Part shown: positions 1 to 64,000 of the stretch, piece after piece
How positions within the stretch are numbered: position 1 is the first letter of the stretch
How the letters are laid out: every line of letters starts with the position of its first letter
Assembly: GCA_017528375.1 (NCBI GenBank)
Contig: JAFXOY010000160.1
Location: 37,398 to 101,397 of the forward strand
DNA: 64,000 nt
Direction of reading: 5' to 3'
DNA from: Clostridia bacterium
GTDB lineage: Bacteria; Bacillota; Clostridia; TANB77; CAG-508
Position numbers and translations under genes: made by a program
The notes under the pieces: model-generated
Databases searched by the model: none
What the model saw: the letters and a program-made list of their open reading frames with translations, nothing else
What the model was told of the DNA's origin: nothing

Positions 1-179
1 GCTTCGTTTACTGAAACTACTTGTTCTCCATTATAATATCCGCAACTTGGGCAAGCTCTATGTTGCATCATCATTTCATGACAGTGTGGGCATTCAACTA
101 AGTTTTTAGCTTTTAATTGCCATGTAGATCTTTTTAAATGTGTTCTAGCTTTTGACCATCTTCTTTTTGGTTGTGCCAT
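1..179 (-). CDS. rpmF: 50S ribosomal protein L32 (3' end beyond window edge)
   Basis: Own translation of the minus strand from ATG at 179 gives MAQPKRRWSKARTHLKRSTWQLKAKNLVECPHCHEMMMQHRACPSCGYYNGEQVV... This carries the L32 N-terminal signature plus a CxxC..CxxC zinc ribbon. AAGGAGGG SD upstream. Absent from the ORF track because it is truncated by the window edge. Confidence 0.9.
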   Translation of the reverse strand, partial: MAQPKRRWSKARTHLKRSTWQLKAKNLVECPHCHEMMMQHRACPSCGYYNGEQVVSVNE

Positions 180-256
180 TGTTATTCCCTCCTTATGTCC
201 ATAGAATTGTATATTTCTATATAATTAATTTATACCTTTTTTAATGTCACTTTAAA

Positions 257-285
257 ATTATACTAGGGTTTGACAAATTTGTCAA
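257..285 (-). promoter_or_regulatory. sigma-A type promoter upstream of rpmF
   Basis: Minus strand TTGACA (285-280), 17 nt, TATAAT (262-257), about 70 nt upstream of the rpmF ATG. The -35 lies inside a perfect 16-nt palindrome TTGACAAATTTGTCAA (270-285). Confidence 0.6.
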
Positions 286-304
286 TAGTTGTATTGGATT
301 TTTT

Positions 305-1201
305 TTATTTACTTGTTACCGCTTCTTTTTTCTTTTTCTCTTCTGGCTTTTTGTTATATTTATCATATATTTTGCCTACTTTTCCAATACTTTCAATTAA
401 CTCACTGTATTCAATATCTTTTGCATAAAAATATGTTTTTTGATATACTTTCCATCTTTTTTGCATATCTTCATCATCACGTAATAATTCTAAAGATTTC
501 TTCCAATCATGTATTAAGTCTAAAGACTCTCTGTGTTCTGATGTCAGGTTAATTGCAACTGTTAAAAGCTTTTTATTTATTTTCTCGTCTTGAGTGTTTA
601 TAAGCATATATACATCATAAAAATCCCTTATTCTTGTTCCGGTTATACCTCTTTTTATAACTGCTTCAAACTTTTCTGCTAAAATTGTTTCTAGGTTATA
701 TGACCATACTGGAATTTTTCTGTCTTCTAACATTAAATTATAATCATATTCTATTTCTTTATATGTAATTGCATCACCCGTTGTAATATCTATTTTAAAT
801 ATTACTGGCATTGCATTTTTGAATTTAGCTTCAAATGTTGCTCTGTATCCGTTGTAATCATCATCTTCACGAATTAATTCTATTTTATTCATTTTGAATG
901 TAATATCATCATCTAATTGAATAGCACATATTTCTTCTAAAATCTTTGTTGCATTTTCTTTGGTTAGCTCAAAACCTTTTACAGTTGTATCCATATCCAT
1001 TGTCGATCTACTAGACATTCCGAGAATCGCTGAAATTAGCATTCCTCCTTTTAAAATAAAGTTATCCTTATATGGTGATAACGCTATTCTTTCTAATAAT
1101 CTTTCTAACATATATACTTGTAAAACTGATTGTGGTGCTACTTTTTTCTCCTTTGATAGATTGTTGATTTTTGCTTTAAAACTCATTACGTTTCCTTGCA
1201 T
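305..1201 (-). CDS. AbiEii/AbiGii-family nucleotidyltransferase toxin (type IV TA)
   Basis: 298-aa ORF. The N-terminus (SFKAKINNLSKEKKVAPQSVLQVYMLERLLERIALSPYKDNFILKGG) matches my memory of the DUF1814/AbiEii family. GGAGG lies 7 nt upstream of ATG 1201. The gene sits immediately downstream of an AbiEi-like gene. Confidence 0.75.
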   Translation of the reverse strand: MQGNVMSFKAKINNLSKEKKVAPQSVLQVYMLERLLERIALSPYKDNFILKGGMLISAILGMSSRSTMDMDTTVKGFELTKENATKILEEICAIQLDDDITFKMNKIELIREDDDYNGYRATFEAKFKNAMPVIFKIDITTGDAITYKEIEYDYNLMLEDRKIPVWSYNLETILAEKFEAVIKRGITGTRIRDFYDVYMLINTQDEKINKKLLTVAINLTSEHRESLDLIHDWKKSLELLRDDEDMQKRWKVYQKTYFYAKDIEYSELIESIGKVGKIYDKYNKKPEEKKKKEAVTSK

Positions 1202-1278
1202 ATTTTTTCCTCCGTTTATATTACGTCTTTTGTTATGACATCATTATATAATAAATGACAAAAATTGCAACAGAATAT

Positions 1279-1309
1279 AAAAAATGTTGGGATATTTTTT
1301 ATCCCAACA
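1279..1309 (-). terminator. intrinsic terminator-like hairpin between abiEi and abiEii
   Basis: Minus strand reads GTGTTGGGAT-AAAAAAT-ATCCCAACA followed by TTTTTT. It overlaps the abiEi stop codon (1299-1301) and lies 78 nt upstream of the abiEii start. Confidence 0.55.
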
Positions 1310-1883
1310 CTTCTAAATACATCTTTAATATCTTCAAAATATTAAACTCTTTGGCATACTCATATAATAAATTTAAGTTTTTATCATTACGTTTTATATA
1401 TTCGTTTAATGCAGTATTAAATATTTGTGAATCTATTTTATTTCTATCTCTGATGATATCACATATAGTTCTTTCCATATTATAGATTCTGATTGTTGTT
1501 CCATCTTCTAATTCTTTCGTGATTAAACCTAATTCTAATTTATCTTTTGAAATATAATGAGTTTTTATCATATCATTTGAAATACGTACATTACTTGGGA
1601 ATGTCATATCTAATTCAAATGGAGTTCTGTCTGTTAAATCATAAAAATATAGTGCAGTATTATGGGAAAATATACCAGATTTATACTGTTCGCCCATAAT
1701 ATAATATTCATTTATATCTTTATCAGGTCTAACATACATACCTCTTGATACTTTAACTACATAACCATCATCAACCAATTGTTTTAAGTACTGTCTATGA
1801 ATATTGTTTTCTTCTAGCATTTTTGTTGTAAGTATACCATTATTCTTTTCAACTATTTTTTTAATCATATCTGTTTTTACCAT
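1299..1883 (-). CDS. AbiEi-family antitoxin / transcriptional regulator (type IV TA)
   Basis: ORF-track ORF 1299..1946. I prefer the internal ATG at 1883 (MVKTDMIKKIVEKNNGILTTKMLEENNIHRQYLKQLVDDGYVVKVSRGMYV...) because GGAGGTGAG precedes it. N-terminal winged-helix-like region plus a C-terminal domain, as in AbiEi. Confidence 0.7.
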   Translation of the reverse strand: MVKTDMIKKIVEKNNGILTTKMLEENNIHRQYLKQLVDDGYVVKVSRGMYVRPDKDINEYYIMGEQYKSGIFSHNTALYFYDLTDRTPFELDMTFPSNVRISNDMIKTHYISKDKLELGLITKELEDGTTIRIYNMERTICDIIRDRNKIDSQIFNTALNEYIKRNDKNLNLLYEYAKEFNILKILKMYLEVLG

Positions 1884-1927
1884 AATACTCACCTCCTTTT
1901 TTGACTTTGAAATACATTTTGTTTTTG

Positions 1928-1992
1928 ATATGTATTTATTTGTCATTTGACTTTCTAATACATATTATACACCATATGTATTTGTTTGTCAA
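1928..1992 (-). promoter_or_regulatory. abiE promoter with two 18-nt direct repeats (candidate AbiEi operators)
   Basis: Minus strand TTGACA (1992-1987), 17 nt, TATAAT (1969-1964). ATATGTATTTATTTGTCA (1928-1945) and ATATGTATTTGTTTGTCA (1974-1991) are 17/18 identical and 46 bp apart. One overlaps the -35 and the other lies in the leader. Confidence 0.6.
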
Positions 1993-2060
1993 GTTCAAGT
2001 AATATTTTCCATACTAATTATATTCAGAAGAATTTGATTCTATTCATTGTTTAATGAAAA

Positions 2061-2093
2061 TAACACAAAATGAGTCCGTCCCCATATGTGTCA
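2061..2093. repeat. family A repeat, single 33-nt unit (reverse orientation)
   Basis: TAACACAAAATGAGTCCGTCCCCATATGTGTCA is the reverse complement of the family A consensus, with 2-3 mismatches. It creates the spurious N-terminal extension MKITQNESVPICV of ORF 2054..2338. Confidence 0.85.
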
Positions 2094-2134
2094 TTTTTAT
2101 ACTTTTTGCATATACTAAAACTGGAGGTATTTAT

Positions 2135-3983
2135 ATGTGTGGAATAGTAGGTTTTGTTAACTTAACAAAAGATATATCAAACAGTAAAAATGTTATAACA
2201 ACGATGAATGAATCTATAAAAAAAAGAGGACCAGATGAAGATGGCTATTATTATAGTAAACATGCTGTATTTGGACATAAAAGACTTATTGTTATAGATC
2301 CAGAACGGTGGAAAACAGCCAATGTCTGTGAAATATAACAATTGTACTTATTCTATCGTTTATAATGGACAGTTATATAATACTAATGAATTGCGAGAGG
2401 AATTAAGAGAAAACGGATTTGAATTTGAAACATATTCTGATACTGAAGTCTTACTTAAAAGCTATATTTTATGGGGTTATGAAGTTGTAAACAAACTAAA
2501 TGGAATTTATGGTTTTGCAATTTGGAATGATGCAAAACAGGAATTGTTTGTTGCTCGTGATCATTTTGGCGTTAAGCCCTTTTATTATACTTTAAATAAT
2601 AATAATTTTGTATTTGCATCTGAAATAAAAGCTATATTGAAATTCCCAGGTGTTGCTTCAAAATTAGATAAGCAAGGAATTTGTGAGTTGTTTGGACTTG
2701 GTCCTGCTCATACTCCTGGAACTGTTGCTTTTAAGGATATCTACGAATTAAAGCCTGGACATTTTGGCATTTATAATTCAAGTGGATTGCATACTGAAAA
2801 ATATTGGTCCTTGGTAAGCAAGCACCATGAAGATAGCTTAAAAACAACCTGTGAGAAAACTAGATTCTTGCTAGAAGATTCTATTCGAAGACAGCTTGTT
2901 TCTGATGTTCCTTTATGTACATTCTTATCTGGCGGATTAGATTCCAGCATCATAACTTTATATGCTGCTAATTATTGCAAAGATAAAAATTTAGACAATT
3001 TAACCACATACTCTGTAGATTACAAAGATAATGATAAAAATTTCGTTAAAACGGATTTTCAGCCAAATTCTGACAATTATTATATTGACATTATGAAAAA
3101 TAAACTAGGAACTAATCATAAAGTTGTTATGCTTGATACACCAGAATTAGCGACTGCATTAAAAGACGCTATGATCGCAAGAGATTTGCCTGGTATGGCA
3201 GATGTTGATTCTTCTTTGTTATTGTTCTGTCAAAATGTTAAACCTGAGGCTACTGTTTCTTTGACAGGAGAATGTTCTGATGAAATTTTTGGTGGATATC
3301 CTTGGTTCTTCAGAGAAGATGCTTTGAATAGCGGAACTTTCCCATGGTCAATTGCTTTATCTGAAAGACAGCAGTTATTAAATCCTGTAATTAGCAAACA
3401 AGTAAATTTAAAAGAATATATTGATTATAGATATTATGAAAGTTTGAGAGATGTTCAAATTTTAGACGAAGATTCGATGGAGACAGCTGAAAAAAGAAAA
3501 ATATCACATTTGACAATGAACTGGTTCATGCAAACATTGTTAGATCGCTCAGATAGAATGGCTATGTATAACGGTTTCGAATTACGTGTTCCATTCTGTG
3601 ATTATCGTCTAGCTGAATATGTATGGAATATTCCATGGGAAATGAAAGCATTGAATGGACGCGAAAAGGGATTATTACGTTATATTATGAAAGATTTATT
3701 GCCAGAAGAAATTGTAGACCGTAAAAAAAGTCCGTATCCTAAGACATGGAACCCTACTTATTTGGCTACTGTTAAACAAATGCTTACTAAAATTATGGTT
3801 GATAAAAATGCTCCTATTAATAATTTGCTTAATAGAGAATATATTTTGGAGATACTTGCAACTGATGGTAAGGCTTTTTCTAGACCATGGTTTGGTCAAT
3901 TAATGACTGGACCACAACTTATGGCTTATTTGTGCCAGGTTAATATGTGGCTTGAGAAATATCAACCTGTTATTGAAATTTAA
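2135..3983 (+). pseudogene. asnB: asparagine synthase (glutamine-hydrolysing), frame broken near 2306
   Basis: GGAGG (2123-2127) then ATG 2135 gives MCGIVGF (catalytic Cys2) ... HKRLIVIDPE. The zero frame then hits a stop at 2336. The +1 frame continues (N)GGKQPMSVKYNNCTYSIVYNGQLYN... to 3983, with the SGGLDSS PP-loop present. ORF-track ORFs 2054..2338 and 2322..3983 are the two halves. Confidence 0.85.
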
Positions 3984-3984
3984 A

Positions 3985-4023
3985 TGCACAGTTGAGGACG
4001 CGTCCTCAACTGTGCATTTTTTT
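3985..4023. terminator. bidirectional terminator formed by a single family B-like palindrome
   Basis: Perfect 32-nt palindrome TGCACAGTTGAGGACGCGTCCTCAACTGTGCA (3985-4016) followed by a T-run. It lies between the convergent asnB (stop 3981-3983) and the minus gene ending at 4022. It equals the family B unit with a paired G->A / C->T change. Confidence 0.8.
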
Positions 4024-4513
4024 ATCCTATTATTGCTCCTGCAGCTCCAAATACTCCAGCTGCTGCTAATCCCATAATAATTCCTGCTAGAATAACTCCA
4101 GCCATAACTGCAACCATGCTTTTCTTGAAATCCATATCTAAAAAGCTTGCTGCAAGTGTTCCTGTCCACGCCCCTGTTCCAGGTAGTGGAATACCTACAA
4201 ATAAGAATAACGCGAAATATAAACCTCTTCCTGCTTTTTCTTGCAATTTTTTTCCGCCTTTTTCTCCTTTTTCATAACAGAAATTAAAGAATTTTCCTAT
4301 AAATTTTTTGTCTTTACCCCATATTAATACCTTTCTCGCAAAGAAAAATATTAATGGCATAGGAACCATGTTTCCTAATATACAAATAATGTAAAGTGGC
4401 ACTGTTGGAAGTGGTTCTCCAAGCCATGGGCTTAACCCTAATGGCACTGCACCTCTAAGTTCTATCAATGGTACCATTGATACTAAAAAAACTAATATAT
4501 ACTTTAATAACAT
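4022..4513 (-). CDS. small multidrug-export-like membrane protein (COG2426 type)
   Basis: 163-aa polytopic ORF containing PLIELRGAVPLG and GIPLPGTGAWTGTLAA motifs, which I associate with the Sm_multidrug_ex family. Confidence 0.6.
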   Translation of the reverse strand: MLLKYILVFLVSMVPLIELRGAVPLGLSPWLGEPLPTVPLYIICILGNMVPMPLIFFFARKVLIWGKDKKFIGKFFNFCYEKGEKGGKKLQEKAGRGLYFALFLFVGIPLPGTGAWTGTLAASFLDMDFKKSMVAVMAGVILAGIIMGLAAAGVFGAAGAIIG

Positions 4514-4556
4514 CTAATTCTCTCCTTTTCATTCGAATCTTTTTTTAAGCTAAGAG

Positions 4557-4573
4557 TGTCCCAAAATGTGTCA
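4557..4573. repeat. family A remnant (two 7-mers, core missing)
   Basis: TGTCCCAAAATGTGTCA contains the two terminal heptamers of a unit without the GGGGACGGACTC core. It lies 4 nt from the stop codon of the gene at 4577. Confidence 0.5.
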
Positions 4574-4576
4574 AAA

Positions 4577-5071
4577 TTATAAATCAAGCTTAATTTCTAA
4601 ATTTTTTTCATCATATTTTCTATATTTAACGCCACAATAATCAAGCATTTTCTTTGATACAACATTTCCTTCTGTACCATTATATTTATCTGACTTGTAA
4701 ATTATTTCTTTAATTCCAGATTGAATAATTGCTTTAGCACATTCATTACATGGAAATAAATCAACATATATTCTTGCTCCCTCTAATTTTGAGCCCTTAT
4801 TATTCAAAATTGCATTTAATTCTGCATGGCAAACATATGCATATTTAGTATTAATGAAATCTCCTTCTCTATCCCATGGCATATGCTCATCATCATATCC
4901 GTTTGGTGCTCCATTATATCCTAATGATAAGATTTTATTGTCTTGGCTTACAATACACGCTCCAACTTGTGTGTTTGGATCTTTACTTCTTTGAGCTGAA
5001 AGCATTGCTACTCCCATAAAATATGTATCCCAGCCTATATAGTCTTCTCTCTTTTTTTGCATTGAATTCAC
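4577..5071 (-). CDS. dCMP deaminase (ComEB-type cytidine/deoxycytidylate deaminase)
   Basis: 164 aa with the zinc-binding motifs HAELNAI and PCNECAK. Confidence 0.85.
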   Translation of the reverse strand: MNSMQKKREDYIGWDTYFMGVAMLSAQRSKDPNTQVGACIVSQDNKILSLGYNGAPNGYDDEHMPWDREGDFINTKYAYVCHAELNAILNNKGSKLEGARIYVDLFPCNECAKAIIQSGIKEIIYKSDKYNGTEGNVVSKKMLDYCGVKYRKYDEKNLEIKLDL

Positions 5072-5140
5072 TCCTCTTTTTTGGTCTTAAAGTATTATAT
5101 TATTTTTTTTATTTATTGTAAATATCCCTGTAAACATAAT

Positions 5141-5177
5141 AAAAGCCTAAATTATATTTTTTATAATTCAGGCTTTT
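5141..5177 (-). terminator. intrinsic terminator
   Basis: AAAAGCCTAAATTATA-TTTTT-TATAATTCAGGCTTTT, with one mismatch in the stem. On the minus strand a T-rich tract follows. It lies downstream of the small CDS 5204..5365. Confidence 0.6.
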
Positions 5178-5203
5178 ACTTTTATAGCTTATAAGTATTT
5201 TAA

Positions 5204-5365
5204 TTAATTTCTTCCGCAACATCCACAATTAGTAAATAATAGTAAGAAAACAATAATAAAGAATAATATTTCGCTATTGCAACATCCATCTCCACCGAAT
5301 ATTCCTCCTAAGATTCCATTATTGTTTCCGCATCCACATCCGCAATTTCTTCCTTCTTCTGGCAT
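5204..5365 (-). CDS. 53-aa Cys/Gly-rich tiny membrane protein (YjcZ-like sporulation-peptide type, tentative)
   Basis: Not in the ORF track (under 60 aa). AGGAGG sits 9 nt upstream of ATG 5365. Codon-by-codon translation: MPEEGRNCGCGCGNNNGILGGIFGGDGCCNSEILFFIIVFLLLFTNCGCCGRN. It has its own terminator. Confidence 0.55.
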   Translation of the reverse strand: MPEEGRNCGCGCGNNNGILGGIFGGDGCCNSEILFFIIVFLLLFTNCGCCGRN

Positions 5366-5444
5366 ATTCCTCTACCTCCTTTATATTTTATATGATATAG
5401 TATGCAAATTCGAAAAAATATGTTACAATAGTATGTAAATTAAA

Positions 5445-5582
5445 TGACACATTTGGGGACGGACTCATTTTGGGTCAAAAATGGCACAAAAAGGGACGGT
5501 CTTTAAATTTCACTCTAAATACTAAAAGTGTCCCCAAATGTGTCAAAAATGTCCCAAAATGAGTCCGTCCCCAAATGTGTCA
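5445..5582. repeat. family A composite element (inverted terminal units, about 138 nt)
   Basis: The left end TGACACATTTGGGGACGGACTCATTTTGGG and right end CCCAAAATGAGTCCGTCCCCAAATGTGTCA form a perfect 30-nt inverted repeat. Degenerate units (GGGACGGTCTT, GTCCCCAAATGTGTCA) lie between them. The element ends 22 nt before the U32 start codon. Confidence 0.9.
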
Positions 5583-5604
5583 CAATGGACAAAAGGAGCA
5601 AAAA

Positions 5605-8052
5605 ATGAATAAAATTGAACTATTGTCGCCTGTTGGTGATTTTGATTGTTTAAAGGCTGCTGTTCAATCAGGAGCAGATTGCGTGTATTTTGGTGGTGAA
5701 CTTTTCAACGCTAGGGCCTCTGCTAATAATTTCAGTGATGATGAATTAAAGCACGCTATTGAATATGCAAAAATTAGGAATGTTAAAACTAATTTAACTT
5801 TAAACATTTTAATTAAAAATGATGAATTTGAAAATGCTATTGAACTTGCAAAAAAAGCTTATGAATATGGCATAGATGCAATTATTGTTCAAGATTTAGG
5901 CTTAGCTAAAAAGCTTATCAAGCTTTTCCCTGATTTACCTATTCATGCCAGTACTCAAATGACTGTACATAATTTAGATGGTGTTTTAGAAGCTGAAAAA
6001 CTTGGATTTAAAAGAGTTGTTCTTTCAAGAGAATTATCTATTGAAGAAATTAAATATATTTGTGACAATTCGAATATTGAAATTGAAGTATTTGTTCATG
6101 GAGCTTTGTGTATGAGCTATTCTGGGCAATGTTTACTTTCAAGCATGATTGGTGCTCGTTCTGGTAATCGTGGAAAATGTGCTCAGCCTTGTAGATTACC
6201 ATATGAATTGATTCGTAAATCTATTGAATCAAGCGATAATAATGACCAATCTGTTACCCTTGACAAAGGACATTTACTAAGTCCGAAGGATTTATGTTCT
6301 TTAGACCTACTTCCTACTCTTGTTAACTTAGGAATCACATGTTTTAAAATTGAAGGAAGATTAAAAAATCCTGAATATGTGTCAACTGTAACCAGAATTT
6401 ATAGGAAATATATTGATTTAGCTCAATCTGGCGAACCTTACATCATAGAGGATAAAGATAGAAAAGATTTGTTACAAGTGTTTAACAGAGGTGGTTTCTC
6501 TTCAGGATATTTAGAAGGAAAACCAAACACAGAATTTGTGTCTAAAGCTAAACCCAATAATATGGGATTATTCCTAGGAACAGTACATAATTTTAACGAC
6601 AATAAAGGATACATTACTTTTAAATTGGAAGACGATATATCAATTGGTGATTCTGTTAGTCTTGAAAAAGAAAAAGGATTGTATACTATTTCTGAATTAA
6701 TGATTAATAATCAAAATGTTCCAAGTGCTAAAAAAGGCGATATTGTCAAGATTGGTAGAATTAAGGGACGTATTTCTGTTAATGATAAAATTTTTAAAAT
6801 AAGCTCTAAAGAATTAAACAATCTAACTGATGAATATTTAAAAGATGAAAAGAAAAAATCTAAATTGAATTGTAAAATCAGCATTCACAAAAATGAACCA
6901 ATAAGTATGAACATATATACTGATTCTTCTAATTCATCAGAATTATATAACAACATTAATTTTACAATAACATCAGACTTGATACCCGTTGATTCAATCA
7001 ACTCCCCTATCACATCAGAAAGAATTACAGATCAAATTAACAAATTAGGTGGAACACCATTTGAATTTAGAAAAATTAATGTTGATTTAGATGATAATTT
7101 ATATGTACCAAGTATTAGCAAATTAAATCAATTGCGTAGAGATTGCATAGCTAAGCTAGAAGAAATTTTATTTGATAGAATTCATCGAAAAACTAATGTT
7201 GATAGTACATCTTTTGGCAACCAATTAATTGAAAATAAAGAAACTCAAGCAAAAGATTTCGCTATTTTATTAAATAACCTAAATTTAACTTTTGATTATT
7301 CAAAAATTAGTAATATTGATAAAATATATATTCCATTGAAATATTTTGCCGACCAAAGTTATGTTGATAAAATTAGAGAAATAGCTGGAGTTGCTAGAAC
7401 ATTTATCTATATGCCATCAATTATGAAAGATTCAGTTGTTAATAATCTTAAATCACATATTGACAGTATTTTAAAAACATTTGATATTAAAGGATTTGTT
7501 ATTTCAAACATATCACATATTAATATTTTGAAAGATTATTTTAACAAATATGAAATAATAGCAAATTATACAATGAATGTTTACAATAATTATACTATTA
7601 CTGAATTAGAAAATTTAGGTATTAATACTATCACCCTATCTCCTGAATTAGATAAAGTAACACTAAACTCATTTAATTCTACTGTAAAAACAGAAGCTAT
7701 AATATATGGTAATTTGCCAGTTATGACTACAAATTACTGTCTTCTTTCAAGAAGTAACTATTGCTTAGATAAATGCAAAAATAATTGTGGAAATTCAAAT
7801 CAGGCTTATTATTTGAAAGACAGAATGAATATGGAATTCAAAGTATCTCCTGATTCTTTTACTAAAACTACTATAATTTATAATAGCAAAAAAACAAGTA
7901 TTAGTATTAATGAAATAAATACTGATTCTGTAAGATTAGATTTTAATGACGAAACTATGGATGAAATCATTTCTATTATAGATACATTTAAAAATGGTGG
8001 AATTCTTGAAGGCAAAAATTTTACTAACGGAAATTTTAAAAGAATCGTTTAA
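5605..8052 (+). CDS. U32-family peptidase (collagenase-like, long form)
   Basis: AAGGAG then ATG 5605 gives MNKIELLSPVGDFDCLKAAVQSGADCVYFGG..., with E..GALC.SYSGQC and CAQPCR motifs. The ORF-track start at 5575 lies inside the repeat and is rejected. Confidence 0.85.
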   Translation: MNKIELLSPVGDFDCLKAAVQSGADCVYFGGELFNARASANNFSDDELKHAIEYAKIRNVKTNLTLNILIKNDEFENAIELAKKAYEYGIDAIIVQDLGLAKKLIKLFPDLPIHASTQMTVHNLDGVLEAEKLGFKRVVLSRELSIEEIKYICDNSNIEIEVFVHGALCMSYSGQCLLSSMIGARSGNRGKCAQPCRLPYELIRKSIESSDNNDQSVTLDKGHLLSPKDLCSLDLLPTLVNLGITCFKIEGRLKNPEYVSTVTRIYRKYIDLAQSGEPYIIEDKDRKDLLQVFNRGGFSSGYLEGKPNTEFVSKAKPNNMGLFLGTVHNFNDNKGYITFKLEDDISIGDSVSLEKEKGLYTISELMINNQNVPSAKKGDIVKIGRIKGRISVNDKIFKISSKELNNLTDEYLKDEKKKSKLNCKISIHKNEPISMNIYTDSSNSSELYNNINFTITSDLIPVDSINSPITSERITDQINKLGGTPFEFRKINVDLDDNLYVPSISKLNQLRRDCIAKLEEILFDRIHRKTNVDSTSFGNQLIENKETQAKDFAILLNNLNLTFDYSKISNIDKIYIPLKYFADQSYVDKIREIAGVARTFIYMPSIMKDSVVNNLKSHIDSILKTFDIKGFVISNISHINILKDYFNKYEIIANYTMNVYNNYTITELENLGINTITLSPELDKVTLNSFNSTVKTEAIIYGNLPVMTTNYCLLSRSNYCLDKCKNNCGNSNQAYYLKDRMNMEFKVSPDSFTKTTIIYNSKKTSISINEINTDSVRLDFNDETMDEIISIIDTFKNGGILEGKNFTNGNFKRIV

Positions 8053-8074
8053 AAAGAAGAATGCAAGTGAATTA

Positions 8075-8356
8075 TCACTTGCATTCTTCTATGAGATCAT
8101 GAAGCTGTTTCCACTGTGGATTTCCGCTTCTTTTAATAAACCTCTGAGAAATGAAACTTGCATCAGCGATTTTTGTAGGATCTTTGCAGAGGATCTCAAG
8201 ATTTGAAAGTAAATCTTTTGCCTCTTTAAGTGTCAGCGGACACATATCGATCAAACAAGATTCAGCATGTGCATTTTCACTTTGCTCAATTGCGTCTCTT
8301 ACCTCCGGTATTAAGTCAATTGCTATTTTCCTCGCCATAATTAACCGAATGTTCAT
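8075..8356 (-). CDS. hypothetical protein (93 aa)
   Basis: ORF with GGGGG SD 9 nt upstream. It has its own TTGACC-17-TGGTATAAT promoter (8392-8420, minus strand). It is visibly more GC-rich than its neighbours. No family recognised. Confidence 0.5.
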   Translation of the reverse strand: MNIRLIMARKIAIDLIPEVRDAIEQSENAHAESCLIDMCPLTLKEAKDLLSNLEILCKDPTKIADASFISQRFIKRSGNPQWKQLHDLIEECK

Positions 8357-8453
8357 TAATATTTCCCCCTTTAGGTTTATTGATAATTAATATTATACCA
8401 CAAATACTATTTCAGGTCAATTAATAAATAAAAACATTTAGATTTTTGTAAAC

Positions 8454-8494
8454 AAAAAAAGCAGATACTAGGTCCAATTAGTATCTGCTTTTTT
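8454..8494. terminator. bidirectional intrinsic terminator
   Basis: AAAAAAA-GCAGATACTA-ggtccaat-TAGTATCTGC-TTTTTT. Confidence 0.7.
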
Positions 8495-8571
8495 ATTTTT
8501 ATTTATAAAGATTTAACATTGTTCTATAAAAATAGGTAGTAGCTTAACTTTAGTGTCCTTCTCTCCTTAAT

Positions 8572-8676
8572 TTAAGATTTTTTTCCCTTATCCTGAGTAT
8601 CTGTTTTATCAGCCTTTACTAAAACAACAATAGTTACAATTAAAGCTAACACGCCGACAATTTGAAGAATAATCAT
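8572..8676 (-). CDS. 34-aa small membrane peptide
   Basis: Not in the ORF track. GGAGG 8 nt upstream of ATG 8676. Codon-by-codon translation: MIILQIVGVLALIVTIVVLVKADKTDTQDKGKKS, a hydrophobic helix with a charged tail. It has its own promoter and a leader of about 110 nt. Confidence 0.5.
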   Translation of the reverse strand: MIILQIVGVLALIVTIVVLVKADKTDTQDKGKKS

Positions 8677-8792
8677 AAGATAGCCTCCTACAAAATAGTT
8701 TGGACCTTAATTATTTGAGATTATTTTTATGTGTAACTGACCTACACATATTTATGATATATAAAACTGGTACTTGACCAGGACATATGCTC

Positions 8793-8821
8793 ATTATACC
8801 ATATATTTACATAAAATGCAA
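8793..8821 (-). promoter_or_regulatory. sigma-A type promoter for the 34-aa peptide gene
   Basis: Minus strand TTGCAT (8821-8816), 17 nt, TATAAT (8798-8793), with a TGG extended -10. Confidence 0.55.
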
Positions 8822-8828
8822 CTATGTT

Positions 8829-9644
8829 TTAAGCTTTAACGACTTTACTCCAAACTGTACTAAATAAAAGCACACCGATATAAACCATAACAATACTTGC
8901 ACCTGTTGGTAAGTTTAATAATGATGATACAACTAATCCAAACAAGAAGCATAGAATTGATATAATTACTGACATTATTGCCATTCCCTTAAATGAATGT
9001 GTTATCTTTCTAGCTATAATTGCTGGGAATACTATTAAGCTTGAAATTAGCAAAGTTCCCATCATTCTCATTCCTATTACAACAACTAAGGCTGTAAATA
9101 ATGCAATTAAGAATTGATAGAATGTAACATTAATTCCGCAGACTTTTGCATATTTTTCATCATATGTTATCATAAAAAGTCTATTGTAAAAGAACATATA
9201 CGCAATTACCAATAATACTGATAAAACAATACTTATAATTACATCTGTTTTTGTCATTGTTAAAATACTTCCAAACATGTAGTTATAAACGTCTATATTA
9301 AATCCACTTGTCAATGCTGTTATAATAACCCCAAATGCTAGTGCACCTGCTGAAACCAATGCTATTGTTATATCTCCTGATTCACCCTGCTTCTGGCTAA
9401 TTATCAAAATAATAAATGACGAAACAATTACAATTGGAATTGCTACATACATTTGTGGTAAGTTTAATACTAGTGCCAAAGAAAGAGCAGCAAATGAAAC
9501 TTCTCCTAGTCCATGACCTATCATTGAATATCTTTTTAGTACTAATATAACCCCTATTAATGCTGCACAGAATGATATAGCAATTCCACAAACTAATGCT
9601 CTTTGCATAAAAGGGTATTGTAATAAATTAATTAAAAATTCCAT
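8829..9644 (-). CDS. znuB: zinc/metal ABC transporter permease (ZnuB/AdcB type)
   Basis: Polytopic membrane ORF. The start MEFLINLLQYPFMQRALV at 9644 (GAAGGGG SD) is preferred over the ORF-track start at 9662. Last gene of the zur-znuA-znuC-znuB arrangement. Confidence 0.8.
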   Translation of the reverse strand: MEFLINLLQYPFMQRALVCGIAISFCAALIGVILVLKRYSMIGHGLGEVSFAALSLALVLNLPQMYVAIPIVIVSSFIILIISQKQGESGDITIALVSAGALAFGVIITALTSGFNIDVYNYMFGSILTMTKTDVIISIVLSVLLVIAYMFFYNRLFMITYDEKYAKVCGINVTFYQFLIALFTALVVVIGMRMMGTLLISSLIVFPAIIARKITHSFKGMAIMSVIISILCFLFGLVVSSLLNLPTGASIVMVYIGVLLFSTVWSKVVKA

Positions 9645-9646
9645 TT

Positions 9647-10309
9647 TTATAACCCCTTCCATTCTTTAATATTTCCATCAAATTTTATACTAGATGCCAT
9701 GCAAATTACACGAGCATCGGCATTTTCAACTTCATCTAAATCATGAGTAGCCATGATAATTGTTAAACCTTTTTCTTTATTCAATTTACTTAAAGTATCA
9801 TAAAATTCTTTTGTAATATTAACATCAAGACCACTACAAGGCTCATCTAGTATTAATAATTCTGGCTCTCTTATCAATGCTCTAGCGAGCATAATTCTTT
9901 GCCTTTGGCCTCCTGATAAATCTCCAATTTGTCTGTTTGTAAGGCTTCTTATTCCTAATAAATCACATACTTCTTCAAATTTTTTATGATCTTCTTTTTT
10001 ATAAAAAGGTAATACTCTATGCTTTTGAACACCTGTCATAATAATTTCTTTTGCTGTTGCTGGGAAATTTAAATCAACTAAATTATTTTGTGCTAGATAT
10101 GAAATCTTATCTGCATCTATATTTTTGCTAATTTCTCCTGAATCTTTCTTATTAAGACCTACAATAGTCTTTAGAAGAGTACTCTTACCAGAACCATTTT
10201 CACCAATAAGACATACATATTCACCTTGTTTAACAGTGAATGAAATATCTTTTATAGCAACATGTCCATTATATGTAGTTGTTACATTTTTTACTTCAAT
10301 TATATTCAT
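9647..10309 (-). CDS. znuC: zinc/metal ABC transporter ATP-binding protein
   Basis: The start at 10309 (MNIIEVKNV...) has AAAGGAAAAG upstream. Walker A GENGSGKST, signature LSGGQRQR, Walker B LLILDEP. The ORF-track start at 10396 lies inside a repeat and is rejected. Confidence 0.9.
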   Translation of the reverse strand: MNIIEVKNVTTTYNGHVAIKDISFTVKQGEYVCLIGENGSGKSTLLKTIVGLNKKDSGEISKNIDADKISYLAQNNLVDLNFPATAKEIIMTGVQKHRVLPFYKKEDHKKFEEVCDLLGIRSLTNRQIGDLSGGQRQRIMLARALIREPELLILDEPCSGLDVNITKEFYDTLSKLNKEKGLTIIMATHDLDEVENADARVICMASSIKFDGNIKEWKGL

Positions 10310-10326
10310 TTTACTTTTCCTTTCTG

Positions 10327-10395
10327 TGACACATTTGGGGACGGTCTTTTTTGTGTCATTTTTGAAACATTTTAAGACCGTCCAGGAATGTTTCA
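10327..10395. repeat. family A element (two units, inverted) inside the znu operon
   Basis: TGACACATTTGGGGACGGTCTTTTTTGTGTCA, then TTTT, then TGAAACATTTTAAGACCGTCCAGGAATGTTTCA. It fills the znuA-znuC spacer (znuA stop 10402, znuC start 10309). Confidence 0.9.
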
Positions 10396-10401
10396 AATAT
10401 G

Positions 10402-11406
10402 TTATAGAGCTTGCTTTAAGTTTTCTAAATTCTGTTGCATAATGCTTATATAAGTTGCTCCATTTTGCATTTCTTCTTTTGATACATTGTGTACCGTGTT
10501 AAATACTAACATTTTTGTGCCTGTTGCTTCTGAAATTGTTTTTGCTATGTTTCCTGATGAGTATTCTTTATAAAAAACTACCGGAATATGATTTTCCTTT
10601 ATGTAGTCTATTACTTCTTTTATTTGTGTTGTACTTGGCTCTGCACTTTCTCCACATGTTTCGTAGGCACTTATAAACTCTAAATTATATCTTTCAACAA
10701 AGTACGCATATGCAAATGCTCCACCAAATGCAATTTTATTATTGTTTGAGTTTTTTACTGTTTGTTCAAATTGATTATCTAACTCTTGGATTTCTGCTAT
10801 GTATTTCTCTGCATTACTTTTGTAATATTCTGCATTTTCTGGATCAATTTTAATTAACTCTTCTTCAATGCTTTTTGCCATTTTTATCGCATATTGAGGA
10901 TTTAACCAGATGTGTGGATCATATGTATGATTATGTTCATCTTCATGGTGGTGTACGTGCTCATGTTCATGTTCATGCTCTTCATCTTCATCTGCATCTG
11001 AATGATTTTCATGTTCTTCCTCAAATTCTTCTACATTTATTAAATCTACTGTTTTTGACAAATCTAAAACATTAATATCATTCTTCATTCCAGAAATTAG
11101 ATTTTCTGCCCATGGCTCCATTTCAGCTCCTGTAAAAACAAATAAGTCAGATTCGTTTATTTGAACCATATCTTGTGGAGTTGGCTCATATGTATGGCTT
11201 TCAGTTCCAGGTGGCAATAATAATGTAACATTAACTTTATCTCCTCCGATTTGTTTTGCAAAATCATATTGCGGGAATAATGTTGCAATCACTTCAATTT
11301 TTTCTCCCTTATTTTTATTGGCTGGATGTTTTACATTGATAATCAAAGCTGTTATTGCTGTAAAAATCAATATTAAAACAAGCACAAATGCTATATTCTT
11401 TTTCAT
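10402..11406 (-). CDS. znuA: zinc ABC transporter substrate-binding lipoprotein with His-rich loop
   Basis: 334 aa with an N-terminal signal/anchor. ZnuA/AdcA-like fold cues. Acidic His-rich loop HENHSDADEDEEHEHEHEHVHHHEDEHNH. Confidence 0.85.
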   Translation of the reverse strand: MKKNIAFVLVLILIFTAITALIINVKHPANKNKGEKIEVIATLFPQYDFAKQIGGDKVNVTLLLPPGTESHTYEPTPQDMVQINESDLFVFTGAEMEPWAENLISGMKNDINVLDLSKTVDLINVEEFEEEHENHSDADEDEEHEHEHEHVHHHEDEHNHTYDPHIWLNPQYAIKMAKSIEEELIKIDPENAEYYKSNAEKYIAEIQELDNQFEQTVKNSNNNKIAFGGAFAYAYFVERYNLEFISAYETCGESAEPSTTQIKEVIDYIKENHIPVVFYKEYSSGNIAKTISEATGTKMLVFNTVHNVSKEEMQNGATYISIMQQNLENLKQAL

Positions 11407-11816
11407 TTTTTTCTACACTCCTTACATATTCCATATAAAACGGTTTTTATACTATCTAATTCAAAATCGTGTTCTTTTGAAATGTGTTTTTGTATTTCTT
11501 TTAATTCATCACATTCTAAATGGATTATTTTATTACATTTCTCACATTTCAAATGATAATGCTCATTACAATTCTCATCTTCTATATATTGATAACAGCT
11601 ACAATTTCTGCCCTCTACCATATATTTTTTTATGATATTTTGCTTTACTAAATCATTTAAAAATCTGTATACTGTTGCCTTTCCTATGTTTTCATTTATT
11701 GATTTAAAATACTGTAATATTTCATCTGCTGTTATGTTTGAATCTTGATTTTCCTTCAAATATGTAAGTATTTTTTCTCTTTGTTTTGTATTATATCTAT
11801 TTTTCAAATTTATCAC
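11403..11816 (-). CDS. zur: Fur-family regulator, probably Zur
   Basis: 137 aa with a winged-helix N-terminus and HYHLKCEKCNKIIH..C..C metal sites. It overlaps the znuA start by 4 nt and heads the zinc transporter operon. Confidence 0.8.
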   Translation of the reverse strand: MINLKNRYNTKQREKILTYLKENQDSNITADEILQYFKSINENIGKATVYRFLNDLVKQNIIKKYMVEGRNCSCYQYIEDENCNEHYHLKCEKCNKIIHLECDELKEIQKHISKEHDFELDSIKTVLYGICKECRKK

Positions 11817-11905
11817 CTCATTACATTGAATTTGAAACTGAGTATCATTTTATCATAGCTGTTTAATTATGTCAATACATATTTAAACATATTACTAAAT
11901 AAAAT

Positions 11906-11948
11906 AAAAAACTATCAATAAAGCAAAATGCCTTATTGATAGTTTTTT
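11906..11948 (-). terminator. intrinsic terminator
   Basis: AAAAAACTATCAATAA-gcaaaatgcc-TTATTGATAGTTTTTT, just downstream of the gene ending at 11959. Confidence 0.7.
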
Positions 11949-11958
11949 GTAGCTGTTC

Positions 11959-12240
11959 TTAATGATTCATTAATTCTCTTATTCTTTCTTCTCTACGTAA
12001 TTTTTCAGCCTCATCTAACTCAAGGACTTCTGTTACGTTTTTTCCCGCATGCTCCACAACATAAATATTGCCTTCTGCCACAGGAAACTGTTTGTCAAAA
12101 AACAAACTTACAGGGAGTGTAACATAATCGCAGTCAACTTTTCCATAAATGTCTGGTGTGCTTAGATAACTTGGAATACTTTCAACTTCACAAGCAACCC
12201 GTGTGCCTTCCGTTTTTTCAATGCATAAAAAACTTCTCAT
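11959..12240 (-). CDS. DUF3006-like protein
   Basis: 93 aa. It resembles the small DUF3006 proteins that commonly follow ComEC-like MBL hydrolases. More GC-rich than its surroundings. Contains an in-frame CGG (12199-12201). Confidence 0.55.
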   Translation of the reverse strand: MRSFLCIEKTEGTRVACEVESIPSYLSTPDIYGKVDCDYVTLPVSLFFDKQFPVAEGNIYVVEHAGKNVTEVLELDEAEKLRREERIRELMNH

Positions 12241-12254
12241 AGATAAGCCCCCTT

Positions 12255-13280
12255 TTAGTTTTTAGCAAGACTGACTCCATCTTTATAGTCTCCTGGTTTC
12301 TTATTAAAAGAAACAGAATCACTTGTTACAGTGAGAACTATATCCCCTTGTTCATCAGTCCGGTAAACTTTGACTTTGCGTTTTTTAAGATTTTTCATTG
12401 TTTCAGTTGATGGATGTGCGTATGAATTCCCGGTTTCGCAAGATATTAGTCCATACTCAGGATTAACCTCATCAAGAAATTTTTCACTTGTTGAAGTATT
12501 TGAACCATGATGTCCTAATTTTAAAATTTCACATTCTAATGAGATTTTAGAATTTTCAAGCATAGCCTTTTCTGCTTTGGATTCTGCATCTCCAGTCATT
12601 AAAATGTCCATTTCTCCAAACGAAACTTTGATAACAGTTGAATACTCATTAAGATTGCTGCCTGCTGCCTCAGATGATAACTGACCTACCACTCTAAAAA
12701 CTGCATCGCCAAGCTTAAATTTAGTATTCACCTTTGGATTTACCAACTTAATGTTATCTTCCTTTATTTTGTTTAAAAGTTTCATATACCATTGTGATGT
12801 AGCTAAACCATTTTCATCTGGTAAATAAACTTTTTCACATTTAAAAGAATTTAGTACATCATACATGCCACCTATATGATCATCATGTTGGTGAGTGCCA
12901 ACTATGAATTGAAGTTTACTAACTCCCTGTTTTTGCAAATAATAAACAACATCTTTTCCTGTAGACCGCGTTCCACAATCTATTAGACCGTATTTACCAT
13001 TTTGCTCAAATAAGAAGCTATCTCCTTGACCGCAATCAATCATATGGACATATAATATTCCTTCTACATTGGAAGTTCCATTTTCATTGGTTGATAATTC
13101 GTCATCTTCATCTGTAGGAATTTCGTCGTCATCCCATACAATCGGTGTATTTATGGATTCGACTACGTAGTAGTGTTTGAAATAATATCTAATCAAAAAA
13201 ACTGCTACTATGGTAATTAGTATTGCAAGTAAAATCTTTTTTAAGACCTGCAACTTGTTTTTCCGCTTGTCAATTGCCAT
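12255..13280 (-). CDS. membrane-anchored MBL-fold metallo-hydrolase (ComEC C-terminal-domain-like)
   Basis: 341 aa with an N-terminal TM helix. HQHDDHIGG (HxHxDH) motif, GHHGS, and a conserved ...VYRTDEQGDIV end. The in-frame CGG at 12360-12362 encodes the conserved Arg. Confidence 0.8.
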   Translation of the reverse strand: MAIDKRKNKLQVLKKILLAILITIVAVFLIRYYFKHYYVVESINTPIVWDDDEIPTDEDDELSTNENGTSNVEGILYVHMIDCGQGDSFLFEQNGKYGLIDCGTRSTGKDVVYYLQKQGVSKLQFIVGTHQHDDHIGGMYDVLNSFKCEKVYLPDENGLATSQWYMKLLNKIKEDNIKLVNPKVNTKFKLGDAVFRVVGQLSSEAAGSNLNEYSTVIKVSFGEMDILMTGDAESKAEKAMLENSKISLECEILKLGHHGSNTSTSEKFLDEVNPEYGLISCETGNSYAHPSTETMKNLKKRKVKVYRTDEQGDIVLTVTSDSVSFNKKPGDYKDGVSLAKN

Positions 13281-13357
13281 GTGGGAAACCTCCTTAAAAA
13301 ATAATAAAACGATTATAACATATTTTTCAATAAATTACAACCGTTTGAATTTTGCAT

Positions 13358-14152
13358 TTAATATTCTGTTATTTCTATGCTTTCGATAACTACTGGATTT
13401 GTTGGCTTATTATTTGAATCAGTTTCAGTTGCAGCAATCTTATCTACAACATCCATTCCCTCAAATACTTGCCCAAAAACAGTGTGTTTTCCAAATAAAT
13501 GCATACTTCCACCATAAATTTTATATGCAGCTAAAATATTATCTGGATATCCGTATTGACTTAGTGTTTTAGCAGTTTGCTCATCATATTTAGCTTGCTC
13601 AATAAAAAATTGGCTTCCATTTGTGTTTGAACCTGAATTTGCCATACATAAAGCACCTCTGTATGGAACTAAATCATAAGAAAACTCATCTTCAAAGCTT
13701 TTCTTCCAAATGCTTTCTCCACCATAACCTGTTCCAGTTGGATCTCCGCCTTGAATCATAAAATCATTCATAACTCTGTGAAATATAAGACCATTATAAT
13801 ATCCGTTTTTAGCATGAGTTACAAAGTTTTCTACTGCTTTAGGTGCAACATCTTTGAAGAATTTTATTTTAATATCTCCGTAATTTTTAATATGCATTAT
13901 TGCAATTGTTTCACTTTTTTCAGGCTCAGCGACTTGCTTTTTAGCTTTTTCAGCAAAATTTATTGATTCAACATCAACTCCATTTTGATTTTGGTTATTA
14001 TTTTGAGTTTTAGTTGAATTAGATTGTGTATTTGTATTATTAGCTGTGTTTGAATCAGAATTATTATTTGAACTAATATCACAACCAGTTAAACATAGAA
14101 CTACACTAGTTAATATGCTAATTAATAATAAACATTTTTTTAAAATTTTCAT
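13358..14152 (-). CDS. cyclophilin-type peptidyl-prolyl isomerase lipoprotein
   Basis: The start at 14152 (AAGGAGAA SD) gives MKILKKCLLLISILTSVVLCLTGC (lipobox). An N/Q/T-rich linker is followed by a cyclophilin core (FHRVMNDFMIQGGDP, GSQFFI). The ORF-track start at 14257 overlaps the upstream gene and is rejected. Confidence 0.85.
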   Translation of the reverse strand: MKILKKCLLLISILTSVVLCLTGCDISSNNNSDSNTANNTNTQSNSTKTQNNNQNQNGVDVESINFAEKAKKQVAEPEKSETIAIMHIKNYGDIKIKFFKDVAPKAVENFVTHAKNGYYNGLIFHRVMNDFMIQGGDPTGTGYGGESIWKKSFEDEFSYDLVPYRGALCMANSGSNTNGSQFFIEQAKYDEQTAKTLSQYGYPDNILAAYKIYGGSMHLFGKHTVFGQVFEGMDVVDKIAATETDSNNKPTNPVVIESIEITEY

Positions 14153-14162
14153 AGTTTTCTCC

Positions 14163-14573
14163 TTAATATTCCTCAATTTTAACTTGAAGCTTTTCTTCAG
14201 TTGCATACAACTTTTCAACTTCGATTTTTGTAATTTGAGTATCATCTTTGAAAGCAAATTTATTCATTGCGTCCAAAACAATTTTTACAACATTATCAAT
14301 ATCTGGTTTTTTTGTTGGACTTATTTTATTTTCTAACATTTGCTCTTTCATAGCTTTACTTGCTGATTTTGGTACTTCAAAGAAAGCTGTAATACTAACC
14401 TTTGCTCGTCCCTCCATTGATTTGTATCTTGGGTATTTAAGCAAGAAATATTGTTCTACTAGACTTTCATAATCCTTTGTTCTTGTTGGAGTATATACCT
14501 GTCCAGTATAACTATTTAATCTAGGTCTACCTTTTCCAATAATCTTTGCTGGGACTTCAAATTCATATATCAT
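14163..14573 (-). CDS. rusA: RusA-family Holliday junction resolvase
   Basis: 136 aa containing GKGRPR...YTP..T..YE...KPDIDN..K...D. The ATG overlaps the upstream stop (TAATG). Confidence 0.7.
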   Translation of the reverse strand: MIYEFEVPAKIIGKGRPRLNSYTGQVYTPTRTKDYESLVEQYFLLKYPRYKSMEGRAKVSITAFFEVPKSASKAMKEQMLENKISPTKKPDIDNVVKIVLDAMNKFAFKDDTQITKIEVEKLYATEEKLQVKIEEY

Positions 14574-16084
14574 TAGTGCATCTCTCCTACCTTTTCAACT
14601 AATATCATATTATAAGTGTAATTTTCATATCCTGTTTTAATAGTTTTTCTACTTATTACATTGTAATTATCATTATTAAATACTGTATTGTAATAATCAG
14701 AATTTTCAGAATCTATAATCCAAATTCTTCCGTTACAATCATTTAAGAAATCTAAGTTAGTATATATTTTAAGTTGTTCTCCAAAAGCTTTGTATGCAGC
14801 TTCTACTCCCCAATCTGATGGGTTGTAATAGAACTGTTTGTTATCTGTAAAATTAAGCGATACAACTGAACCAGTTCCAAAATTTGATTCATCAAAAACA
14901 ATTACATCGTCTTGTTTAACATTTTCTTTTAAATATTCTATTGGTGTCATGTTGTTCTTGTCATATGCTTCCGTTATTTGTAAATAATTACTCCAAATTG
15001 CGAAGCCTAATGTGATTACGCAAATTGCGCCTATTATGTATTTATTTTTTTCTTTAGCTATACAATAGCTTATAAAGAAAATAAATAGTCCCGTTATTAC
15101 AAATAAGTATCTGAAATATAAGATTGATGTTCTTAATACTGCTGTAATAACAATTGCAGCTAATATTACAGCAAAATATATTGCAATTGATGTTATTGCT
15201 GCAACATTATTTTTATCATTATCTGTTTTCTTGCTTTTTACTAATCTGAAAATCGCATATGCAAACACTAAAATTGCTAAAACAAATCCTATTGCATCAT
15301 ATTTTCCTTCTAAATTACCAGAGAATTGAACTCCTATTAATTGGAATAATGTTTTTGGAAATTCGAATCCTATCCAAAAACCTTTTGAAACATTACTCAA
15401 TTGCTTCATAAAATACATTATCCATGGAATGTATGCAATCAATTGAATTACTCCTGATACCATAATTTTAACAATTGATGATATCTTCTTTTGTTTTATA
15501 AAATAGAATAATAACACACAATTAATTATTCCTGCTGCCATTAGACCATAATAATGAACGTATATACATGCTAAACTAGATAATCCAAAAATAATCCAAT
15601 TTTTAATTTTTGAATCATCTTTATATAATCTATAAGCATAAATTGCAAGAATTGTAACTAGCAGTACTGCTAATGAATACATTCTAACTTCTGCAGCATA
15701 GATGCATATAACTGGTAAGAAATAAGAGAAAAATGAAAATAAAGCACCTGTCTTTTCTCCAAAATCTTTTTTAATATGAGTAAATCCAAGTATTCCAAGT
15801 AATGAAATACATACTGATGAAAATACTCTGTATGCAATAATTGTTCCATTCATTGACAATCCAAATAAATTATGTGTAATCAAATAAATAATATGTAAAA
15901 TCCAATAATACAAAATCGGATGAACATCATTTCCGCCAATCTTCCATATATCAGCAAAAGATTTATCCGCTAACCCAACTGAGTATGCCTCATCAAACCA
16001 TAAATTTGGATGAAAAATACTTATACAGTTAAATAAAATTCCTATAATTATAATTGCTATATGTATGTTTTTTATTTTTTTCAT
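14573..16084 (-). CDS. polytopic membrane glycosyltransferase (GT39/ArnT-like, tentative)
   Basis: About 503 aa from ATG 16084 (GAAAGGAAAT SD). More than 10 predicted TM helices followed by a soluble C-terminal domain. The ORF-track start at 16141 lies inside a family B repeat and is rejected. Confidence 0.55.
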   Translation of the reverse strand: MKKIKNIHIAIIIIGILFNCISIFHPNLWFDEAYSVGLADKSFADIWKIGGNDVHPILYYWILHIIYLITHNLFGLSMNGTIIAYRVFSSVCISLLGILGFTHIKKDFGEKTGALFSFFSYFLPVICIYAAEVRMYSLAVLLVTILAIYAYRLYKDDSKIKNWIIFGLSSLACIYVHYYGLMAAGIINCVLLFYFIKQKKISSIVKIMVSGVIQLIAYIPWIMYFMKQLSNVSKGFWIGFEFPKTLFQLIGVQFSGNLEGKYDAIGFVLAILVFAYAIFRLVKSKKTDNDKNNVAAITSIAIYFAVILAAIVITAVLRTSILYFRYLFVITGLFIFFISYCIAKEKNKYIIGAICVITLGFAIWSNYLQITEAYDKNNMTPIEYLKENVKQDDVIVFDESNFGTGSVVSLNFTDNKQFYYNPSDWGVEAAYKAFGEQLKIYTNLDFLNDCNGRIWIIDSENSDYYNTVFNNDNYNVISRKTIKTGYENYTYNMILVEKVGEMH

Positions 16085-16100
16085 TTTATATTTCCTTTCT

Positions 16101-16217
16101 TGCACAGTTGGGGACGCGTCCCTGCTGTGCATTTTGCACAACTGGGGACAGGTAATTTTAGCTGACCCGTCCCTGACTGTGCATTTTGCACAGTTGGGAC
16201 GCGTCCCCAGCTGTGCA
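16101..16217. repeat. family B element, full length (117 nt, three hairpin units)
   Basis: TGCACAGTTGGGGACGCGTCCCTGCTGTGCA, TTT, TGCACAACTGGGGACAGGTAATTTTAGCTGACCCGTCCCTGACTGTGCA, TTT, TGCACAGTTGGGACGCGTCCCCAGCTGTGCA. It abuts the pfk stop codon (16218-16220) and ends 16 nt from the next start codon. Confidence 0.9.
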
Positions 16218-17363
16218 CTAGTCTCCTAAACAAATTCCTATATTACGTGCTGTTTTAACTAAATCATTGTCCATGTTAACTTTTCTGATATTGCTTTCTG
16301 CTGTATTACCTGAAACTGCGCCGATTTTCTTGTTGTTTCCAACTACATCTTCTAATGGTACACAATCTAATTTGCCATCTTTTATAACTGTTAATACATT
16401 AAATTTTCCTTCTAATGCCAATTCCATGGCTTTTGAACCATACTTTGTTGATAAGACTCTATCGAATGCTGTTGGAGTACCTCCTCTTTGAACATACCCT
16501 AAAACTGTACATCTTGCTTCTAGTCCAGTTAATTCTTCTAATTGTTTTGTAACTATTTGACCGATTCCACCTAGTTTTGTATTATCAACACCTGAACCGT
16601 TGTCTCTTGTTCCTTCAACTGTAATTGTTCCGCCTTTTGGCATTGCACCTTCAGCAACTACAACAATACTGAATTTTTTCCCTTTTTCCTGTCTATGTTT
16701 AATTTTAGCAACAACTTTATCCATATCATATGGAATTTCTGGAATTAATGCAACATCTGCTCCTCCTGCTATTGCAGATTCTAATGCTATCCATCCTGCA
16801 TATCTTCCCATTACCTCTAAAACCATTATCCTATGATGAGTTTCTCCTGTTGTGTGAAGTCTGTCAATTGCATCTGAAGCAACTGAAACAGCTGTGTTAT
16901 ATCCAAAAGTAATATCTGTACATGCAACATCATTGTCTATAGTTTTTGGAACACCTATAACCTTTATACCTTTTAAACTAAAATCTCTAGCTGACTTTTG
17001 AGTTCCATCTCCACCTAGTGTGAAAAGGCAATCAAATCCATCATTTTTTATATTTTCAACACAGATATCTGACATATCTTTATATACAACTTTACCATCT
17101 AATTGTGTAACTTTATAATTAAATACATTTGCATTTGTTGAAGAACCTATAATAGAACCTCCTTTAGGTAAAATTCCTGAAGCTTTTCTACTATCAGAAG
17201 TGCTTAATGGAATAAAGTCGTTTTTTAATAAACCTCTATATCCATCTATAAATCCATAGCATTCAACACCATGCTCTTCTGCAGTTTTAACAATTGCTCT
17301 AATTACTGCATTAAATCCCGAAACATCCCCTCCGTTAGCTAAAATAGCTACCTTTTTTATCAT
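16218..17363 (-). CDS. pfk: 6-phosphofructokinase (long form; GGDG motif suggests ATP-dependent)
   Basis: ILANGGDVSGFNAVIR, LGGDGTQKSA, PKTIDNDV, MGRYAGWIAL. The ATG at 17363 has better SD spacing (GGAGG + 8 nt) than the ORF-track start at 17369. Confidence 0.9.
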   Translation of the reverse strand: MIKKVAILANGGDVSGFNAVIRAIVKTAEEHGVECYGFIDGYRGLLKNDFIPLSTSDSRKASGILPKGGSIIGSSTNANVFNYKVTQLDGKVVYKDMSDICVENIKNDGFDCLFTLGGDGTQKSARDFSLKGIKVIGVPKTIDNDVACTDITFGYNTAVSVASDAIDRLHTTGETHHRIMVLEVMGRYAGWIALESAIAGGADVALIPEIPYDMDKVVAKIKHRQEKGKKFSIVVVAEGAMPKGGTITVEGTRDNGSGVDNTKLGGIGQIVTKQLEELTGLEARCTVLGYVQRGGTPTAFDRVLSTKYGSKAMELALEGKFNVLTVIKDGKLDCVPLEDVVGNNKKIGAVSGNTAESNIRKVNMDNDLVKTARNIGICLGD

Positions 17364-17450
17364 TTGCATGTCCTCCTTTGTTTTCCATTATATTCTTTAT
17401 TATTATACCAATATTTTGTAAATTTACAACAGGAAATTATAAAGTTTTAA

Positions 17451-17518
17451 TAACATTTTATGACCGTCCCTTTTTGGGACATTTTTGTCCCATTTTGAGT
17501 CCGTCCCCAATTGTGTCA
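17451..17518. repeat. family A element (reverse-orientation units)
   Basis: TAACATTTTATGACCGTCCCTTTTTGGGACATTTTTGTCCCATTTTGAGTCCGTCCCCAATTGTGTCA. Confidence 0.85.
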
Positions 17519-17555
17519 AACAAAAAAAGAAGCTTTGTTTTAACAAAGCTTCTTT

Positions 17556-18398
17556 TTATTTAAATACTTGTTGCATACAAGTATAAACCTTTTTAGGCCA
17601 TGATGTTGGGTTACAATAACATCTACCAACGCCAGTAATTGTAGCACCGTGATATAAACTTCCTTTAGGTGATAAATATTTTTGTCCTAATAGTTTAATC
17701 ATAGCTTCAAATCCGGCTGCATCTGAAGAATACGGTATTAACTTACCTCCAGACATTAAACTTGAATAGTTATGTGTGTTTTGATGTTGTGGTGCTGAAC
17801 ACCAAGCAGACTCAATACCACATATACCTAATACGAATATTTCATTAACACTGTATTTTTGGCAACATTCCCAAATCCATGCAGCGTTTTTCTCTAATAT
17901 TCCAGTTCTATCATATTTCATATTAGTTACTAAAGTAACGAAATCTTCTTTTGATAAACCTGTTGTTTTTGAAACGTCCATATCAAAACTTATTCTTACA
18001 TCTTCAATTTTTATATATTGTTTTAATTCTTCATATTCATCTGATGCTTGATATGAATCAGCATTTGTGTTTATATACATACTACCAGATCTGTTTACCT
18101 CAGAACGGCTAGATAATGTTCCTATTATGCTGTTATTGTTTATAGCAGCTGATCTAGCTTCTTGCATATTGTTTGTGTCAATTCTTTCAGAATCATCTTC
18201 TGAAACTTCTTCTAATGTTTCTTCTGTGTTGTTTTCTTGAGTTTGATTTTCTGTATTTGTATTTTCTAAAATTTCATCATTTTTAGCAACTTTTACTATG
18301 TTTGCTTTAGAAATGTTAATTACACTAATTACAATTCCTAGAATTAGTAAAACTGATATTGTAACCACCATAGTAATTATTACTTTTTTGTTTTTCAT
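17556..18398 (-). CDS. membrane-anchored protein with C-terminal glucosaminidase-like cell-wall hydrolase domain (tentative)
   Basis: 280 aa with an N-terminal TM helix and an acidic low-complexity linker. The C-terminal region (GICGIESAW...NYSSL...) loosely resembles the LytD/FlgJ glucosaminidase fold. Confidence 0.4.
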   Translation of the reverse strand: MKNKKVIITMVVTISVLLILGIVISVINISKANIVKVAKNDEILENTNTENQTQENNTEETLEEVSEDDSERIDTNNMQEARSAAINNNSIIGTLSSRSEVNRSGSMYINTNADSYQASDEYEELKQYIKIEDVRISFDMDVSKTTGLSKEDFVTLVTNMKYDRTGILEKNAAWIWECCQKYSVNEIFVLGICGIESAWCSAPQHQNTHNYSSLMSGGKLIPYSSDAAGFEAMIKLLGQKYLSPKGSLYHGATITGVGRCYCNPTSWPKKVYTCMQQVFK

Positions 18399-18461
18399 TT
18401 TACATACATCCTTTTTTATTTAATTTGTGCTAGAATCTGTTCAATTCCAACAACAGTTATA

Positions 18462-18490
18462 ATTATACCATATTTTGGCTATAATGTCAA
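18462..18490 (-). promoter_or_regulatory. sigma-A consensus promoter
   Basis: Minus strand TTGACA (18490-18485), 17 nt, TATAAT (18467-18462), preceded by TGG. It lies upstream of gene 17556..18398. Confidence 0.6.
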
Positions 18491-18516
18491 AATATGTATC
18501 TCCAATGTACCAATTT

Positions 18517-19833
18517 TTAAGCATTTTTTATGATTCTTATACCTTCTTCAAGAGATACAGAAACCTGTTCTCCTGTTTCCATATTTTTTAATGCGATTGT
18601 ATTATTTTTTATTTCATCTTCTCCAATTACAATTACATATGGAATATTTAATCTACTTGCATATTTAAATTGATTTTTTATTTTAGCATTATCTGTATAA
18701 ATTTGAGTATTAATACCATTATTCCTTAACTGAGTAGCTATTTCAATGCTTTTACTAAAATCATCAGCCATAGAAACAATCATTACTTTAGAAATACTTC
18801 TATTTCCCGCTTCTATAATCTTATTATCTGTCAATTGGAAGAACAATCTAGTTAATCCAATTGAAATTCCAACACCTGGCATTTTCTTGTCTGTATAATA
18901 GCTTGATAAATTATCATATCTTCCCCCTGAACATACACTTCCTAATTGTCTATATTGATTTAAAAAAGTTTCATATACTGTTCCTGTGTAATAATCCAAT
19001 CCTCTAGCTATTGTTAAGTCTATTTTATAATTTTCTGTTGGAACACCAAATAATTTAATATTAGATGCTACTTCCTCTAATTCATTTACACCTAAATTAA
19101 ATAATTCATTATCGATATTTAATTCTCTTAAAGCTGATATTGTTTCTTCAATGTTTCCAGTAATAGATATGAAATTCATAATAGTGTCTATTTTATTGCT
19201 ATCTACACCAAGTTCTTGAATTTCTTTAATTACATTTTCTTTACCTATTTTATCAATCTTATCAATAATTCTCAATATTTGTACAGAAAGATTATTTAAT
19301 TCTAAAGCTTCAAACAAGCCGTTTAATATTTTTCTGTTATTGATACTTATTGTAAAATCATCAAATCCTAATTCTTTGAAAGTATTATAAATAATGCTTG
19401 GAATTTCTGCATCATTTATTAAACTTAATTCATTTTCACCAATTATATCTACATCACATTGATAAAATTCACGATATCTTCCTCTTTGAGCTTTTTCTCC
19501 TCTATACACTTTTCCTATTTGATATCTTCTGAATGGGAAAGTTAAATTTGGATAATACTCTGCTACATATTTAGCAAGTGGAACTGTTAAATCAAATCTT
19601 AATGCTAAATCAGAATCTCCTTTATTAAATCTATATATTTGTTTTTCTGTTTCACCACCTGCTTTTGCAAGTAATACTTCTGCTGATTCAACAATTGGTG
19701 TATTTAATGGTAAAAATCCAAATTTTTCATATGTTTTTTGAATTTTTTCCTTCATTTCATTAAATAATATTTGTTCATTTGGTAATAATTCCATAAATCC
19801 TGGTAATGTTTTTGGTTGTACTTTTTCGTTCAT
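18517..19833 (-). CDS. hisS: histidine--tRNA ligase
   Basis: GGAGG + 7 nt then ATG 19833 gives MNEKVQPKTLPGFMELLP... Class II motifs RFDLTVPLAKY, FRRYQIGKVYRGEKAQRGRYREFYQCDVD, GGRYD. Confidence 0.9.
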   Translation of the reverse strand: MNEKVQPKTLPGFMELLPNEQILFNEMKEKIQKTYEKFGFLPLNTPIVESAEVLLAKAGGETEKQIYRFNKGDSDLALRFDLTVPLAKYVAEYYPNLTFPFRRYQIGKVYRGEKAQRGRYREFYQCDVDIIGENELSLINDAEIPSIIYNTFKELGFDDFTISINNRKILNGLFEALELNNLSVQILRIIDKIDKIGKENVIKEIQELGVDSNKIDTIMNFISITGNIEETISALRELNIDNELFNLGVNELEEVASNIKLFGVPTENYKIDLTIARGLDYYTGTVYETFLNQYRQLGSVCSGGRYDNLSSYYTDKKMPGVGISIGLTRLFFQLTDNKIIEAGNRSISKVMIVSMADDFSKSIEIATQLRNNGINTQIYTDNAKIKNQFKYASRLNIPYVIVIGEDEIKNNTIALKNMETGEQVSVSLEEGIRIIKNA

Positions 19834-19934
19834 TTTAATTCCTCCTTCTAAATCTTTAAGGATAGTTATCACTTCCTAAAATTAACATAAATTTACTATT
19901 TTTGTCAATACATTTTAAATAATCTTATGCTATA

Positions 19935-19984
19935 CAAAAAAGACTATTTGCAAGTATTTTACACATCCCACAAATAGTCTTTTA
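19935..19984 (-). terminator. leader terminator (attenuator) upstream of hisS
   Basis: Minus strand AAAAGACTATTTG-(20-nt loop)-CAAATAGTCTTTTTTG, located about 100 nt upstream of the hisS start and downstream of the leader ORF. Confidence 0.7.
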
Positions 19985-20061
19985 AAATTTTATTTTTAAA
20001 TATTTTTAAACTATCGTAGGCATGCTTTTTAGCCTGTACCTACGCAATAATTTTGCAATAG

Positions 20062-20115
20062 TTACAAGCTCTTACAATGATGATGCACTTTGTTTAAAAA
20101 TATTTCTAATTTCAT
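20062..20115 (-). CDS. 17-codon leader peptide MKLEIFLNKVHHHCKSL (three consecutive His codons)
   Basis: GAGGTA SD with 5-7 nt spacing, then ATG 20115. Codon-by-codon translation ends at TAA 20062-20064. CAT CAT CAT occupies 20077-20085. Confidence 0.6.
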   Translation of the reverse strand: MKLEIFLNKVHHHCKSL

Positions 20116-20147
20116 AATTTTACCTCTTTTCTTTTTGATATACTGAA

Positions 20148-20176
20148 ATAATAACATTTTTTGGAAGAAATGTCAA
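20148..20176 (-). promoter_or_regulatory. sigma-A type promoter of the hisS leader
   Basis: Minus strand TTGACA (20176-20171), 17 nt, TATTAT (20153-20148). Confidence 0.65.
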
Positions 20177-20178
20177 TC

Positions 20179-20940
20179 TTATTTAACACTAATATGTATG
20201 TCTTCTACCTTAACGCCTATTTCTCTACATACAATATTTTGTATTTGAGCAATATCTGCTTCTGAAAGCTTTTCAGCTTTTACAATAACACTTGTACTGT
20301 TATCATTAACAAATATAACAACATCTTCAAATCCTAAATTTTTAATTAAGTTTTCTGCTATCATTATAGAATTCTTTTTATTATTTATCTTAGCAATTTC
20401 CTGAGTTGAGATGTTTTTTTGATCAGCTGCAATATTGCTGTTTTCAACTAGCCCTTGATATGATTCTAACATTTGTGAATACATTTTATCTCTTTCAAGC
20501 CTTGAAGCTACAAAGTAATCAGCTTGATAAGTTGTTGTTGAAGTTGTTTTAGTTGATTGGGTATTGTTATTCTCTGTTGATTTTTCTGTTGATGTACTGC
20601 CTGTTGATGTACTGCTAGCAGAGGTATTGTTAGATCCATTTGTATTATTAATACCGCTCTCTGCTGTTTGAATTGCCCCTGGATTATTGTCGTTAGAGTT
20701 TTCTTGATTTGATTCATCTTCTAATTCAATTTCTAAATCGTCATTGCCATTGTTATTCTGATTGACAGTATTGCTATTTACCAATTTTGCATCACCAATT
20801 CCTGCCATTTTTTCAGCATCCATTAGTGCACCTGTTTCAACAGAATTGTGCATATTATTTGAAAAACTCATGTAACCTACTGTTATTAACATTAATGCTA
20901 AAACAGAAATTATAATTTGATTTCTTTTTAAAACTTTCAT
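20179..20940 (-). CDS. spoIIIAH: stage III sporulation protein AH
   Basis: 253 aa with an N-terminal TM helix and an N/S/T-rich linker. The C-terminus YFVASRLERDKMYSQMLESYQ...IMIAENLIKNLGFEDVVIFVND... is typical of SpoIIIAH. It is the last gene of the spoIIIA cluster. Confidence 0.85.
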   Translation of the reverse strand: MKVLKRNQIIISVLALMLITVGYMSFSNNMHNSVETGALMDAEKMAGIGDAKLVNSNTVNQNNNGNDDLEIELEDESNQENSNDNNPGAIQTAESGINNTNGSNNTSASSTSTGSTSTEKSTENNNTQSTKTTSTTTYQADYFVASRLERDKMYSQMLESYQGLVENSNIAADQKNISTQEIAKINNKKNSIMIAENLIKNLGFEDVVIFVNDNSTSVIVKAEKLSEADIAQIQNIVCREIGVKVEDIHISVK

Positions 20941-20942
20941 AA

Positions 20943-21566
20943 TTAATCTCCTTTCATTTCAAACACCTGAATTTTATGAGTTGGAAGTCCTGTTGCTGCT
21001 TCTACAGCTTGAATAATATTACTTTTAACAACGCCATTACTTGCCCCCTTAGCTAAAACAACAGCCCCCTTGATTTCAGGAGTTACAACACTACTTGTAA
21101 CAACACTTTTTTGACCATTATTTTCCTGATAAACAACTTCTTTTTTGCTCGAATTCTCATTTATAGTTCTAACACCTCCTTGAGTATCTTCTTCTTGTGT
21201 AGTACTTTGCTGAATATCTTCATTATACATAGGTACTACTTTATTAGTTTCTGCATAGGTTATCAAAACCTTGACATTTCCAACCCCCTCTAGCTTTTTA
21301 AGAATTTCCTCAAGCTGATTTTCTAAAGCGCTATTACCCGAATTATTTTGTACTACAGAACTTTGTTCATCAAATTGATTACTTCCTATTATTTCATTCT
21401 GGTCATTATTAATATTTTTCTTATTCTTTTTATCCCCATTCCATATATAATTAATAAATATTATAGTTGCTATCAGAATTATTACAAAAACAACCAGGTT
21501 TTCTATAGTTTTCTTATTTCCTTTATTTTCGAACTTTGCAAGAAACTTTTCTTTAATAGTATCCAA
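20943..21566 (-). CDS. spoIIIAG: stage III sporulation protein AG
   Basis: TTG start with GGAGG SD. C-terminus GVGNVKVLITY...PEIKGAVVLAKGASNGVVKSNIIQAVEAATGLPTHKIQVF. Confidence 0.85.
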   Translation of the reverse strand: MDTIKEKFLAKFENKGNKKTIENLVVFVIILIATIIFINYIWNGDKKNKKNINNDQNEIIGSNQFDEQSSVVQNNSGNSALENQLEEILKKLEGVGNVKVLITYAETNKVVPMYNEDIQQSTTQEEDTQGGVRTINENSSKKEVVYQENNGQKSVVTSSVVTPEIKGAVVLAKGASNGVVKSNIIQAVEAATGLPTHKIQVFEMKGD

Positions 21567-21593
21567 GTTTTTAATCCTCCTTCTTGAAACATT

Positions 21594-22217
21594 TTAATTC
21601 ACAATAATATTATTTTCTTTTACATCATATACTCCGCTTAAATATTCCCTTAGCTTTCTCTTCTCGCTTTCATTTAAAATAGATTTTTCTTCCTTTTTCT
21701 CATCTTTTCTGCTTCCACCTAAACTAACTTTTATATTTTCGATATTATCAACTATTGTTGTAGCATTATTAAGATTGCTCGTTTGATTTCCAGATTCAGT
21801 TTTACCTGTAACTTTGAATTCAATTTTATTTAACGTATATTCTTTATTATTCAATATTTCCAAATTAATATTTTCAGTAATATATCCTTTTTGAGATACT
21901 TTTGATTTGATATCTATTTTTAAATTTTCTTCGAACATCTTTTTAATAGTTTCCTCAGTATTTATGTTGCTTGTTGATGTTTGTATTGTTCCTGATTTTG
22001 AGTTTTTTACATATAAGTCAAAATCTGATGATGTTAAATCAATTTTATCCTTAAATTTACTTATCACAGGTGAGATTATGCTAAATAGCACAAATATCCC
22101 AACAACTGTTTTTACATATTTACCATTTCCGTTATTAGGTAACAACATTTCAATTATAGTTGCTACAATTACTGCAACTATTATACCTTGCGCCCATGAA
22201 CTTATAGCACCAATCAA
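21594..22217 (-). CDS. spoIIIAF: stage III sporulation protein AF
   Basis: TTG start with GGGGGTG SD. WAQGIIVAVIVATIIEMLLPNNGNGKYVKTVVGIFVLFSIISPV. Confidence 0.8.
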   Translation of the reverse strand: MIGAISSWAQGIIVAVIVATIIEMLLPNNGNGKYVKTVVGIFVLFSIISPVISKFKDKIDLTSSDFDLYVKNSKSGTIQTSTSNINTEETIKKMFEENLKIDIKSKVSQKGYITENINLEILNNKEYTLNKIEFKVTGKTESGNQTSNLNNATTIVDNIENIKVSLGGSRKDEKKEEKSILNESEKRKLREYLSGVYDVKENNIIVN

Positions 22218-22244
22218 GTTTAATCACCCCCACCAAAAACATCA

Positions 22245-23403
22245 TCAGCCGTACATAGCTCCACTATTTGATATTTTTACTATTAGCGTAACTCCTATAA
22301 TCAACATCACAGATACACTACATAGCACTGCCAACAATAATTTAAATGTATCTCCCATGTGCGCTAAAAGTTTGATAATTTTGCCATCTGCAATTGGCTG
22401 ACATAGTGCTGATCCCAGATAATACATTGTCATTAGAGTGGCAAGTTTTAAAATTGGTACTATGCAAATTCCAATTATAATTATTACCCCAACAACGCCA
22501 AGTGCATTTTTTAAAATTATGCTGCACCCTAATACTGTATCAACTGCATCACCTAATATTTTCCCTACAACCGGAATAAAGTTTGACACTGCTGCTTTAG
22601 TGGTTTTAGCGGTAACTCCATCTACACTACTGCTTAAATTTCCCTCCAAAGATGTAACACCTACAAATAAAGTAAGAATAACACCTAAAACCCATATAGT
22701 GCTTGATTTCATAAATTTAGCCAACTTATCTATTTGAATCTTGTCCGAAATTTGAGAAATAATTCCAAGTGCAGTTGAAACAAGTACAATAGGTATTACA
22801 ACATTTACAATAAAATTTCCAATTATTGTAACCATAAATAATATTATCGGCTCCAAAATGCCAGCTGACGTTATGCAACCTGTGGTTATCATTAGTGTAA
22901 TTAATATTGGAATTAATAGATTAATAAATGATACTAAATTTTGAACAGATTGCCTTACCATACTTATTATTTCTGCAAAGCTGGTCATTACCAGTGCAAC
23001 TATCATTATGTATTGAACGTAATATGCAACTTGGGAAACTCCTTTATTTCCAAGACCATCACTTATACTTTTTAAAATTCCATGAATTACTACAATCACG
23101 ATTATGCTACTTAAAATAGCTGCCGAATTTAGAACCTCTTTTCCGAAGTAAACTCCAAAATAACTTCATCAACTTTACATTGTCTATATTCCCTGAAATA
23201 GCTGTCGAAAGTAAATTGTTTAAATCAACACCTGGCATTGATTCTTTAGTATATTGTTGCGCTTCATTTATGAAATCTGATATTTTTAAGTTTTGCTTTT
23301 GACTTTCTATTATTTCATTTGTATTATTAGCAGTTACGCTTAGCGGTTTTATAAAAATTAATATTTCAAATAAAATTATTAATATAGTTATTGTTTTTTT
23401 CAT
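22245..23403 (-). pseudogene. spoIIIAE: stage III sporulation protein AE, frame broken near 23143
   Basis: ATG 23403 gives MKKTITILIILFEILIF... (signal peptide) ...KLMKLFWSLL, and the zero frame stops at 23107. The +1 frame continues (G)KEVLNSAAILSSIIVIVVIHGILKSISDG... to 22245. Together the halves give about 385 aa, the normal SpoIIIAE size. Confidence 0.8.
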
Positions 23404-23418
23404 TAGCTTTATCCTTTT

Positions 23419-23488
23419 TGTCCCATTTGGGGACGGACTCATTTTGGGACATTTTTGACCCAAAACGAGTCCGTCCCCAAATGGGTCA
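23419..23488. repeat. family A inverted doublet (70 nt) between spoIIIAE and spoIIIAD
   Basis: TGTCCCATTTGGGGACGGACTCATTTTGGGACA, TTTT, TGACCCAAAACGAGTCCGTCCCCAAATGGGTCA. The two arms are near-perfect reverse complements. The last TCA (23486-23488) is the stop codon of the restored spoIIIAD frame. Confidence 0.9.
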
Positions 23489-23873
23489 TGGTAGAATTTT
23501 AGTTACAGTTTCTAGCAAGCTCGAAATTATCGGTATAGATACTGAAATAATCATTATTTTGCCTCCTATATCCATCTTGTTTGCTATTGCTGTTTCTCCG
23601 GCAATCTTTGCATATACTTACCCCAAATTCTGTTAATATCGCAATTCCTGTTATTTTTAGTAATAATGCTATATATGTTGTGTTTATAGCGGTTTTACTA
23701 GCCAAGTTATTTAATAGATTTACAACATCAAATAATTTGTCAAAGACTAGCATTAATATTAAAACACTTGCTGCTAGTGATGCATATAGAGCAAATTCTG
23801 GTTTATATTGCTTTAGTATTACAATCATCACTAATGAAATTAATCCCAAACCAATTACTTTTACAATTTCCAT
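23486..23873 (-). pseudogene. spoIIIAD: stage III sporulation protein AD, frame broken near 23600
   Basis: MEIVKVIGLGLISLVMIVILKQYKPEF...ITGIAILTEFGVSICKD, after which the zero frame reads CRRNSNSKQ... The +1 frame reads the canonical AGETAIANKMDIGGKIMIISVSIPIISSLLETVTKILP, ending at 23486. Confidence 0.8.
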
Positions 23874-23902
23874 CTTTTGTTAATATCCTTTCTCTTTTAG
23901 TC

Positions 23903-23973
23903 TGCACACATTTTAAGACCGTCCCTTTTTGGGACATTTTTGACCCAAAATGAGTCCGTCCCCAAATGGGTCA
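23903..23973. repeat. family A element between spoIIIAD and spoIIIAC
   Basis: TGCACACATTTTAAGACCGTCCCTTTTTGGGACA, TTTT, TGACCCAAAATGAGTCCGTCCCCAAATGGGTCA. Confidence 0.9.
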
Positions 23974-23975
23974 AA

Positions 23976-24170
23976 TTAAAGATTAAACATAGTTTTCACA
24001 GTATTAAATAAGGTGCTAATTTCTTTTATAACCATCGTCAAAACAATCACTAGTCCAGCTAAAGTGGTCATCATGGCTTGATCCTCACGTCCTGCTTTTA
24101 CTAATACTTGATGTAGAACTGCAACAAGTATTCCTACACCTGCAATTTTAAATAACAAATCTATATTCAT
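23976..24170 (-). CDS. spoIIIAC: stage III sporulation protein AC
   Basis: 64 aa: MNIDLLFKIAGVGILVAVLHQVLVKAGREDQAMMTTLAGLVIVL... Confidence 0.85.
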   Translation of the reverse strand: MNIDLLFKIAGVGILVAVLHQVLVKAGREDQAMMTTLAGLVIVLTMVIKEISTLFNTVKTMFNL

Positions 24171-24202
24171 ATGTATTTATCATCCTTTCGATTTATATAC
24201 TT

Positions 24203-24718
24203 TCATATAAGTACAATAACTATAATTAAACCTATGATAGCTCCTAATTTTTGATACATTTTTTCATTCTTATTTTTAGATTCTGTTGCTTCATTTATCT
24301 GTTTTTCAAGAAAGTTGCTTACTAATTCTATTTGACTAACTTGTCCTTCTATATCAGTTCTTCCAAGAAGCTTTCCTAATGTTTTTATGCAATTTATATC
24401 TTCTTTTTTTAGATTATAACTGTTAACTTCTACCGACTTTTCCCATGCTTCACCTGCCAATAAATTATCTTCATTTATGTATTTAACTGTATTAGAAAAT
24501 ATTTTTGCAATTGTACCATCAAATTTATTAGCTATTTCATTAAATATTTCTGGAATTGTTTCGAAAGAAAAATTTATTTTAACTTCAAACATATTTAACG
24601 CATTTTTCAAATCTTTTAATATTTGAACTCTGTTAGAATATCTCTTGGAAATTAAAATTCCTATAAATGTGCTTGTACAAAACAGAACTGTTAATAATAT
24701 AAATTTAAGCATATACAT
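24203..24718 (-). CDS. spoIIIAB: stage III sporulation protein AB
   Basis: GAGGTG + 6 nt then ATG 24718. MYMLKFILLTVLFCTSTFIGILISKRYSNRVQILKDL... with a C-terminal TM helix. Confidence 0.8.
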   Translation of the reverse strand: MYMLKFILLTVLFCTSTFIGILISKRYSNRVQILKDLKNALNMFEVKINFSFETIPEIFNEIANKFDGTIAKIFSNTVKYINEDNLLAGEAWEKSVEVNSYNLKKEDINCIKTLGKLLGRTDIEGQVSQIELVSNFLEKQINEATESKNKNEKMYQKLGAIIGLIIVIVLI

Positions 24719-24771
24719 GTAAGTCACCTCTTTCTGTATATAGTATATTCTGGCATTTATTGTTTTAGAAC

Positions 24772-24812
24772 AAAAAAATAAAAGACAAAGTTATTAAAAC
24801 TTTGTCTTTTTG
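24772..24812 (-). terminator. intrinsic terminator of the inserted membrane-protein gene
   Basis: Minus strand AAAGACAAAGTT-TTAATA-ACTTTGTCTTT followed by TATTTTTTTG. It overlaps the stop codon at 24794. Confidence 0.65.
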
Positions 24813-25159
24813 TTCTGGTCGATTTGTTTCAAAATATCTTTGTTTTTTTGCAGTTCCGATACATGTACTCTAATGTTCTTAGGTTCTTCATGCGTTGTTT
24901 CATAATATGTTTTGAACTCATATGCTCGTAATACTAAAGCAAAACAGTACAAAATAACTAACAATGCTGAAACCATTAGAATATCACAAACAAATATTGA
25001 TATTCCCCATGCTACCATAAGTGCAGAAGAAGTCACGACCGGTACAATAAGCTTAAATGTTGATTTCTCACTCCATGGATGCGTATTTACTACAAAAAAT
25101 ATAATGTCAATGATTGATAATATAATTATGAACGCATACAAAATATCAATCAATTTCAT
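24794..25159 (-). CDS. hypothetical 3-TM membrane protein lying between spoIIIAA and spoIIIAB
   Basis: GGAGG then ATG 25159 gives MKLIDILYAFIIILSIIDIIFFVV... (121 aa). It has its own terminator. No family recognised. Confidence 0.55.
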   Translation of the reverse strand: MKLIDILYAFIIILSIIDIIFFVVNTHPWSEKSTFKLIVPVVTSSALMVAWGISIFVCDILMVSALLVILYCFALVLRAYEFKTYYETTHEEPKNIRVHVSELQKNKDILKQIDQNKKTKF

Positions 25160-25340
25160 TATTATACCTCCTAAATACTTATTTCGGAAGTTACAAGTGT
25201 CTGACCATGCCACTTGTTTACGGATGAAATTAGCATGCTGACCATAAATTCATGCTAACTATAAGTTTTATTGAATATCAAAGTAAATTATAACACATTT
25301 ATTATTTATTTTCAACCGCGACTTTATTTTGTAGAGTTTT

Positions 25341-26241
25341 TTAAACTACCTTTTTAATTACTCCTTTTTGAAAAGAATCTAAAAAAATAATCTTCTCAAA
25401 AACTCCTAAATTTATCAGCTTATTGATTTCGGGATTTAGTCGCAAGTCTTGGAAATTATTACCATGAGCTGTAAAAATCCCTTTTACACCTGAACAAATT
25501 GCATAATTTATAACTTCACTATCATCTTTATTTCCGTATTTCATCAGCAACAATTACTTGCGGTGCTAAAGACCTTACAGCCATTCTAATACCTATGTTT
25601 TTAGGTACATTATCTAATACATCTGTTCTAATACCTATATCATTTTGAGGCACACCTCTATGCATTGCAGCAATCTCTCCTCTTTCATCAATTACAGAAA
25701 CCGTTAAACCTTTAAAATTAATTTCTGGCATACCATTGCTTATTTTATTAACAAGATCTCTTAGCATTGTTGTTTTTCCTGCTCCTGGAGGTGAAACTAT
25801 TAAAGTGTTAAAAATACTATTTTTAGACATGTCAATTATATATTGTAGCAAAGACATACTGCAACTTGGAATTTCTTTGGCAATTCTTATGTTTAGCGAA
25901 TATAAATTGGTTATATTTATTACTTTTCCATCTTTAACAACAACACTTCCGCTTACTCCTACTCTGTGCCCTCCCGGAATAGTTATAAAACCTCCACATA
26001 TTTGATTCTGATATGTATAAATAGAATTACTGCAAAACGTCTGCAAAATATTCAAAATTTCTTCTGTATTAATTTTATATTTCAAAATAAGTTCATTTAC
26101 ACCCATTTTCAAGATAACCGGCCTGCCAACTCTAATACGTATTTCTTCTATTTTTTCAAGATTCACATTATTAATAGCTTGTACCAGTTCATCTGGAAAA
26201 CATTTTGAAATTGATAATTTAAGAAGTTCTAATTTGTTCAT
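25341..26241 (-). pseudogene. spoIIIAA: stage III sporulation protein AA (ATPase), frame broken near 25534
   Basis: MNKLELLKL...PPGAGKTTMLRDL (Walker A) ...PQVIVADEI, then the zero frame reads RK-stop. The +1 frame continues (G)NKDDSEVINYAICSGVKGIFTAHG... to 25341. ORF-track ORFs 25528..26241 and 25341..25553 are the two halves. Confidence 0.8.
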
Positions 26242-26252
26242 ATTTCCTCCTT

Positions 26253-26335
26253 TGCACAGTTGGGGACGCGTCCCTGCTGTGCATTTTGCACAGCCAGGGA
26301 CAGGTTAGCGAATATGATGTGTCCCCAACTGTGCA
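26253..26335. repeat. family B element, truncated (two units)
   Basis: TGCACAGTTGGGGACGCGTCCCTGCTGTGCA, TTT, TGCACAGCCAGGGACAGGTTAGCGAATATGATGTGTCCCCAACTGTGCA. It ends 11 nt from the spoIIIAA start; its terminal TGCA runs directly into the AAGGAGG SD. Confidence 0.9.
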
Positions 26336-26371
26336 AAAAAAGCATACTATATTAATATAGTATGCTTTTTT
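26335..26371 (-). terminator. intrinsic terminator downstream of yebC
   Basis: AAAAAAAGCATACTATAT-TAA-TATAGTATGCTTTTTT. Confidence 0.75.
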
Positions 26372-26389
26372 CGTTAATATTAGAACTAA

Positions 26390-27115
26390 TTATTCTTCCC
26401 AGTTATGATATACATTTGTTACATCGTCTAAATCATCTAACATATCTAGGAATCTTTGCATTTTTGCTGCTCCATTTTCATCTAATGATGTGTATGTAGT
26501 TGGAACCATTTGCACTTCTGCTTCTAAGAATTCTAATCCTTGTTCTTCTAATTTTTCACGAACTGATGAGAAATCTTCTGGAGATGTTGTAATTTCATAT
26601 ACTTCATCTTCAGCTGAGAAGTCTTCTGCTCCACTTTCTAGAGCAAGCATCATTAAATCATCTTCTGATAATGATGTTGATTCTTTATCAATTACAATTA
26701 CACCTTTTTTATTGAACATGTAAGATACGCATCCAGATGTTCCTAAATTTCCACCTGATTTATCAAATGCATGACGTACATCTGCTGCTGTTCTGTTTTT
26801 GTTGTCTGTACTTCCTTCAACAATAACAGCAACACCATTTGGTCCGTATCCTTCATATATTACTTCTTCATAATTTGCTGTATTTCCAGCACCTGAAGCT
26901 TTTTTAATTGCATTATTTATTGTATCGTTAGGCATGTTTGCTGCTTTACATTTAGCAATAACATCCTTTAATTTTGAATTTCCTGCTGGATCTGGTCCAC
27001 CATTTTTTACAGCAACTAAAATTTCTCTTCCTAATTTTGTGAATATTTTACCTCTTGCTGCATCTGCTTTTCCTTTTTTTGCTTGAATATTGTGCCATTT
27101 TGAATGTCCTGACAT
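26390..27115 (-). CDS. yebC: YebC/PmpR-family transcriptional regulator
   Basis: [32 protein letters not shown]...; 241 aa. Confidence 0.9.
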
Positions 27116-27359
27116 TGTTATTCCTCCTCTTATTTTTCTTTATTTTAAGGCCTTAAGCCTTTATATTAACTAATTAAAAAAAGTAACTTTAAAAATTACC
27201 TTTTCTATTATAACACATTAATTATTATTTGAATAGAGTTTTTTTGCAATTTTAGTGATAAGTTGCTTTTTATCAATAAATATGTTATAATTAAACTATT
27301 CGTTGGGATAAATTCCCATTCACACGTTATCCATCTTAAAACTTTAAGGAGGAATTTAT

Positions 27360-27824
27360 ATGAATCGGAAAAAAGAATTATTGTACAAACTGTTAGGTGT
27401 TGTATTCTCGCTAATGTTTGTTGTCAGCGTATTTAGCCTAATTGCTAAAAACCTTTGGCATCCTTTAACAAAAGCAGATATTGAACAGTGTACACTAATT
27501 GCAAGCGATATTTACTACAATCAGAAAGATGTACTAATCTATGATGTACCTGAAAACTACAAAGTAAAAATCAATGATAACGCTATTACCGTTATTCCAA
27601 CTGACAACAGATATGGATCAGTTAATTTTAGAATGCAAAACGGTAAATTGGTGTCTGATTACGATGATGAATTATGGGCCTACTGTGTAGTCTGTGGTGT
27701 ATTAACAATTGTAGCATATATATTGCTCTTATTATTTGTCATATTAGTTTATAAAATCACTTTCAAAGTATGTGACATCATTAATAAGAAGAAAAAATCA
27801 CAATCCGAAAATGCAACTGCATAA
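27360..27824 (+). CDS. hypothetical membrane protein (154 aa)
   Basis: AAGGAGG SD. An N-terminal and a C-terminal TM helix. In-frame CGG at codon 3 (27366-27368). Followed by a terminator. Confidence 0.55.
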   Translation: MNRKKELLYKLLGVVFSLMFVVSVFSLIAKNLWHPLTKADIEQCTLIASDIYYNQKDVLIYDVPENYKVKINDNAITVIPTDNRYGSVNFRMQNGKLVSDYDDELWAYCVVCGVLTIVAYILLLLFVILVYKITFKVCDIINKKKKSQSENATA

Positions 27825-27826
27825 CT

Positions 27827-27857
27827 AAAAAAAGCCTACTTACTAGTAGGCTTTTTT
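27827..27857 (+). terminator. intrinsic terminator
   Basis: AAAAAAAGCCTACT-TACT-AGTAGGCTTTTTT. Confidence 0.75.
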
Positions 27858-28011
27858 ACTTTTCTCCCATATTTTTCTAACTAATGATAATGTAGATAAT
27901 GTGAAACCAATTACTGGCACTAATGAACTTAAGAATATATTGTCGAATTCTTTTATTACATAAGAATAAATTATTACAACTATACATGTTAAAATCATTA
28001 TGCATATTTTT

Positions 28012-28941
28012 CTATTGAAAGATTATATTTTCATTTAATCTTTTTAAAATACCATCATCGTCTATTTTTGAAATAGCAAAGCACTTCTTTCCTAAATCTT
28101 TTAATGATGCACCACAATGATATAAATCTTTGTTGTCTATAATAATAAATCTATCATGAAATTTATTCGTTGTAGCAATCTTTAGGGTTGGATACTGTTC
28201 ATTAAATTTCTTTATGTCTAGTTTTGTAATTGTACAATTCTGTAATGTTAAAATAACTACTTCTACATTCTTATTTTTCTTTTGTAACATTTTTAATATT
28301 GTATCATCTATGTAGTTGTCTATTATTAGAATCTTATTTTGAGCTGTTTTTATTATATCTATTATTAGTTCATAGCTATCCCATATTTGTCCTTTGAAAA
28401 AAATTCTCTGGTTTATTTGTTCTTTCTTATCGAATTTAGCAAATAACTCATTTATATTTTTGTCTTGTTCCAATAGTTTGCTTTCAATATTTGTTAGTCT
28501 CTCGAATACTTGTCCATTTGATGATAAAAATTTTCTCATTTCAATAAAAGCTCTTATTATTTTTATACTGACTTGTATAGCAATTTCATTCTTTAGTAAT
28601 CCCGAAAGCATTGCAACACCTTGCTCTGTGTATACATATGGTAAATATTTGACATGTTGTCCTCGTCCATTTTGATTCTTTAAGGTTCCATTTTGGAACC
28701 TTAAAGAATTCATTTCCTCATCATTTATTTGAAAACAAAAATCTTCCGGGAATCTGTCAATATTTCTTTTCATTGCTTTATTAACATTTTTGGTTTCATA
28801 TTTATACAACCTAGCAACATCACTGTCTAGCATTACTTGTTTTCCTCTTATTGTATAAATTAGACTTTTTATATCTTCTATTTCGTATTCTACTACATTT
28901 AAATCTTCATTTATTGGCGCGATATTATTTTCATTATTCAT
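28012..28941 (-). CDS. ORF6N (KilA-N-like) DNA-binding domain protein with a C-terminal PLD-like/HxD domain
   Basis: IRGKQVMLDSDVARLYKYETKNVNKAMKRNIDRFPEDFCFQ is the ORF6N pattern. The C-terminus has ILIIDNYID...KFHDRFIIIDNKDLYHCGASLKDLGKK. ATG 28941 is preferred over GTG 28950. Confidence 0.6.
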   Translation of the reverse strand: MNNENNIAPINEDLNVVEYEIEDIKSLIYTIRGKQVMLDSDVARLYKYETKNVNKAMKRNIDRFPEDFCFQINDEEMNSLRFQNGTLKNQNGRGQHVKYLPYVYTEQGVAMLSGLLKNEIAIQVSIKIIRAFIEMRKFLSSNGQVFERLTNIESKLLEQDKNINELFAKFDKKEQINQRIFFKGQIWDSYELIIDIIKTAQNKILIIDNYIDDTILKMLQKKNKNVEVVILTLQNCTITKLDIKKFNEQYPTLKIATTNKFHDRFIIIDNKDLYHCGASLKDLGKKCFAISKIDDDGILKRLNENIIFQ

Positions 28942-29092
28942 AATTATCACATCCTTTTGTTTAATTTTATTTTAAAGAACTTTTGTTTGTATTATATCAT
29001 TTTTTAAAGTTACATTCAACAACTTTTCCATAAAAAGTATTAAAAGATATCGACATCTTTCGACATCAATATCTTTTAATTTTTTGGCACAT

Positions 29093-29887
29093 TTACTCTC
29101 TTTCAAATATTTCTTTTAACTTCTCTCCCACTTCATATCCTTTTTTATAAAAATCTTCTATACTCATATCTAAATATTCATTTCTATAGCAAAGTTCTAA
29201 TGTTACAGGTCCGTCGTAATTACATTCCTTTAAATTCTTTATAGTTTCTTCCCAATCCAAAGTACCTTCAAATGGCATCAAATGCAAATCATCACTTTGA
29301 TCATTATCATGTAAATGTACTGCAAATATTCTATCCTTAAATTTAGGAAAATCAAGATCATCATTAAAATGCACATGATAATGTCCTGAATCAAAACAAA
29401 TACCTACATTTTCATTATCTATGTTTTCAATAACATAATCTAAATAACCTTTTATTTTTGTATTTTCAAAAGCTACTTTTATATTTAGTTCCTGTGCATA
29501 ATCAACAATTTCCTTTAATCTTTTTAGACCTGTTTCATTATATTTAGGAGCTTCACTTTTGCTTGTTAAATGCATTACAACCATTGGAATATTGTTTTCT
29601 TTACATATTTTAATATCATTTTTATATCCTTCAACCAGCTTATCTCCAACTTCGTTTTCAAGCCATAAATCATTTATGTTTTTATATCCTAAATGTGCAA
29701 AAATAACATTTAGACCTTTTTCTCTTATATATTTAAGTTGTACTTCTTGTGTTGGATTCCACTCCTTATTGTACCATTGTATAAAAACGTTTTTGAAACC
29801 TGCTTTTTTAATTGCGTTTATTGTATCTATTGCAGTAACATTTTGGTTAGCATTACTTACTACAACTGCAATTTCTCTATTATTCAT
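29093..29887 (-). CDS. sugar-phosphate isomerase/epimerase, xylose-isomerase-like TIM barrel (AP endonuclease 2 family)
   Basis: 264 aa with the His/Asp/Glu metal-ligand pattern (...FDSGHYHVHF..., VHLHDND..., LELC). Confidence 0.65.
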   Translation of the reverse strand: MNNREIAVVVSNANQNVTAIDTINAIKKAGFKNVFIQWYNKEWNPTQEVQLKYIREKGLNVIFAHLGYKNINDLWLENEVGDKLVEGYKNDIKICKENNIPMVVMHLTSKSEAPKYNETGLKRLKEIVDYAQELNIKVAFENTKIKGYLDYVIENIDNENVGICFDSGHYHVHFNDDLDFPKFKDRIFAVHLHDNDQSDDLHLMPFEGTLDWEETIKNLKECNYDGPVTLELCYRNEYLDMSIEDFYKKGYEVGEKLKEIFERE

Positions 29888-30056
29888 GTCTTACTCTCCT
29901 TTTAATTCAATGACTTTATCCTTTATAAATTTCTATCTAATTATACCATAACTGTTTATTGAAGGAAAGGGATAATTACTAAGAACTATTAAATAATTCT
30001 TGATTGTTCTTTACTAATTTGTCGTATTTTGTCGTACGAAATAGCGTTGTAGGATA

Positions 30057-30085
30057 TTGTTTTGAACTATCTAAAATGATATAAT
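30057..30085 (+). promoter_or_regulatory. promoter of the 28-aa peptide gene
   Basis: TTGTTT (30057-30062), 17 nt, TATAAT (30080-30085). The tandem GTCGTA-N4-GTCGTA (30021-30036) lies 20 nt upstream. Confidence 0.5.
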
Positions 30086-30135
30086 ATACGCATCCTTTTC
30101 ATAAAGGAAATCTTTGTGAAAGGAGGTGTTTTAAA

Positions 30136-30222
30136 TTGAGTAGTTTCGATTTAATTTTCTTCTCAATTGTCCTTTTGCTTGACAAAAAAGACAATGAGAA
30201 GAAAGAAAACACCAAAGATTAG
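30136..30222 (+). CDS. 28-aa hydrophobic peptide, candidate type I toxin (Fst-like architecture)
   Basis: AGGAGG (30121-30126), 9 nt, then TTG 30136. Codon-by-codon translation: MSSFDLIFFSIVLLLDKKDNEKKENTKD. Followed by a terminator. Not in the ORF track. Confidence 0.55.
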   Translation: MSSFDLIFFSIVLLLDKKDNEKKENTKD

Positions 30223-30235
30223 TACATAACTAATC

Positions 30236-30265
30236 AAAGAGCAGCCTGACCAGCTGCTCTTTTTT
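30236..30265 (+). terminator. intrinsic terminator of the peptide gene
   Basis: AAAGAGCAGC-ctgacca-GCTGCTCTTTTTT. Confidence 0.75.
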
Positions 30266-30276
30266 ATATATAAATG

Positions 30277-30350
30277 AAAAAGAGATATGTGACCAACATA
30301 TCCCTTTTTTCGTGTTTTAAATTAACAAGTTTCGATTTAACGCTTTCGCT
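30277..30350 (-). ncRNA. candidate ~70-nt antisense-type small RNA (antitoxin candidate)
   Basis: Bounded by a perfect TTGACA-17-TATAAT promoter (30385-30357) and a hairpin GGGATATGT-tggtc-ACATATCTC plus T-run (about 30304-30277). No SD-led ORF. It contains UUAAAUCGAAACU, complementary to 30142-30154 in the peptide ORF. Confidence 0.5.
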
Positions 30351-30356
30351 AATAGT

Positions 30357-30385
30357 ATTATAACACCTATTATATAGTATGTCAA
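30357..30385 (-). promoter_or_regulatory. perfect sigma-A consensus promoter of the small RNA
   Basis: Minus strand TTGACA (30385-30380), 17 nt, TATAAT (30362-30357). The tandem CGACAC-N4-CGACAC (30418-30433) lies 32 nt upstream. Confidence 0.6.
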
Positions 30386-30580
30386 ACACTCTTTAAAATT
30401 TCAGCCTAAAAACTTCTCGACACTTTTCGACACTTTTTATTCTCTTGCTATTTCTTTTTCTAATTTCTTACTACTGTCTCAATCCCAACTCCATCTCCCA
30501 CACACTTAATAACCTCAACTTTATTCTTTTTTACAATTATTTGCATATAAAAACGCACCCAATTAAATAGGTGCGTTTTG

Positions 30581-30609
30581 AAAACCTCTGTATATGACAA
30601 GAGGTTTTT
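30581..30609 (-). terminator. intrinsic terminator downstream of gene 30627..30860
   Basis: AAAACCTCT-gtatatgaca-AGAGGTTTTT. A second hairpin, AAAACGCACC..GGTGCGTTTT, lies at 30549-30579. Confidence 0.65.
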
Positions 30610-30626
30610 ACTAAATGTACTATTCT

Positions 30627-30860
30627 TTACTTAAAAGACTTTGAATCATCATTGTTGAAACTATTTGGCTTAGTGTCATCTTTGCGCTTCTCGCGGAAAG
30701 TTGATGTAACAGCTACACGTGGATACCCTTCGAATAATGCATATCCAGGTGCACTTCTGTATATTTCTTCTAATCCGTTTTTTTCAGTAAACTCATAAAT
30801 CTGATCATTTAACCGAGCTACATTCTGAGCTTCAAATGTCATAAAGAATTCATTTTTCAT
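30627..30860 (-). CDS. hypothetical protein (77 aa)
   Basis: AAGGAGG then ATG 30860 gives MKNEFFMTFEAQNVARLNDQIYEFTEKNGLEEIY... The ORF-track start at 30905 lacks an SD. In-frame CGG at 30813-30815. Confidence 0.55.
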   Translation of the reverse strand: MKNEFFMTFEAQNVARLNDQIYEFTEKNGLEEIYRSAPGYALFEGYPRVAVTSTFREKRKDDTKPNSFNNDDSKSFK

Positions 30861-30945
30861 AGTGTTCCTCCTTACCAGTATATTGGCGGTTTTCAATGTA
30901 CACACTCTTTCAAGTGTATGGTAGGACTTTCCTACTCATATAATA

Positions 30946-30974
30946 ATTATACCACATTATGTTAATTGTTTCAA
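30946..30974 (-). promoter_or_regulatory. promoter (paralogous copy 1)
   Basis: Minus strand TTGAAA (30974-30969), 17 nt, TATAAT (30951-30946), with a TGG extended -10. Confidence 0.55.
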
Positions 30975-31055
30975 ATATAAAATTTTGGACGAAGATTTTT
31001 TTGAAATTTTCTCCGTCCACAATTGTATTTATGCTTTTTTCACTTTTGTCAAATT

Positions 31056-31325
31056 CTATTTTTGATTAAGTTCTATTTTATTAACAAAATCGTCAAATTC
31101 TTTTTTAGTACTTTCTGTATTTTCTTTTAAAGATTCACCCATAACAAATACAACATAATTTTCTTTTTCGTCAAACGTAATTGTTGTAATATAAAAATAA
31201 TGTTGACCACCACCATATTTTGTTGCACTACATCTATGTGTTATAACGTTTTTCCCTTCATCATTTTGTGTTTCTTTTTCTAATACTTTAAAATCATTAC
31301 GTGTTTTTAACAATCTTAAAAGCAA
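31056..31325 (-). CDS. hypothetical protein, possibly a 5'-truncated gene remnant
   Basis: 89-codon ORF with only a TTG start and no SD. The nearest ATG (about 31350) is out of frame. The C-terminal region looks like a soluble lipoprotein-type domain. Confidence 0.3.
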   Translation of the reverse strand: MLLRLLKTRNDFKVLEKETQNDEGKNVITHRCSATKYGGGQHYFYITTITFDEKENYVVFVMGESLKENTESTKKEFDDFVNKIELNQK

Positions 31326-31356
31326 AGCACGGATGACTCTTTGTCATCTTATAAAC

Positions 31357-31385
31357 ATTATACCATATTATGTTAATTTTCTCAA
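31357..31385 (-). promoter_or_regulatory. promoter (paralogous copy 2)
   Basis: Minus strand TTGAGA (31385-31380), 17 nt, TATAAT (31362-31357), with a TGG extended -10. About 28 of 32 nt are identical to the copy at 30946-30977. Confidence 0.5.
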
Positions 31386-31389
31386 ATTT

Positions 31390-31965
31390 CTAGAACATCT
31401 CTCTTAATTTTGCTAACGCCCTTGCTCTATGTGAAACCGCATTTTTCTCTTCTGGTAACATCTCTGCACTTGTTCTATTTACTCCGTCTGGGATGAATAT
31501 TGGATCAAATCCAAATCCATTATTTCCTCGTGGTTCAGTTGCTATTTTACCTGTCCAATATCCTTCTGCATATTTCTTTTCTCCGTTTTCATCTATGTAA
31601 CAAATGCAACATACAAAACGAGCATTTCTTTTGCTTTCTTCTACTCCTTGTAACTTTCCTAATATGCAGTTTCTTCTATCTTCGTCATTATTTAATCCCA
31701 TATATCTAGCAGAATATACCCCTGGCTCTCCGTTTAAAAATTCTACTTCAAGTCCGCTATCATCAGCTAGTACTGATGTGTGTGTTAAGTTGTAAATTGC
31801 TTCTGCTTTTAGTGTTGCATTTTCTTTAAATGTTGTTCCTGTTTCTTCTACTTCTATGTTTATTCCTGCTTCGCTTTGTGATAACACTGTGTATCCTAAT
31901 GGTTCTAGCATTTTTTTAAATTCTCTTATTTTTCCTTGATTATTACTTGCTATTATTATATTCAT
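31390..31965 (-). CDS. rdgB: XTP/dITP diphosphatase (RdgB/HAM1 family)
   Basis: MNIIIASNNQGKIREFKKML...DDSGLEV..L.G.PGVYSARY...GFGFDPIF. Confidence 0.9.
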   Translation of the reverse strand: MNIIIASNNQGKIREFKKMLEPLGYTVLSQSEAGINIEVEETGTTFKENATLKAEAIYNLTHTSVLADDSGLEVEFLNGEPGVYSARYMGLNNDEDRRNCILGKLQGVEESKRNARFVCCICYIDENGEKKYAEGYWTGKIATEPRGNNGFGFDPIFIPDGVNRTSAEMLPEEKNAVSHRARALAKLREMF

Positions 31966-32055
31966 TTTAATCTCCTTACATAATTTCTTATATTGTAATT
32001 ATAAACTATTATATTTTATTTTTCTACTCTTTTTTATATCAATTCTTACAAAATG

Positions 32056-32092
32056 AAAAACACCCTATACTTTTCAGTATAAGGTGTTTTTT
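32056..32092 (-). terminator. intrinsic terminator
   Basis: AAAAACACCCTATAC-TTTTC-AGTATAAGGTGTTTTTT, with one mismatch, just downstream of the stop at 32095. Confidence 0.65.
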
Positions 32093-32094
32093 CA

Positions 32095-32418
32095 TTAATC
32101 AATAATGTCGTACATGCGAGCCATGTTATTCGCTTCTCTTTCTATTTCACACTTCTCTTTGGCTGAAAGTGATGCAGGGAAAAATACATAAAAGTTGTCT
32201 GCAATATGCATAACACCCACATTTTTTCCTTTTAATGCATTAATGATCCGAGTGCGATTTTCCTTTTTTCCTACTACATCATATTCCATTCCTATTTCTA
32301 ATTTTGGATAATACGTAGGAAATAAAGTAAATAATGTTTTGCCCTTGTATACATTTTCCTGGATACACTTGATAACATCATCCACGTTGTTTGTCTTAAA
32401 CATGTCATTTGGTTTCAT
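32095..32418 (-). CDS. hypothetical protein (107 aa)
   Basis: GGAGG SD then ATG 32418. No family recognised. In-frame CGG at 32248-32250. Confidence 0.5.
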   Translation of the reverse strand: MKPNDMFKTNNVDDVIKCIQENVYKGKTLFTLFPTYYPKLEIGMEYDVVGKKENRTRIINALKGKNVGVMHIADNFYVFFPASLSAKEKCEIEREANNMARMYDIID

Positions 32419-32652
32419 AATTGCTTCCTCCGATTCAGTTAGTATCTGGAGGTTACATAGCCCCCCAGATTGGTTTAAATGTCAATTTGGGTACTCTATG
32501 TAAGTACTAAAAAACTATACTGATTGTACCATATTTAGAATCAAAAGTCAATTTATGTAAATTATGTTCAGTTTTACTGTATAATTTATTACTATAGCGC
32601 ATAAGGTCCCCGAAAATTTCATGGACCTTTGCGTTCTAATATTTGATAATTA

Positions 32653-32681
32653 TTGACATTTTTCGACAAAGATGTTATACT
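32653..32681 (+). promoter_or_regulatory. sigma-A consensus promoter
   Basis: TTGACA (32653-32658), 17 nt, TATACT (32676-32681). The -35 overlaps the tandem GACA-N6-GACA (32655-32668). Confidence 0.6.
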
Positions 32682-32772
32682 GTTCCAGGCCTTAATGCTT
32701 ATCATTTAAAACGCTTCTAACTAGAAGCATCAACACATTTTAACTCTATTTGAGTAGAAAGGAAATATTAAA

Positions 32773-33204
32773 ATGATACGGGAACTTTTAAATGAAAGAA
32801 TTGCTGAACAGCGTCAGAAGGAAATTGATGATGCTGAAAAAGCAAGGAAAAAAGCAATTGCTCACGCAGAAGCAATTGCAAGCGCAGAAAAAAGTATTGA
32901 AAAGCTGATTAAATCTGCGCAGATTGACAGTTTTAAAATCCCTGACGAAACATTTCCGGCACTTATTATTAATCATCCGTCCAATCATTCTAAAGGAGAC
33001 TTTAAGAAAAGCTATGAGCTCTTTTTAGGATATTCAATCGAAGAGGATGATGGTGAAGTAAACACAGCAAAAGCAACCGAAATAGGCATACTCGAAATTG
33101 AAATGCCTTACGTTTTTGGTAATTTTGATTTCTCGGATTTATTTAAATCCGAAAGTCCTGTTACTTCAAACGGACGCAATTGCAGTATCTTTACTTTTAT
33201 GTAA
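32773..33204 (+). CDS. hypothetical protein (143 aa, coiled-coil-like N-terminus)
   Basis: AAAGGAAA SD. MIRELLNERIAEQRQKEIDDAEKARKKAIAHAEAIASAEKSIEKL... In-frame CGG at codon 3. Confidence 0.5.
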   Translation: MIRELLNERIAEQRQKEIDDAEKARKKAIAHAEAIASAEKSIEKLIKSAQIDSFKIPDETFPALIINHPSNHSKGDFKKSYELFLGYSIEEDDGEVNTAKATEIGILEIEMPYVFGNFDFSDLFKSESPVTSNGRNCSIFTFM

Positions 33205-33210
33205 TAATTT

Positions 33211-33246
33211 AAAAAGACCGTTTGTATAATGCAAACGGTCTTTTTT
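33211..33246 (+). terminator. intrinsic terminator
   Basis: AAAAAGACCGTTTG-tataatg-CAAACGGTCTTTTTT. Confidence 0.75.
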
Positions 33247-33286
33247 CTTTATAAAATAATTTCAACATATTTAAGAGCGATAACTA

Positions 33287-35107
33287 CTATTGAGCAGCAT
33301 TTCTTCTTGCTTCTCTTTCTCTTGTCTTACTGTCTAAAATAACCTTACGTAATCTAATGTTTAAAGGTGTAACTTCAACTAATTCATCTTCAGCTATAAA
33401 TTCAATAGCTTTTTCTAATGAGAATTGTAGTGGTGGTACTAAACGAAGTGCATCGTCAGAACCTGAAGCTCTTGTGTTTGTTAAGTGTTTTTCTTTACAT
33501 ACGTTTATTGCAATGTCTTCATTTCTTGAGTTGATACCTACTATCATTCCTTCATAAACTTCAACACCAGCACCAATTAATAATTCTCCTCTTTCTTGAG
33601 CATTATATAATCCATAAGTTACAGATGTTCCTGGTTCAAATGCTACTAGAACACCTCTTGTTCTTGAAGAAATTTCACCTTTGTATGGTTCATAACTATC
33701 AAATATACTGTTCATTGTTCCTTCACCTTTTGTATCTGTTAAGAACTCTGTTCTATATCCAATTAAACCACGTGCAGGAATTCTAAATTCTATTTTTGTG
33801 TGTCCAATTTCAGCAGGTTCCATATTTACCATTTCAGCTTTACGTCTTCCCAATTTTTCAATAACTGTACCAATTGAATCATCTGGAACGTTTACAACTA
33901 ATCTTTCCATTGGTTCACATTTTACACCATCAATTTCTTTGAAGATAACTTTTGGACGAGAAACTAATAATTCAAAACCTTCTCTTCTCATTGTTTCAAT
34001 TAATACTGATAAGTGTAATTCACCACGTCCACATACTTCAAAGCTATCTGCTGACTCTGTTTCTTTAACACGTAAACTTACGTTTCTTTCTAATTCTTTA
34101 AATAATCTATCTCTAATGTGTCTTGATGTAATATATTGCCCTTCTTTACCAGCTAAAGGTCCATTGTTTACACTGAATGTCATAGAAACTGTTGGTTCAT
34201 CAATGTCAACAAATGGGATTTTATCTGGATTATTAATATCACAAATTGTATCGCCGATATTAATATCTGCAATTCCTGATAATGCAACAATATCACCTGC
34301 TTGAGCTTCTTCAACTTCTGTTTTCTTTAATCCAACATAAGTGAATAATTTAGCAATTTTTCCTTGTTGATTTTTATCTTGTTTACAAATTGCTATTGGC
34401 ATACCATTTTTTATTGTTCCTCTTTCGATTCTACCTACAGCAATTCTTCCTAAATAATCATCATAATCAATATTAGATACTAATAATTGAGCAGGACCTT
34501 CCATTTCGCATTTTGGTGGCTCAATTGTATTGATGATTGTATCAAAAATGCAGTGAACATTATCTGTTTCATCTTCTAAATTCATTTTAGCTATACCATT
34601 TTTAGCTGAAGCATAGATTACTGGGAAATCTAATTGTTCATCAGATGCGTCTAATTCGATGAATAATTCAATAACTTGATCTACAACTTTTAATGGGTTA
34701 GCCCCTGGTCTGTCTATTTTATTAATTACAACTATTGGTTTTAAATTAGCAGCTAATGATTTCTTTAATACTTCTCTTGTTTGAGGCATTGGTCCTTCAA
34801 AAGCATCTACTAATAGTAAAACACCATCAACTGTTCTTAAAACCCTTTCAACTTCTCCACCGAAGTCAGCATGCCCTGGAGTATCAACAATGTTGATTTT
34901 AATTCCATTGTACATTACTGATGTATTTTTAGAAAGAATTGTAATTCCTCTTTCTTTTTCCAAATCATTTGAATCCATTACTCTTTCAGCAACTTGTTCA
35001 TTATCTCTAAAGATATGGCTTTGTCTTAATAAAGCATCTACTAGTGTAGTTTTTCCGTGGTCAACGTGTGCAATTATCGCTATGTTTCTTATTTTTTCGT
35101 TTCTCAT
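33287..35107 (-). CDS. typA: translational GTPase TypA/BipA
   Basis: MRNEKIRNIAIIAHVDHGKTTLVDALL...DTPGHADFGGEVER...; 606 aa. Confidence 0.95.
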   Translation of the reverse strand: MRNEKIRNIAIIAHVDHGKTTLVDALLRQSHIFRDNEQVAERVMDSNDLEKERGITILSKNTSVMYNGIKINIVDTPGHADFGGEVERVLRTVDGVLLLVDAFEGPMPQTREVLKKSLAANLKPIVVINKIDRPGANPLKVVDQVIELFIELDASDEQLDFPVIYASAKNGIAKMNLEDETDNVHCIFDTIINTIEPPKCEMEGPAQLLVSNIDYDDYLGRIAVGRIERGTIKNGMPIAICKQDKNQQGKIAKLFTYVGLKKTEVEEAQAGDIVALSGIADINIGDTICDINNPDKIPFVDIDEPTVSMTFSVNNGPLAGKEGQYITSRHIRDRLFKELERNVSLRVKETESADSFEVCGRGELHLSVLIETMRREGFELLVSRPKVIFKEIDGVKCEPMERLVVNVPDDSIGTVIEKLGRRKAEMVNMEPAEIGHTKIEFRIPARGLIGYRTEFLTDTKGEGTMNSIFDSYEPYKGEISSRTRGVLVAFEPGTSVTYGLYNAQERGELLIGAGVEVYEGMIVGINSRNEDIAINVCKEKHLTNTRASGSDDALRLVPPLQFSLEKAIEFIAEDELVEVTPLNIRLRKVILDSKTREREARRNAAQ

Positions 35108-35138
35108 TTTTTTAATCTTCCCTTCTATTTTTTACATT

Positions 35139-35234
35139 TGACACATTTGGGGACGGACTCATTTTGTGTCATTTTTGACACATTCCGGGACGGTCTTGTT
35201 CTTTATAAAAAACAAAGCTGTCCCCAAATGTGTC
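35139..35234. repeat. family A element
   Basis: TGACACATTTGGGGACGGACTCATTTTGTGTCA (self-complementary ends), TTTT, TGACACATTCCGGGACGGTCTT ... GTCCCCAAATGTGTC. Confidence 0.9.
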
Positions 35235-35314
35235 GTTTGTCCATTATAATCCCCTTTATAACATCATATTTGCCAAGCATTGATTTATTATTTATCAATT
35301 ACTTGGCAAGTATT

Positions 35315-36460
35315 TTACACTTCATCAGTGTTATTTGAAACATTTTCAGCAGCATTTTCAGCAGTATTTTCAGCAACATCTTCAATCATTTCATTAGATG
35401 TTCCTTCTAACTCTCTTATTGAAAGTTCTATTTTTTTGTTTTCTAAATCTATGTTGATAATTTTAGCATTAACCTTTTGTCCTACTTTTAGAACTTCTTC
35501 TGGTTTTGCTATTCTTTTTTCACTAATTTGTGATATATGCACTAATCCTTCAACACCTTTGTCTATTTTAACAAATGCACCAAAAGGCATTAAATTTGCA
35601 ACTTTTACTGTTACTATATCATTAACATTATATTTTTCTGCAAATTTATCCCAAGGATTTGCTCCCTTTTTATCATATTCAAGTTTTAATCTTTTATTTT
35701 CTTTATCAAATTCTAAAACTTTAACTTTTATTTCTTGTCCAAGTTTGACAATATCTTCTGGCTTTTTATCTCTTTCCCATGTCATTCCTGATATATGTAA
35801 TAATCCTTGAATTCCATCTATATCAACAAATGCTCCATATGAGCTTAAACTTGTTACAGTTCCTTTATATAATTTACCAACTTCTACATTGTTCCAAAAT
35901 TCTGATTCTTTAGCTTGTTTTTGTTCGTCTAAGATTACTTTTACAGAACCTATAATTTTTCTTGCTTGTTCATTATATTCAATTACTCTAAAAGTAACTT
36001 CTTTTCCTTTATAATTTTCTGGCTTTTCGTCTCTTGGAATTGCTGATAATGAAAGTGGAATGAAAATTCTTATTCCTTTGTAATCAACAATTAATCCATT
36101 ATCATTTACTGATGTTACTTTTTCTGTAAAAACATAGTTATTTTTTACTTTGCTTTCAAAGTCTTGTTTTACAATTTTTGAATTTGCTTTTTTGTATGAT
36201 AAAAGTACATTTCCTAAACCATCATTTAATTTTACTACATCAGCTGTAATTCTATCTCCAACTTTGAACATTTTTGATGGATCATCATCTTCATTGTATG
36301 AAAATTCTGATTTTGGTATAATTCCGTCTGCTTTATATCCTAAATCCACAAAAATCTCTCCTTGTGAATTAATATTAATTATATTTCCTGTTACTGTTTG
36401 TCCTACTTTAATTTCTTTTAATGTTTGATTTAATAATTCTTCAAAACTCATATTATCCAT
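35315..36460 (-). CDS. rpsA: 30S ribosomal protein S1 (four S1 domains)
   Basis: Repeated S1 OB-fold modules (G..V.G.V......G.FV.....GL.HIS). The start at 36460 (MDNMSFEELL) has an AAAGGAAAA SD. Confidence 0.85.
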   Translation of the reverse strand: MDNMSFEELLNQTLKEIKVGQTVTGNIININSQGEIFVDLGYKADGIIPKSEFSYNEDDDPSKMFKVGDRITADVVKLNDGLGNVLLSYKKANSKIVKQDFESKVKNNYVFTEKVTSVNDNGLIVDYKGIRIFIPLSLSAIPRDEKPENYKGKEVTFRVIEYNEQARKIIGSVKVILDEQKQAKESEFWNNVEVGKLYKGTVTSLSSYGAFVDIDGIQGLLHISGMTWERDKKPEDIVKLGQEIKVKVLEFDKENKRLKLEYDKKGANPWDKFAEKYNVNDIVTVKVANLMPFGAFVKIDKGVEGLVHISQISEKRIAKPEEVLKVGQKVNAKIINIDLENKKIELSIRELEGTSNEMIEDVAENTAENAAENVSNNTDEV

Positions 36461-36520
36461 TTTAATTTTCCTTTCGGTATGCTTTATTTTAAGACATATT
36501 ATATAGTTCAATATTATATA

Positions 36521-37840
36521 TTATTTATTTTTATTTGTCAACATAATGATATTATCCATTATTTCCTTTGTTGCTTGTTCTTGGCCTTCTTTTTCTTGAC
36601 CTTTTACCTTGTATTTTGATAAGTCTATTGGTTCACCATAAGTTATATAGAACTTACTGAATGGTTTGAATGTTCCAGAAATTCCAACTGGTACAACAGG
36701 AACGCCTGATCTAATTGCCATAAAAGCAGCTCCATTTTTAACTTTTTGATTCTTTTCCATTCCTCTTCTTGTTCCTTCTGGGAATATTCCTAGAATTTCT
36801 TTGTTTTTTAATGCTTTCAAGCATCTTTTCATAGCTTCTAGATCTTGTGTATTTCTTTTAATTGGAATAACGTCAAATAGATGCTCAAGCCATCTGATAA
36901 TTCCAACTCTTGCTAAATCATATTTACCAATGAATCTTATCTTCTCTTTACTGAAAACAACAACTGCAACAGCATCTAAGAAATTAACGTGATTTGCACA
37001 TATTATATAACCACCATTTTCTGCTGCTTTTGTTTTATTTTCTTCCCCTGAAATTCTCATTCTGAAAGCAATTCTATAAAGTGTTCTTAAGAATCCTTTT
37101 GTAATTGTTCTTACAAAAATTTTCCATTTAGTCTCAGGTCTTTCTCTATAAATTTCTGGTTCAAGTTTTTTTACTTTTTGAGCCCTTTTTATTATTTTTT
37201 CAATTTCTTTTATAGTTTGCTTTTGAGTTAAATGAGTTGAATCAACTAATATTGCATCATCAGCCTTTTTCAATGCACCAAATGGTTTATTCATATCATT
37301 TTCGTCTCTTTTTTTCATTTCTTCAAGAACTTCTTCAAAATTACACTCTATATTTTTAGATTGATTTTGAGCAAATCTTCTCTTTGCTCTTTCTTCTACA
37401 TCTGCATCTAAATAAATTTTGACATCGGCATTTGGAAATACAACTGTTGTTATATCTCTTCCTTCCATAATTATATCTTGTGTTTCCGCCATTTTTCTCT
37501 GTAATTCAACAAGTTTTTCTCTAACTTCTCTAATTGCAGATACTTGAGAAACGATTTTATTTACAGGATTATCTCTTATTTCCTTTGATACATCTTCTCC
37601 ATTTAGTTTTACAATTAAATTATCTTTTTCTTTTAATAATTCAATATTAACAGTTTCTAAAACTTCCTTAACTTTTTCTGTATCGTTGATATCAACGTTG
37701 TTTCTTAAGCATGCTAATGCAACACATCTGTACATTGCACCTGTATCAATACTGTTTAGTTTCATTTTCTTTGCTATTATTGATGTTACTGTACCTTTTC
37801 CACTTCCTGCAGGTCCATCTATTGCAACTATAAATCCCAT
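36521..37840 (-). CDS. cmk: in-frame fusion: cytidylate kinase (N) + 1-acyl-sn-glycerol-3-phosphate acyltransferase (C)
   Basis: N-terminal IVAIDGPAGSGKGTV...IDTGAMYR...EGRDITTVVFP (Cmk, about 218 aa). C-terminal ANHVNFLDAV (HX4D) ... GIFPEGTRR (PlsC motifs). A single 439-aa ORF. Confidence 0.8.
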   Translation of the reverse strand: MGFIVAIDGPAGSGKGTVTSIIAKKMKLNSIDTGAMYRCVALACLRNNVDINDTEKVKEVLETVNIELLKEKDNLIVKLNGEDVSKEIRDNPVNKIVSQVSAIREVREKLVELQRKMAETQDIIMEGRDITTVVFPNADVKIYLDADVEERAKRRFAQNQSKNIECNFEEVLEEMKKRDENDMNKPFGALKKADDAILVDSTHLTQKQTIKEIEKIIKRAQKVKKLEPEIYRERPETKWKIFVRTITKGFLRTLYRIAFRMRISGEENKTKAAENGGYIICANHVNFLDAVAVVVFSKEKIRFIGKYDLARVGIIRWLEHLFDVIPIKRNTQDLEAMKRCLKALKNKEILGIFPEGTRRGMEKNQKVKNGAAFMAIRSGVPVVPVGISGTFKPFSKFYITYGEPIDLSKYKVKGQEKEGQEQATKEIMDNIIMLTNKNK

Positions 37841-37861
37841 TTTAATTCCTCGCTTTCACAT

Positions 37862-38710
37862 TTATAATCTGGTTAAATCTTTTGGCATATTTATTCCCTT
37901 TGCCATTACATCTATCTTTGAAACGTTCATAGCTGTAAGTCTTTCAATTTCCTTCTTTGATCTTATTTGAAAATCTTGTAAAATATCAACAATCTTTTTT
38001 CCGTAATTTACAATAACTTCCATGTAAATTTCAGTTCCCTGTTCTCCTGTATTTACTCTTGTTCTTGTGACTTTGTAAATTGATGGTTCTTTGTTGGCTA
38101 AATACTCAATTATCTGTTTAAACACATTGTCTGAAATAGTAAAATTACCCATATAACTAAATGTTGGTCTAATAATTGATTTTTCAGCCATATATGGAGC
38201 TTTGCCTCTTCCTGTTGATTTAAATATTTGCAACGGATCTAAAAGATATCCTGAAAACTCTTTCTTTATTTCAAACGTTGGAACTGGAATTACGTGTTTT
38301 CCTTCTGTAACACGAATTCTTCTCGCATTTTCCATTTCTTCCTCTGTAGCCACATCATTAATATAAACTGTTTTGCTTATTTCAGGCAAACCTAAATTAG
38401 CTGCAATTTTTGCAACCATTCCATCAGAAGTCCCTAAAATCAAAATTGCATCAGGATTAAATCTTACAAAAGCTTCCTGCATCTCTCTTTTTTCATTTTC
38501 TTCATAAAACAACGCATGTTTTACTGTTTCAACTTTTGTAGGAGCTTTTTTTGCTGATGTACCTGCCACAACCGCATTACCTTTTATAAGTAACCCATCA
38601 TCTATAATAAATTCTATGTTATTTTCTCCCGCAACCATCTGTGCTCTGTAACTTTTTCCTGTACCTGAAGGTCCAACAAAAGCACATACTCTAATATTGC
38701 TAAAATCCAT
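37862..38710 (-). CDS. P-loop (GPSGTGKS) N-terminal domain fused to an Asp23/Gls24-like C-terminal domain
   Basis: 282 aa. Walker A VGPSGTGKS at the N-terminus. The C-terminal about 110 aa (...ISDNVFKQIIEYLANKEPSIYKV..V......IYMEVIVNYG..I.....IQ..) resembles the alkaline-shock Asp23 family. Confidence 0.5.
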   Translation of the reverse strand: MDFSNIRVCAFVGPSGTGKSYRAQMVAGENNIEFIIDDGLLIKGNAVVAGTSAKKAPTKVETVKHALFYEENEKREMQEAFVRFNPDAILILGTSDGMVAKIAANLGLPEISKTVYINDVATEEEMENARRIRVTEGKHVIPVPTFEIKKEFSGYLLDPLQIFKSTGRGKAPYMAEKSIIRPTFSYMGNFTISDNVFKQIIEYLANKEPSIYKVTRTRVNTGEQGTEIYMEVIVNYGKKIVDILQDFQIRSKKEIERLTAMNVSKIDVMAKGINMPKDLTRL

Positions 38711-38786
38711 AAAAATTTTCCTTCCTTTTTGGCATAATTTAACAAGGTTATTATATCACTTCCAGAGGTGAAAAAGCAAGACGTTT

Positions 38787-38863
38787 TGAAACATTTGACA
38801 CATTTGACACATTTGGGGACGGACTCATTTTGGGACATTTTTGACACATTTAGGGACGGTCTT
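38787..38863. repeat. family A cluster (forward-orientation units) 3' of the transposase gene
   Basis: TGAAACATTTGACACATT, TGACACATTTGGGGACGGACTCATTTTGGGACA, TTTT, TGACACATTTAGGGACGGTCTTC. It lies 29 nt beyond the stop at 38893. Confidence 0.9.
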
Positions 38864-38892
38864 CAGACTTTTTTAATTTTCTTAAAACTTGG

Positions 38893-39642
38893 TTAATCAA
38901 GATTATTCATAATTCTATACAAAGTTTTTCTGCTTATTCCAAGCAAATCAGCTATTTCATTATAGCTTAATTTTGATTTTTCTTTTAGTAAAATTGCTAA
39001 TTCTTTTACATGTTTTTTACTAATAATTTCTTTAATGTTTTCAATATTATTGACTTTTAAATAACTTTTAATTACTTTTTGTGGAGAAATTCCGCGAAAG
39101 CTGTAGAAATCCAAATTCTTTGACTTAATAAAAATATTTTTGAATTGTTCTAAATCTAGATTTAATAGTTCTAAAACTTTAGATTTTAAAATATAACTAT
39201 CTGATAAAAAAGCATTGTAACTTGAGTATTTATATTGTTCAGGCTTATCAACAATTTTAGCCTTCACTGGATTATTATGTACATAAATTATGCAAGAATA
39301 CAAGTAATGAAAATCAAATATTTGCTCACTTTTATATCTATCACGAAAAACATACCCTACTCTTTCTTTTTTATTGTTGTACCATTTGGCATAAGCTGTA
39401 TTAATTTTTTTCATAAACATAGATAATTCATCAACTTCCTTGTAATAGATAACCAAATGAACGTGATTATCCATGATACAATAAGAAATTAAATTAATAT
39501 TAAAATCACTTTTTTTCTTTTGCAATAAATCCCAGTATTTCTTTTTGCATGAATCATCTTGGAAAATATACTCTTTGTTTATGCCTTGAGCCATTATATG
39601 CACATAATTTGACACTAAATCTTTTCTAGCATGTCGTGGCAT
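38893..39642 (-). CDS. IS200-like HUH/Y1 tyrosine transposase of the REP-associated (RAYT/COG1943) type, with C-terminal HTH
   Basis: GGAGG + 8 nt then ATG 39642. MPRHARKDLVSNYVHIMAQGINKEYIF..., HUH motif in CIMDNHVHLVIY, Tyr region GYVFRDRYKSEQI, YVHNNPVKAKIV, C-terminal LSYNEIADLLGISRKTLYRI. 249 aa. Confidence 0.8.
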   Translation of the reverse strand: MPRHARKDLVSNYVHIMAQGINKEYIFQDDSCKKKYWDLLQKKKSDFNINLISYCIMDNHVHLVIYYKEVDELSMFMKKINTAYAKWYNNKKERVGYVFRDRYKSEQIFDFHYLYSCIIYVHNNPVKAKIVDKPEQYKYSSYNAFLSDSYILKSKVLELLNLDLEQFKNIFIKSKNLDFYSFRGISPQKVIKSYLKVNNIENIKEIISKKHVKELAILLKEKSKLSYNEIADLLGISRKTLYRIMNNLD

Positions 39643-39684
39643 ACTTTTCACCTCCTCTTTAATATATTTTTGATGAACATCCCT

Positions 39685-39712
39685 ATTATATAACGATTTT
39701 TACATTTTTCAA
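39685..39712 (-). promoter_or_regulatory. possible promoter of the transposase gene
   Basis: Minus strand TTGAAA (39712-39707), 16 nt, TATAAT (39690-39685). Confidence 0.45.
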
Positions 39713-39768
39713 GTAATATTTTTATTCTTCAATCATAAAAATATATTATCGTTTAATTGAAATCGTAC

Positions 39769-39873
39769 AAGACCGTCCCTTTTTGGGACATTTTTGACAC
39801 ATTTTGAGTCCGTCCCAAAATGTATCAAAAATGTCCCAAATTGAGTCCGTCCCCAAATGTGTCAAACGTTTCA
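39769..39873. repeat. family A cluster (three reverse-orientation units) 5' of the transposase gene
   Basis: AAGACCGTCCCTTTTTGGGACA, TTTT, TGACACATTTTGAGTCCGTCCCAAAATGTATCA, AAAA, TGTCCCAAATTGAGTCCGTCCCCAAATGTGTCA, AACGTTTCA. It ends 13 nt before the asd start. Confidence 0.9.
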
Positions 39874-39886
39874 AAAGGAGGTTTTT

Positions 39887-40897
39887 ATGAAAAATTATAA
39901 ATTAGCTGTAGTTGGTGCTACAGGTGTTGTTGGTCAAAAGATGATTGAAGTTTTGCAAGAGAAAAATTTACCTATTAGCGAATATGTATTTTTTGCTTCA
40001 AAAAGATCTGCTGGTAAAACTTTAAGATTTGGTAATGATGTTTATGTTGTAAAAGAACTAACTAATGATTCTTTAAAAGATAACTTTGATTTTGCACTAT
40101 TTTCTGCTGGTGGTGATACCTCACTAAAATATGCGCCCATTGCTGTTGAACACGGTTGTATTGTTATTGATAATAGCAGTGCTTTTAGAATGGATAATAC
40201 AGTTCCATTGGTCGTTCCTGAAGTAAATCCTGATGATATAAAATGGCATACAGGAATTATTGCTAATCCAAATTGTTCTACTATTCAAGCTGTGTGTGCT
40301 CTAAAGCCTTTGAATGATGCTTTTGGAATTAAAAGGATTGTGTACTCTACTTATCAGGCTGTTTCTGGAGCTGGATCTAAGGGAATTCATGATTTGGAAA
40401 ATGGAATACAAAATTACATTGAAGATGATGATACTACTACCTATTATTTAGAAAAATTTAAATATCCTATTTTTAATAATTGTTTGCCACATATTGATAA
40501 ATTTTTAGAAAACGGATATACCAAGGAAGAAGAAAAAATGATTAATGAAACCAGAAAAATTCTAGGAAAGCCTAATTTAGCTATAACCGCCACAACTGTG
40601 AGAGTTCCTGTTTTCAATTGTCATTGTGAAAGTATAAATATTGAGTTTGAAAAATCATTTGAAATTGAGAAAGTTTTAGATATTTTGAAGAATGCTCCTG
40701 GAATTATTGTTCAAGATTCGTCTAAAGACGAAATTTATGCAATTCCTACTACAGTGACTGGACATGACGAGGTATTTGTAAGTAGAATCAGGCGTGATTT
40801 TAGTGTTAATAATGGTTTGAATCTATGGGTTGTTGCTGATAACATTAGAAAAGGGGCAGCTAGTAATGCTGTTCAAATTTTAGAAAAACTGCTTTAG
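39887..40897 (+). CDS. asd: aspartate-semialdehyde dehydrogenase
   Basis: AAGGAGG then ATG 39887. MKNYKLAVVGATGVVGQ..., active-site IANPNCSTI, SGAG. The ORF-track start at 39857 lies in the repeat and is rejected. Confidence 0.9.
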   Translation: MKNYKLAVVGATGVVGQKMIEVLQEKNLPISEYVFFASKRSAGKTLRFGNDVYVVKELTNDSLKDNFDFALFSAGGDTSLKYAPIAVEHGCIVIDNSSAFRMDNTVPLVVPEVNPDDIKWHTGIIANPNCSTIQAVCALKPLNDAFGIKRIVYSTYQAVSGAGSKGIHDLENGIQNYIEDDDTTTYYLEKFKYPIFNNCLPHIDKFLENGYTKEEEKMINETRKILGKPNLAITATTVRVPVFNCHCESINIEFEKSFEIEKVLDILKNAPGIIVQDSSKDEIYAIPTTVTGHDEVFVSRIRRDFSVNNGLNLWVVADNIRKGAASNAVQILEKLL

Positions 40898-40898
40898 C

Positions 40899-41014
40899 GA
40901 AACATCTTTGGACGGTCTTAATTTGTTTCAAAAATGGAAAAAATTAAGACCGTCCCCAAATGGGTCAAAAATGTCCCAAAATGAGTCCGTCCCCAATTGT
41001 GTCAAAACGTTTCA
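40899..41014. repeat. family A element filling the asd / 41012-gene spacer
   Basis: GAAACATCTTTGGACGGTCTTAATTTGTTTCA...AATTAAGACCGTCCCCAAATGGGTCA, AAAA, TGTCCCAAAATGAGTCCGTCCCCAATTGTGTCA, AAACGTTTCA. It starts 1 nt after the asd stop. Its last TCA is the stop codon of the convergent gene. Confidence 0.9.
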
Positions 41015-41713
41015 AATCATTGCAACAATGCAGAAAAATATTATCTTTGTTAAATAACCAAATAATAAATTAAAGTTATATAATTTAACTCCGTTCTCGT
41101 TTATTCTATCATAATTATTAACAATAATTTCAATATTTTCCTTGCTTATTAAATCTGATTTTGTTTCCATATATTCTTTTGCAACATATCTTGCCCTTGT
41201 CATTGCATCAGTTTCTAAATATGATCTAACTATGTATAAAATTGCTGACATAGTAACTAAAATAATTGCTAATATGTTTGGAAATGGTATTTTATTGAAA
41301 AACGTTAATGCAGTTGCTATTAGGAAATACAATAAATATATATTTGAAAAGATAAAATTAAACCATAATAGCCTTTTGTCTTGAATTGAATGTATGCATT
41401 CGTGAGCTATAGTTTGAATACGTGTGAAAGTCTCTTTTATGTTTGCTATTACTATACTATTCGTAGCAACTATATATAGACTTGTTTTGGAATCATCTGC
41501 TCCATGTTTTATTTTTACATTCTTATTTCCGAGCATGGATAATATATCTTTACAAACCTGCTCGTTATCTGGCAAAACATTGGTTATTTCGTTTAATTCT
41601 TTATCTTCCCCTAATTTTTTTATTGTCATAAGATTTTTCCAACTTACTTTAAACAATATTAAGAATAGTATAAAAACTATTATTGATAATATTAATATAA
41701 CAACTATATCCAT
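41012..41713 (-). CDS. membrane protein with HExxH motif (putative zinc metalloprotease)
   Basis: 233 aa with an N-terminal TM helix, AHECIHSIQD (HExxH), and three C-terminal TM helices. GGAGG SD. Confidence 0.5.
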   Translation of the reverse strand: MDIVVILILSIIVFILFLILFKVSWKNLMTIKKLGEDKELNEITNVLPDNEQVCKDILSMLGNKNVKIKHGADDSKTSLYIVATNSIVIANIKETFTRIQTIAHECIHSIQDKRLLWFNFIFSNIYLLYFLIATALTFFNKIPFPNILAIILVTMSAILYIVRSYLETDAMTRARYVAKEYMETKSDLISKENIEIIVNNYDRINENGVKLYNFNLLFGYLTKIIFFCIVAMI

Positions 41714-41774
41714 TCAAAACCTCCTTGCTAATAATGTAAAATAAGCGAAGATTAAAACACCTTCGCTTATTTAT

Positions 41775-42107
41775 CTACAAAACATCCTTAATTGCCTCTG
41801 CAATAATCTTATTAACATCAGCAACCATAACATTAAACTTCACTTCTAAATCAAAATATTCCTTAATTTCTTTATTCTCAACCAAAATAGTATACAGTTG
41901 TTGCAATTTTTGCATTTTTTCAGAGTCACCCTCACCTTTTTGAATTGCTAAAACTTGTGATTCATATCTAATTTTTTCAAACTCTTCTATTTTCTCTTTC
42001 ATTTCTTGGTTTTGCATTACTTTTTCTTTTGCTTCTTTGTAAGCTTTGTACTCTTCTGAGTTTTTCATTTCAAAAGCTAATTTGTTAGCTGTATCATATA
42101 CATTCAT
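41775..42107 (-). CDS. ylbF: YlbF/YmcA-family regulator
   Basis: MNVYDTANKLAFEMKNSEEYKAYKEAKEKV...; about 110 aa, helical. The ATG at 42107 has better SD spacing. Confidence 0.7.
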   Translation of the reverse strand: MNVYDTANKLAFEMKNSEEYKAYKEAKEKVMQNQEMKEKIEEFEKIRYESQVLAIQKGEGDSEKMQKLQQLYTILVENKEIKEYFDLEVKFNVMVADVNKIIAEAIKDVL

Positions 42108-42132
42108 TTTCATTTCCTCCTATTTATAAATT

Positions 42133-42220
42133 TGAAACATTTTAAGACCGTCCCTAAATGTGTCATTTTTGACACAAAATAAGACCGTCCCCAAATGTGT
42201 CAAATGTGTCACAAATGTCA
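42133..42220. repeat. family A element
   Basis: TGAAACATTTTAAGACCGTCCCTAAATGTGTCA, TTTT, TGACACAAAATAAGACCGTCCCCAAATGTGTCA, AATGTGTCACAAATGTCA. Its final TCA (42218-42220) is the stop codon of the GT4 gene. Confidence 0.9.
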
Positions 42221-43510
42221 CGCATATGCATGTTTCTTTTTGAAATCAAGCAACTTTGTGATTTCCTTCTCTGAATTTTTTGCTTTTGCTGTTTTTTGCG
42301 CATTTTCTTGTGCAATTTCTCTTGCTTGTTTTTCCGCCATTGTTTGGCAAATGGCTTTTTCGTATGTAAAATAAGTATCTTTTGCGATTTTTGTCCAATT
42401 AAATTCTTTCTTTACTTTAGCTTTTGCATTTTTAGTAATATTATCACATAATTGATGATTATATAATAAACTTAAAACAGAATCTGCAATTGAATTGCTG
42501 TTTCCAGCATAACTTTTCATTCCTGTTACTCCGTGATCAATAATTTCGTTAAGGCCTCCAATATCAGAAACAACTGTTGGAACACCTGCAAGCATTGATT
42601 CTAAAGCAACTATTCCAAATGGTTCATATGTACTTGGAAATACAGCGATATCTGCGCATTTATACATTTTTTGTACTTCTTTTGATGAAAGATATCCCGT
42701 AAAATATACTTTATTTTCTATTCCAAGATTTCTTGCTTGTTCTTTTAGTTCATCATACATTCCGCCCTTTCCTCCAATTATCAATTTTGTGTCATTGTAT
42801 CCATTAATAATTTTAGGCATGGCTGAAATTAAGTGTTGAACACCTTTTTCATGAACTAATCGTCCTATATAAAGAATAATTTTTTCATTATCCATAGCAT
42901 ATTTTCTTCTAAAATCATAATCTCTGTCAATTCCATTAAAATTCGTTAAATTAATTCCATTTGGAATTACATTTATTTTTTCAAATGGCAATCCAAATAG
43001 TCTTTGTAATTCACATTTCATGTAATTACTATTTACTATTACTTCACTTGACTCATATGTTAATAGCCATTCAGTATCATTTATATATCTTTGTACATCA
43101 TCATGAATTCCACTATTTCTTCCTGATTCTGTAGCGTGTATTGTAGAAACAATTGGGATTTGGAAAGCATCTTTTAATGTTTTAGCTGAATAAGTCACAA
43201 GCCAATCATGAGCGTGTATACAATCAAAAGGACCTTGTTCATTTATAATTTGAGTTGCTTTTGCTGTTAGTGTAAAATTCATTTGCATTATCCAATCTGT
43301 AAAATTGTTTGGATGGATCATGTAGTTTTCGACTCTATAAACTTTAACTCCTTTGTCGTTTTCGAACTCTGGAACATTGCCTTCTTTGTATGTTACAACA
43401 GTTACCTCATTTCCATCTTTTACTAGTTTATGAGATAAATCATGTACAACCCTTGCAATTCCTCCAACAATGCGTGGTGGATACTCCCAAGTCAACATTA
43501 AAATTTTCAT
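42218..43510 (-). CDS. GT4-family glycosyltransferase (glycogen-synthase-like)
   Basis: MKILMLTWEYPPRIVGGIARVVHDL...; C-terminal E..G....E......P.V.S..GG..E motif. Confidence 0.75.
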   Translation of the reverse strand: MKILMLTWEYPPRIVGGIARVVHDLSHKLVKDGNEVTVVTYKEGNVPEFENDKGVKVYRVENYMIHPNNFTDWIMQMNFTLTAKATQIINEQGPFDCIHAHDWLVTYSAKTLKDAFQIPIVSTIHATESGRNSGIHDDVQRYINDTEWLLTYESSEVIVNSNYMKCELQRLFGLPFEKINVIPNGINLTNFNGIDRDYDFRRKYAMDNEKIILYIGRLVHEKGVQHLISAMPKIINGYNDTKLIIGGKGGMYDELKEQARNLGIENKVYFTGYLSSKEVQKMYKCADIAVFPSTYEPFGIVALESMLAGVPTVVSDIGGLNEIIDHGVTGMKSYAGNSNSIADSVLSLLYNHQLCDNITKNAKAKVKKEFNWTKIAKDTYFTYEKAICQTMAEKQAREIAQENAQKTAKAKNSEKEITKLLDFKKKHAYA

Positions 43511-43720
43511 TTTTATCCCCTTGCTCCTTTCATTTTTTTCTTTATCTTTAGTAGTTTTCTCTCGTTTTTTCTACAAATATTCTATATAAGATTATTTTAA
43601 AAGTCAATATGTTTTTTCTACAATTTTTAACATAATTTTTCGTGTTTTCTATTGTTTTTTTTGCTTCAATGGTATAGTATAATACTAGTTAATTTAGAGA
43701 TTTATACTAAGGAGGAAATT

Positions 43721-44650
43721 ATGCCAAGAAAAGCAAAAGATAAAGTTGAAGAAAACGAAAAAATTGATGAGAAAAAAACTACAACAAAAAAATCTACAGC
43801 TAAAAAATCAGCATCTACTAAGAAAACTACTGTTAAGAAGGCTGAACCAGCTGTAAAAAAAGCAGCTACTAAAAAAGAAACAAATACTACATCAAAGAAA
43901 TCTACTACATCTAAAAAAGCTACTACTTCCAAAACAGCTGCAAAAACAACAAAAACAACAAAAACAACTACAAAAAAAGCTGCAACTAAAAAGACTACTG
44001 CCCAAAAAAGTACAGCTAAAAAAGAAGAACCTACAAAGAAAACAACAACCAGAAGAAAAACCACCAAAAAAGCTACAGTTGTTGAAGAACCTCCTGTTCA
44101 AATTGTAGAGTACTATGATTTACCATATAAATATGGAAATACTGTAGTAAGACTTTTAGCACAAACGCCAAAAACCCTTTTTGTATACTGGGAAGTTTCT
44201 GAACAAGACATAGAAAACTTTAAAAAACTATATGGAGAAGATTTTTTCAGCAAAACAAAGCCTGTTTTAATTGTACATAATTTAACTCTTAATAAAATAA
44301 ATGAAATTGAAATTAATGATTTTGCCAATTGCTGGTATTTAAATACTGAAGATTCTGATTGCAAATTTGATATAGAATTAGCAAGAAAATTTATTGATAA
44401 TACAGCAAATGATGTAGATAACCCGGACAATTATCTTTATATTGCAAAATCAAATAATCTTCAATCTCCTAACAACCACATTCTATTTGAAAAAATTCAA
44501 GAATTTGTGGTTTTTAGAAATGCAAGTAATGATAATATAATTAAGAAAAATATAAAATCTTTTAAATTCTTAAAAGATATTTATAAGTTTTACAAAGATA
44601 TGTATGATGAAGATGTTTTAAATAATCCATCATCACAATTTAAATTTTAG
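43721..44650 (+). CDS. DUF4912-like protein with Lys/Thr/Ala-rich basic N-terminal region
   Basis: GGAGG then ATG 43721. About 125 aa of KKxTTxKK low complexity. Then YDLPYKYGNTVVRLLAQTPKTLFVYWEVS, typical of DUF4912, which I recall as a partner of GH57 genes. Confidence 0.6.
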   Translation: MPRKAKDKVEENEKIDEKKTTTKKSTAKKSASTKKTTVKKAEPAVKKAATKKETNTTSKKSTTSKKATTSKTAAKTTKTTKTTTKKAATKKTTAQKSTAKKEEPTKKTTTRRKTTKKATVVEEPPVQIVEYYDLPYKYGNTVVRLLAQTPKTLFVYWEVSEQDIENFKKLYGEDFFSKTKPVLIVHNLTLNKINEIEINDFANCWYLNTEDSDCKFDIELARKFIDNTANDVDNPDNYLYIAKSNNLQSPNNHILFEKIQEFVVFRNASNDNIIKKNIKSFKFLKDIYKFYKDMYDEDVLNNPSSQFKF

Positions 44651-44667
44651 CAAAGGAAGATATTTTT

Positions 44668-46257
44668 ATGAACACAACCACAGGATATGTAAGTTTTGTT
44701 TTACACGCTCATTTGCCTTTTATACACCATCCCGAAAGTGATGATTATTTAGAAGAGCAATGGCTTTTTGAAGCTATTTCTGAGACTTATATTCCTCTTT
44801 TAACTAATTTTGAGATGCTTGTTAGTGAAGGGGTAGATTTTAGGATTACAATGTCCTTAACTCCACCTCTTCTTTGTATGCTTGATAATAAGTTGTTGCA
44901 GAAAAAATATATAAAATATTTGGAACAGCATATTGAATTATCTAAAAAGGAAATTGAACGTACTAAAGATAATGAAAAACTAAACATTTTAGCTAATTAT
45001 TATTTTAATAGATATTCTAATGATTTAAAGATTTTTAAGAATAAATATAAATGTAATTTAATAAATGGATTTAAACATTTCCAAGATTTAGGTGTCTTGG
45101 AAATAATTACTTGCGGAGCAACACATGGTTACTTCCCTATTTTGTATACAACTGAGCAAACAGTAAAAGCTCAAATTGCTGTTGGTGTTCAAACTTATGA
45201 AAAATATTTTGGTAGAAAGCCGAAAGGAATTTGGCTTCCTGAATGTGGTTATGTTCCAGAGGCTGATAAATATTTAAAAGAATTTGGAATTGAATACATT
45301 ATTACAGAATCACACGGAATTTTGTATGCCAATCCTGCTCCCCTATTTGGAACTTTTGCCCCTATTATTTCTCCTAATGGAATAGTAGCTTTTGGTAGAG
45401 ATATTGAGTCTTCTAGACAAGTTTGGAGCTCTGAAATTGGCTATCCTGGAGATTTTAATTATCGCGAATTTTATAGAGATATTGGCTATGAGGCTGATTA
45501 TGATTATATAAAACCTTATATTGCTCATAATGGTGTTAGAGTTCATACTGGTATTAAATACTATCGTATTACTGGAAAAACTGAAGAAAAAGATTATTAT
45601 AATGTTCAATGGGCAAAGGATTCTGCTGAAAAACAAGCTGGTCATTTCTTTGACTGCAGAACCGCTCAAATAGATTATGCTAGTAAATATACCGAAAATC
45701 CGCCTATTATTCTTTGCCCTTATGATGCTGAATTATATGGACATTGGTGGTATGAGGGGCCTTATTGGTTGTATATATTATTCAAAAAAATTTACTATAA
45801 CAAATCTAATTTTGAATTAATAACTCCAAGCGAATATATTAAAAAATATCCACTAATGCAAGAATGTACACCTTGTAGATCTAGCTGGGGTGCAAATGGT
45901 TATAGTGAAGTATGGCTAAATGGCTCTAACGATTATGTTCATAAGCATTTACATCATATTGGTGAAAAAATGGTTGAGCTTGCTCATACTTATTATAATG
46001 AGACTGATAAATTAAAAATTCGTGTTTTAAATCAATGTGCTAGAGGGGTTTTACTTGCTCAAAGTAGTGATTGGTTGTTTATTATTACAAATGGAACTAT
46101 GGTTGATTATGCTAAAAAAAGAATTAAAGATCATGTTGGTAGATTTAATAAATTTTATGATGAACTGGCAAATGGCAAAATTGATGAAGTTTTTTTAGAA
46201 TATGTTGAGAAGCAGGATTGTATTTTTGAAGATATTGATTTTAAAGTTTATTTTTGA
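44668..46257 (+). CDS. GH57-family 1,4-alpha-glucan branching enzyme-like protein
   Basis: GYVSFVLHAHLPFIHHPE...EQWLFEAISETYIPLL...WLPECGY...ELYGHWWYEG. Confidence 0.8.
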   Translation: MNTTTGYVSFVLHAHLPFIHHPESDDYLEEQWLFEAISETYIPLLTNFEMLVSEGVDFRITMSLTPPLLCMLDNKLLQKKYIKYLEQHIELSKKEIERTKDNEKLNILANYYFNRYSNDLKIFKNKYKCNLINGFKHFQDLGVLEIITCGATHGYFPILYTTEQTVKAQIAVGVQTYEKYFGRKPKGIWLPECGYVPEADKYLKEFGIEYIITESHGILYANPAPLFGTFAPIISPNGIVAFGRDIESSRQVWSSEIGYPGDFNYREFYRDIGYEADYDYIKPYIAHNGVRVHTGIKYYRITGKTEEKDYYNVQWAKDSAEKQAGHFFDCRTAQIDYASKYTENPPIILCPYDAELYGHWWYEGPYWLYILFKKIYYNKSNFELITPSEYIKKYPLMQECTPCRSSWGANGYSEVWLNGSNDYVHKHLHHIGEKMVELAHTYYNETDKLKIRVLNQCARGVLLAQSSDWLFIITNGTMVDYAKKRIKDHVGRFNKFYDELANGKIDEVFLEYVEKQDCIFEDIDFKVYF

Positions 46258-46315
46258 TTTAATTTTTGGACGGTCATTTTTTAAATTTTTACAATTAAAG
46301 ACAGATAATAACATT

Positions 46316-46346
46316 AAAGAGGACGAATTAATCCGTCCTCTTTTTT
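46316..46346. terminator. bidirectional terminator between GH57 gene and ruvB
   Basis: AAAGAGGACG-aattaat-CCGTCCTCTTTTTT. Confidence 0.7.
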
Positions 46347-46358
46347 ATTTAATTCATA

Positions 46359-47369
46359 TTACAAACTCTGTTGCACTGGATATCCCAAATGCTCATACGC
46401 AGCAGGCAATGGAATTCTTCCTCTAACAGTTCTTGAAATAAATCCAATTTGTATTAAAAAAGGCTCATAAACATCTTCTAGTGTTTCAACTTCTTCACCT
46501 ATTGTAGTAGCTAAAGTATCAATTCCAACAGGTCTGCCACCATATTTTGAAATCATTACATCTAGCAATTTTCTATCTATTTCATCAAGTCCCATTTCAT
46601 CTATTTCTAGTCTATTTAAAGCTGTTTTTGTTACTTTTAAATCAATATTCCCATCACCTAAAACTGCTGCATAATCACGAACACGTTTTAGCAATCTATT
46701 TGCAATTCTTGGTGTACCCCTTGAACGCCTTGCAATTTCTGTTGCTGATTCATTATCTATTCCAATACCTAAAATTTTTGCAGAACGTTTTACTATAAAT
46801 GCTAAATCTTCAACATTATATAATTCTAATCTATCAACAATACCAAATCTATCCCTTAGTGGAGTTGATAAGGTTCCAGCCTTTGTTGTAGCACCAATCA
46901 ATGTAAATTTAGGCAAATCTATTCTAATTGACTTGGCTGTTGGTCCTTTTCCTATAATGATATCTAAAGTAAAATCCTCTAAAGCAGGATATAAAATTTC
47001 TTCAACATTTTTGTTAAGTCTATGAATCTCATCTATAAAAAGAACATCAAATTCCTGTAAATTTGTAAGTAATGCTGCTAAATCCCCTGCCTTTTCAATT
47101 GCAGGGCCTGAAGTTACTTTAATATTTGAATTCATCTCATTCGAAATAATATTAGCTAAAGTTGTTTTTCCAAGTCCAGGAGGTCCATATAATAAAACAT
47201 GATCTAATGGCTCTTTTCTCTTTTTCGCAGCTTCAATATAAACTTTCATATTCTCTTTAACTTTAGACTGACCAATATATTCATTTAAAAATCTTGGTCT
47301 TAAAGATGTTTCTAATCTTTCCTCACTAAAATCTTCAATTTCCGGCCTTAGTAATCTGTCATCTTCCAA
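46359..47369 (-). CDS. ruvB: Holliday junction branch migration helicase RuvB
   Basis: TTG start with [19 protein letters not shown]...[14 protein letters not shown]...FIDEIHRL... Confidence 0.95.
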
Positions 47370-47386
47370 TTTATTACATCCTCCTT

Positions 47387-47519
47387 TGCACAGTTGGGGA
47401 CGCGTCCCGGCTGTGCATTTTGCACAGTCAGGGACAGGTCAACATCAATGTCCGTCCCTAAATGAGTCAAAAATGTCCCAAAATGAGTCCGTCCCCAAAT
47501 GTGTCACCAAAATATGTCA
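47387..47519. repeat. composite element: family B units fused to family A units
   Basis: TGCACAGTTGGGGACGCGTCCCGGCTGTGCA, TTT, TGCACAGTCAGGGACAGGTCAACATCAATGTCCGTCCCTAAATGAGTCA, AAAA, TGTCCCAAAATGAGTCCGTCCCCAAATGTGTCA, CCAAAATATGTCA. Its last TCA (47517-47519) is the ltaS stop codon. Confidence 0.9.
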
Positions 47520-49523
47520 TTTTAACAAATTCAATATGTTTGTAGAAAGCGAAATGTCTAATTCTGTTTGTAGTGAGTCACAATAGTCGTTTAGCTTTTC
47601 AACTTCCGCTTCTGGCAAATTCGATAAATCTAGTTTTTCTCCTGTTTTTATTGAATACCAGTTTCCATCATAAAAATATTTGTCTGTTATGATTTTTCCA
47701 TTATTTAAACATACAAAGTCTTTGTTTGAAAATAGGCTTTGACCTAATGAAAATGTGTCTTCTATGCCACATATTTCCATTAATGTTGGTTTCATGTCTA
47801 GCTTGCTTGTAGGTTTTGTTATTTTCATTGGCTCTACTCCCGGAATTTTCATTCCGCATAGTACATTTGAATAGTTTATTTGTGTTTGTATATCATTTAG
47901 TGGTTTTACTTCTTTTATGAAGTCTTGCATTTCCCAGTTATACATTTGAAGTCCTGCATGATCTCCATATACAAGAATTACTGTATCATCATATAAACCT
48001 GCTTTTTTTAGTTCATCAATAAATATTCCAAAAGCATAGTCAGCATAATTTACAGCTTCTAGATAATTTCCAAAGTATATTCCTCTATACTCGTCACCTA
48101 CATCGATGTTTACCTTTTTGTCTTTATCTTGTAATCCTGGTAAATCAAATGCTGTGTGTGATGATGCAGCTACTATATTAACCATAAATTTGCCGTCATA
48201 AGTTTTTATTTCATCAATTACTTTTCTATAAACAGCTTCATCTGATACATAGTTATTTACTCTTTCGACATCAGAATCAAATACATTATCAAATAGCAAA
48301 TTATCTATTTTCAATCTAGAATATACAGCTTGTCTGTTCCAGAAAGAACCTTCATTTCCGTGAATATATGTAGTTGTGTAATCATTTTCTTTAAATTTTG
48401 CGTACATATTATCATAATTATTTGATGGATATTGAGCAAAACACATTCCGTTTTCTAGCGGATATATTGAATTCATCACTGTAAATTCAGAATCCGCTGT
48501 TGATGAATAACTTTGATTTTGCATATTTGTAAACTCTATATTTTCATTTATAAATTTATTTAAATTTGGAGTTATTTCTTTTCCGTTTATTTTTCTATTT
48601 ACAACAAAGTTTTGAACTGATTCTAATTGCACTATAATAACATTTTTGTCTTTCGCAATTCCTGCTAAATCATATTCTAATGTATATTTGTCTGTGTACT
48701 TATCCATTAAAGAATTATATGCCTTCATCATTTCTGATTTTGATTTATATTTAACATTCTTTTTCATATCAATATTATTTCTAAAATCTAAATAGTGATA
48801 TCCAAATATACTTGATGATTCTATTTGTTGGACCTTGTTATATTGATGTGTTTCAGCCTCTTTAAGCCATTCAGAAATTGGCTTACTTACAACAAATATC
48901 ATTAACAATAAATATACAATTCCAACAATATATGCCTTAATGCTGTGTTTTTTTATTTTAATTCTAAATGCGAAAAATATAATAATTACTGCAATAATAT
49001 CTATAAAATATAATATATGTCCTATATGTAATAAATTTGGTAATGCTATTGAAATCTCTCTTCCATATTGCAAATTTGATATTTGAGAAAATGATACCAA
49101 GTTGGCTGAATATGAATAATATAATGCATTAACAAACAGTAATATACTTACTAATAAATTTATAATTATAGTACACCAAAATCTTAATTTATCTTTTAAC
49201 AACATTGGTAACGTTAATAATAGATATATAAAAGCTGCTGCCATTTGAATGTATTCCGGTTTTAATGGTTCTATTTTAAATATTTGAGTTTTATATAATA
49301 AAATGGTTTTTAAAAGTAATGCAACTCCTGTTAGAACAACAATTAGTCGAGTTTGAAATATAGTTTGAAAAACTGTTTTAATTGCTTTATAAACTTTGTT
49401 TTCTTTCTTTTCGTTTGTCTCTACTACCTTAAACTCACTTTTATCCTCTACTTCTTCTAAATTCACATCAACTTCCTGACTTAAATTTTCATTTTCAACT
49501 TCTTTTTCTTTTAATTCATCCAT
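47517..49523 (-). CDS. ltaS: LTA synthase family protein (sulfatase-domain phosphoglycerol transferase)
   Basis: 668 aa. An acidic N-terminal tail and five TM helices are followed by an extracellular sulfatase-like domain. Confidence 0.75.
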   Translation of the reverse strand: MDELKEKEVENENLSQEVDVNLEEVEDKSEFKVVETNEKKENKVYKAIKTVFQTIFQTRLIVVLTGVALLLKTILLYKTQIFKIEPLKPEYIQMAAAFIYLLLTLPMLLKDKLRFWCTIIINLLVSILLFVNALYYSYSANLVSFSQISNLQYGREISIALPNLLHIGHILYFIDIIAVIIIFFAFRIKIKKHSIKAYIVGIVYLLLMIFVVSKPISEWLKEAETHQYNKVQQIESSSIFGYHYLDFRNNIDMKKNVKYKSKSEMMKAYNSLMDKYTDKYTLEYDLAGIAKDKNVIIVQLESVQNFVVNRKINGKEITPNLNKFINENIEFTNMQNQSYSSTADSEFTVMNSIYPLENGMCFAQYPSNNYDNMYAKFKENDYTTTYIHGNEGSFWNRQAVYSRLKIDNLLFDNVFDSDVERVNNYVSDEAVYRKVIDEIKTYDGKFMVNIVAASSHTAFDLPGLQDKDKKVNIDVGDEYRGIYFGNYLEAVNYADYAFGIFIDELKKAGLYDDTVILVYGDHAGLQMYNWEMQDFIKEVKPLNDIQTQINYSNVLCGMKIPGVEPMKITKPTSKLDMKPTLMEICGIEDTFSLGQSLFSNKDFVCLNNGKIITDKYFYDGNWYSIKTGEKLDLSNLPEAEVEKLNDYCDSLQTELDISLSTNILNLLK

Positions 49524-49553
49524 TAATCTACCTCTTAACTAAAAAATAATGCT

Positions 49554-50639
49554 CTATTCTTTGTCATTTTTTACTCTCATAAATTCTTTATAACCAACCG
49601 CAATTATTGCAACAATCATTAATGCAAAAGATATAGCTTTCCATATTCCACTTTCTAGCAGAATAATTGCAAACATTCCAAAACAAGCGCTAATTCCGTA
49701 TAAAATTAAAACTGCCTGTTTTTGTGTGTATCCTTTTTTCATTAATTTATGATGTAAATGTCCTGTGTCTGGGGCAAAAATGGCCTTAATTGATTTTCCT
49801 TTTATTACTCTTCTAACTATCGCAAATAAAGTATCTGCAATTGGAATCGCTAAAATAATTAGTGGTGAAATTAACACTAAAAGTGTATATGTTTTAGCAG
49901 TTCCAAGAATCGATATTACCGCAAGTGAGAACCCTAAAAATTGAGCTCCTATATCTCCTATAAAAGTTTTTGCTGGATGAACATTATATGGCATAAATCC
50001 TACTATTGCACCTGCTAATGCTGTTATTAAAATTATTGCTATTATTGGTGATTGGTTCATTGTGAAAACTATCATCAATGAAAAACATGATATCAAAGTT
50101 ATTCCTGATGATAAACCATCTAACCCATCTATTAAATTAATTGCATTTGTAATTCCAATTATCCAACCTACAGATAAAATATAAATATATATACTATTGT
50201 TTATGTGTAATGTTTGCTCTAAAAATGGAATATTTACATTATCAATTTGTGTTCCAAATGATACCACTATTACAGCAGCTATAGTTTGTCCAAGTAATTT
50301 CACAATTGCTGGAAGACCTTTTACATCATCTACAAAACAGAACACAGCTAAAACTAATATTCCTAGCAAAATTCCTATTAATTTATGAAAATACTGTTCT
50401 TCGCCAAATGGAAAGAACGTTTTCTCTAGTGTCATTATCGTTAGCAAATATGTGCATGATAATAAAAATCCTATAATGACTGCTATTCCGCCAAGTCTTG
50501 GCATCGGGCTTAAATTAATTCTTCTTTTTCCTGGCTTATCTATTGCTCCTAATCTTTTAGATAACCTTATCGTATATGGAGTTATTACAAATGCTGTTAC
50601 AAATGCTAATAGAAATGCTATTGATATATCTCCCCACAT
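49554..50639 (-). CDS. tagO: undecaprenyl-phosphate GlcNAc-1-phosphate transferase (MraY/WecA/TagO family)
   Basis: GAGGTG + 6 nt then ATG 50639. Polytopic. NAINLIDGLDGL and IGD.GAQFLGF motifs. Confidence 0.8.
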   Translation of the reverse strand: MWGDISIAFLLAFVTAFVITPYTIRLSKRLGAIDKPGKRRINLSPMPRLGGIAVIIGFLLSCTYLLTIMTLEKTFFPFGEEQYFHKLIGILLGILVLAVFCFVDDVKGLPAIVKLLGQTIAAVIVVSFGTQIDNVNIPFLEQTLHINNSIYIYILSVGWIIGITNAINLIDGLDGLSSGITLISCFSLMIVFTMNQSPIIAIILITALAGAIVGFMPYNVHPAKTFIGDIGAQFLGFSLAVISILGTAKTYTLLVLISPLIILAIPIADTLFAIVRRVIKGKSIKAIFAPDTGHLHHKLMKKGYTQKQAVLILYGISACFGMFAIILLESGIWKAISFALMIVAIIAVGYKEFMRVKNDKE

Positions 50640-50659
50640 AGGGTTCACCTCACCTTATT

Positions 50660-51037
50660 TTATACTTTTTTATAATTCATTATTATAAGACCAATTATTA
50701 TTATACTCGCTCCTATAATTCCCTGTTTTGAAATACTTTCTTTAAATACAACTGATGATGCAACTAAAGATAAGATTTGTACTATACCAGTAGTAAGCGG
50801 CATTATATAACTTAAATCAAACATTATAACCATTCTAGTAAATAGTAAAAAACTACATATGTAACATACAAAACCAATTGCACTCACCCAATTTATTGAA
50901 AATGCTATGTCTCCATTATTCAGTTGTATGTTTCCTGCATTTCCACCTTTTTTCATTAATATTAAACCTGACACAGTTAATATTAAATATAATATTACAA
51001 ATATTACCTTCATAATACTTTTCCTCTTTTCTATCAT
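50660..51037 (-). CDS. small 4-TM EamA/SMR-like membrane protein (possible lipid-linked sugar flippase subunit)
   Basis: AAAGGAGAAAAAT then ATG 51037. About 125 aa, four TM helices. Confidence 0.45.
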   Translation of the reverse strand: MIEKRKSIMKVIFVILYLILTVSGLILMKKGGNAGNIQLNNGDIAFSINWVSAIGFVCYICSFLLFTRMVIMFDLSYIMPLTTGIVQILSLVASSVVFKESISKQGIIGASIIIIGLIIMNYKKV

Positions 51038-51060
51038 ATTTTTCTCCTTTTTTGGTTCTA

Positions 51061-52188
51061 TTAATCTACTAACTTGAACCATTTTTCTTTTATGTTTTGA
51101 ACTTCAAACTGTTCACTTTTTTCCCTAGCGTTTTTTCCAAAAATCATTAATTTATCTTTATTATTAACTAAATCTATGACTTTATTTGCCATTTCTTCAA
51201 AATTTCTATTTTCTATAATATAACCATTTTTGTCATTATCTATTATTTCTTTTGCACCTTCAGCAGAACTAAATGCTACACAAGGAATTCCATAACTAAA
51301 TGTTTCCATTAAAGCTAGTCCAAAAGATTCAGTGTATGAAGTATTGATTCCAATTGATGTATTTAACATTATTTCTTCCAATTCAGACTTTGATTTATAG
51401 CCTTGCATGAAAGCGCAATTTTCAAGATGGTTTTCTGATATTTTTTGAATCATTTTTTCTTTTAATTCTCCATCTCCAACTATATTTAATCTAAACTCAT
51501 CATCTTTATCATGTATCTTTTTGAAAACCTCAATTAAATCTATTACTCCTTTTTCTTCAGATAACCTTCCTATGTAAGTTATAACTTTATTGCTTAATTC
51601 AGATGTTTTTTCAGGCATATAATCCAAAATTAGTGGAATATTTACAACTTTACAGTTACTACTCATCATCTTTTTAGAATAAATATCAGCTAATTGCTTT
51701 GATGCAATTACTAAGTAATTTAAATTTTTACATGATTTGATAACATTGTTTATATAGTTTTTTTCATCATTTTTGTAATTGTGTTCTGTTGCAATCTTAA
51801 TTGAATCTTTCTTTCCATATTTGGAAAGCAATTTATTGTGTGGTTCTATTGTTGAAATTACAACATCGCTTTCAAGATTTTTTATTGCTTTTTTCATTTT
51901 ATATTTTTTTAAATGCAAAATTTTTAGTGATATAAAAGATTGTTTTATTAATTCTAACACTTTAAATTTTTTCAAACTTTCATAAAACTCATCTCTATTA
52001 GGCTTCAAATCTTCTAATAAATACGTAATTTTCACATTAGGATTTATATAAAAAGGTGGATTATCATATAATTTATATATTGAAATAATTTCCACTTGAT
52101 TATTTTCTTCAAACATATTTGCAATATTACTTATGAATTTTTCTATTCCTCCATAGCCTAGATGGAGTGCTAATATTGTAATCTTCAT
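51061..52188 (-). CDS. GT4-family glycosyltransferase
   Basis: 375 aa. MKITILALHLGYGGIEKF...; C-terminal E.FGLALMETFSYGIPCVAF motif. Confidence 0.75.
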   Translation of the reverse strand: MKITILALHLGYGGIEKFISNIANMFEENNQVEIISIYKLYDNPPFYINPNVKITYLLEDLKPNRDEFYESLKKFKVLELIKQSFISLKILHLKKYKMKKAIKNLESDVVISTIEPHNKLLSKYGKKDSIKIATEHNYKNDEKNYINNVIKSCKNLNYLVIASKQLADIYSKKMMSSNCKVVNIPLILDYMPEKTSELSNKVITYIGRLSEEKGVIDLIEVFKKIHDKDDEFRLNIVGDGELKEKMIQKISENHLENCAFMQGYKSKSELEEIMLNTSIGINTSYTESFGLALMETFSYGIPCVAFSSAEGAKEIIDNDKNGYIIENRNFEEMANKVIDLVNNKDKLMIFGKNAREKSEQFEVQNIKEKWFKLVD

Positions 52189-53621
52189 ATAATCTCCTTT
52201 GATTCATATTCTCTAAATAATTGTATTAATATAACTGAAATGTAAATGCTTACTGCAGGAGCAACTAATGTATGACCTGCAACCGCACATATTAAGCCAT
52301 TTAAAATAATAATAATATAACAAAATTTATAATCATCTTTTAATAATAAGATTATTTTATTTTTTATTACTCTTTTAATTACTATTACTGCAATTATTAT
52401 AGCAGGAAGAAAATAAATTATAAACCCTAAAATGCCAAAATTATATAAAATATCAAAATAATCCGTTTCTATTAAATATTCGTCATTATTTTCAATATCA
52501 ATTCTGCCTAATCCAATTATTTTTGTTATAATATTTGAATTGCCGAATTTTATATTTATATTAGACATAGTTTCTAGCCTTCCACTATGAATAATTGTTG
52601 CAATTTCGTCATTTGTAAGATTTACATCTTCAATTTTCTCTTTAGTTTGTTCCTGACTTTGTTCTTGTTTTACATTATTTTGATTTTCATCATTATCAAC
52701 ACTTATAGTAGTATTTTCTTCCGAATTTTCTATAACATTCTCTGGAGCAGGATCTGCACTTGATTCAACTACTTCCTGCTTATCCCTTGTTGCAATTAAA
52801 AAGTTTTTATAAATATCAAAGTTTTTCATTACTGGAGATGTTATAAATATGACAGAAAAAACACATATCAATCCTACACCAGCGCACAATGATTTAATAT
52901 AATTTTTATCTTTTGTGCTTATATATTGAATTAAATAAAACATTAAAAATGCAATTATTGCAATTATTGCAGAAACAGCTGGCATTTTAGTACCTATCTG
53001 CAAAACCGTATAAAAACTAACAATTATTAATCCAAAATATACCGCAATATTTTTTATATATTTATAACTAAAAACTATTAATACAATCAAAATTGAAAAT
53101 ATGCTACTTATCTCATTTGCTGAGAAGAACCAACCTATTGTTCCAATTTTATCTTCTGCGTAACTTTCATATCCCAAGTTTAATATACTCGGTAAAAATA
53201 GTAATAAAATGTATTCTATCATAACAAAAAATAATAATTTTAAGTCGATTTTATAATCTTTTGTTTCAACATAATTTAATAAAGTTATTATACAAATTGG
53301 AAAATAGAATGCTTTTATTAACCCTTTTGCCTCTGCCAATATGTACGAACTTCCTTTATTTATATAAACATTAACCATAAAAAATATTGAATACAAAATA
53401 AACATTGCTAAATATGATATTGTTATCTTTTTGTATTTATAACTACTTTTAACTAACGTAAACATTGTCATAAAAAATAGAAGAAAAGACCTTATAATAA
53501 GGCCTAAAGATATATCTATGTTTAACGTTCTTTGGGATACTGATGTTAATATATCAATAATTGGGCTTAAAATTAGTACAATTTCTAGTATATTAAATTT
53601 TTTATATATCAAATTCTTCAT
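52185..53621 (-). CDS. O-antigen polymerase/ligase-like polytopic membrane protein
   Basis: 478 aa, more than 10 TM helices, with an acidic extracytoplasmic loop. Its position in the polysaccharide locus supports the call. Confidence 0.5.
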   Translation of the reverse strand: MKNLIYKKFNILEIVLILSPIIDILTSVSQRTLNIDISLGLIIRSFLLFFMTMFTLVKSSYKYKKITISYLAMFILYSIFFMVNVYINKGSSYILAEAKGLIKAFYFPICIITLLNYVETKDYKIDLKLLFFVMIEYILLLFLPSILNLGYESYAEDKIGTIGWFFSANEISSIFSILIVLIVFSYKYIKNIAVYFGLIIVSFYTVLQIGTKMPAVSAIIAIIAFLMFYLIQYISTKDKNYIKSLCAGVGLICVFSVIFITSPVMKNFDIYKNFLIATRDKQEVVESSADPAPENVIENSEENTTISVDNDENQNNVKQEQSQEQTKEKIEDVNLTNDEIATIIHSGRLETMSNINIKFGNSNIITKIIGLGRIDIENNDEYLIETDYFDILYNFGILGFIIYFLPAIIIAVIVIKRVIKNKIILLLKDDYKFCYIIIILNGLICAVAGHTLVAPAVSIYISVILIQLFREYESKEII

Positions 53622-53633
53622 ATATTTCCTCTA

Positions 53634-54599
53634 TTATTTTAACCAATCTTTATTTTCTAAATACCAATCTATTGTTTTTACGATTCCGTCTTCAAATTTT
53701 GTTTTAGGCTCCCAACCTAATTCGTTTTTAATCTTTGTAGGATCGATTGCATATCTGTAATCATGTCCTTTTCTGTCTTCAACATAAGTAATTAAGCTTT
53801 CTGGTTTATTTAAATGTTTTAATATTAATTTAACAATTTCAATATTTCTTTTCTCATTATGACCACCTATATTGTATCTTTCTCCAGCTTTACCATTATG
53901 TAAGACTAAATCAATTGCTTCACAGTGATCTTCTACATATAACCAATCACGAATGTTTAATCCTTCACCATAAACAGGTAATTTTTCATCATTTAATGCA
54001 AGTTTAATCATGTGAGGAATTAATTTTTCATTATGTTGGTATGGTCCATAATTGTTTGAGCAATTTGTTACAGAAACGTTCATCTTAAATGTTTCATGAT
54101 ATGCTAAAGCAATTAAATCTGAACCAGCTTTAGAAGCTGAATATGGGCTGTTTGGCTGAATTGGAGATTTTTCTGTGAAATATCCTTCTTCTCCAAGTGT
54201 TCCATATACTTCATCTGTTGAAATATGTACAAATTTATTTGGTGAGCCTTCTCCCCAAACTCTTTTTGCAACTTCCAATAAGGTATGTGTACCAATTACA
54301 TTTGTTTGAGTAAATATAAATGGTGTTTTAATACTATTATCAACGTGTGACTCAGCCGCAAAATGAACAACACTATCAATATTATATTTTTCAAAAGTTT
54401 CTGTAACTTTTTCTAAATCACAAATATCTCCTTGTACAAATGTTATTTTATCTTGTACTTTCTTAAGATTGTCCATATTTCCAGCATAAGTTAATTTGTC
54501 GAATACAACAATATTATAATCTGGATGTTTGTTAACCATAAATTCTGCGAAATTACTTCCTATAAAACCAGCAGCACCTGTTACTAATATGTTTTTCAT
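53634..54599 (-). CDS. rfbB: dTDP-glucose 4,6-dehydratase
   Basis: MKNILVTGAAGFIGSNF...HISTDEVYG...YSASKA... Confidence 0.95.
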   Translation of the reverse strand: MKNILVTGAAGFIGSNFAEFMVNKHPDYNIVVFDKLTYAGNMDNLKKVQDKITFVQGDICDLEKVTETFEKYNIDSVVHFAAESHVDNSIKTPFIFTQTNVIGTHTLLEVAKRVWGEGSPNKFVHISTDEVYGTLGEEGYFTEKSPIQPNSPYSASKAGSDLIALAYHETFKMNVSVTNCSNNYGPYQHNEKLIPHMIKLALNDEKLPVYGEGLNIRDWLYVEDHCEAIDLVLHNGKAGERYNIGGHNEKRNIEIVKLILKHLNKPESLITYVEDRKGHDYRYAIDPTKIKNELGWEPKTKFEDGIVKTIDWYLENKDWLK

Positions 54600-54619
54600 A
54601 TTTTAATCTTCCTTTCTTT

Positions 54620-54652
54620 TGAAACATTTGGGGACGGACTCAAAATGTTTCA
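54620..54652. repeat. family A single unit (perfect 33-nt hairpin form) between rfbC and rfbB
   Basis: TGAAACATTTGGGGACGGACTCAAAATGTTTCA, with self-complementary ends TGAAACATTTTG / CAAAATGTTTCA. Confidence 0.9.
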
Positions 54653-54654
54653 AT

Positions 54655-55233
54655 TTATAAATTTTTAAATAAATCTGTTTCTTTTAATTCTTTTAATGAT
54701 GGCCAAAGTGCATCTTTTTCAGATGTAATTAAATCTTCCTTTTTCAAGTCTCCCATTGGCCAAACTATATTTACATCTGGATCATCAAATTTTAATCCAC
54801 CTTCTGCTGAATGATTGTAAACATCATCACATTTATATGCAAACTCTGCTTCATCAGATAAAACTAAAAATCCATGTGCAAAACCTTTTGGTATCATAAA
54901 CATTTTCTTATTTTCTTCTGTTAATACAACACCTTCCCATTTTCCATAAGTTTTACTTCCTGGTCTTAAGTCTACGGCCACATCAAATACTTCACCTTTA
55001 ATACATCTTACAAGCTTTGCTTGAGTATTTTCTTTTTGGAAATGTAAGCCTCTTAATACGCCTTTTTTTGATTTTGATTGATTATCTTGTACAAAATCAT
55101 AATTTAATCCTATTTCTTCGAAATCAGCTTTACTGTATGTTTCCATGAAGTATCCTCTGTTATCTCCAAAAACAGTTGGTTCTAATACGCATACTCCTTC
55201 AATTGAAGTATCTATTCTTTTGAATTTTCCCAT
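54655..55233 (-). CDS. rfbC: dTDP-4-dehydrorhamnose 3,5-epimerase
   Basis: VFGDNRGYFMETY...LRGLHFQ...QAKLVRCI.GEVFDVAVDLR... Confidence 0.95.
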   Translation of the reverse strand: MGKFKRIDTSIEGVCVLEPTVFGDNRGYFMETYSKADFEEIGLNYDFVQDNQSKSKKGVLRGLHFQKENTQAKLVRCIKGEVFDVAVDLRPGSKTYGKWEGVVLTEENKKMFMIPKGFAHGFLVLSDEAEFAYKCDDVYNHSAEGGLKFDDPDVNIVWPMGDLKKEDLITSEKDALWPSLKELKETDLFKNL

Positions 55234-55254
55234 TTTTTATCATCCTTTCGTTTT

Positions 55255-55370
55255 TGCACAATTGGGGACGCGTCCCCGCTGTGCATTTTGCACAGCTAGG
55301 GACGGGTAAGGTTGCTGACGTGTCCCTGACTGTGCATTTTGCACAGTTGGGACGCGTCCCCAATTGTGCA
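55255..55370. repeat. family B element, full length (116 nt) between rfbA and rfbC
   Basis: Same three-hairpin architecture as 16101-16217, differing at roughly a dozen positions. The terminal arms TGCACAATTGGGGACGCG / CGCGTCCCCAATTGTGCA are perfectly complementary. There is a 1-nt gap to the rfbA stop codon. Confidence 0.9.
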
Positions 55371-55371
55371 A

Positions 55372-56262
55372 TTATTCTTCTCCAAATTTGTTTTCTGCTA
55401 AATCTTTTAAATATCTTCCATAATCAGTTTTCATATATTTTTGTGCTAGTTCTAATAATTGCTCTGCGTTAATCCATCCATTTTTGAAGGCGATTTCTTC
55501 TGGGCAGCTTATTTGAAGTCCTTGTCTTTTTTGAATTGTTTGTACAAAGCTTGCTGTTTCTAGTAATGCGTCATGTGTACCAGTGTCAAACCATGTCATT
55601 CCTCTTCCAAGTTTTTCAACTTTTAATTTGCCTAATTTCATGTATTCTTCATTTACTGTTGTTATTTCTAATTCTCCCCTTGCAGATGGTTTGACATTTT
55701 TTGCAATTTCTATTACATCATTTGTATAGAAATATAATCCTGGAACTGCATAATTTGATTTTGGTTTTTCAGGTTTTTCTTCAATTGAAATAGCTTTTCC
55801 GTCTTTATCTATTTCAACAACCCCATATGCTGTTGGGTCCTTTACATAGTATCCAAATATTGTAGCTTCATCTTCTCTTTCCATTGCATTTTTAAGAACT
55901 TTATTTAATCTCTCACCATAAAACATGTTGTCACCAAGAATCATTGCTACATTGTCTTCTCCAATAAAATCTTCTCCTATTATAAAGGCTTCTGCTAATC
56001 CATTTGGCTTTTCTTGAACTTTATATTCGAAATGCATTCCCCATTGAGATCCATCTCCTAGTAAACTTTCAAAAGTAACAACATCTCTTGGAGTTGAAAT
56101 TATTAATACATCCTTTATTCCAGCATTCATTAAAACTGATAATGGATAATAAATCATAGGCTTGTCATAAACTGGCATTATTTGCTTTGAAATTGCAATT
56201 GTTAATGGGTATAAACGAGTTCCACTTCCACCTGCTAAAATTATACCTTTTCTATTCTTCAT
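55372..56262 (-). CDS. rfbA: glucose-1-phosphate thymidylyltransferase
   Basis: The start at 56262 gives [37 protein letters not shown]. Confidence 0.95.
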
Positions 56263-56295
56263 AAAATCTACTTCCTTTCTGTTCTGCATTTATAT

Positions 56296-57156
56296 TTACA
56301 TTCTTCCTTCTTTTTTTAGATATCTCTTTAGCGCATCTTCCCAATTTGGAATTTCTATTCCGTTTGAAAGTAATTTATTCTTAGATAATTGTGAATTTTT
56401 AGGTCTATTAGCTGATGTCGGATATTGTTTTGAATATTCTTCAGATGTTATTGGATTTACTTTTGTTGATATATTTGATAATTCAAAAATCTTTTTAGTA
56501 AACTCACTCCATGTTGTAAACTCTTGGTTTGTTGAATGATATATTCCAAATGGAATTTTCTTTTCTATAGCTTGATATATAATGCTTGTTAAATCCTCTG
56601 TATATGTTGGACTTCCATGTTGATCACATACTACACTTATTTCATCACGAGTTTCACTTAATGTTAGCATTGTTCTTACAAAGTTCTTTCCTTCACCATA
56701 TAACCATGCTGTTCTAAATATGTAATATTTATCACAATTATTCGCTATTGCTTGCTCTCCATGCAATTTTGTACGACCATATGCTGTAACTGGACCAGTT
56801 GCATCTTCCTCAGTATATGCCTTTTCAACATCTAAATCTCCTGGAAAAACATAATCTGTGCTAATATGTACTAGTATAGCATTGTTTTCTTTAGCTGCTA
56901 ATGCCAAGTTTTTAGGCCCATCAGCATTTATTTTTTCAGCTAGTTCCTCATTTTCTTCAGCTTTATCGACAGCTGTATATGCTGCACAGTTTATAATATA
57001 ATCAGGTTTTACACGTGCTATAAAATCTTTTACTGCTTGCTCGTTTGTTATATCTAAATCTTGTACATCTGTAAGAATTAGTTCATTTTTCTTTTCAAAT
57101 TTTTCTTTTACTGCTTGTGCAAGCATTCCTTTTGCTCCTGTGATTAGTATTTTCAT
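56296..57156 (-). CDS. rfbD: dTDP-4-dehydrorhamnose reductase
   Basis: MKILITGAKGMLAQ...NCAAYTAVDKAE...; 286 aa. Confidence 0.9.
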   Translation of the reverse strand: MKILITGAKGMLAQAVKEKFEKKNELILTDVQDLDITNEQAVKDFIARVKPDYIINCAAYTAVDKAEENEELAEKINADGPKNLALAAKENNAILVHISTDYVFPGDLDVEKAYTEEDATGPVTAYGRTKLHGEQAIANNCDKYYIFRTAWLYGEGKNFVRTMLTLSETRDEISVVCDQHGSPTYTEDLTSIIYQAIEKKIPFGIYHSTNQEFTTWSEFTKKIFELSNISTKVNPITSEEYSKQYPTSANRPKNSQLSKNKLLSNGIEIPNWEDALKRYLKKEGRM

Positions 57157-57177
57157 ATTCCCAATTCCTCTCTTTTT

Positions 57178-57546
57178 TTATTTATCATCAATTTGTTGCT
57201 TTTTTTCAAGCTCATTTACTCTTTCTTTTAGAATTGAAAGTTCTTGAATCAATTTTACATTTTTTCTATGTAGGTCTGATGTAATAATCATAAGTTGAAA
57301 AATCAAGTATAAAATCATAAAAATCGATAAGCAAAACAACATATTTGAAGTTACTTCAAACCCTAAGAAACTTGATATTTTCCCCATTAAAGAAGGAGTT
57401 GCCAATGCAATAATCATTGCAATTCCAGTAAATATAGAAAAAATTGAAAATGATAACTGCAATTTTCCGTCTTTAATGTTTTTTACAATAATTAAAATTG
57501 CCAAAATGATAATCACAATAAAACCAATTTTTAAATTAACTGTCAT
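57178..57546 (-). CDS. DUF2304-like small membrane protein
   Basis: 122 aa, three TM helices plus a C-terminal coiled coil. It lies directly after a GT2 gene, the usual DUF2304 context. Confidence 0.6.
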   Translation of the reverse strand: MTVNLKIGFIVIIILAILIIVKNIKDGKLQLSFSIFSIFTGIAMIIALATPSLMGKISSFLGFEVTSNMLFCLSIFMILYLIFQLMIITSDLHRKNVKLIQELSILKERVNELEKKQQIDDK

Positions 57547-58266
57547 TTATTTCACCCTTTTCTTCTTATTTAAACTATCAATTAATATTGCTAAAGAAAC
57601 TTTAACCATATAACTAATTGATTTCCATGCATGTATTGAAGAAACCCCTTCTTTTCTTTCATTCATACTTACAGGTACTTCCATAATTTTATACCTTGCT
57701 TTATTTAAATTTACCAATGATTCAGGTTCAGGATAATCTGTTGGATAATCCTCTGCAAATAATTTAATTATATTTTTATCAACAGCTCTAAATCCTGAAG
57801 TAGGATCTGTTACTTTTTCCCTAATAAATATTCTTAACATTATAGATATAATATTTTTTCCAAGCCTTCTCATAAATGTTGATTTAAACTTGCTTGTTGA
57901 GTTATCTAAATATCTTGAACCTATACAAATATTAGCATTTCCATCAATAATAGGTTGGCAAATATTTTTAACATAATTCACATCATGTTGACCATCCCCA
58001 TCAAATTGAACAGCAATATCATATCCATTATAATAAGCATATTTGTAGCCAGTTTGAACGGCTCCACCTATTCCTAAATTTTGTATTAAATTAATATGAT
58101 TAATATTGTTATCTTGTAACACTTTTAATGTATTATCCTTTGAACCGTCATTAATTACAATATAATCATAGTTTTCTTTATTTTCCTTTATAGAATTCAC
58201 TGTATTTATAATGTTTTTTTCTTCATTATATGCAGGTATAATAAGTAAAATTCGACTTTTTTCCAT
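57547..58266 (-). CDS. GT2-family polyprenol-phosphate glycosyltransferase (GtrB/DPM1-like)
   Basis: ATG 58266 gives MEKSRILLIIPAYNEE...VINDGSKDNT...QFDGDGQHD. Confidence 0.8.
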   Translation of the reverse strand: MEKSRILLIIPAYNEEKNIINTVNSIKENKENYDYIVINDGSKDNTLKVLQDNNINHINLIQNLGIGGAVQTGYKYAYYNGYDIAVQFDGDGQHDVNYVKNICQPIIDGNANICIGSRYLDNSTSKFKSTFMRRLGKNIISIMLRIFIREKVTDPTSGFRAVDKNIIKLFAEDYPTDYPEPESLVNLNKARYKIMEVPVSMNERKEGVSSIHAWKSISYMVKVSLAILIDSLNKKKRVK

Positions 58267-58291
58267 ATTTATCTCCAAACTTTTTTAAATT

Positions 58292-59716
58292 TTAATTACA
58301 CCAAAATCTTAACAATATTGTTATACAAGAAATTGTAAGTATTACGCTTGAAACAACATAACTATTTTCTAATACTTTACTTAAAAACGTTTTTACTTTT
58401 GCGCTTTTTACTAAAACTTTATTAGATAATAGTGTTATAGCTATTGGAATTAATGGCAAGAAATATCTTCCTTGTACCCCAGTTATTGATTCTGCTCCAA
58501 TTCCATAACCTTCCATAATGCTTGTCCAGAACAAATACATTGCTAAGAAGATTCCAAATATTGAAGCAATTATTCCTAAAATAGCCACAATTTTATACTT
58601 CCAATTAAACTTCTTTTCCTCTAAACTTACATCAGATAGCACAATAAATGTAAACACAATACTATACATTACTGTAACCGCTGTAACCATAAATGTATCT
58701 GATAATCCAAATATTCCAAACATTCCAGTATAATAATAATTACGTCCACCTAACATTGTATTTATCCAAATTTTTATATAATATATTGGATGTTGAATAA
58801 CCATTTGCAATTGTTGCATTGCTGCTATACTATCATCACTTGTTGTTTCTTTCAAGAATAGTGATGGAATTTTATTAATAGCATAAATTCCTAAAACAAT
58901 TCCAGCCATTATTGCTAAATTCTTAAATATATTTTTTACTGGTTTATCTCCAAATTTTTCTTTTGGAATAAAAATCAAAGGCAATAGAGCTGTTATATAT
59001 ACTGTTTTTACTGATAATAAAATAAATCCCATTATTCCTAAAGCAACTGCATACTTATACGTAATTTTCTTTACATTATCATCAAAAATCAATTTAAAAA
59101 TCAAAGCTGTACTCAATAATGTAATGCCTATTAAAACACTATCATAAGATATTGCCGCTGCAAGAGATAAACTCATAGGAATAAGCCCTATTAAACAAAA
59201 TGTTTTCTTTAAAATCGGTGTTGTTTTTATTGCTAGCCCAACTAATATAATATATAAAATTAAGCTAAAAAATCTAGCAAAATACAACATATTAACTATT
59301 GATATATTCTTTAATCCTATTATATGAGACACACATCTAGAAAAAACAATTCCTAAAGCAGGTGCAGCATACACAACAGGCGTTGTTTCTACAGTTGAAA
59401 AGTTTTGAAATGAACTTTCTGAGTATTCAACAGGAATTCTGTCATCACATACTAATTCATTATAAGAATACTTTCTATTTCTATCTCCTATAAAAGTCAA
59501 TTTATCGTTTATGTAATCTACCATTTTATTTGGAAGATTAAAACCTACTTTACCATCTTGTGTTGTTGGATAAAATTTTCCATAAGAAACTACATATGCC
59601 CTTTTAAAATGGCTATCTTCATCTGGTGATTGAAAAGGTGGTATTAATACTAAAAGTATAGTACCAAAAATCAATGCACAATATATAAAAAATTTTACCG
59701 GACTCATTTTTAACAT
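58292..59716 (-). CDS. DUF2142-like polytopic membrane protein (putative glycosyltransferase C type)
   Basis: GGAGG then ATG 59716. MLKMSPVKFFIYCALIFGTILLVLIPPFQSPDEDSHFKRAY. Confidence 0.6.
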   Translation of the reverse strand: MLKMSPVKFFIYCALIFGTILLVLIPPFQSPDEDSHFKRAYVVSYGKFYPTTQDGKVGFNLPNKMVDYINDKLTFIGDRNRKYSYNELVCDDRIPVEYSESSFQNFSTVETTPVVYAAPALGIVFSRCVSHIIGLKNISIVNMLYFARFFSLILYIILVGLAIKTTPILKKTFCLIGLIPMSLSLAAAISYDSVLIGITLLSTALIFKLIFDDNVKKITYKYAVALGIMGFILLSVKTVYITALLPLIFIPKEKFGDKPVKNIFKNLAIMAGIVLGIYAINKIPSLFLKETTSDDSIAAMQQLQMVIQHPIYYIKIWINTMLGGRNYYYTGMFGIFGLSDTFMVTAVTVMYSIVFTFIVLSDVSLEEKKFNWKYKIVAILGIIASIFGIFLAMYLFWTSIMEGYGIGAESITGVQGRYFLPLIPIAITLLSNKVLVKSAKVKTFLSKVLENSYVVSSVILTISCITILLRFWCN

Positions 59717-59718
59717 TA

Positions 59719-61887
59719 CTATTCCTCCATAACATATAGATTTACTACATCTTTTTCTATTTCTGACCATTCTCTTTTTTGGGCAGTTTCTAAACCATTT
59801 TTAATTAGTTTTTCTCTTAATTCTTTATCATTACTTAATCTTTCTATTTGTTTTACAGCTTGTTCAACATTTCCTTGTTCATAAAATAAGCAATTATATT
59901 CATCTTGTAAATATTCGACATTTCCCTCATTTGGAGCAACTACAACAAGTCCTCCTGTTGCCATCATTTCTAATGGTGGATATGAAAAGCTTTCTAGAAT
60001 ACTAGATTTGATTAATATATCACAACTAGAATATACTTTTCCAACTTCATCAAAAGGAACTCTATGCATGAAATTATCTACGTAATACCATTTTTTAGGT
60101 TTACCTTGATATGATAAGAAATTAATTTCATACTTGCTCTTATCTAATTTTTCAACAATTTTAAAGCTTTCATCTACATTTTTATAATAATCTGCACTAT
60201 TTCCTTCTACTAGTATTTTTATTTTTCCATCAAACTTTCTTTCTCTAAAAGGAAATTGCTTTATATTTATTCCGTTCGGTACATATTTACAATCTTTATG
60301 ATAATCATCCTTCAACCAGTTTTCACACCATTTAGAAATTGTCAAATAGTTAACTGGAATAAATGAATTATAAGTTGCATTTGCCATTATTTTCAAATAA
60401 TTTCCATTTTCAAAGAAATTTGTTTCAAAATTTTGAACCAAATATGATCTATTCAAAACATTTGGATATTCTTTAACAAATTGTAAGGTAGACCATAATG
60501 TAGCAACCATAGTATTAATTTGCGCTTCATAACTTACATTTTTTAATTTTAAAACTCTTACAATTCCATCTTTATTAACTATGTCATCATCATTATTATC
60601 CATGTTTATAAAGAATGCATCATATCCGGCTTTTTTTAAAATATTACAATGTTTTATAGCAACATTTACACCACCACTTATATTCGTAGTTGGTAAAACA
60701 AATGCTACATTTTTCTTTAATTTGCTTTGAATAAAATCACAAAGTCCTAATCCTGTATATGTTGTTACTTTATTTTTAATAACTGCATTAAATGCATTAT
60801 TAGCAATCTTATTTCTGTATTGTTTGTCTTTAATTACTTTGCTTAATTTTTCATACCATTCTTCTTCATTGTTACATAATAAACCATCTTCACCATCTTT
60901 AATACATGTCTTAAAAGCTCCAAAATTGCTTGCAACTGTAACAACTTTGCAAAGTGCCGCTTCTACCCATTTGTTTTCTGATTTTGCTTCATTAAAAATA
61001 GATACCTCTAATGGGGCTAAATTAATATCTATTGAAGCTATTATTTTTGGTAATTCAAGCCATGAAACAAATGGTGCAGTTAAAATTCTTGATTTAAATT
61101 CTTGTAACTCTTCAGGAATGTCTAAAAGTCCTACTACTTTCAAATATAAATTGTCATTTTCTTTCATCAATCTTTGAACAACTGGTAAAATCATTTTAAA
61201 ATCATCATTATGTGTAATACTTCCACTTAAATAAGACATTATTACTTTAGATTCATCTTTTTGAACTTCATTCAATGCTTTTAAAGACATTTCTACCATT
61301 TTCTCTGAAGCAACATTTCTATTAATATAAACTTCTTTTACATAATTTTTTAATTCTTCAGCTAATCTTTCTGTAGTAGTAATAGCGTAATCACACATTC
61401 TTAAAGTTTGCTGAGTTCTATTAACTCCATCATTATATACAGCCAACTCTTCCTTTGTCATTGTTTTTAAATATTTTATTGTATCTGTATATTTTTGATC
61501 TATCACTAAATCATCTATATCAAAAAATACTGTTTTGTTTTCAGCTTTTGCTGTTTCAATGAATTCTTTAACTTCATTTGTAATAGGACATCTGAAGAAA
61601 ACAAATCCCCTATAATATTTAATATCATTTATATCAATTTTATCGTAATTAACTCTTTTGCAAGAAAATCCTGAAGCTTCAAGTTGTTCAATTTGATGAT
61701 CAACACGATATCTTTGTGGATGTGGTAATGTACACCCATTTATAAATAAAATATCTTTATATATTTTTTTATTGTCTTTTACTAAATGACCTTTAATAAA
61801 GTATTTACCCTTAATATATAATCCTTTAGCACCTTCAATTTTTAAAGTTTCAATTGATTTTTTTGATAATTCTTTTATCCTACTCAT
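59719..61887 (-). CDS. large multidomain glycosyltransferase (rhamnan-type, RgpF/GT4-like)
   Basis: 722 aa. Two Rossmann-like GT modules with a C-terminal E..SYPPLEMMATGG motif. Confidence 0.6.
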   Translation of the reverse strand: MSRIKELSKKSIETLKIEGAKGLYIKGKYFIKGHLVKDNKKIYKDILFINGCTLPHPQRYRVDHQIEQLEASGFSCKRVNYDKIDINDIKYYRGFVFFRCPITNEVKEFIETAKAENKTVFFDIDDLVIDQKYTDTIKYLKTMTKEELAVYNDGVNRTQQTLRMCDYAITTTERLAEELKNYVKEVYINRNVASEKMVEMSLKALNEVQKDESKVIMSYLSGSITHNDDFKMILPVVQRLMKENDNLYLKVVGLLDIPEELQEFKSRILTAPFVSWLELPKIIASIDINLAPLEVSIFNEAKSENKWVEAALCKVVTVASNFGAFKTCIKDGEDGLLCNNEEEWYEKLSKVIKDKQYRNKIANNAFNAVIKNKVTTYTGLGLCDFIQSKLKKNVAFVLPTTNISGGVNVAIKHCNILKKAGYDAFFINMDNNDDDIVNKDGIVRVLKLKNVSYEAQINTMVATLWSTLQFVKEYPNVLNRSYLVQNFETNFFENGNYLKIMANATYNSFIPVNYLTISKWCENWLKDDYHKDCKYVPNGINIKQFPFRERKFDGKIKILVEGNSADYYKNVDESFKIVEKLDKSKYEINFLSYQGKPKKWYYVDNFMHRVPFDEVGKVYSSCDILIKSSILESFSYPPLEMMATGGLVVVAPNEGNVEYLQDEYNCLFYEQGNVEQAVKQIERLSNDKELREKLIKNGLETAQKREWSEIEKDVVNLYVMEE

Positions 61888-61921
61888 ATGTATACTCCTT
61901 TATAGCATTTTATAATTAGTA

Positions 61922-62797
61922 TTAATTACTATATCTATACTTTCCTGTAATTCCTTTTTTATAATCTAAATATCCTCTTAAACAATTCCTTATTTTTCTG
62001 TATTTATCTTTTTCAAAAAGTAATATAGTTATAATATTTCTCTTTTGTTTTGCAATTCTATCGACATATTCCTTGTTGTAATCTTGATACATATCTCTAA
62101 TATATAAATAATTTCTAACCATATAATATCTTCTTAAATAGTTGTGATTTGTACAAAGTATGTCCTTTTCCCATAGTAAGTTTTTATACTTAATATCTCC
62201 TAGATTATGATCTATTGTAACATCATTTAGTCTCATAATTTTATAGCCATTTTTATTTAGATTTAATCCAAATTCAATATCAATACCATCAATAAACATC
62301 CAATCTTTATATCCTCCAACCTTTTGGTAAGCATCTAAATTGACCAAATTCCCAGATGTCATTACTTCAAGTGGATAATCAATACTTTCAGTTGGCTTAT
62401 TAATTATCAATTTTGTATCATGCCAAGGCGTTACAATTCCGACGTTTGTAGTGTCATGAGTTTCAATTGCATTTTTCAATCTGCTAATAGTATCAAATTT
62501 AAATTTTGTATCCTGATCCATTGTAAGTAACCATGAATATCCTTCTTGAATTGCTTTTTGAGCACCCATGTTTAATGCCTTGCTAACACCTATGTTATCA
62601 TTATTGAAGATATATACTATCTTTGCATTCTTAGGTAGACTATCATCATTTCTACTTTTAGAATTATCTATAACATATAAAACATCTATATCTTCAATAT
62701 ATGAATTTATATTATTTAATTCATTTGGAGTAGGTTCATATAAAACAACTACTCCTGCTATTTTTCCGTATTGACATTTTATCCTCCAATTAAACAA
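61922..62797 (-). CDS. GT2-family glycosyltransferase (rhamnosyltransferase-like); start uncertain
   Basis: ...KIAGVVVLYEPTP...VIDNS... GT2 core. The only in-frame start is TTG 62797, which has no SD. A GGAGG-led ATG at 62777 is in the -1 frame relative to the ORF (see findings). Confidence 0.7.
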   Translation of the reverse strand: MFNWRIKCQYGKIAGVVVLYEPTPNELNNINSYIEDIDVLYVIDNSKSRNDDSLPKNAKIVYIFNNDNIGVSKALNMGAQKAIQEGYSWLLTMDQDTKFKFDTISRLKNAIETHDTTNVGIVTPWHDTKLIINKPTESIDYPLEVMTSGNLVNLDAYQKVGGYKDWMFIDGIDIEFGLNLNKNGYKIMRLNDVTIDHNLGDIKYKNLLWEKDILCTNHNYLRRYYMVRNYLYIRDMYQDYNKEYVDRIAKQKRNIITILLFEKDKYRKIRNCLRGYLDYKKGITGKYRYSN

Positions 62798-63574
62798 TTA
62801 TAATTCTTCTGCAAATCTCTTTTCAAATTTCTTAAATATAGTATATCCAACTACAATTCCAACTAAACCAATAACAAACCATATTCCTAAAGCTTTTAAA
62901 TCAGGCATAGTTTTGTAGTAAAAAATATTTCTGTATGCATTTACTATTTGAACCATAGGATTTAAATAGAAAAGCTTTGCAAATTTTGCTGGTATTAATG
63001 AAATTGAATATAATACTGGAGTTATATACATCCATAATTGTAACAAAACATTTATAAAATACTCTAAATCTCTTATATATACTGTAAATGCAGATAATAC
63101 AAAGCAAAATGCTAATGTAATAATACATTGTACCAAAAGTACTAATGGTAAAAACAATATATATTGTGATATACCTATTCCACTTATTAAAAGTGCAATA
63201 AATATAATAATGCATGATACTAAAAAGTTAATTGCGCCACTTAAAACAATTGAAATTGGCAATATTTCTCTTGGAAAGTATACCTTTTTCAAAATACCAC
63301 CGTTACTTATAATTACAGAAGTACTTTGTGACAAAGTAGCTGAGAAAAAGTTCCAAGGAACTAATGCTGTAAATAAAAACATAATATAATTATCTTCTTG
63401 AATTTTTAAAATAAATGGAAATACTAGTGCATATACCAATAATTGCAATAGTGGATTGATAAATGACCACAATACTCCAAAAAATGATTTTTTATATTTT
63501 CCTCTAAATTCTTTTTTTACTGATGTATATAAAAATTGTCTATACATATATAATTCTTTAAATTTTTTTAACAT
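62798..63574 (-). CDS. ABC-2 type polysaccharide/teichoic-acid export permease (TagG/RgpC-like)
   Basis: AAAGGAGAAAT then ATG 63574. MLKKFKELYMYRQFLYTSVKKEFRGKYKKSFFGVLWSF...; six TM helices. Confidence 0.85.
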   Translation of the reverse strand: MLKKFKELYMYRQFLYTSVKKEFRGKYKKSFFGVLWSFINPLLQLLVYALVFPFILKIQEDNYIMFLFTALVPWNFFSATLSQSTSVIISNGGILKKVYFPREILPISIVLSGAINFLVSCIIIFIALLISGIGISQYILFLPLVLLVQCIITLAFCFVLSAFTVYIRDLEYFINVLLQLWMYITPVLYSISLIPAKFAKLFYLNPMVQIVNAYRNIFYYKTMPDLKALGIWFVIGLVGIVVGYTIFKKFEKRFAEEL

Positions 63575-63611
63575 TTTATTTCTCCTTTTTCTGTATTTAA
63601 TCAATTTTTTC

Positions 63612-64000
63612 TTATGAACATTCTTTTATATATTCTTGTAGTACTTCTGAAGATTTTCCATCCATTCTTATTTTACCTTGGTTTAGCCATATACATCTAT
63701 CACAAAGCTTTTCAGCTGATGCTAAATCATGAGTAACTAGTACTATTGTTTTACCTTCATTTTTTAATTCTTGCATTTTTTTATAACATTTCTCTTGAAA
63801 ATGTCTATCACCAACAGATAAAATTTCATCAATTAATAAAATATCAGCATCTACATTTATAGCAATAGAAAAAGCAAGTCTCATATACATACCTGATGAA
63901 TAAGTTCTAACTGGATTATCTATAAAATCTCTTAATTCAGAAAATTCTATAATTTGTTCTAATCTGCTATCAATTTCTTTTTTTGATAATCCAAAAATTG
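63612..64000 (-). CDS. polysaccharide/teichoic-acid export ATP-binding protein (TagH/RgpD-like), 5' end beyond window
   Basis: The frame is open to the window edge. ...YSSGMYMRLAFSIAINVDADILLIDEILSVGD (ABC signature and Walker B) ...HD. ORF-track ORF 63612..63890 is only the part after an internal Met. Confidence 0.85.
   Translation of the reverse strand, partial: IFGLSKKEIDSRLEQIIEFSELRDFIDNPVRTYSSGMYMRLAFSIAINVDADILLIDEILSVGDRHFQEKCYKKMQELKNEGKTIVLVTHDLASAEKLCDRCIWLNQGKIRMDGKSSEVLQEYIKECS

Follow-up and report, generated by a model that had tools for sequence, protein, structure and literature searches.

Intergenic repeats flanking a RAYT gene in a Clostridia bacterium are probably REP-like mobile elements

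Family A, a set of short intergenic repeats, most probably consists of REP-like non-autonomous mobile elements made and maintained by a transposase encoded among them; we put the probability of this reading at about 80 per cent. The repeats lie in 64,000 nucleotides of contiguous DNA (the window) from an uncultured rumen Clostridia bacterium. The open reading frame (ORF) at 38893-39642 on the reverse strand is a REP-associated tyrosine transposase (RAYT) gene, and together with the inverted array around it forms a 'REPtron/TIRtron'. Because the RAYT is flanked by Family A arrays, the repeats are to be read as REP-like mobile DNA first, with any RNA role at most secondary. This flanking, its synteny, spacers whose filling differs between species, and intergenic units on metagenome contigs all point to a REP/REPIN-type family paired with its RAYT.

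The 12-nt core GAGTCCGTCCCC, searched with up to two mismatches, matched the window 17 times (0.18 expected; 0/100 shuffles reached 17), and the exact 16-mer GAGTCCGTCCCCAAAT is present in ten copies against zero expected. A profile of the 33-nt unit recovered twenty-seven full and three partial units at fourteen loci, exactly those listed in an earlier, sequence-only reading of the window. The unit consensus is TGNNNCA - W4 - (G/A)AG(T/A)CCGTCCC(C) - W3 - TGNNNCA, with stems TGACACA/TGTGTCA or TGAAACA/TGTTTCA. Two core variants are genuine, type 1 (GAGTCCGTCCCC) and type 2 (AAGACCGTCCC), and the unit variants described earlier, including TGTTTCA-type stems, are borne out. Units are connected by A/T linkers, nearly always of 4 nt, giving a 37-nt period. 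A single unit is a poor palindrome (7-bp stem, 19-nt loop). Its stem positions 3-5 pair and covary with 29-31 (11 double changes vs 3.2 expected; 0/500 shuffles as high), the outcome of a check on the units that the sequence-only reading had suggested. Direct adjacencies number 36 vs 18 inverted, and head-to-tail doublets are the commonest arrangement. Inverted adjacencies are '-+' in sixteen cases vs '+-' in two, and type 2 comes ahead of type 1 in 17/17 mixed direct pairs. Arrays have the polarity (type 1-)n(type 2-) / (type 2+)(type 1+)n, while inverted copies without a gene, half arrays and solitary units are dispersed over intergenic spacers. The loci of the window are as follows, with the sign after a unit type giving its orientation.

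2061..2093, + strand: one type 1 unit; divergent promoter/5'UTR region ahead of asnB (start 2135)
4556..4573, + strand: partial unit (profile call from 4558), 3' half GTGTCCCAAAATGTGTCA, 3 nt off the upstream gene's stop (4577); weak (nhmmer E 0.06)
5445..5582: composite of 1-, 2-, partial + and 1+, the RAYT-flank architecture without a gene between; 22 nt ahead of start 5605
10327..10395: inverted doublet 2-, 2+ occupying the spacer from stop 10402 to start 10309 (17 nt away); -15.7 kcal/mol, z -5.4
17449..17518, + strand: head-to-tail doublet, 2-like then 1, after a terminator-like hairpin (17524-17555); next start 79 nt away
23419..23488: inverted doublet 1-, 1+, a near-perfect 70-nt hairpin within the spoIIIA gene cluster; start 23403 at 15 nt
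23904..23973, + strand: head-to-tail doublet, 2 then 1; stop 23976 at 2 nt, start 23873 at 30 nt
35139..35234: 1-, 2- and a partial + unit, from a terminator-like hairpin after the S1 gene to the BipA start (35107, 31 nt away)
38787..38874, - strand: tandem half-sites then 1-, 2- (profile-called units 38805-38874), forming the 3'-side flank of the RAYT gene, with type 2 closest to it
38893..39642, - strand: RAYT-like Y1 HUH transposase, 249 aa
39685..39712, - strand: promoter-like TTGAAA-16-TATAAT (11/12) upstream of the transposase gene, between it and its flanking repeats; conserved between alleles
39758..39873, + strand: 2+, 1+, 1+ and a half-site (profile-called units 39758-39864), the 5'-side flank of the transposase gene; 13 nt ahead of the asd start (39887)
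40898..41014: 2-, 2+, 1+ and a half-site (profile-called units 40898-41004), filling the entire convergent spacer; abuts the asd stop (0 nt), and the opposing gene's stop is its final TCA
42133..42221, + strand: 2+, 2+ and tandem half-sites (profile-called units 42133-42202); the upstream gene ends on a TGA provided by the element; start 42113 at 19 nt
47437..47506, + strand: 2-like then 1, fused directly to a Family B arm (47386-47436); the chimeric B/A element 47386-47506 occupies a stop-to-SD spacer, with start 47369 at 16 nt counted from the Family B arm
54620..54652, - strand: single type 1 unit, stems TGAAACA/TGTTTCA; stop 54655 at 2 nt, start 54599 at 20 nt

No unit in the window lies inside a gene body. 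Seven are overlapped by ORFs of at least 100 codons, which are false 5' extensions or spurious antisense ORFs, so the claim that the family is strictly intergenic holds. The MSQNESVPKCV-type N-terminal extensions flagged earlier are a genuine artefact, the translation of ATGTCCCAAAATGAGTCCGTCCCCAAATGTGTC. The sequence-only reading also had elements fill spacers from the upstream stop codon (0-2 nt away or overlapping) to the Shine-Dalgarno sequence (SD), 11-31 nt from the next start. As a general description this is right: the next start is 13-31 nt away at 9/13 loci, and six element ends (4573, 23973, 40898, 41012, 42218, 54652) lie 0-3 nt from the upstream stop or overlap it. However, three ends (10395, 23488, 47506) are 6-10 nt off, the next start is ~77-79 nt away at 38787 and 17449, the elements at 2061 and 5445-5582 lie in divergent promoter regions, and those at 17449 and 35139 come after terminator-like hairpins. 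One pair of coordinates cited for Family A, 16101 vs 16084, belongs to Family B. Some elements provide stop codons, their own TGA/TCA end being used.

The window is not a unique hotspot, a concern raised earlier. We found sixty-six further units on twenty-seven unrelated metagenome contigs from other genomic regions, intergenic as well; the 10 kb outside the window's left edge hold none. The earlier reading had also asked about copies inside coding sequence (CDS) elsewhere. Over ~166 kb, ORFs of at least 100 codons overlap 13/94 units, all but ~2 being start-codon artefacts, against a background of 82%-90% of all positions. One RAYT gene stands against ninety-four units in the ~166 kb, and no second RAYT was found in the metagenome loci.

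The transposase ORF was overlooked in the earlier reading. Its protein has an HUH motif of the form HVH, a catalytic Tyr in YVHNNPVKA and a C-terminal HTH_23 domain. It matches Pfam Y1_Tnp (E 4e-12) and fits NCBIfam REP_Tyr_transpos far better than IS200 (E 2e-16 vs 5e-4), with a RAYT score of 60 bits that is under the curated cut-off of 80. For a profile of forty-two homologues the best PDB sequence match was 4ER8 (E. coli TnpAREP), with ISDra2 behind, and Foldseek on an AlphaFold2 model (pLDDT 87.6) likewise gave 4er8_A as the best match (E 2e-6, TM 0.72). The HUH motif and Tyr are invariant in the family alignment, which together with a dN/dS of 0.06-0.3 argues that the predicted enzyme activity is retained; the HTH domain is conserved. 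The gene lies centrally in an inverted Family A array whose 69-nt arms (including 39807-39875) are 91% complementary.

The gene order of asd, RAYT and Asp23-like gene is common to other strains and to sister species L008, L010 and L040, where the syntenic RAYT is always bracketed by inverted arrays with a CGTCCC core. At every homologue examined (window, L001, L008, L010, L040, L041), type 2 is nearest the gene and the arrays run outward. The dispersed copies of each lineage match the variant in that lineage's flanks; those of L008 all have AAGACC and TGTTTCA stems. Both ends of a 969-bp contig carrying a 76%-identical homologue lie inside the repeats, and more distant homologues in L009 have their own, different inverted repeats with a GGGACG motif. 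The RAYT cassette is deeply divergent between strains that are otherwise near-identical.

Several spacers carry units in one species but none in another, a sign of insertion. The GT5-YlbF spacer (window element 42133..42221) is empty in L010 at 18 nt and holds two units in L008 and the window, the asd convergent spacer (40898..41014) is empty in L008 at 2 nt and holds three units in the window, and the S1-BipA spacer (35139..35234) is empty in L010 and filled in the window. No target-site duplication is visible at these sites. All seven Family A loci common to the window and strains L001, L002, L004 and L005 (shared region ~97% nucleotide identity) have the same position, and no transposition event was observed between the window and these four strains. 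Any transposase activity would thus be slow or past. Family A is conserved between strains at the level of the flanking genes (99-100%), which is uninformative on constraint.

An alternative, which we regard as unlikely, is that Family A units are selected RNA or regulatory modules (mRNA stabilisers, processing sites, attenuators, insulators) with the transposase link secondary. Many copies lie within operon spacers and must be transcribed, element ends lie 0-10 nt from stop codons, and the loci are conserved between strains. In E. coli, REPs at such short distances from a stop codon affect translation termination. Folding confirmed 23419-23488 as the ~70-nt near-perfect hairpin reported earlier, with energies of -32.6 kcal/mol (DNA, z -9.6) and -55.7 kcal/mol (RNA, z -12.9). 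The broader claim of strong hairpins in mRNA stands for inverted doublets. Head-to-tail doublets, however, fold weakly as DNA (z -0.9 to -2.5) and fold well as RNA only in the G-rich orientation, being weak in the other (z ~ -2). Selected RNA modules also fit poorly with the mixed orientation of elements relative to transcription, the copies behind terminators or in divergent promoter regions, the empty orthologous spacers of sister species in which nothing else has changed, the lack of a family match in an Rfam search, and a strain conservation that only equals that of flanking genes.

We consider it less likely still that Family A forms double-stranded-DNA binding-site arrays for chromosome organisation or regulation, not mobility, bound by the C-terminal HTH of a domesticated transposase or by a nucleoid protein. 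TGNNNCA half-sites alternate in orientation at fixed spacings of 4 nt and 19 nt. Half-sites pair about equally well within and between units (0.75 vs 0.94 mismatches per 7 bp), palindromes that a dimeric protein with the conserved HTH domain could read. However, filled/empty polymorphism and lineage-specific homogenisation imply copying, not binding alone, and the invariant catalytic residues and low dN/dS also tell against this view. Least probable is that the units are MITEs of an unrelated DDE-type insertion sequence and that the Y1 gene only happened to insert into, or be enclosed by, a repeat-rich spacer: their terminal inverted structure and arrays are MITE-like and repeat-rich spacers draw more insertions (e.g. 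the chimeric B/A element), but the same flanking architecture recurs at every homologue examined, the distant L009 homologues have inverted repeats of their own, target-site duplications are absent from the filled/empty sites, and no other transposase was found in ~166 kb.

The closest known system is the TIRYT/TIRtron subclass (Di Nocera et al. 2013, PMC3733652), equated with TnpAREP subclass 2.1 (Quentin et al. 2018, PMC6006769); the subclass is assigned by domain architecture alone. As described in PMC3733652, TIRYTs share with the window a RAYT-like Y1 transposase that is longer than the classical ones and carries an HTH (HTH_23) at its C-terminus, long inverted repeats with a GGGG(A/T)(C/G)-type motif on both sides of the gene, and flanking repeats from a dispersed family (singles, dimers, clusters). 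Family A GGGGACGG agrees with GGGGWSAS at 7/8 positions, and sister Family B has the exact GGGGACAG. The density here (a flanking 16-mer in 10 exact copies over 64 kb) far exceeds that of the families its text calls 'moderately abundant'. The present host belongs to the Clostridia, whereas that text, the species of its TIRYT figure aside, names other phyla for REP-type repeats. Quentin et al. (2018) report no REP-like sequences beside subclass 2.1 genes, whereas Family A units adjoin their RAYT.

Classical REP/BIME and REPIN-RAYT systems of Proteobacteria (Nunvar 2010, PMC2817692; Bertels & Rainey 2011, PMC3337134; Ton-Hoang 2012, PMC3333891; structure 4ER8) resemble the window in that short extragenic repeats are locally dense, a low-copy RAYT in syntenic position lies between inverted copies of the same repeats, inverted doublets form long hairpins (as REPINs do), and the transposase fold and catalytic motifs agree. 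Unlike them, Family A lacks the GTAG tag, has a 7-bp stem around a 19-nt non-palindromic core instead of a tight palindrome, and has two unit types in fixed order. Its doublets are mostly head-to-tail, whereas BIMEs alternate in orientation and REPINs are inverted. The window transposase has an extra HTH domain, and its alleles are deeply divergent within one species. The text of PMC3733652 reports head-to-tail arrangement as rare for known REP families. The oddities of the system are the head-to-tail, type 2-then-type 1 doublets with fixed 4-nt linkers, the missing tag, the stop codons that elements provide, and the divergence of the RAYT cassette.

Kinship with the CGTC-tagged REP superfamily, likened by its description in PMC3733652, is a lead only. 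In an alternative register the 37-nt period reads CGTC-CCCAAA-[TGTGTCA-N4-TGACACA], which places CGTC on the 5' side of a short hairpin whose loop has 4 nt and whose stem has A/T pairs at its base. As described there, however, the superfamily's tag abuts the stem (6 nt separate CGTC from the 7-bp stem in Family A), a CCA tail absent from Family A is present, dimers are mostly head-to-head rather than head-to-tail, and there is no associated transposase, whereas Family A repeats flank one. With IS200/IS605 elements and their miniature derivatives, PATEs, the window shares the Y1 HUH superfamily and hairpin-containing ends. The absence of target-site duplications is also IS200/IS605-like, and the fixed order of the two unit types along one strand is reminiscent of the distinct left and right ends of IS200/IS605. 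Those ends are asymmetric on one strand, whereas the RAYT flanks are inverted repeats, and the RAYT gene is single and syntenic where IS200/IS605 are multi-copy.

The RAYT at 38893-39642 most likely mobilises the Family A units. On the model of E. coli TnpAREP and IS200/IS605 TnpA, it would bind the folded half-site hairpin on single-stranded DNA and cut and rejoin beside the conserved CGTCCC-containing core, which would copy or move units, often next to an existing one. Insertions would persist only where CDS and SD both stay intact, and such limited survival would leave the stop-codon-to-SD pattern; the TGA/TCA ends of several elements now serve as stop codons. Insertion and then purifying selection best account for the placement. 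Effects of the hairpins on operon mRNAs, by way of stability, translation termination or occlusion, are plausible but would come second to mobility, as likely by-products that may have been co-opted at some loci.

The 33-nt Family A unit (consensus TGACACAAAATGAGTCCGTCCCCAAATGTGTCA) has one of two cores, type 1 (GAGTCCGTCCCC) or type 2 (AAGACCGTCCC), and its stems occur as paired variants (TGACACA/TGTGTCA, TGAAACA/TGTTTCA, TGACCCA/TGGGTCA, and TGTCCCA/TGGGACA). With up to two mismatches, the 12-nt core GAGTCCGTCCCC occurs 17 times in the window against 0.18 expected. An exact 16-mer, present also in the flanks of the transposase gene described below, has 10 copies in the 64 kb, where none is expected. 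A profile built from the units found 27 full and three partial copies in the window, a local density of 30 units in 64 kb, and every one falls at exactly the 14 loci picked out by the sequence-only reading. One pair of positions cited there for Family A (16101 vs 16084) actually belongs to the second family, Family B. The window has a G+C content of 29 per cent. Its genes include the spoIIIA sporulation cluster along with BipA, asd, and further housekeeping genes, and exact copies of its proteins are found on many contigs of rumen and gut-type metagenome assemblies. The source is therefore a spore-forming member of the Clostridia that is uncultured.

The units at two neighbouring loci enclose a gene:

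38787-38874: Family A array, inverted relative to the array on the other side of the gene
38893-39642, minus strand: candidate gene for a RAYT (REP-associated tyrosine transposase)
39758-39873: Family A array, inverted relative to the first

The arms of these two arrays are 69 nt long and 91 per cent complementary, and a promoter-like site lies between the 5′-side array and the start of the gene. RAYT genes are defined by the inverted copies of a dispersed repeat on either side of them (Nunvar 2010, PMC2817692). This ORF is annotated as Y1_Tnp on sister contigs, and Pfam places Y1_Tnp on the 249-aa protein (E = 4e-12) together with a C-terminal HTH_23 at residues 218-249 (E = 6.6e-6; 26.2 bits against a cut-off of 24.6). 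The predicted structure likewise has a helical C-terminal domain. The NCBIfam model REP_Tyr_transpos matches with E = 2e-16 at 60 bits, which is below its curated cut-off of 80, and the IS200 model with E = 5e-4. Both the HUH motif (HVH) and the tyrosine of YVHNNPVKA (YxHNNP) are invariant in the family. A single-sequence search of the protein against PDB sequences returned nothing relevant, and profile and fold searches were needed. Using a profile of 42 homologues, the best PDB sequence match was E. coli TnpAREP (4ER8). The best fold match of the model (pLDDT 87.6) was 4er8_A (E = 2e-6, target TM 0.72), followed by IS200/IS605 transposases. We consider it probable (roughly 80 per cent) that Family A is a REP-like family of non-autonomous elements maintained by the RAYT encoded in the window.

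The repeat period is 37 nt, as 4-nt A/T linkers join successive units. Thirty-six of the 54 unit adjacencies are direct, 16 are '-+', and two are '+-', and type 2 comes before type 1 in 17/17 mixed direct pairs. These counts and the fixed order of types mean that arrays read (1-)n(2-)|(2+)(1+)n. The transposase gene is the centre of one such array; gene-less versions lie at 5445-5582, 10327-10395, and 40898-41004, with half arrays at other sites. In many type 2 units the left half-site is missing, and this absence marks the element's inner boundary; at the outer array ends, half-site copies of 9-10 nt are often found in tandem (38787-38804, 42203-42221). Inverted doublets are present at 23419, 10327, and 40898, and (1-)(1+) pairs also occur in four of the fetched related or metagenome loci (L018, L029, L035, and L037).

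From the sequence alone, Family A had been interpreted as strong intergenic hairpins with candidate RNA or regulatory roles. The three variable stem positions covary, with 11 double changes against 3.2 expected, and 0/500 shuffles scored as high. Strong folding holds for the inverted doublets (DNA, -32.6 kcal/mol; RNA, -55.7 kcal/mol), but direct doublets are weak as DNA and, as RNA, fold well in the G-rich orientation only. Within arrays, the support for a 7-bp hairpin between units (4-nt loop) is about equal to that for the hairpin within a unit. The RNA-centred reading is supported in part only.

Placement relative to genes was assessed by reading each locus against its flanking genes, and 0/28 window units lie in a gene body, in agreement with the claim that the family is strictly intergenic. 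Stop-to-stop ORF coverage over-counts in such a test, owing to false 5′ extensions, and cases were therefore inspected by hand. At 9/13 loci, 13-31 nt separate the end of the element from the next start codon, so that the Shine-Dalgarno sequence alone stays free, and about half of the stop-proximal ends lie 0-3 nt from the upstream stop codon or overlap it. The exceptions are the elements at 2061 and 5445-5582, in divergent promoter regions, and those at 17449 and 35139, which come after terminator-like hairpins. The left border of the 5445-5582 locus adjoins a small Cys/Gly-rich ORF (MPEEGRNCGCGCGNNNG…; 5200-5365, minus strand) with a good Shine-Dalgarno sequence; the list of ORFs of 80 aa or more does not include it. 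Family A elements do create false N-terminal extensions in gene calls, as had been proposed, and they also donate stop codons to neighbouring genes. At three window sites (39794-39821, 42176-42203, and 42139-42166) the junction between units (TTTT+TGACACA) makes a perfect or near-perfect TTGACA -35 hexamer, with an A/T-rich -10-like hexamer 16 nt away. Because of these hexamers, the elements could seed outward promoters.

Beyond the window, we found 66 more Family A units on 27 metagenome loci (~102 kb in total, with almost no overlap with the window). An ORF of 100 codons or more spans only six of the 66, compared to 82 per cent of all positions, and by inspection all but about two of these six are start-codon artefacts or lie beside terminators. 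This leaves about 2/66 as possible gene-body units outside the window. In locus L037 (316-385), a 120-codon ORF reads across one unit and ends at the TGA of the following one, a possible case of an element standing in place of a protein's C-terminal end. No second RAYT gene was present in the metagenome loci, so that there is one RAYT in the ~166 kb fetched. Left of the window, the adjoining 10 kb contain one Family B locus and no Family A unit, and the density of Family A is therefore uneven. The extension covered this left side, the gene at the right edge (63612-63890) having no record. The longer metagenome loci carry about one locus per 11 kb (excluding the seeded match), compared to one per 4.6 kb in the window. 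Scanning one genome per species, a set that does not include the source genome, gave only two single unit matches, both in other MAGs.

The order asd, RAYT, Asp23-like, cmk, S1, BipA, with the transposase gene in the same position, recurs in four other strains and in three loci of sister species (L008, L010, and L040). Inverted flanking arrays with a CGTCCC core and type 2 nearest the gene are also seen in these three, in L001 (one of the strains ~97 per cent identical to the window), and in another fetched locus, L041. NCBI names the L010 protein (GCA_024697565.1) as a transposase of 'Clostridia bacterium'. All dispersed copies in L008 belong to the variant of that lineage (AAGACC, TGTTTCA stems). 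Every close homologue of the transposase (74-76 per cent identity) has Family A-type repeats on its flanks, and the more distant homologues of locus L009 (30-40 per cent identity) have different inverted repeats in which the GGGACG motif is kept. A 969-bp contig carrying a 76 per cent identical homologue has both its ends inside repeats, and several metagenome matches lie at contig ends; contigs end in Family A because multi-copy repeats break assemblies in this way. Given these breaks, the falsely extended gene calls, and the donated stop codons, annotators of such genomes should mask the elements.

Filled and empty sites could be compared at three spacers. In L010 the GT5-YlbF spacer has 18 nt and no element; in L008 and the window it contains two units, and the TGA of the element stands in for the original TAA stop. 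The convergent asd spacer measures 2 nt in L008 and 114 nt, all of it units, in the window, and the S1-BipA spacer has no element in L010. The three comparisons defined no insertion target sequence.

Seven Family A loci are common to the window and to four strains (L001, L002, L004, and L005; ~97 per cent nucleotide identity over the shared region). All seven are unchanged in position, and turnover is therefore slow. The RAYT cassette behaves differently: from repeat to repeat (~38780-39870) it is 72-82 per cent identical to those of the four strains, compared to 99-100 per cent for the flanking DNA. Between strains the RAYT proteins are 69 per cent identical, as against 100 per cent for BipA, Asd, and GT5. 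The cassettes of the four strains have type 2 units only in both flanks. This pattern resembles the replacement of one allele by another over the whole cassette, with sharp boundaries. Since dS between RAYT alleles is saturated (>1) and dN/dS is low at 0.06-0.3 (0.13 in the comparison with these four strains), the cassettes appear to be allelic lineages that are old and functional and are passed between strains as a module, and not decaying genes.

Family B is a related second repeat family, found in the window at:

3985-4016: Family B
16101-16217: Family B
26253-26335: Family B
47387-47438: Family B
55255-55370: Family B

Its unit, TGCACAG-N3/4-GGGGACGCGTCCC-N4-CTGTGCA, is truly palindromic and follows the half-site grammar of Family A. 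No transposase for Family B was identified in any fetched locus. At 26253, strains differ by one 34-nt unit plus a 10-nt half-site copy. A chimeric element at 47386-47506, in which a Family B left arm is directly fused to a Family A right arm, points to recombination between the two families or to related enzymes acting on both.

Several other features of the window were recorded. The region beside the 26253 locus (26335-28624) varies among strains: compared to L001 and L004 it differs in content, with ~2.7 kb extra in L004 (Bro-N, NUDIX, and another gene), and other strains have ORF6N-domain genes of differing lengths. The DUF4912 protein (43652-44650), which has a long Lys/Thr/Ala-rich region of 15-nt periodic repeats, also differs in length among strains and species (236-371 aa). 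The asparagine synthase gene asnB is called as two overlapping ORFs in different frames (2135-2338 and 2322-3983), and an independent assembly (L038) has it divided in the same way (67 aa + 553 aa). A genuine frameshift or pseudogene, or a programmed shift, could account for this. An AbiEii/AbiEi-type toxin-antitoxin pair lies at 305-1946, and two 46-nt direct repeats (1900-1991, 78 per cent identical) that overlap the start of the antitoxin gene and reach upstream of it could be an operator.

The system works in the same way as REP/REPIN-RAYT systems, with extragenic repeats and inverted copies around a RAYT gene, but it departs from them in structure. Classical REPs are palindromes of 20-40 nt after a GTAG; in Family A the outer 7 bp alone pair in the 33-nt unit, and neither GTAG nor CTAC is in the consensus. 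REP/RAYT systems are expected to have more than 100 repeats per genome and a transposase in one or a few copies; the local figures here are 30 units in 64 kb and one RAYT in ~166 kb. The mobile unit of a REPIN is two inverted REPs forming a long hairpin, and Family A has such doublets, but 36/54 of its adjacencies are direct. Head-to-tail arrangement is reported to be rare in REP families (PMC3733652) and is dominant here. Polarised head-to-tail arrays of type 2 then type 1, a 37-nt period, and a CGTC-containing core separate Family A from REP, BIME, and REPIN alike.

The best fit, by domain architecture, is to the TIRYT/TIRtron class. Di Nocera et al. (PMC3733652) described TIRYTs as RAYT-like proteins with long flanking inverted repeats that carry a GGGGWSAS motif and are sometimes members of dispersed families. 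Family A GGGGACGG agrees with this motif at 7/8 positions, and one Family B half-site contains it exactly (GGGGACAG, at 16135-16152). Quentin et al. (PMC6006769) equate the class with TnpAREP subclass 2.1, which has a C-terminal HTH_23, HTH_28, or DnaA-like (Bac_DnaA_C) domain, and the window transposase shares the HTH_23 extension; they found no REP-like sequences beside subclass 2.1 genes. Bertels et al. noted a RAYT Group 1 in Clostridia, with flanking 16-mers occurring only ~12 times per replicon, compared to 10 times in 64 kb here. By its domain architecture, the transposase would belong to the HTH-bearing RAYT subclass (TIRYT/subclass 2.1, possibly 'Group 1'), for which associated repeats had been reported as absent or sparse.

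Other explanations fared less well. Membership of IS200/IS605, whose transposases are the next-best fold matches, does not fit the IS200 score (20 bits against a cut-off of 55), the protein length (249 aa against ~130-150 aa), the inverted repeats in place of asymmetric left and right ends, or the single copy at a syntenic site. A MITE of a DDE transposon does not fit either, as the three filled/empty comparisons show no target-site duplication. Intrinsic terminators are rejected as well: the elements have no T-tract, and separate terminator-like hairpins adjoin two loci. Rfam 15 gave 0 matches at gathering score across the whole window. DNA uptake sequences are ruled out by the composite structure and the transposase flanks, and CRISPR by the lack of unique spacers.

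To our knowledge, work on REP/REPIN-RAYT systems has dealt almost solely with Proteobacteria, and a full-text literature search found no paper combining REPIN, RAYT, and Firmicutes. At slightly less than even odds, this could be the first documented abundant REP-like family with its own HTH-bearing RAYT in a Gram-positive (Clostridia), the first CGTC-type family with a dedicated transposase, and a cassette swapped as a module between near-identical strains. The second of these points, if true, follows from the CGTC-containing core and the array architecture. By its density and clear structure, the system would carry the REP/RAYT phenomenon into Gram-positive anaerobes, here rumen Clostridia that are uncultured. 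It would also offer a natural test case for the HTH-bearing RAYT subclass, bringing together the enzyme and ~100 candidate substrate sequences.

Follow-up and report, generated by a model that had tools for sequence, protein, structure and literature searches.

Family B is a family of about 55 short intergenic repeats in the genome of an uncultured Clostridia bacterium from the ruminant gut. These repeats are probably REP/REPIN-type non-autonomous elements that are dispersed in trans by the product of a single-copy chromosomal gene, RAYT-B, a RAYT-type tyrosine (HUH/Y1) nuclease. The evidence consists of the repeat family itself, the modules from which it is built, the nesting of a gene with an intact Y1 active site within one of its copies, the synteny of that gene across species, the co-occurrence of gene and repeat, and insertion without target duplication. 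Mobilization of the repeats by RAYT-B is proposed by analogy with TnpA-REP and IS608. Family B and RAYT-B are a further example of the known REP-RAYT kind, and they do not call for a new category. To our knowledge, REP/RAYT systems have been studied almost only in Proteobacteria. The pair described here is a clean and internally consistent example from low-GC gut Clostridia, and it probably belongs to the poorly understood branch of HTH-bearing (TIRYT) enzymes.

Copies of family B in the window

The window is the 64,000-nt stretch of DNA that was analyzed, C52:37398-101397 of the source MAG (G000), which comprises 1.99 Mb in 187 contigs at 29.4% GC, with 8% contamination. An earlier note, made from the letters of the window, had listed five copies of family B, and all five were found in place when the sequence was re-read. 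The 22-mer TGCACAGTTGGGGACGCGTCCC, allowing ≤3 mismatches, has 8 matches in the window and 0 in 100 shuffles. The first full copy, at 16101-16217, is a 117-nt doublet of six arms forming two inverted three-arm modules. Its first half comprises a1 (16101-16116), a2 (16117-16131), a TTT linker (16132-16134), and a3 (16135-16150); after a spacer (16151-16167), the second half comprises a4 (16168-16183), a second TTT (16184-16186), a5 (16187-16201), and a6 (16202-16217). One side of the doublet directly adjoins the pfk stop codon (gene at 16218-17369, minus strand; distance 0 nt), and the other lies 2 nt from the Shine-Dalgarno sequence (SD) of the next minus-strand gene. The second full copy, a 116-nt doublet of six arms at 55255-55370, lies within an rml operon, 1 nt from the stop codon of an NTP-transferase (rmlA-like) gene on one side and beside the SD of rmlC (dTDP-4-dehydrorhamnose epimerase) on the other. 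A four-arm copy at 26253-26335 consists of the module a1-a2-TTT-a3 plus a4; one of its ends abuts the spoIIIAA SD (AAGGAGG, minus strand), and an ordinary terminator hairpin lies beyond the other. The copy from 47387 to about 47443 is a single three-arm module, a1-a2-TTT-a3 with a GGTCAAC tail, and is the one copy assigned to a strand (plus). It abuts the ruvB SD, and its other end passes straight into an array of the family A repeat. Fusions of family B to family A are seen at this locus, 47387, and also on contigs C112 and C166. The observation in the earlier note that, in four copies, the terminal TGCA sits close to the SD of the downstream minus-strand gene was borne out, with distances of 0-7 nt at 16101, 26253, 47387, and 55255.

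The fifth copy is a two-arm unit at 3985-4016, a perfect 32-nt palindrome with 16-bp arms, GAGGACGCGTCCTC, flanked by AAA and TTTTTTT. It lies between the convergent genes asnB (plus strand) and a small multidrug-export gene (minus strand), and it had been read as a bidirectional terminator. The plus strand matches the terminator consensus, with a 17-bp stem followed by TTTTTTT; the minus strand matches it less well, its tail being weaker in the terminator test. The palindrome with its T-tract looks like a terminator, and it is the clearest case among copies that have probably been put to use. The full family B elements have no T-tract beyond their TTT(T) linkers.

Abundance and distribution

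Across G000, the family B unit has 63 matches with ≤2 mismatches, 48 of them exact, and a reversed control pattern has 0. There are 57 parsable modules in about 50 loci, all of them intergenic, that is, between ORFs. A parse by clusters of arms gives 54 loci, of which 21 are single modules and 12 are six-arm elements, the remainder being four-arm, two-arm, or irregular; the single three-arm module is the commonest form in this genome. Family B is not an assembly artefact, because independent gut metagenome contigs from sheep, bovine, and other sources carry these elements at 16101, 47387, and 55255 too, where their depth equals that of the flanking sequence.

Few other genomes carry the repeat. 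Among 41 relatives, the unit was found only in G000 (63 matches), the sister species G023 (67), G004 (66), and G015 (4). The core 15-mer is missing from 148 of 150 genomes covering 50 genera of the taxonomic family, and exact matches turned up in just two further MAGs when 185,579 species representatives were scanned. A metagenome scan returned 66 family B loci, from a handful of samples. The earlier note had also described family B as a REP-like family that shares its core with family A, the window's dominant repeat. This relation is supported. The core GGGGACG is common to family B, family A, and a third family, family C (GGACAATTTGGGGACGCGTACCAAATTGTCC), with about 25 copies, none of them in the window.

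Module structure and pairing of the arms

The repeated unit had been taken to be a 31-nt hairpin. The actual unit is a three-arm module of 50 nt, a1-a2-WWW-a3 (range 50-57 nt), whose three arms, each 15-16 nt long, are of one sequence in alternating orientation. The order within the module is a1 (TGCACARYTGGGGACG), a2 (CGTCCCNNYTGTGCA), a 3-nt linker that is either TTT or AAA, a3 (TGCACARNNNGGGACR), and then about 7 conserved bases, GGTCAGC or CATCA. Modules with TTT linkers and modules with AAA linkers are subtypes that show correlated variable bases in a2. The 116-nt element is made of two modules arranged head to head, 16-18 nt apart. The invariant part of the consensus of 96 modules is TTGGGGACG/CGTCCC, and the tetranucleotide GTAG is not present in that consensus. 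The G, T, and C of CGTC are paired with GAC in 95-96 of the 96 modules, within a 15-bp stem that has a 3-nt loop.

Which arms pair with one another? Both strands, whether folded as DNA or as RNA, fold far better than shuffled sequences, with z from -9 to -15. The proposed architecture of three tandem hairpins is not what folding returns: the minimum-energy fold is a long hairpin or a cloverleaf in which the outer units are paired together, and for the long hairpin of the doublets z is about -11 to -15. Covariation was assessed in an alignment of 96 distinct modules from G000 and G023, with 500 shuffles. For a1.a2, which is the outer hairpin of the earlier note, these 96 modules show no covariation in either of two registers, with 454-492 of the 500 shuffles scoring at least as high, and at columns 7-25 pairing is missing in 45 of 96 cells. 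For the linker-centred pairing a2.a3, the covariation score is 0.103 versus 0.074 +/- 0.005, and there are 69 double changes versus 42 +/- 7 in shuffles; for each of these two measures, 0 of 500 shuffles are as high. A duplex-energy permutation test gives p=0.0005 for a2.a3 in G000 and p<0.0005 in G023, and in the same test the a1 and a2 arms pair more weakly with their own partners than with random ones. In six-arm elements, a3.a4, the middle hairpin, pairs significantly worse than random partners in G000. A structure of three independent hairpins was rejected on the behavior of a1.a2 and a3.a4.

The complementarity of the outer units, by contrast with the tandem hairpins of the same note, is upheld. 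The a1.a6 pairing is partner-specific, and in six-arm elements it is weakly better than random when the genomes are pooled (p=0.02). In G004, the outer hexamers vary (TGTGCA, TGAACA, TGTACA, TGAGCA, and TGGACA), and nested pairing in 19 four-arm elements gives p=0.0002 for a1.a6, p=0.013 for a2.a5, and p ~0.8 for both a1.a2 and a5.a6. Compensatory substitutions are thus present, as had been claimed, but in a2.a3 and in the long-range a1.a6 pairing rather than in a1.a2; the first example offered for them, CACAATTGGGG with CCCCAATTGTG, is of the long-range a1.a6 kind. The hairpin may be under selection, as was further suggested, but its complementarity can also be inherited. Specifically, an inverted duplication starts out with complementary halves, so partner specificity means that doublets descend as units and does not by itself point to selection on the fold.

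A candidate cognate transposase nested in the repeat

The only Y1 gene in the window is RAYT-A (38893-39651, minus strand), a RAYT-type gene that has a C-terminal HTH and is flanked by family A; a cognate transposase for family B is indeed absent from the window, as had been noted. It had been proposed to search elsewhere in the genome for another RAYT paralogue with family B units on its flanks, and one was found in G000 at C9:14485-15264. This gene, RAYT-B, is a 259-aa ORF. A whole-genome search of G000 with Pfam Y1_Tnp gives three matches, namely RAYT-A, an IS200-like fragment on contig C153, and RAYT-B, which is present in a single copy. The fragment on C153 is the only class-1-like Y1 match in the genome.

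To the left of RAYT-B lies a1-a2-TTT-a3-AGGTTAGC, with the sequence TGCACAGTTGGGGACGCGTCCCCGCTGTGCA-TTT-TGCACAGCGAGGGACAGGTTAGC, and to its right lies GCTGACCT-a4-TTT-a5-a6, with the sequence GCTGACCTGTCCCTCGCTGTGCA-TTT-TGCACAGCGGGGACGCGTCCCCAACTGTGCA. Because inverted modules bracket the gene, RAYT-B sits in the “loop” of a split family B doublet, and the 116-nt element therefore corresponds to the two ends of this RAYT-B cassette minus the gene. One end of the cassette adjoins the stop codon of the gene upstream, and the other adjoins the radA SD. Family B copies might have been fragments of a larger IS or MITE with other ends, a possibility that the earlier note had raised; this is not so, since even the RAYT cassette, which is the largest version, carries TGCACA...TGTGCA at its ends.

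RAYT-B matches Pfam Y1_Tnp at 6e-13. It scores 59.3 bits with the NCBIfam model REP_Tyr_transpos (NF047646), which is below the curated cut-off of 80 bits, and 19.9 bits with the IS200 model. A search of the PDB with the single RAYT-B sequence gave no match; with a 53-sequence profile, the first match is 4ER8, E. coli TnpA-REP. The top Foldseek match of the AF2 model (pLDDT 85.8) is likewise 4er8_A (E 5.8e-6, TM 0.70 on target), and the IS608 and ISDra2 transposases rank behind it. Across 53 homologues, the residues H60, H62, Y119, and N123 do not vary and P124 hardly does (90% or more), which amounts to conservation of both the HUH motif and Y---NP. The C-terminal 100 residues are helical, with helices in the model at 219-231, 238-245, and 249-257. 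RAYT-B itself has no Pfam HTH match at E<0.1; among the 53 aligned homologues, 8, RAYT-A included, match HTH_23, 4 match HTH_28, and one (P0103) carries Bac_DnaA_C. RAYT-B and RAYT-A are 33% identical over the catalytic domain. Miniature elements derived from IS200/IS605 (PATEs) have a cognate class-1 TnpA of about 130-150 aa, encoded by a multi-copy IS whose ends are not inverted repeats. Such an origin of family B was rejected because RAYT-B is nearer to TnpA-REP than to IS200, is single copy, and has inverted ends.

The make-up of the doublets in G000 resembles that of the cassette. All 12 of the 12 doublets consist of one TTT module and one AAA module, and so does the G000 RAYT cassette; given a 30:24 mix of module types, the chance of 12/12 is about 2e-4. 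With one module of each type per doublet, both linkers read alike on one strand. The G023 cassette, in module terms, is TTT/TTT, and the doublets of that genome are mixed. The make-up of the doublets in each of these two genomes fits descent from the ends of that genome's own cassette, followed by spread in either orientation. The orientation of doublets relative to transcription shows no bias in G000, with 5 sense and 7 antisense. There are also versions of intermediate size that contain unrelated inner DNA, at C12:6991-7286 and L006:618-1153. These were considered as deletion derivatives of the RAYT cassette, and that origin was rejected because their inner DNA is unlike the cassette.

Fixed locus and descent of RAYT-B

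RAYT-B lies between a gene for a beta-CASP/MBL RNase and radA-disA, and this place is kept in G023, G004, and the metagenome loci L091, L093, and L095. The orthologues in G023 and in the metagenome species L091, L093, and L095 are 55-66% identical, and each is flanked by a local version of the repeat, with stems TGCACA, GAACA, TTACA, or GGACA. The core CAATTGGGGACGCGTCCC is invariant in the flanking repeats across species. RAYT-B diverges much faster than the neighboring radA, with 56-65% versus 82-90% identity. G023, which is an independent MAG, shows the same pairing of gene and repeat as G000. The repeat and the RAYT-B gene co-occur, and both are missing from nearly all relatives.

G004 differs in that its RAYT-B is a 49-aa stump; of the right end, the last bases alone remain before radA, and no further RAYT-B-like match was found in that genome. 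It still carries >60 family B units, with diversified stems. There is thus a natural gene-loss comparison between genomes with an intact RAYT-B (G000 and G023) and one with a stump (G004). The 57 modules in 2 Mb, together with the variety in the sister species, are enough to ask what RAYT-B recognizes.

Insertion sites

Family B elements lie close to the boundaries of genes. The a1 end of the module is 0-1 nt from a stop codon for 15 of 57 modules in G000 and 16 of 61 in G023, and the complement of an SD falls within 9 nt of the a1 end for 14/57 and 12/61, respectively. Eight of the 12 G000 doublets are situated in operons, with a stop codon on one side and the next SD on the other. Genes flanking family B include pfk, rmlA-like/rmlC, ruvB, spoIIIAA, and radA. 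The module ends of G000 and G023 show no conserved target motif outside the element, only a depletion of G at -3 and -2. The abutment of stop codons and SDs may reflect either a choice of target or a bias in survival due to purifying selection.

Orthologous sites were compared between G000 and G023, where neighboring proteins are roughly 75-99% identical, mostly >85%. Sites that are shared differ in architecture (116 nt versus 65 nt, for example), and in one place G023 has a family B element where G000 has an ordinary terminator. Filled and empty sites reveal flush TGCACA...TGTGCA borders, such as AGTTAG/element/AAAAAAAA versus AGTTAA/AAAAAA, with no target duplication at the orthologous sites compared. 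The pfk junction, which holds the element at 16101-16217, is empty in G014, where the spacer is 2 nt, and in G015; it holds one 31-nt unit in G004, and unrelated palindromes in G007, G011, and G003. The 55255 site has only a two-arm unit in the metagenome locus L156. Family B is probably DNA that moves. Counting against mobility, all sampled gut populations carry the element at three window loci, which speaks for no recent movement; eight metagenome runs gave no insertion polymorphism at 16101, 47387, or 55255, and contigs break at the repeat.

Comparison with known systems

How does family B relate to systems that have already been described? One comparison is with the REPIN-RAYT system of Pseudomonas and E. 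coli (Bertels & Rainey 2011, PMC3116915; Ton-Hoang et al. 2012; structure 4ER8). The likenesses are that RAYT-B is a single-copy, vertically inherited gene flanked by its own repeats; that inverted doublets form long hairpins and behave as a copied unit, with singlets present too; that family B is extragenic and downstream of genes; that repeat and RAYT co-occur and change together; and that the catalytic fold of RAYT-B is, in the predicted structure, closest to TnpA-REP. Family B differs in having no GTAG tag and in that each “REP” is a head-to-head pair of arms. RAYT-B, at 259 aa, differs in its extra C-terminal domain and in scoring below the NCBIfam RAYT cut-off, and the host is a low-GC Firmicute. 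Membership of the classical GTAG REPs, in which a conserved GTAG lies unpaired at the 5' foot of the hairpin, was rejected on the absence of GTAG from the 96-module consensus.

A second comparison is with TIRtrons, in which RAYT-like TIRYT genes are associated with long inverted repeats, often with the motif GGGGWSAS, and some of the repeat families are moderately abundant, with a REP-like arrangement (Di Nocera, De Gregorio & Rocco 2013, PMC3733652). RAYT-B resembles TIRYTs in being longer than classical RAYTs, with a C-terminal helical extension of probable HTH type, in the long inverted ends (about 57 nt) that bracket it, with a motif of the GGGG(A/T)(C/G) type, and in being a single-copy gene with the Y---NP of class 2; its flanking repeat is dispersed as singles, dimers, and clusters. 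There are differences from TIRtrons as well: the family B motif, GGGGACGC, matches GGGGWSAS at 7/8 positions, the repeated module has three arms and a hairpin centred on the linker, and the host is an uncultured gut member of the Clostridia. TIRYTs have been equated with TnpA-Y1 subclass 2.1, which has C-terminal HTH domains (Bac_DnaA_C, HTH_23, or HTH_28), and Y---NP is the class-2 signature (Quentin et al. 2018, PMC6006769). The same study did not find REP-like partners for subclass 2.1, and this counts against dispersal of family B by RAYT-B (Quentin et al. 2018, PMC6006769). Matched to these published descriptions, RAYT-B is probably of the TIRYT or TnpA-Y1 subclass 2.1 kind, with a Y1 domain and a C-terminal helical HTH-like domain. 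This kind probably corresponds to the RAYTs that Bertels et al. 2017 call Group 1, which occur in Clostridia and have only about 12 copies of a flanking 16-mer (PMC5581495). The copy number of family B, 57 modules in 2 Mb, is high against that figure. Family B fits the TIRYT class and shows a copy number and a doublet behavior that are typical of REPIN systems.

E. coli BIMEs are mosaics of Y and Z REPs with defined linkers, and they have been linked to the binding of gyrase, IHF, and Pol I. Family B is likewise pieced together from palindromic units that alternate in orientation and are joined by short, fixed linkers, and the TTT and AAA module subtypes combine in a fixed way in the G000 doublets. 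The sequences of the two are unrelated, however, and the subtype rule fails in the sister species G023. CGTC REPs have an unpaired terminal CGTC, an 8-9-bp stem that starts with A-T pairs, a 4-5-nt loop, and a CCA tail; they occur mostly as head-to-head dimers, and no dedicated transposase is known for them (Di Nocera et al. 2013, PMC3733652). The arms of family B also contain CGTC/GACG, but here CGTC lies within the stem, the stem is 15 bp, the loop is 3 nt, the CCA tail is missing, and a candidate transposase is present. Membership of the CGTC REPs was rejected on the paired position of CGTC and the dimensions of the stem and loop.

Alternative explanations

What other explanations could account for family B? 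It is unlikely that its copies are host RNA signals, such as terminators, mRNA stabilizers, or processing sites, that are kept by selection and do not move, with the Y1 gene being irrelevant. Such signals would explain why the ends abut stop codons and SDs in housekeeping operons (pfk, rml, ruvB, and spoIIIA), and the hairpins are very stable as RNA; moreover, the unit at 3985-4016 fits a terminator, and a G023 element replaces an ordinary terminator of G000. They would not explain why doublets lie both ways round with respect to transcription, why T-tracts are missing from the full elements, why arm number can range from 2 to 6 at a single orthologous site, or why a site that is occupied in one species is empty in another. 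They also leave unexplained the repeats that flank RAYT-B in six species, and unrelated palindromes occupy the same junctions in other species. A search of Rfam with family B gave no family at threshold, only sub-threshold matches to miRNA-like hairpins, which also speaks against an RNA signal. A role as sites for a host DNA-binding protein, in which an ACGCGT-centred duplex would serve a nucleoid, gyrase-like, or IHF-like function of the sort proposed for E. coli BIMEs, perhaps with the HTH of RAYT-B acting as regulator and not as transposase, is highly improbable as a full account. In its favor, what is conserved between species is the duplex palindrome CAATTGGGGACGCGTCCC and not the outer stems, RAYT-B has a C-terminal helical domain that the model suggests is HTH-like, and the protein evolves fast in its catalytic domain yet stays at one locus. 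Binding alone leaves unexplained the dispersal of the repeats, their presence/absence polymorphism, and the preservation of the HUH and Tyr residues, and it is compatible with dispersal by RAYT-B rather than an alternative to it.

Two further explanations accept that the repeats spread and dispute the agent. It is very unlikely that the Y1 gene on C9 is non-cognate, a chance neighbor that came to lie in a pre-existing doublet, with the repeats spreading by other means or by recombination. Family B sites do act as hot spots that collect other elements, as the fusions with family A indicate, and mobilization by RAYT-B is itself proposed by analogy. A chance association is hard to reconcile with a same-locus gene that is flanked by the species' own version of the repeat in six species, with an invariant core, or with the restriction of the repeat family to genomes that have a RAYT-B-clade gene or its stump; the TTT/AAA make-up of the G000 doublets also mirrors the G000 cassette. 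Finally, it is extremely unlikely that family B arose as a MITE from an insertion sequence of the DDE type bounded by terminal inverted repeats. The element does form one long inverted repeat over its whole length, its copy number and intergenic location are MITE-like, and the intermediate-size versions with unrelated inner DNA would suit this origin. Against it, filled and empty sites show no target-site duplication, no DDE transposase gene or parent IS was seen with these ends, the only gene that they bound being Y1, and single three-arm ends are the commonest form, unlike in MITEs.

A model for dispersal by RAYT-B

The model for dispersal of family B by RAYT-B draws on established knowledge of TnpA-REP and IS608 (structures 4ER8 and 2VJV). 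The a2 and a3 arms would form a 15-bp hairpin with a 3-nt loop when the DNA is single-stranded. RAYT-B would recognize this a2-linker-a3 hairpin together with the invariant TTGGGGACG/CGTCCC core, would cut at the sharp TGCACA / TGTGCA borders, and would reinsert the piece without duplicating the target. The copies that survive would be those in the few tolerated places of a compact genome, after stop codons and before ribosome-binding sites. A broader picture is possible, if doubtful: HTH-bearing Y1 nucleases could maintain REPIN-like populations in gut Clostridia by vertical descent beside radA; the copied unit in G000 could be a hetero-doublet that presents the same T3 loop on one strand, which would point to strand-specific, IS608-like recognition of both ends; and loss of the enzyme, as in G004, could free the self-complementary repeats to diversify.

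Some copies of family B were probably recruited by the host, for example as the terminator-like unit at 3985-4016. Stabilization of mRNA upstream of the SD, or other host uses, would be speculation. There are also consequences for annotation and assembly. Gene-start calls near family B elements can be wrong, as exemplified by the ORF at 14573-16141, which runs into the element at 16101-16217, and short-read assemblies break at every family B copy.

Variable sites and the elements that occupy them

The number of arms in a family-B repeat is variable at one fixed site. Upstream of rmlC (window 55255), the genome that contains the window (G000) has six arms, whereas a second population carries just two arms, a 31-nt unit, at the orthologous site (L156:10617-10650, metagenome contig SAMEA3663057_63). 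In the sister species, G023, a 536-nt element (L006:618-1153) has one family-B module at each boundary; its inner 440 nt form a single large near-perfect palindrome that bears no relation to the RAYT cassette.

The identity of the occupying element can also change. Downstream of pfk (window 16081-16220; orthologous junctions L080-L085), the palindromic element differs from species to species. For example, this junction reads CCGGGACGGAGAAAATTTT... in G011 and ATGTCCTCAATT...AATTGAGGACAT in G007, and it carries a terminator-like hairpin in G003. Similarly, family A, the related repeat that dominates the window, is found in G000 at sites where the sister species carries family B (C156:27136-27303, C37:16797-16894 and C112:55892-56066). 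The pfk-downstream junction and these other sites look like permissive hot spots. A gap between convergent genes is filled by a family-B module in the sister species (L010:1229-1277) and by an ordinary bidirectional terminator hairpin in G000 (C155:16036-16101).

Repeats can complicate gene annotation. For the gene that follows the 16101 element, the longest ORF call (14573-16141) begins at a TTG (16141) within the element. The true start is most likely an ATG at ~16081, after the SD GAAAGGA, so that automatic start calls beside family-B repeats can err.

Divergence and decay of the candidate transposase gene

RAYT-B, the candidate family-B transposase gene (G000 C9:14485-15264), shares 56%–65% identity between species (compared with L040, L091 and L093), as against 82%–90% for the adjoining radA. 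On these comparisons, RAYT-B evolves several times faster than its neighbors, with a single locus retained. In a relative, G004, a deletion has left 49 codons of the orthologue (L059:1301-1450) and has also removed the right end except for its final 8 bases, which precede the radA SD. Yet G004, with its truncated RAYT-B, keeps >60 family-B-like units, whose outer hexamers are varied.

Other repeats and transposase-like sequences

The G000 contigs also carry ~25 copies of a third related repeat, family C (GGACAATTTGGGGACGCGTACCAAATTGTCC), for example at C112:13891-13944 and C124:7275-7326; none is in the window. Family C is similar to the repeat flanking the RAYT-B orthologue at metagenome locus L095, GGACAATTGGGGACGCGTCCCAATTGTCC. 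A Y1 gene belonging to family C is absent from the G000 assembly. G000 contig C153, 1953 nt long, carries at its end (1685-1948) a 97-aa sequence that is a strong class-1 (IS200-like) Y1_Tnp match (E = 6e-32); this is probably an IS200/IS605 copy that has been collapsed or truncated. Within the window, ORF 43652-44650 contains a direct repeat (43757-44094) of 12 AAAAAAxCTACA-like copies with a 15-nt period, presumably encoding a repetitive protein segment rich in Lys, Thr, Ser and Ala.

Follow-up and report, generated by a model that had tools for sequence, protein, structure and literature searches.

The window, meaning the whole stretch of 64,000 nucleotides that was analysed, carries on its minus strand hisS, the proposed regulated gene, which codes for a histidyl-tRNA synthetase (HisRS). 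The source assembly is a MAG (1.99 Mb, 187 contigs, 92% completeness), in which hisS is the only HisRS gene (the sole match above the family cut-off in its own genome). No hisD was detected in this assembly, which makes it probable that the source genome is that of a histidine auxotroph. The genes spoIIIAE, AF, and AG are placed upstream of spoIIIAH, the last gene before hisS. From the end of spoIIIAH to the end of hisS, the features are the following, in the order of transcription:

20181-20179, minus strand: stop codon of spoIIIAH (SpoIIIAH identified by Pfam PF12685)
20148..20176, minus strand: promoter P1, starting 3 nt past the spoIIIAH stop codon, with -35 TTGACA at 20176-20171, a 17-nt spacer, TG at 20156-20155, and -10 TATTAT at 20153-20148
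20121..20126, minus strand: Shine-Dalgarno (SD) sequence GAGGTA, 5 nt ahead of the leader ATG
20062..20115, minus strand: leader ORF, MKLEIFLNKVHHHCKSL*, 17 codons and a stop
20106-20092, minus strand: segment P, GAAATATTTTTAAAC, leader codons 4-8, which would pair with Q in the untranslated state
20077..20085, minus strand: regulatory codons CAT CAT CAT (His11-His13), preceding hisS
20079-20071, minus strand: segment A, CATTGTAAG, His3 and two codons
20070-20063, minus strand: segment B, AGCTTGTA, the Ser-Leu codons and TA of the stop; partner of C'
20044-20015, minus strand: hairpin CGTAGGTA...TGCCTACG, -13.5 kcal/mol
20044-20035, minus strand: segment C, CGTAGGTACA, 5' arm of the C:D hairpin
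20038-20031, minus strand: segment C', TACAGGCT, overlapping C; partner of B
20022-20011, minus strand: segment D, TGCCTACGATAG, 3' arm in the C:D hairpin, alternatively 5' strand in the D:E antiterminator
20011-19998, minus strand: segment Q, GTTTAAAAATATTT, which can pair with P or, through its 5' part, with the AU-rich base of E
19936..19983, minus strand: intrinsic terminator, 17-bp stem, -19.2 kcal/mol (the E:F duplex being listed at -19.3)
19983-19967, minus strand: segment E, AAAAGACTATTTGTGGG, terminator 5' arm
19966-19955, minus strand: terminator loop
19954-19939, minus strand: segment F, CTTGCAAATAGTCTTT, terminator 3' arm
19941-19936, minus strand: T6 of the terminator
19879..19908, minus strand: candidate promoter P2, with TTGACA at 19908-19903, an 18-nt spacer, TG at 19887-19886, and TAATTT at 19884-19879
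18517..19833, minus strand: hisS, 438 aa, TIGR00442 at 418.9 bits

The promoter, the SD sequence with its 17-codon frame and three His codons, the hairpin, and a strong terminator about 100 nt ahead of hisS had all been pointed out in an earlier note on this DNA, and each of them was found where it had been placed. P1 reaches a promoter score of 11/12, with a TG extension, and the terminator lies 102 nt from the hisS start codon; it was not called by a simple terminator scan, because its apical loop is above the limit of the scan. None of 100 shuffled versions folds as well as the whole leader (z = -3.96).

The same note had failed to find a T-box at hisS, and the Rfam check agrees with it. 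No match at gathering score was obtained in the whole 64-kb window, and both RF00230 (T-box) and RF00514 (His_leader) were absent at E<=10 from positions 19750-20300. As a positive control, eight T-box matches were found elsewhere in the same genome, which indicates that the organism uses T-boxes, only not here. Matches to Plastid-rps18, SIB_RNA, and SSRC8_2 (E>2), falling on the terminator and P2, were rejected as noise. T-boxes were also sought near hisS in 20 relatives devoid of the leader and none was found, so the replacement of a T-box by the leader within the order is not directly demonstrable.

Conservation was assessed with an unbiased survey of hisS orthologues from 40 relatives, in which all HH-containing short ORFs located <=450 nt upstream were listed. 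Without the use of any model, SD-preceded HHH mini-ORFs were found upstream of hisS in 9/30 loci, all nine with a strong promoter and a U-tailed terminator, and they follow three designs. Group 1, MK…IFLN.LHHH(R/C/Y)(R/K)SL*, includes the window and loci L014, L015, and L019; group 2, …(E/K)LHHH(C/Y)RSTCIA*, includes L017, L018, and L042; group 3, from another family, includes L030 and L031 (…AHHHVGYLSC* and …AHHHCMGILAC*). A different relay may operate in group 3, where ATCACCT, 7 nt past the stop, has two possible partners: the SD of the same leader, and the loop plus 5' arm of the terminator. A single T:A to A:T swap that distinguishes L031 from L030 supports this. The recurrence of these mini-ORFs, together with the fold z-score, shows that the hisS leader is more than a product of chance. 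The earlier note had named the lack of conservation of the ORF or of its His run as a result that would go against it; both are conserved in relatives, in these 9/30 loci and in about 80 copies of the element.

These copies were collected with a DNA pattern and with a covariance model for which groups 1 and 2 supplied the sequences. The model located the element in 34/401 genomes of the order, spread over 13 genera and five families, and only once in the window's own genome, at hisS. The pattern retrieved 90 stretches from a species-representative genome collection, and every one of them lies in a MAG of uncultured Clostridia; the guts sampled were those of rabbits, mice, humans, and ruminants. 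Public RNA runs provided only short contigs of relatives over hisS and no informative coverage of the leader. Among the 79 distinct complete leaders, 17 codons are found in 55 and 18 codons in 17, and exactly four codons separate HHH from the stop in 73/79, with the peptide consensus M-x-x-x-IFLN-x-L-HHH-(R/C)-R-S-L*. A near-consensus promoter precedes 71/77 leaders, 67 of these promoters having the TG extension. TTTTT also occurs inside segment Q, where it mimics the terminator T-run in about 20 leaders.

An SD and ATG open to the His run are found in the His frame of 79/79 leaders and in the other two frames of 0/79, the first of these figures following from the selection of the set on the His frame. 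Similarly, most copies were collected with a pattern or model containing His codons, and the constancy of HHH is partly circular. The variants are informative in this respect. Weaker model matches carry HHY, HH, or HYH, and, outside the order, one family of larger genomes has leaders with CAT CAT CAC CAT CAT, CAT CAC CAT, and CAC GTA CAC CAT CAT, the latter in front of a canonical hisS (KGTKDYLPEE). These distant members thus have two to five His codons in CAT/CAC mixes, and this synonymous variation, with His kept, argues for selection on the codons and not merely on the RNA sequence.

The genes that follow the leaders could be identified in 69 cases:

9/69: HisRS of the window type
7/69: HisRS of a second type (34-36% identical)
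10/69: second-type HisRS with a fused C-terminal domain
13/69: stand-alone version of this C-terminal domain, about 265 aa
12/69: GNAT acetyltransferase
11/69: SBP_bac_3 binding protein
2/69: M20 peptidase
1/69: hisZ-like gene
1/69: hisD
1/69: GtrII-like gene
2/69: ORFs without family assignment

HisRS genes thus make up 26/69 of the targets in total. The fused domain, like its stand-alone 265-aa version, is similar to histidine racemases, the best matches being CntK NF033599 (1.4e-25) and PDB 9cr6/9cr1 'Histidine racemase' (about 2e-15), both below curated cut-offs. From N-terminal sequences, hisC, hisG, and hisIE were also read downstream of family members. This coherent histidine theme offers independent support for His-specific sensing.

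The positions of the leaders also bear on P2 and on the origin of the terminator. The P2 site, between the terminator and hisS, is kept in L015 and missing from the other hisS leaders, in which the terminator is 27-52 nt from the start codon. It may provide basal, attenuator-independent transcription of hisS and could bypass the attenuator, which would be sensible for an essential gene. Taken further, the hairpin and T-tract might simply be the terminator of the spoIIIA operon, with hisS transcribed from P2 and the ORF arising by chance in an AT-rich spacer, seeing that spoIIIAH ends 3 nt before P1 without a terminator of its own, that the TTGACA-18-TGnTAATTT site before hisS is kept in L015, and that 17-codon open frames are not rare by chance. 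We give this explanation hardly any credence, as the leader with its promoter, SD, HHH, and terminator accompanies the His-related gene downstream of it, in about 80 contexts, and not spoIIIAH, as most hisS leaders, with their terminator 27-52 nt from the ATG, have no room for a second promoter, and as the alternative helices are supported by covariation (see below).

An attenuator encoded by the leader is the preferred reading, and its pairing scheme could be specified. The earlier note had proposed that ATAGTTTAAAA pairs with TTTTAAAAGACTAT in the 5' arm of the terminator. This complementarity exists, but it accounts for no more than a weak, AU-rich flank; the antiterminator, D:E, is longer, has CCTACGATAGT paired with ACTATTTGTGGG as its core, and also uses CCTACG of the hairpin 3' arm and GTGGG of the terminator 5' arm. 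The helix B:C' had been missed altogether. In the window, the predicted duplex energies are -10.6 kcal/mol for B:C', -12.1 kcal/mol for C:D, -13.9 kcal/mol for D(Q):E, and -10.2 kcal/mol for P:Q. A:D is weak (-4.0 kcal/mol), due to the codons TGT AAG taking the place of CGT AGG, with which most relatives form eight perfect bp. Since TACA is common to B:C' and C:D, the CGTAGG of C is enclosed by B:C', D is common to C:D and D:E, and E is common to D:E and E:F, B:C' excludes C:D, C:D excludes D:E, and D:E excludes E:F. In groups 1 and 2, His1 is invariably located 15 nt ahead of B, a spacing that fits the downstream reach of a ribosome.

The effect of the ribosome position was simulated by constrained folding of 81 leaders, using transcripts ending just before F and, for His1, a mask from -15 to +12. 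Placing the A-site on His1 gives B:C' in 77/81 leaders and C:D in 4/81, and D:E reaches >=6 bp in 78/81 (median 13 bp). With the A-site on the stop, B:C' is found in 0/81 and C:D in 78/81, and the median of D:E is 7 bp, this residual pairing being the AU-rich flank named in the earlier note. For the full-length window leader, the minimum free energy (MFE) structure with the A-site on His1 is the antiterminated fold (-37.4 kcal/mol). The terminator is retained with the A-site on His2 or His3, as it mostly is in full-length MFE folds under ribosome masks, and the model consequently relies on co-transcriptional kinetics. The unmasked MFE of the full leader combines P:Q, B:C', and the terminator, and in the model it is the state of no translation, in which transcription would terminate.

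The retention of the terminator in the full-length MFE under several ribosome masks could also be read as a sign that the leader mainly influences how hisS mRNA is translated or how stable it is, or that it senses translation stress in general, and does not act through His-specific transcription termination; likewise, the supplementary file in which Ashniev et al. list comparable elements is headed 'translational attenuators' (PMC9413887). Such a mode of action is very unlikely, given that a 17-bp stem with T6 located 102 nt from the hisS start cannot sequester the hisS SD, and that His is invariably the amino acid of the regulatory codons, with targets that are His-related.

Support for the alternative helices comes from compensatory changes, counted on the model alignment (82 distinct rows). 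For the antiterminator fold (B:C' + D:E), which is outside the model, 91.9% of cells are paired, compared with 25-44% in slid controls; six pairs changed on both sides, representing 17 such cells, a number reached by 0/500 shuffles, with the proviso that the leader sequences are related and shuffle-based counts overstate independent events. For the terminator fold (C:D + E:F), which the alignment favours for C:D and the base of E:F, the figures are 94.2% of cells paired, compared with 28-50% in slid controls, and 15 pairs changed on both sides, with 94 such cells. Anchored pair tables including distant members reveal the swaps GC/AT, TA/CG, and AT/GC for C:D, GC/AT and AT/CG for B:C', and CG/TA and AT/GC for D:E. 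Matched insertions occur in B and C' (AGCTTGTA:TACAGGCT, AGCACTTGTA:TACGAGTGCT, and AGCGCTTaGTA:TACAAGCGCT), with AACACTTGTG:CACAGGTGT as a further variant of this helix. In D:E, CCTAC:GTAGG is replaced by CCTAT:ATAGG and CCTGC:GCAGG, and in L171 the change from CGTAGG:CCTACG:GTAGG to CGCAGG:CCTGCG:GCAGG affects C, D, and E jointly.

In an alignment-free permutation test, cognate partners paired better than non-cognate ones for B:C', C:D, E:F, and A:D (0/2000 permutations). The same test was not significant for D:E (216/2000), because both strands are nearly invariant. With MAFFT and RNAalifold on seven sequences, only C:D and the base of E:F were recovered. Overall, the constrained folds and the covariation speak for a switch of six segments governed by the position of the ribosome.

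The primary sequence of segments A-D is very highly conserved across five families of the order, and this conservation exceeds what simple base pairing needs. Together with the lack of a matching Rfam family, it leads one to consider that the conserved RNA core (GCGTAGGTACAGGC…GCCTACGATAG) might be a riboregulator binding a ligand, a tRNA, or a protein, the ORF being secondary or irrelevant for sensing. Nevertheless, two or three alternative partners per segment already constrain the sequence, and the in-frame SD-ATG and His run are kept despite a differing RNA in group 2, group 3, and the Lutispora type. In addition, the His codons vary synonymously, the fixed 15 nt between His1 and B fit a ribosome footprint, T-box features are absent, and nothing requires an RNA that binds a ligand or a tRNA. 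A riboregulator of this kind is, in our view, highly unlikely.

The hisS leader is, thus, very probably a histidine-responsive, ribosome-mediated transcription attenuator, as judged from its elements, their conservation, the absence of a T-box, the folds, and covariation. A promoter-proximal ORF with its own SD, a run of cognate codons, and a terminator ahead of hisS are all in place, and an antiterminator and a terminator that exclude each other according to the ribosome position are seen in silico only. The ribosome-stalling attenuation put forward in the earlier note was, thus, right in kind, as the in-silico switch and the compensatory changes indicate, and needed correction in its pairing scheme.

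In the proposed mechanism, the P1 transcript would begin with the 17-codon ORF and its three consecutive His codons, followed by the segments capable of alternative pairing. When charged tRNA-His is scarce, the ribosome would stall with His1 or His2 in the A-site, covering P and A and leaving B free. B:C' could then form, trapping the CGTAGG of C in its loop, and D would be available for the emerging E. Once D:E is formed, F could not build the terminator and RNA polymerase would read into hisS. When His-tRNA is plentiful, the ribosome would reach the stop inside B and mask this segment, and C:D would form; E would then be left for F, and transcription would terminate about 100 nt ahead of hisS. 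When the leader is not translated at all, P:Q, (A:D), and B:C' would build one long hairpin sequestering D, and the terminator would form. Stalling, kinetic coupling, and actual read-through are the parts of this model that we infer.

The window offers a clean case, with the sole hisS placed behind a His leader in a genome that uses T-boxes. The approximately 80 related copies vary sufficiently to back a six-segment mechanism and to serve as the basis of an RNA family model; Rfam lacks such a model, no entry having matched this His-leader family. Furthermore, the list of targets hints at a histidine-related function of the HisRS-racemase fusion and of uncharacterised genes (GNAT, M20, and racemase-like). 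It is quite possible, though short of likely, that in this uncultured gut Clostridia order one His-leader family replaced the T-box for an essential, single-copy HisRS and also controls a wider histidine-starvation regulon (the HisRS-racemase-like fusion, free racemase-like genes, GNAT, M20 peptidase, and amino-acid binding protein). Such a regulon would point to an undescribed salvage of D-, N-acyl- or peptide-bound histidine, hisS being the only target kept in likely auxotrophs such as the window genome.

Leader-peptide attenuation sensing amino acids is textbook knowledge for Proteobacteria. To our knowledge, it has been described in Firmicutes by computational prediction only, and T-boxes are assumed for aaRS genes. 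The T-box (RF00230), which usually controls aaRS genes in Firmicutes, senses uncharged tRNA directly. As proposed for the hisS leader, it yields more synthetase in response to a drop in tRNA charging, by a choice between terminator and antiterminator, whereas the hisS leader has no specifier loop, T-box sequence, or covariance model match. In the Salmonella his leader, six segments relay the position of the ribosome through A:B, C:D, and E:F versus B:C and D:E. In both the enterobacterial his leader (RF00514) and the window, His codons follow one another directly and successive alternative helices lead to a terminator, but there is no similarity in sequence or covariance model; there are seven His codons there versus three here, and the window target is an aaRS gene, in a Gram-positive lineage. 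By analogy, the window mechanism would be the logic of the Salmonella his leader built from an unrelated sequence. The pheM leader of E. coli places an aminoacyl-tRNA synthetase operon, pheST, under leader-peptide attenuation with cognate codons, and differs from the hisS leader in amino acid, phylum, and sequence.

The earlier note had set the arrangement against the T-box control normal for aaRS genes in Firmicutes; it is not without precedent there, similar cases having been predicted (PMC2965389, PMC9413887). Naville and Gautheret (2010) predicted that, in the Bacillus cereus group, a His leader peptide precedes hisZ and a paralogue of hisS (hisS*) (PMC2965389). There too, an ORF with His codons and a premature terminator precede a HisRS-family gene and replace a T-box, but it is an extra paralogue that is controlled, the main hisS keeping its T-box (PMC2965389), whereas here it is the sole hisS. 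Ashniev et al. (2022) predicted His-leader attenuators before his operons of the B. cereus group, Peptostreptococcaceae/Lutispora, and Erysipelotrichales, with candidates upstream of hisZG… operons of Peptostreptococcaceae and Lutispora thermophila in Additional file 6B; only his biosynthesis operons are covered and hisS is not mentioned (PMC9413887).

These clostridial attenuators resemble the window element in their short ORF with three to five consecutive His codons, their stop inside …TTGTA…, the motifs (C/A)ATAGGTACA… and …CCTA(C/T)GAT…, and a terminator 5' arm with …ATAGG/GTAGG (PMC9413887). The printed Lutispora and Terrisporobacter leaders share …TTGTA(A)…ATAG(G/A)TACAA…CTATGATGG… with the window family (PMC9413887). 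The model of the window family matches the Lutispora-type L168 and L169 and two relatives at 48-52 bits (E 5e-4 to 2e-3), and the sequence of L168 (52 bits, E about 5e-4) matches the printed Lutispora leader (PMC9413887). The window element may, thus, belong to, or be closely allied with, the proposed clostridial His-attenuator family, these modest scores being compatible with either common descent or convergence. It differs in its peptide and spacer sequences, in the P:Q clamp added in the window family, and in its target, the sole HisRS gene of a genome without detectable hisD. His attenuators of this kind had, therefore, already been predicted in related bacteria (PMC2965389, PMC9413887); what is new is that the target is the sole, essential hisS of a probable auxotroph, that the putative regulon is broad, and that the mechanism is backed by covariation.

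The spoIIIAH stop codon (20179-20181) lies 3 nt before the -35 box (20171-20176) of P1, the promoter of the His leader, and spoIIIAH lacks a terminator of its own; transcription running on from the sporulation operon would likewise pass into the leader. Between the leader terminator and the hisS Shine-Dalgarno sequence, two further features were located, and both are kept in a single relative locus only (L015):

19879-19908, minus strand: candidate second promoter P2, TTGACA-18-TGnTAATTT
about 19876-19857: small hairpin

The hisS leader is the sole copy of the His-leader element in the window's own genome (G000). As hisD was not detected in this assembly, which is 92% complete, this bacterium probably cannot make its own histidine and is an auxotroph for it. 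Over the whole 64-kb window (1-64000), Rfam returned zero families at the gathering score, and tRNAs, rRNAs, and riboswitches were all absent from the results.

Three relatives' loci (L022, L025, L026) carry hisS orthologues that share about 72% identity with the hisS of the window, with a consensus promoter, then CAATAGTTTATA and a hairpin, ATAGACTATGT…ACATAGTCTAT, similar to segments D (antiterminator strand), E, and F (terminator arms) of the window's leader. The leader ORF is absent in all three, and this element may derive from the attenuator, either by decay or as a form that lacks the ORF.

In genome G057, two His leaders, each matched by the covariance model and each with its own terminator, stand in tandem (L164:251-585) 5' of a hisG-like gene:

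251-399: model hit, leader 1
453-585: model hit, leader 2

In genome G015 (contig C3; L016/L064), a window-type hisS (87% identical) directly follows a gene with a hisG-looking C-terminus; a group-2 His leader, of the second design, and a hisZ-like gene are found about 1.7 kb upstream. The likely operon order is leader-hisZ-hisG-hisS. Another HisRS-like gene (36% identical) is located 3 kb further on.

The direct targets also include a GNAT acetyltransferase of about 193 aa (12 cases, among them L044, L046, L057, L063, L065, and L068) and an M20 peptidase (two cases, L103 and L120); their position directly behind the leader hints at N-acyl- or peptide-histidine metabolism. Finally, genes immediately 3' of the same leader (L073, L085, L092, L101, L116, L132, L140) encode fusions of about 690-703 aa, in which a second-type HisRS (34-36% identical) is joined to a C-terminal domain. 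A free gene of about 265 aa for this domain lies 3' of 13 other His leaders, and the domain is similar to histidine racemases (CntK/HisR-like).
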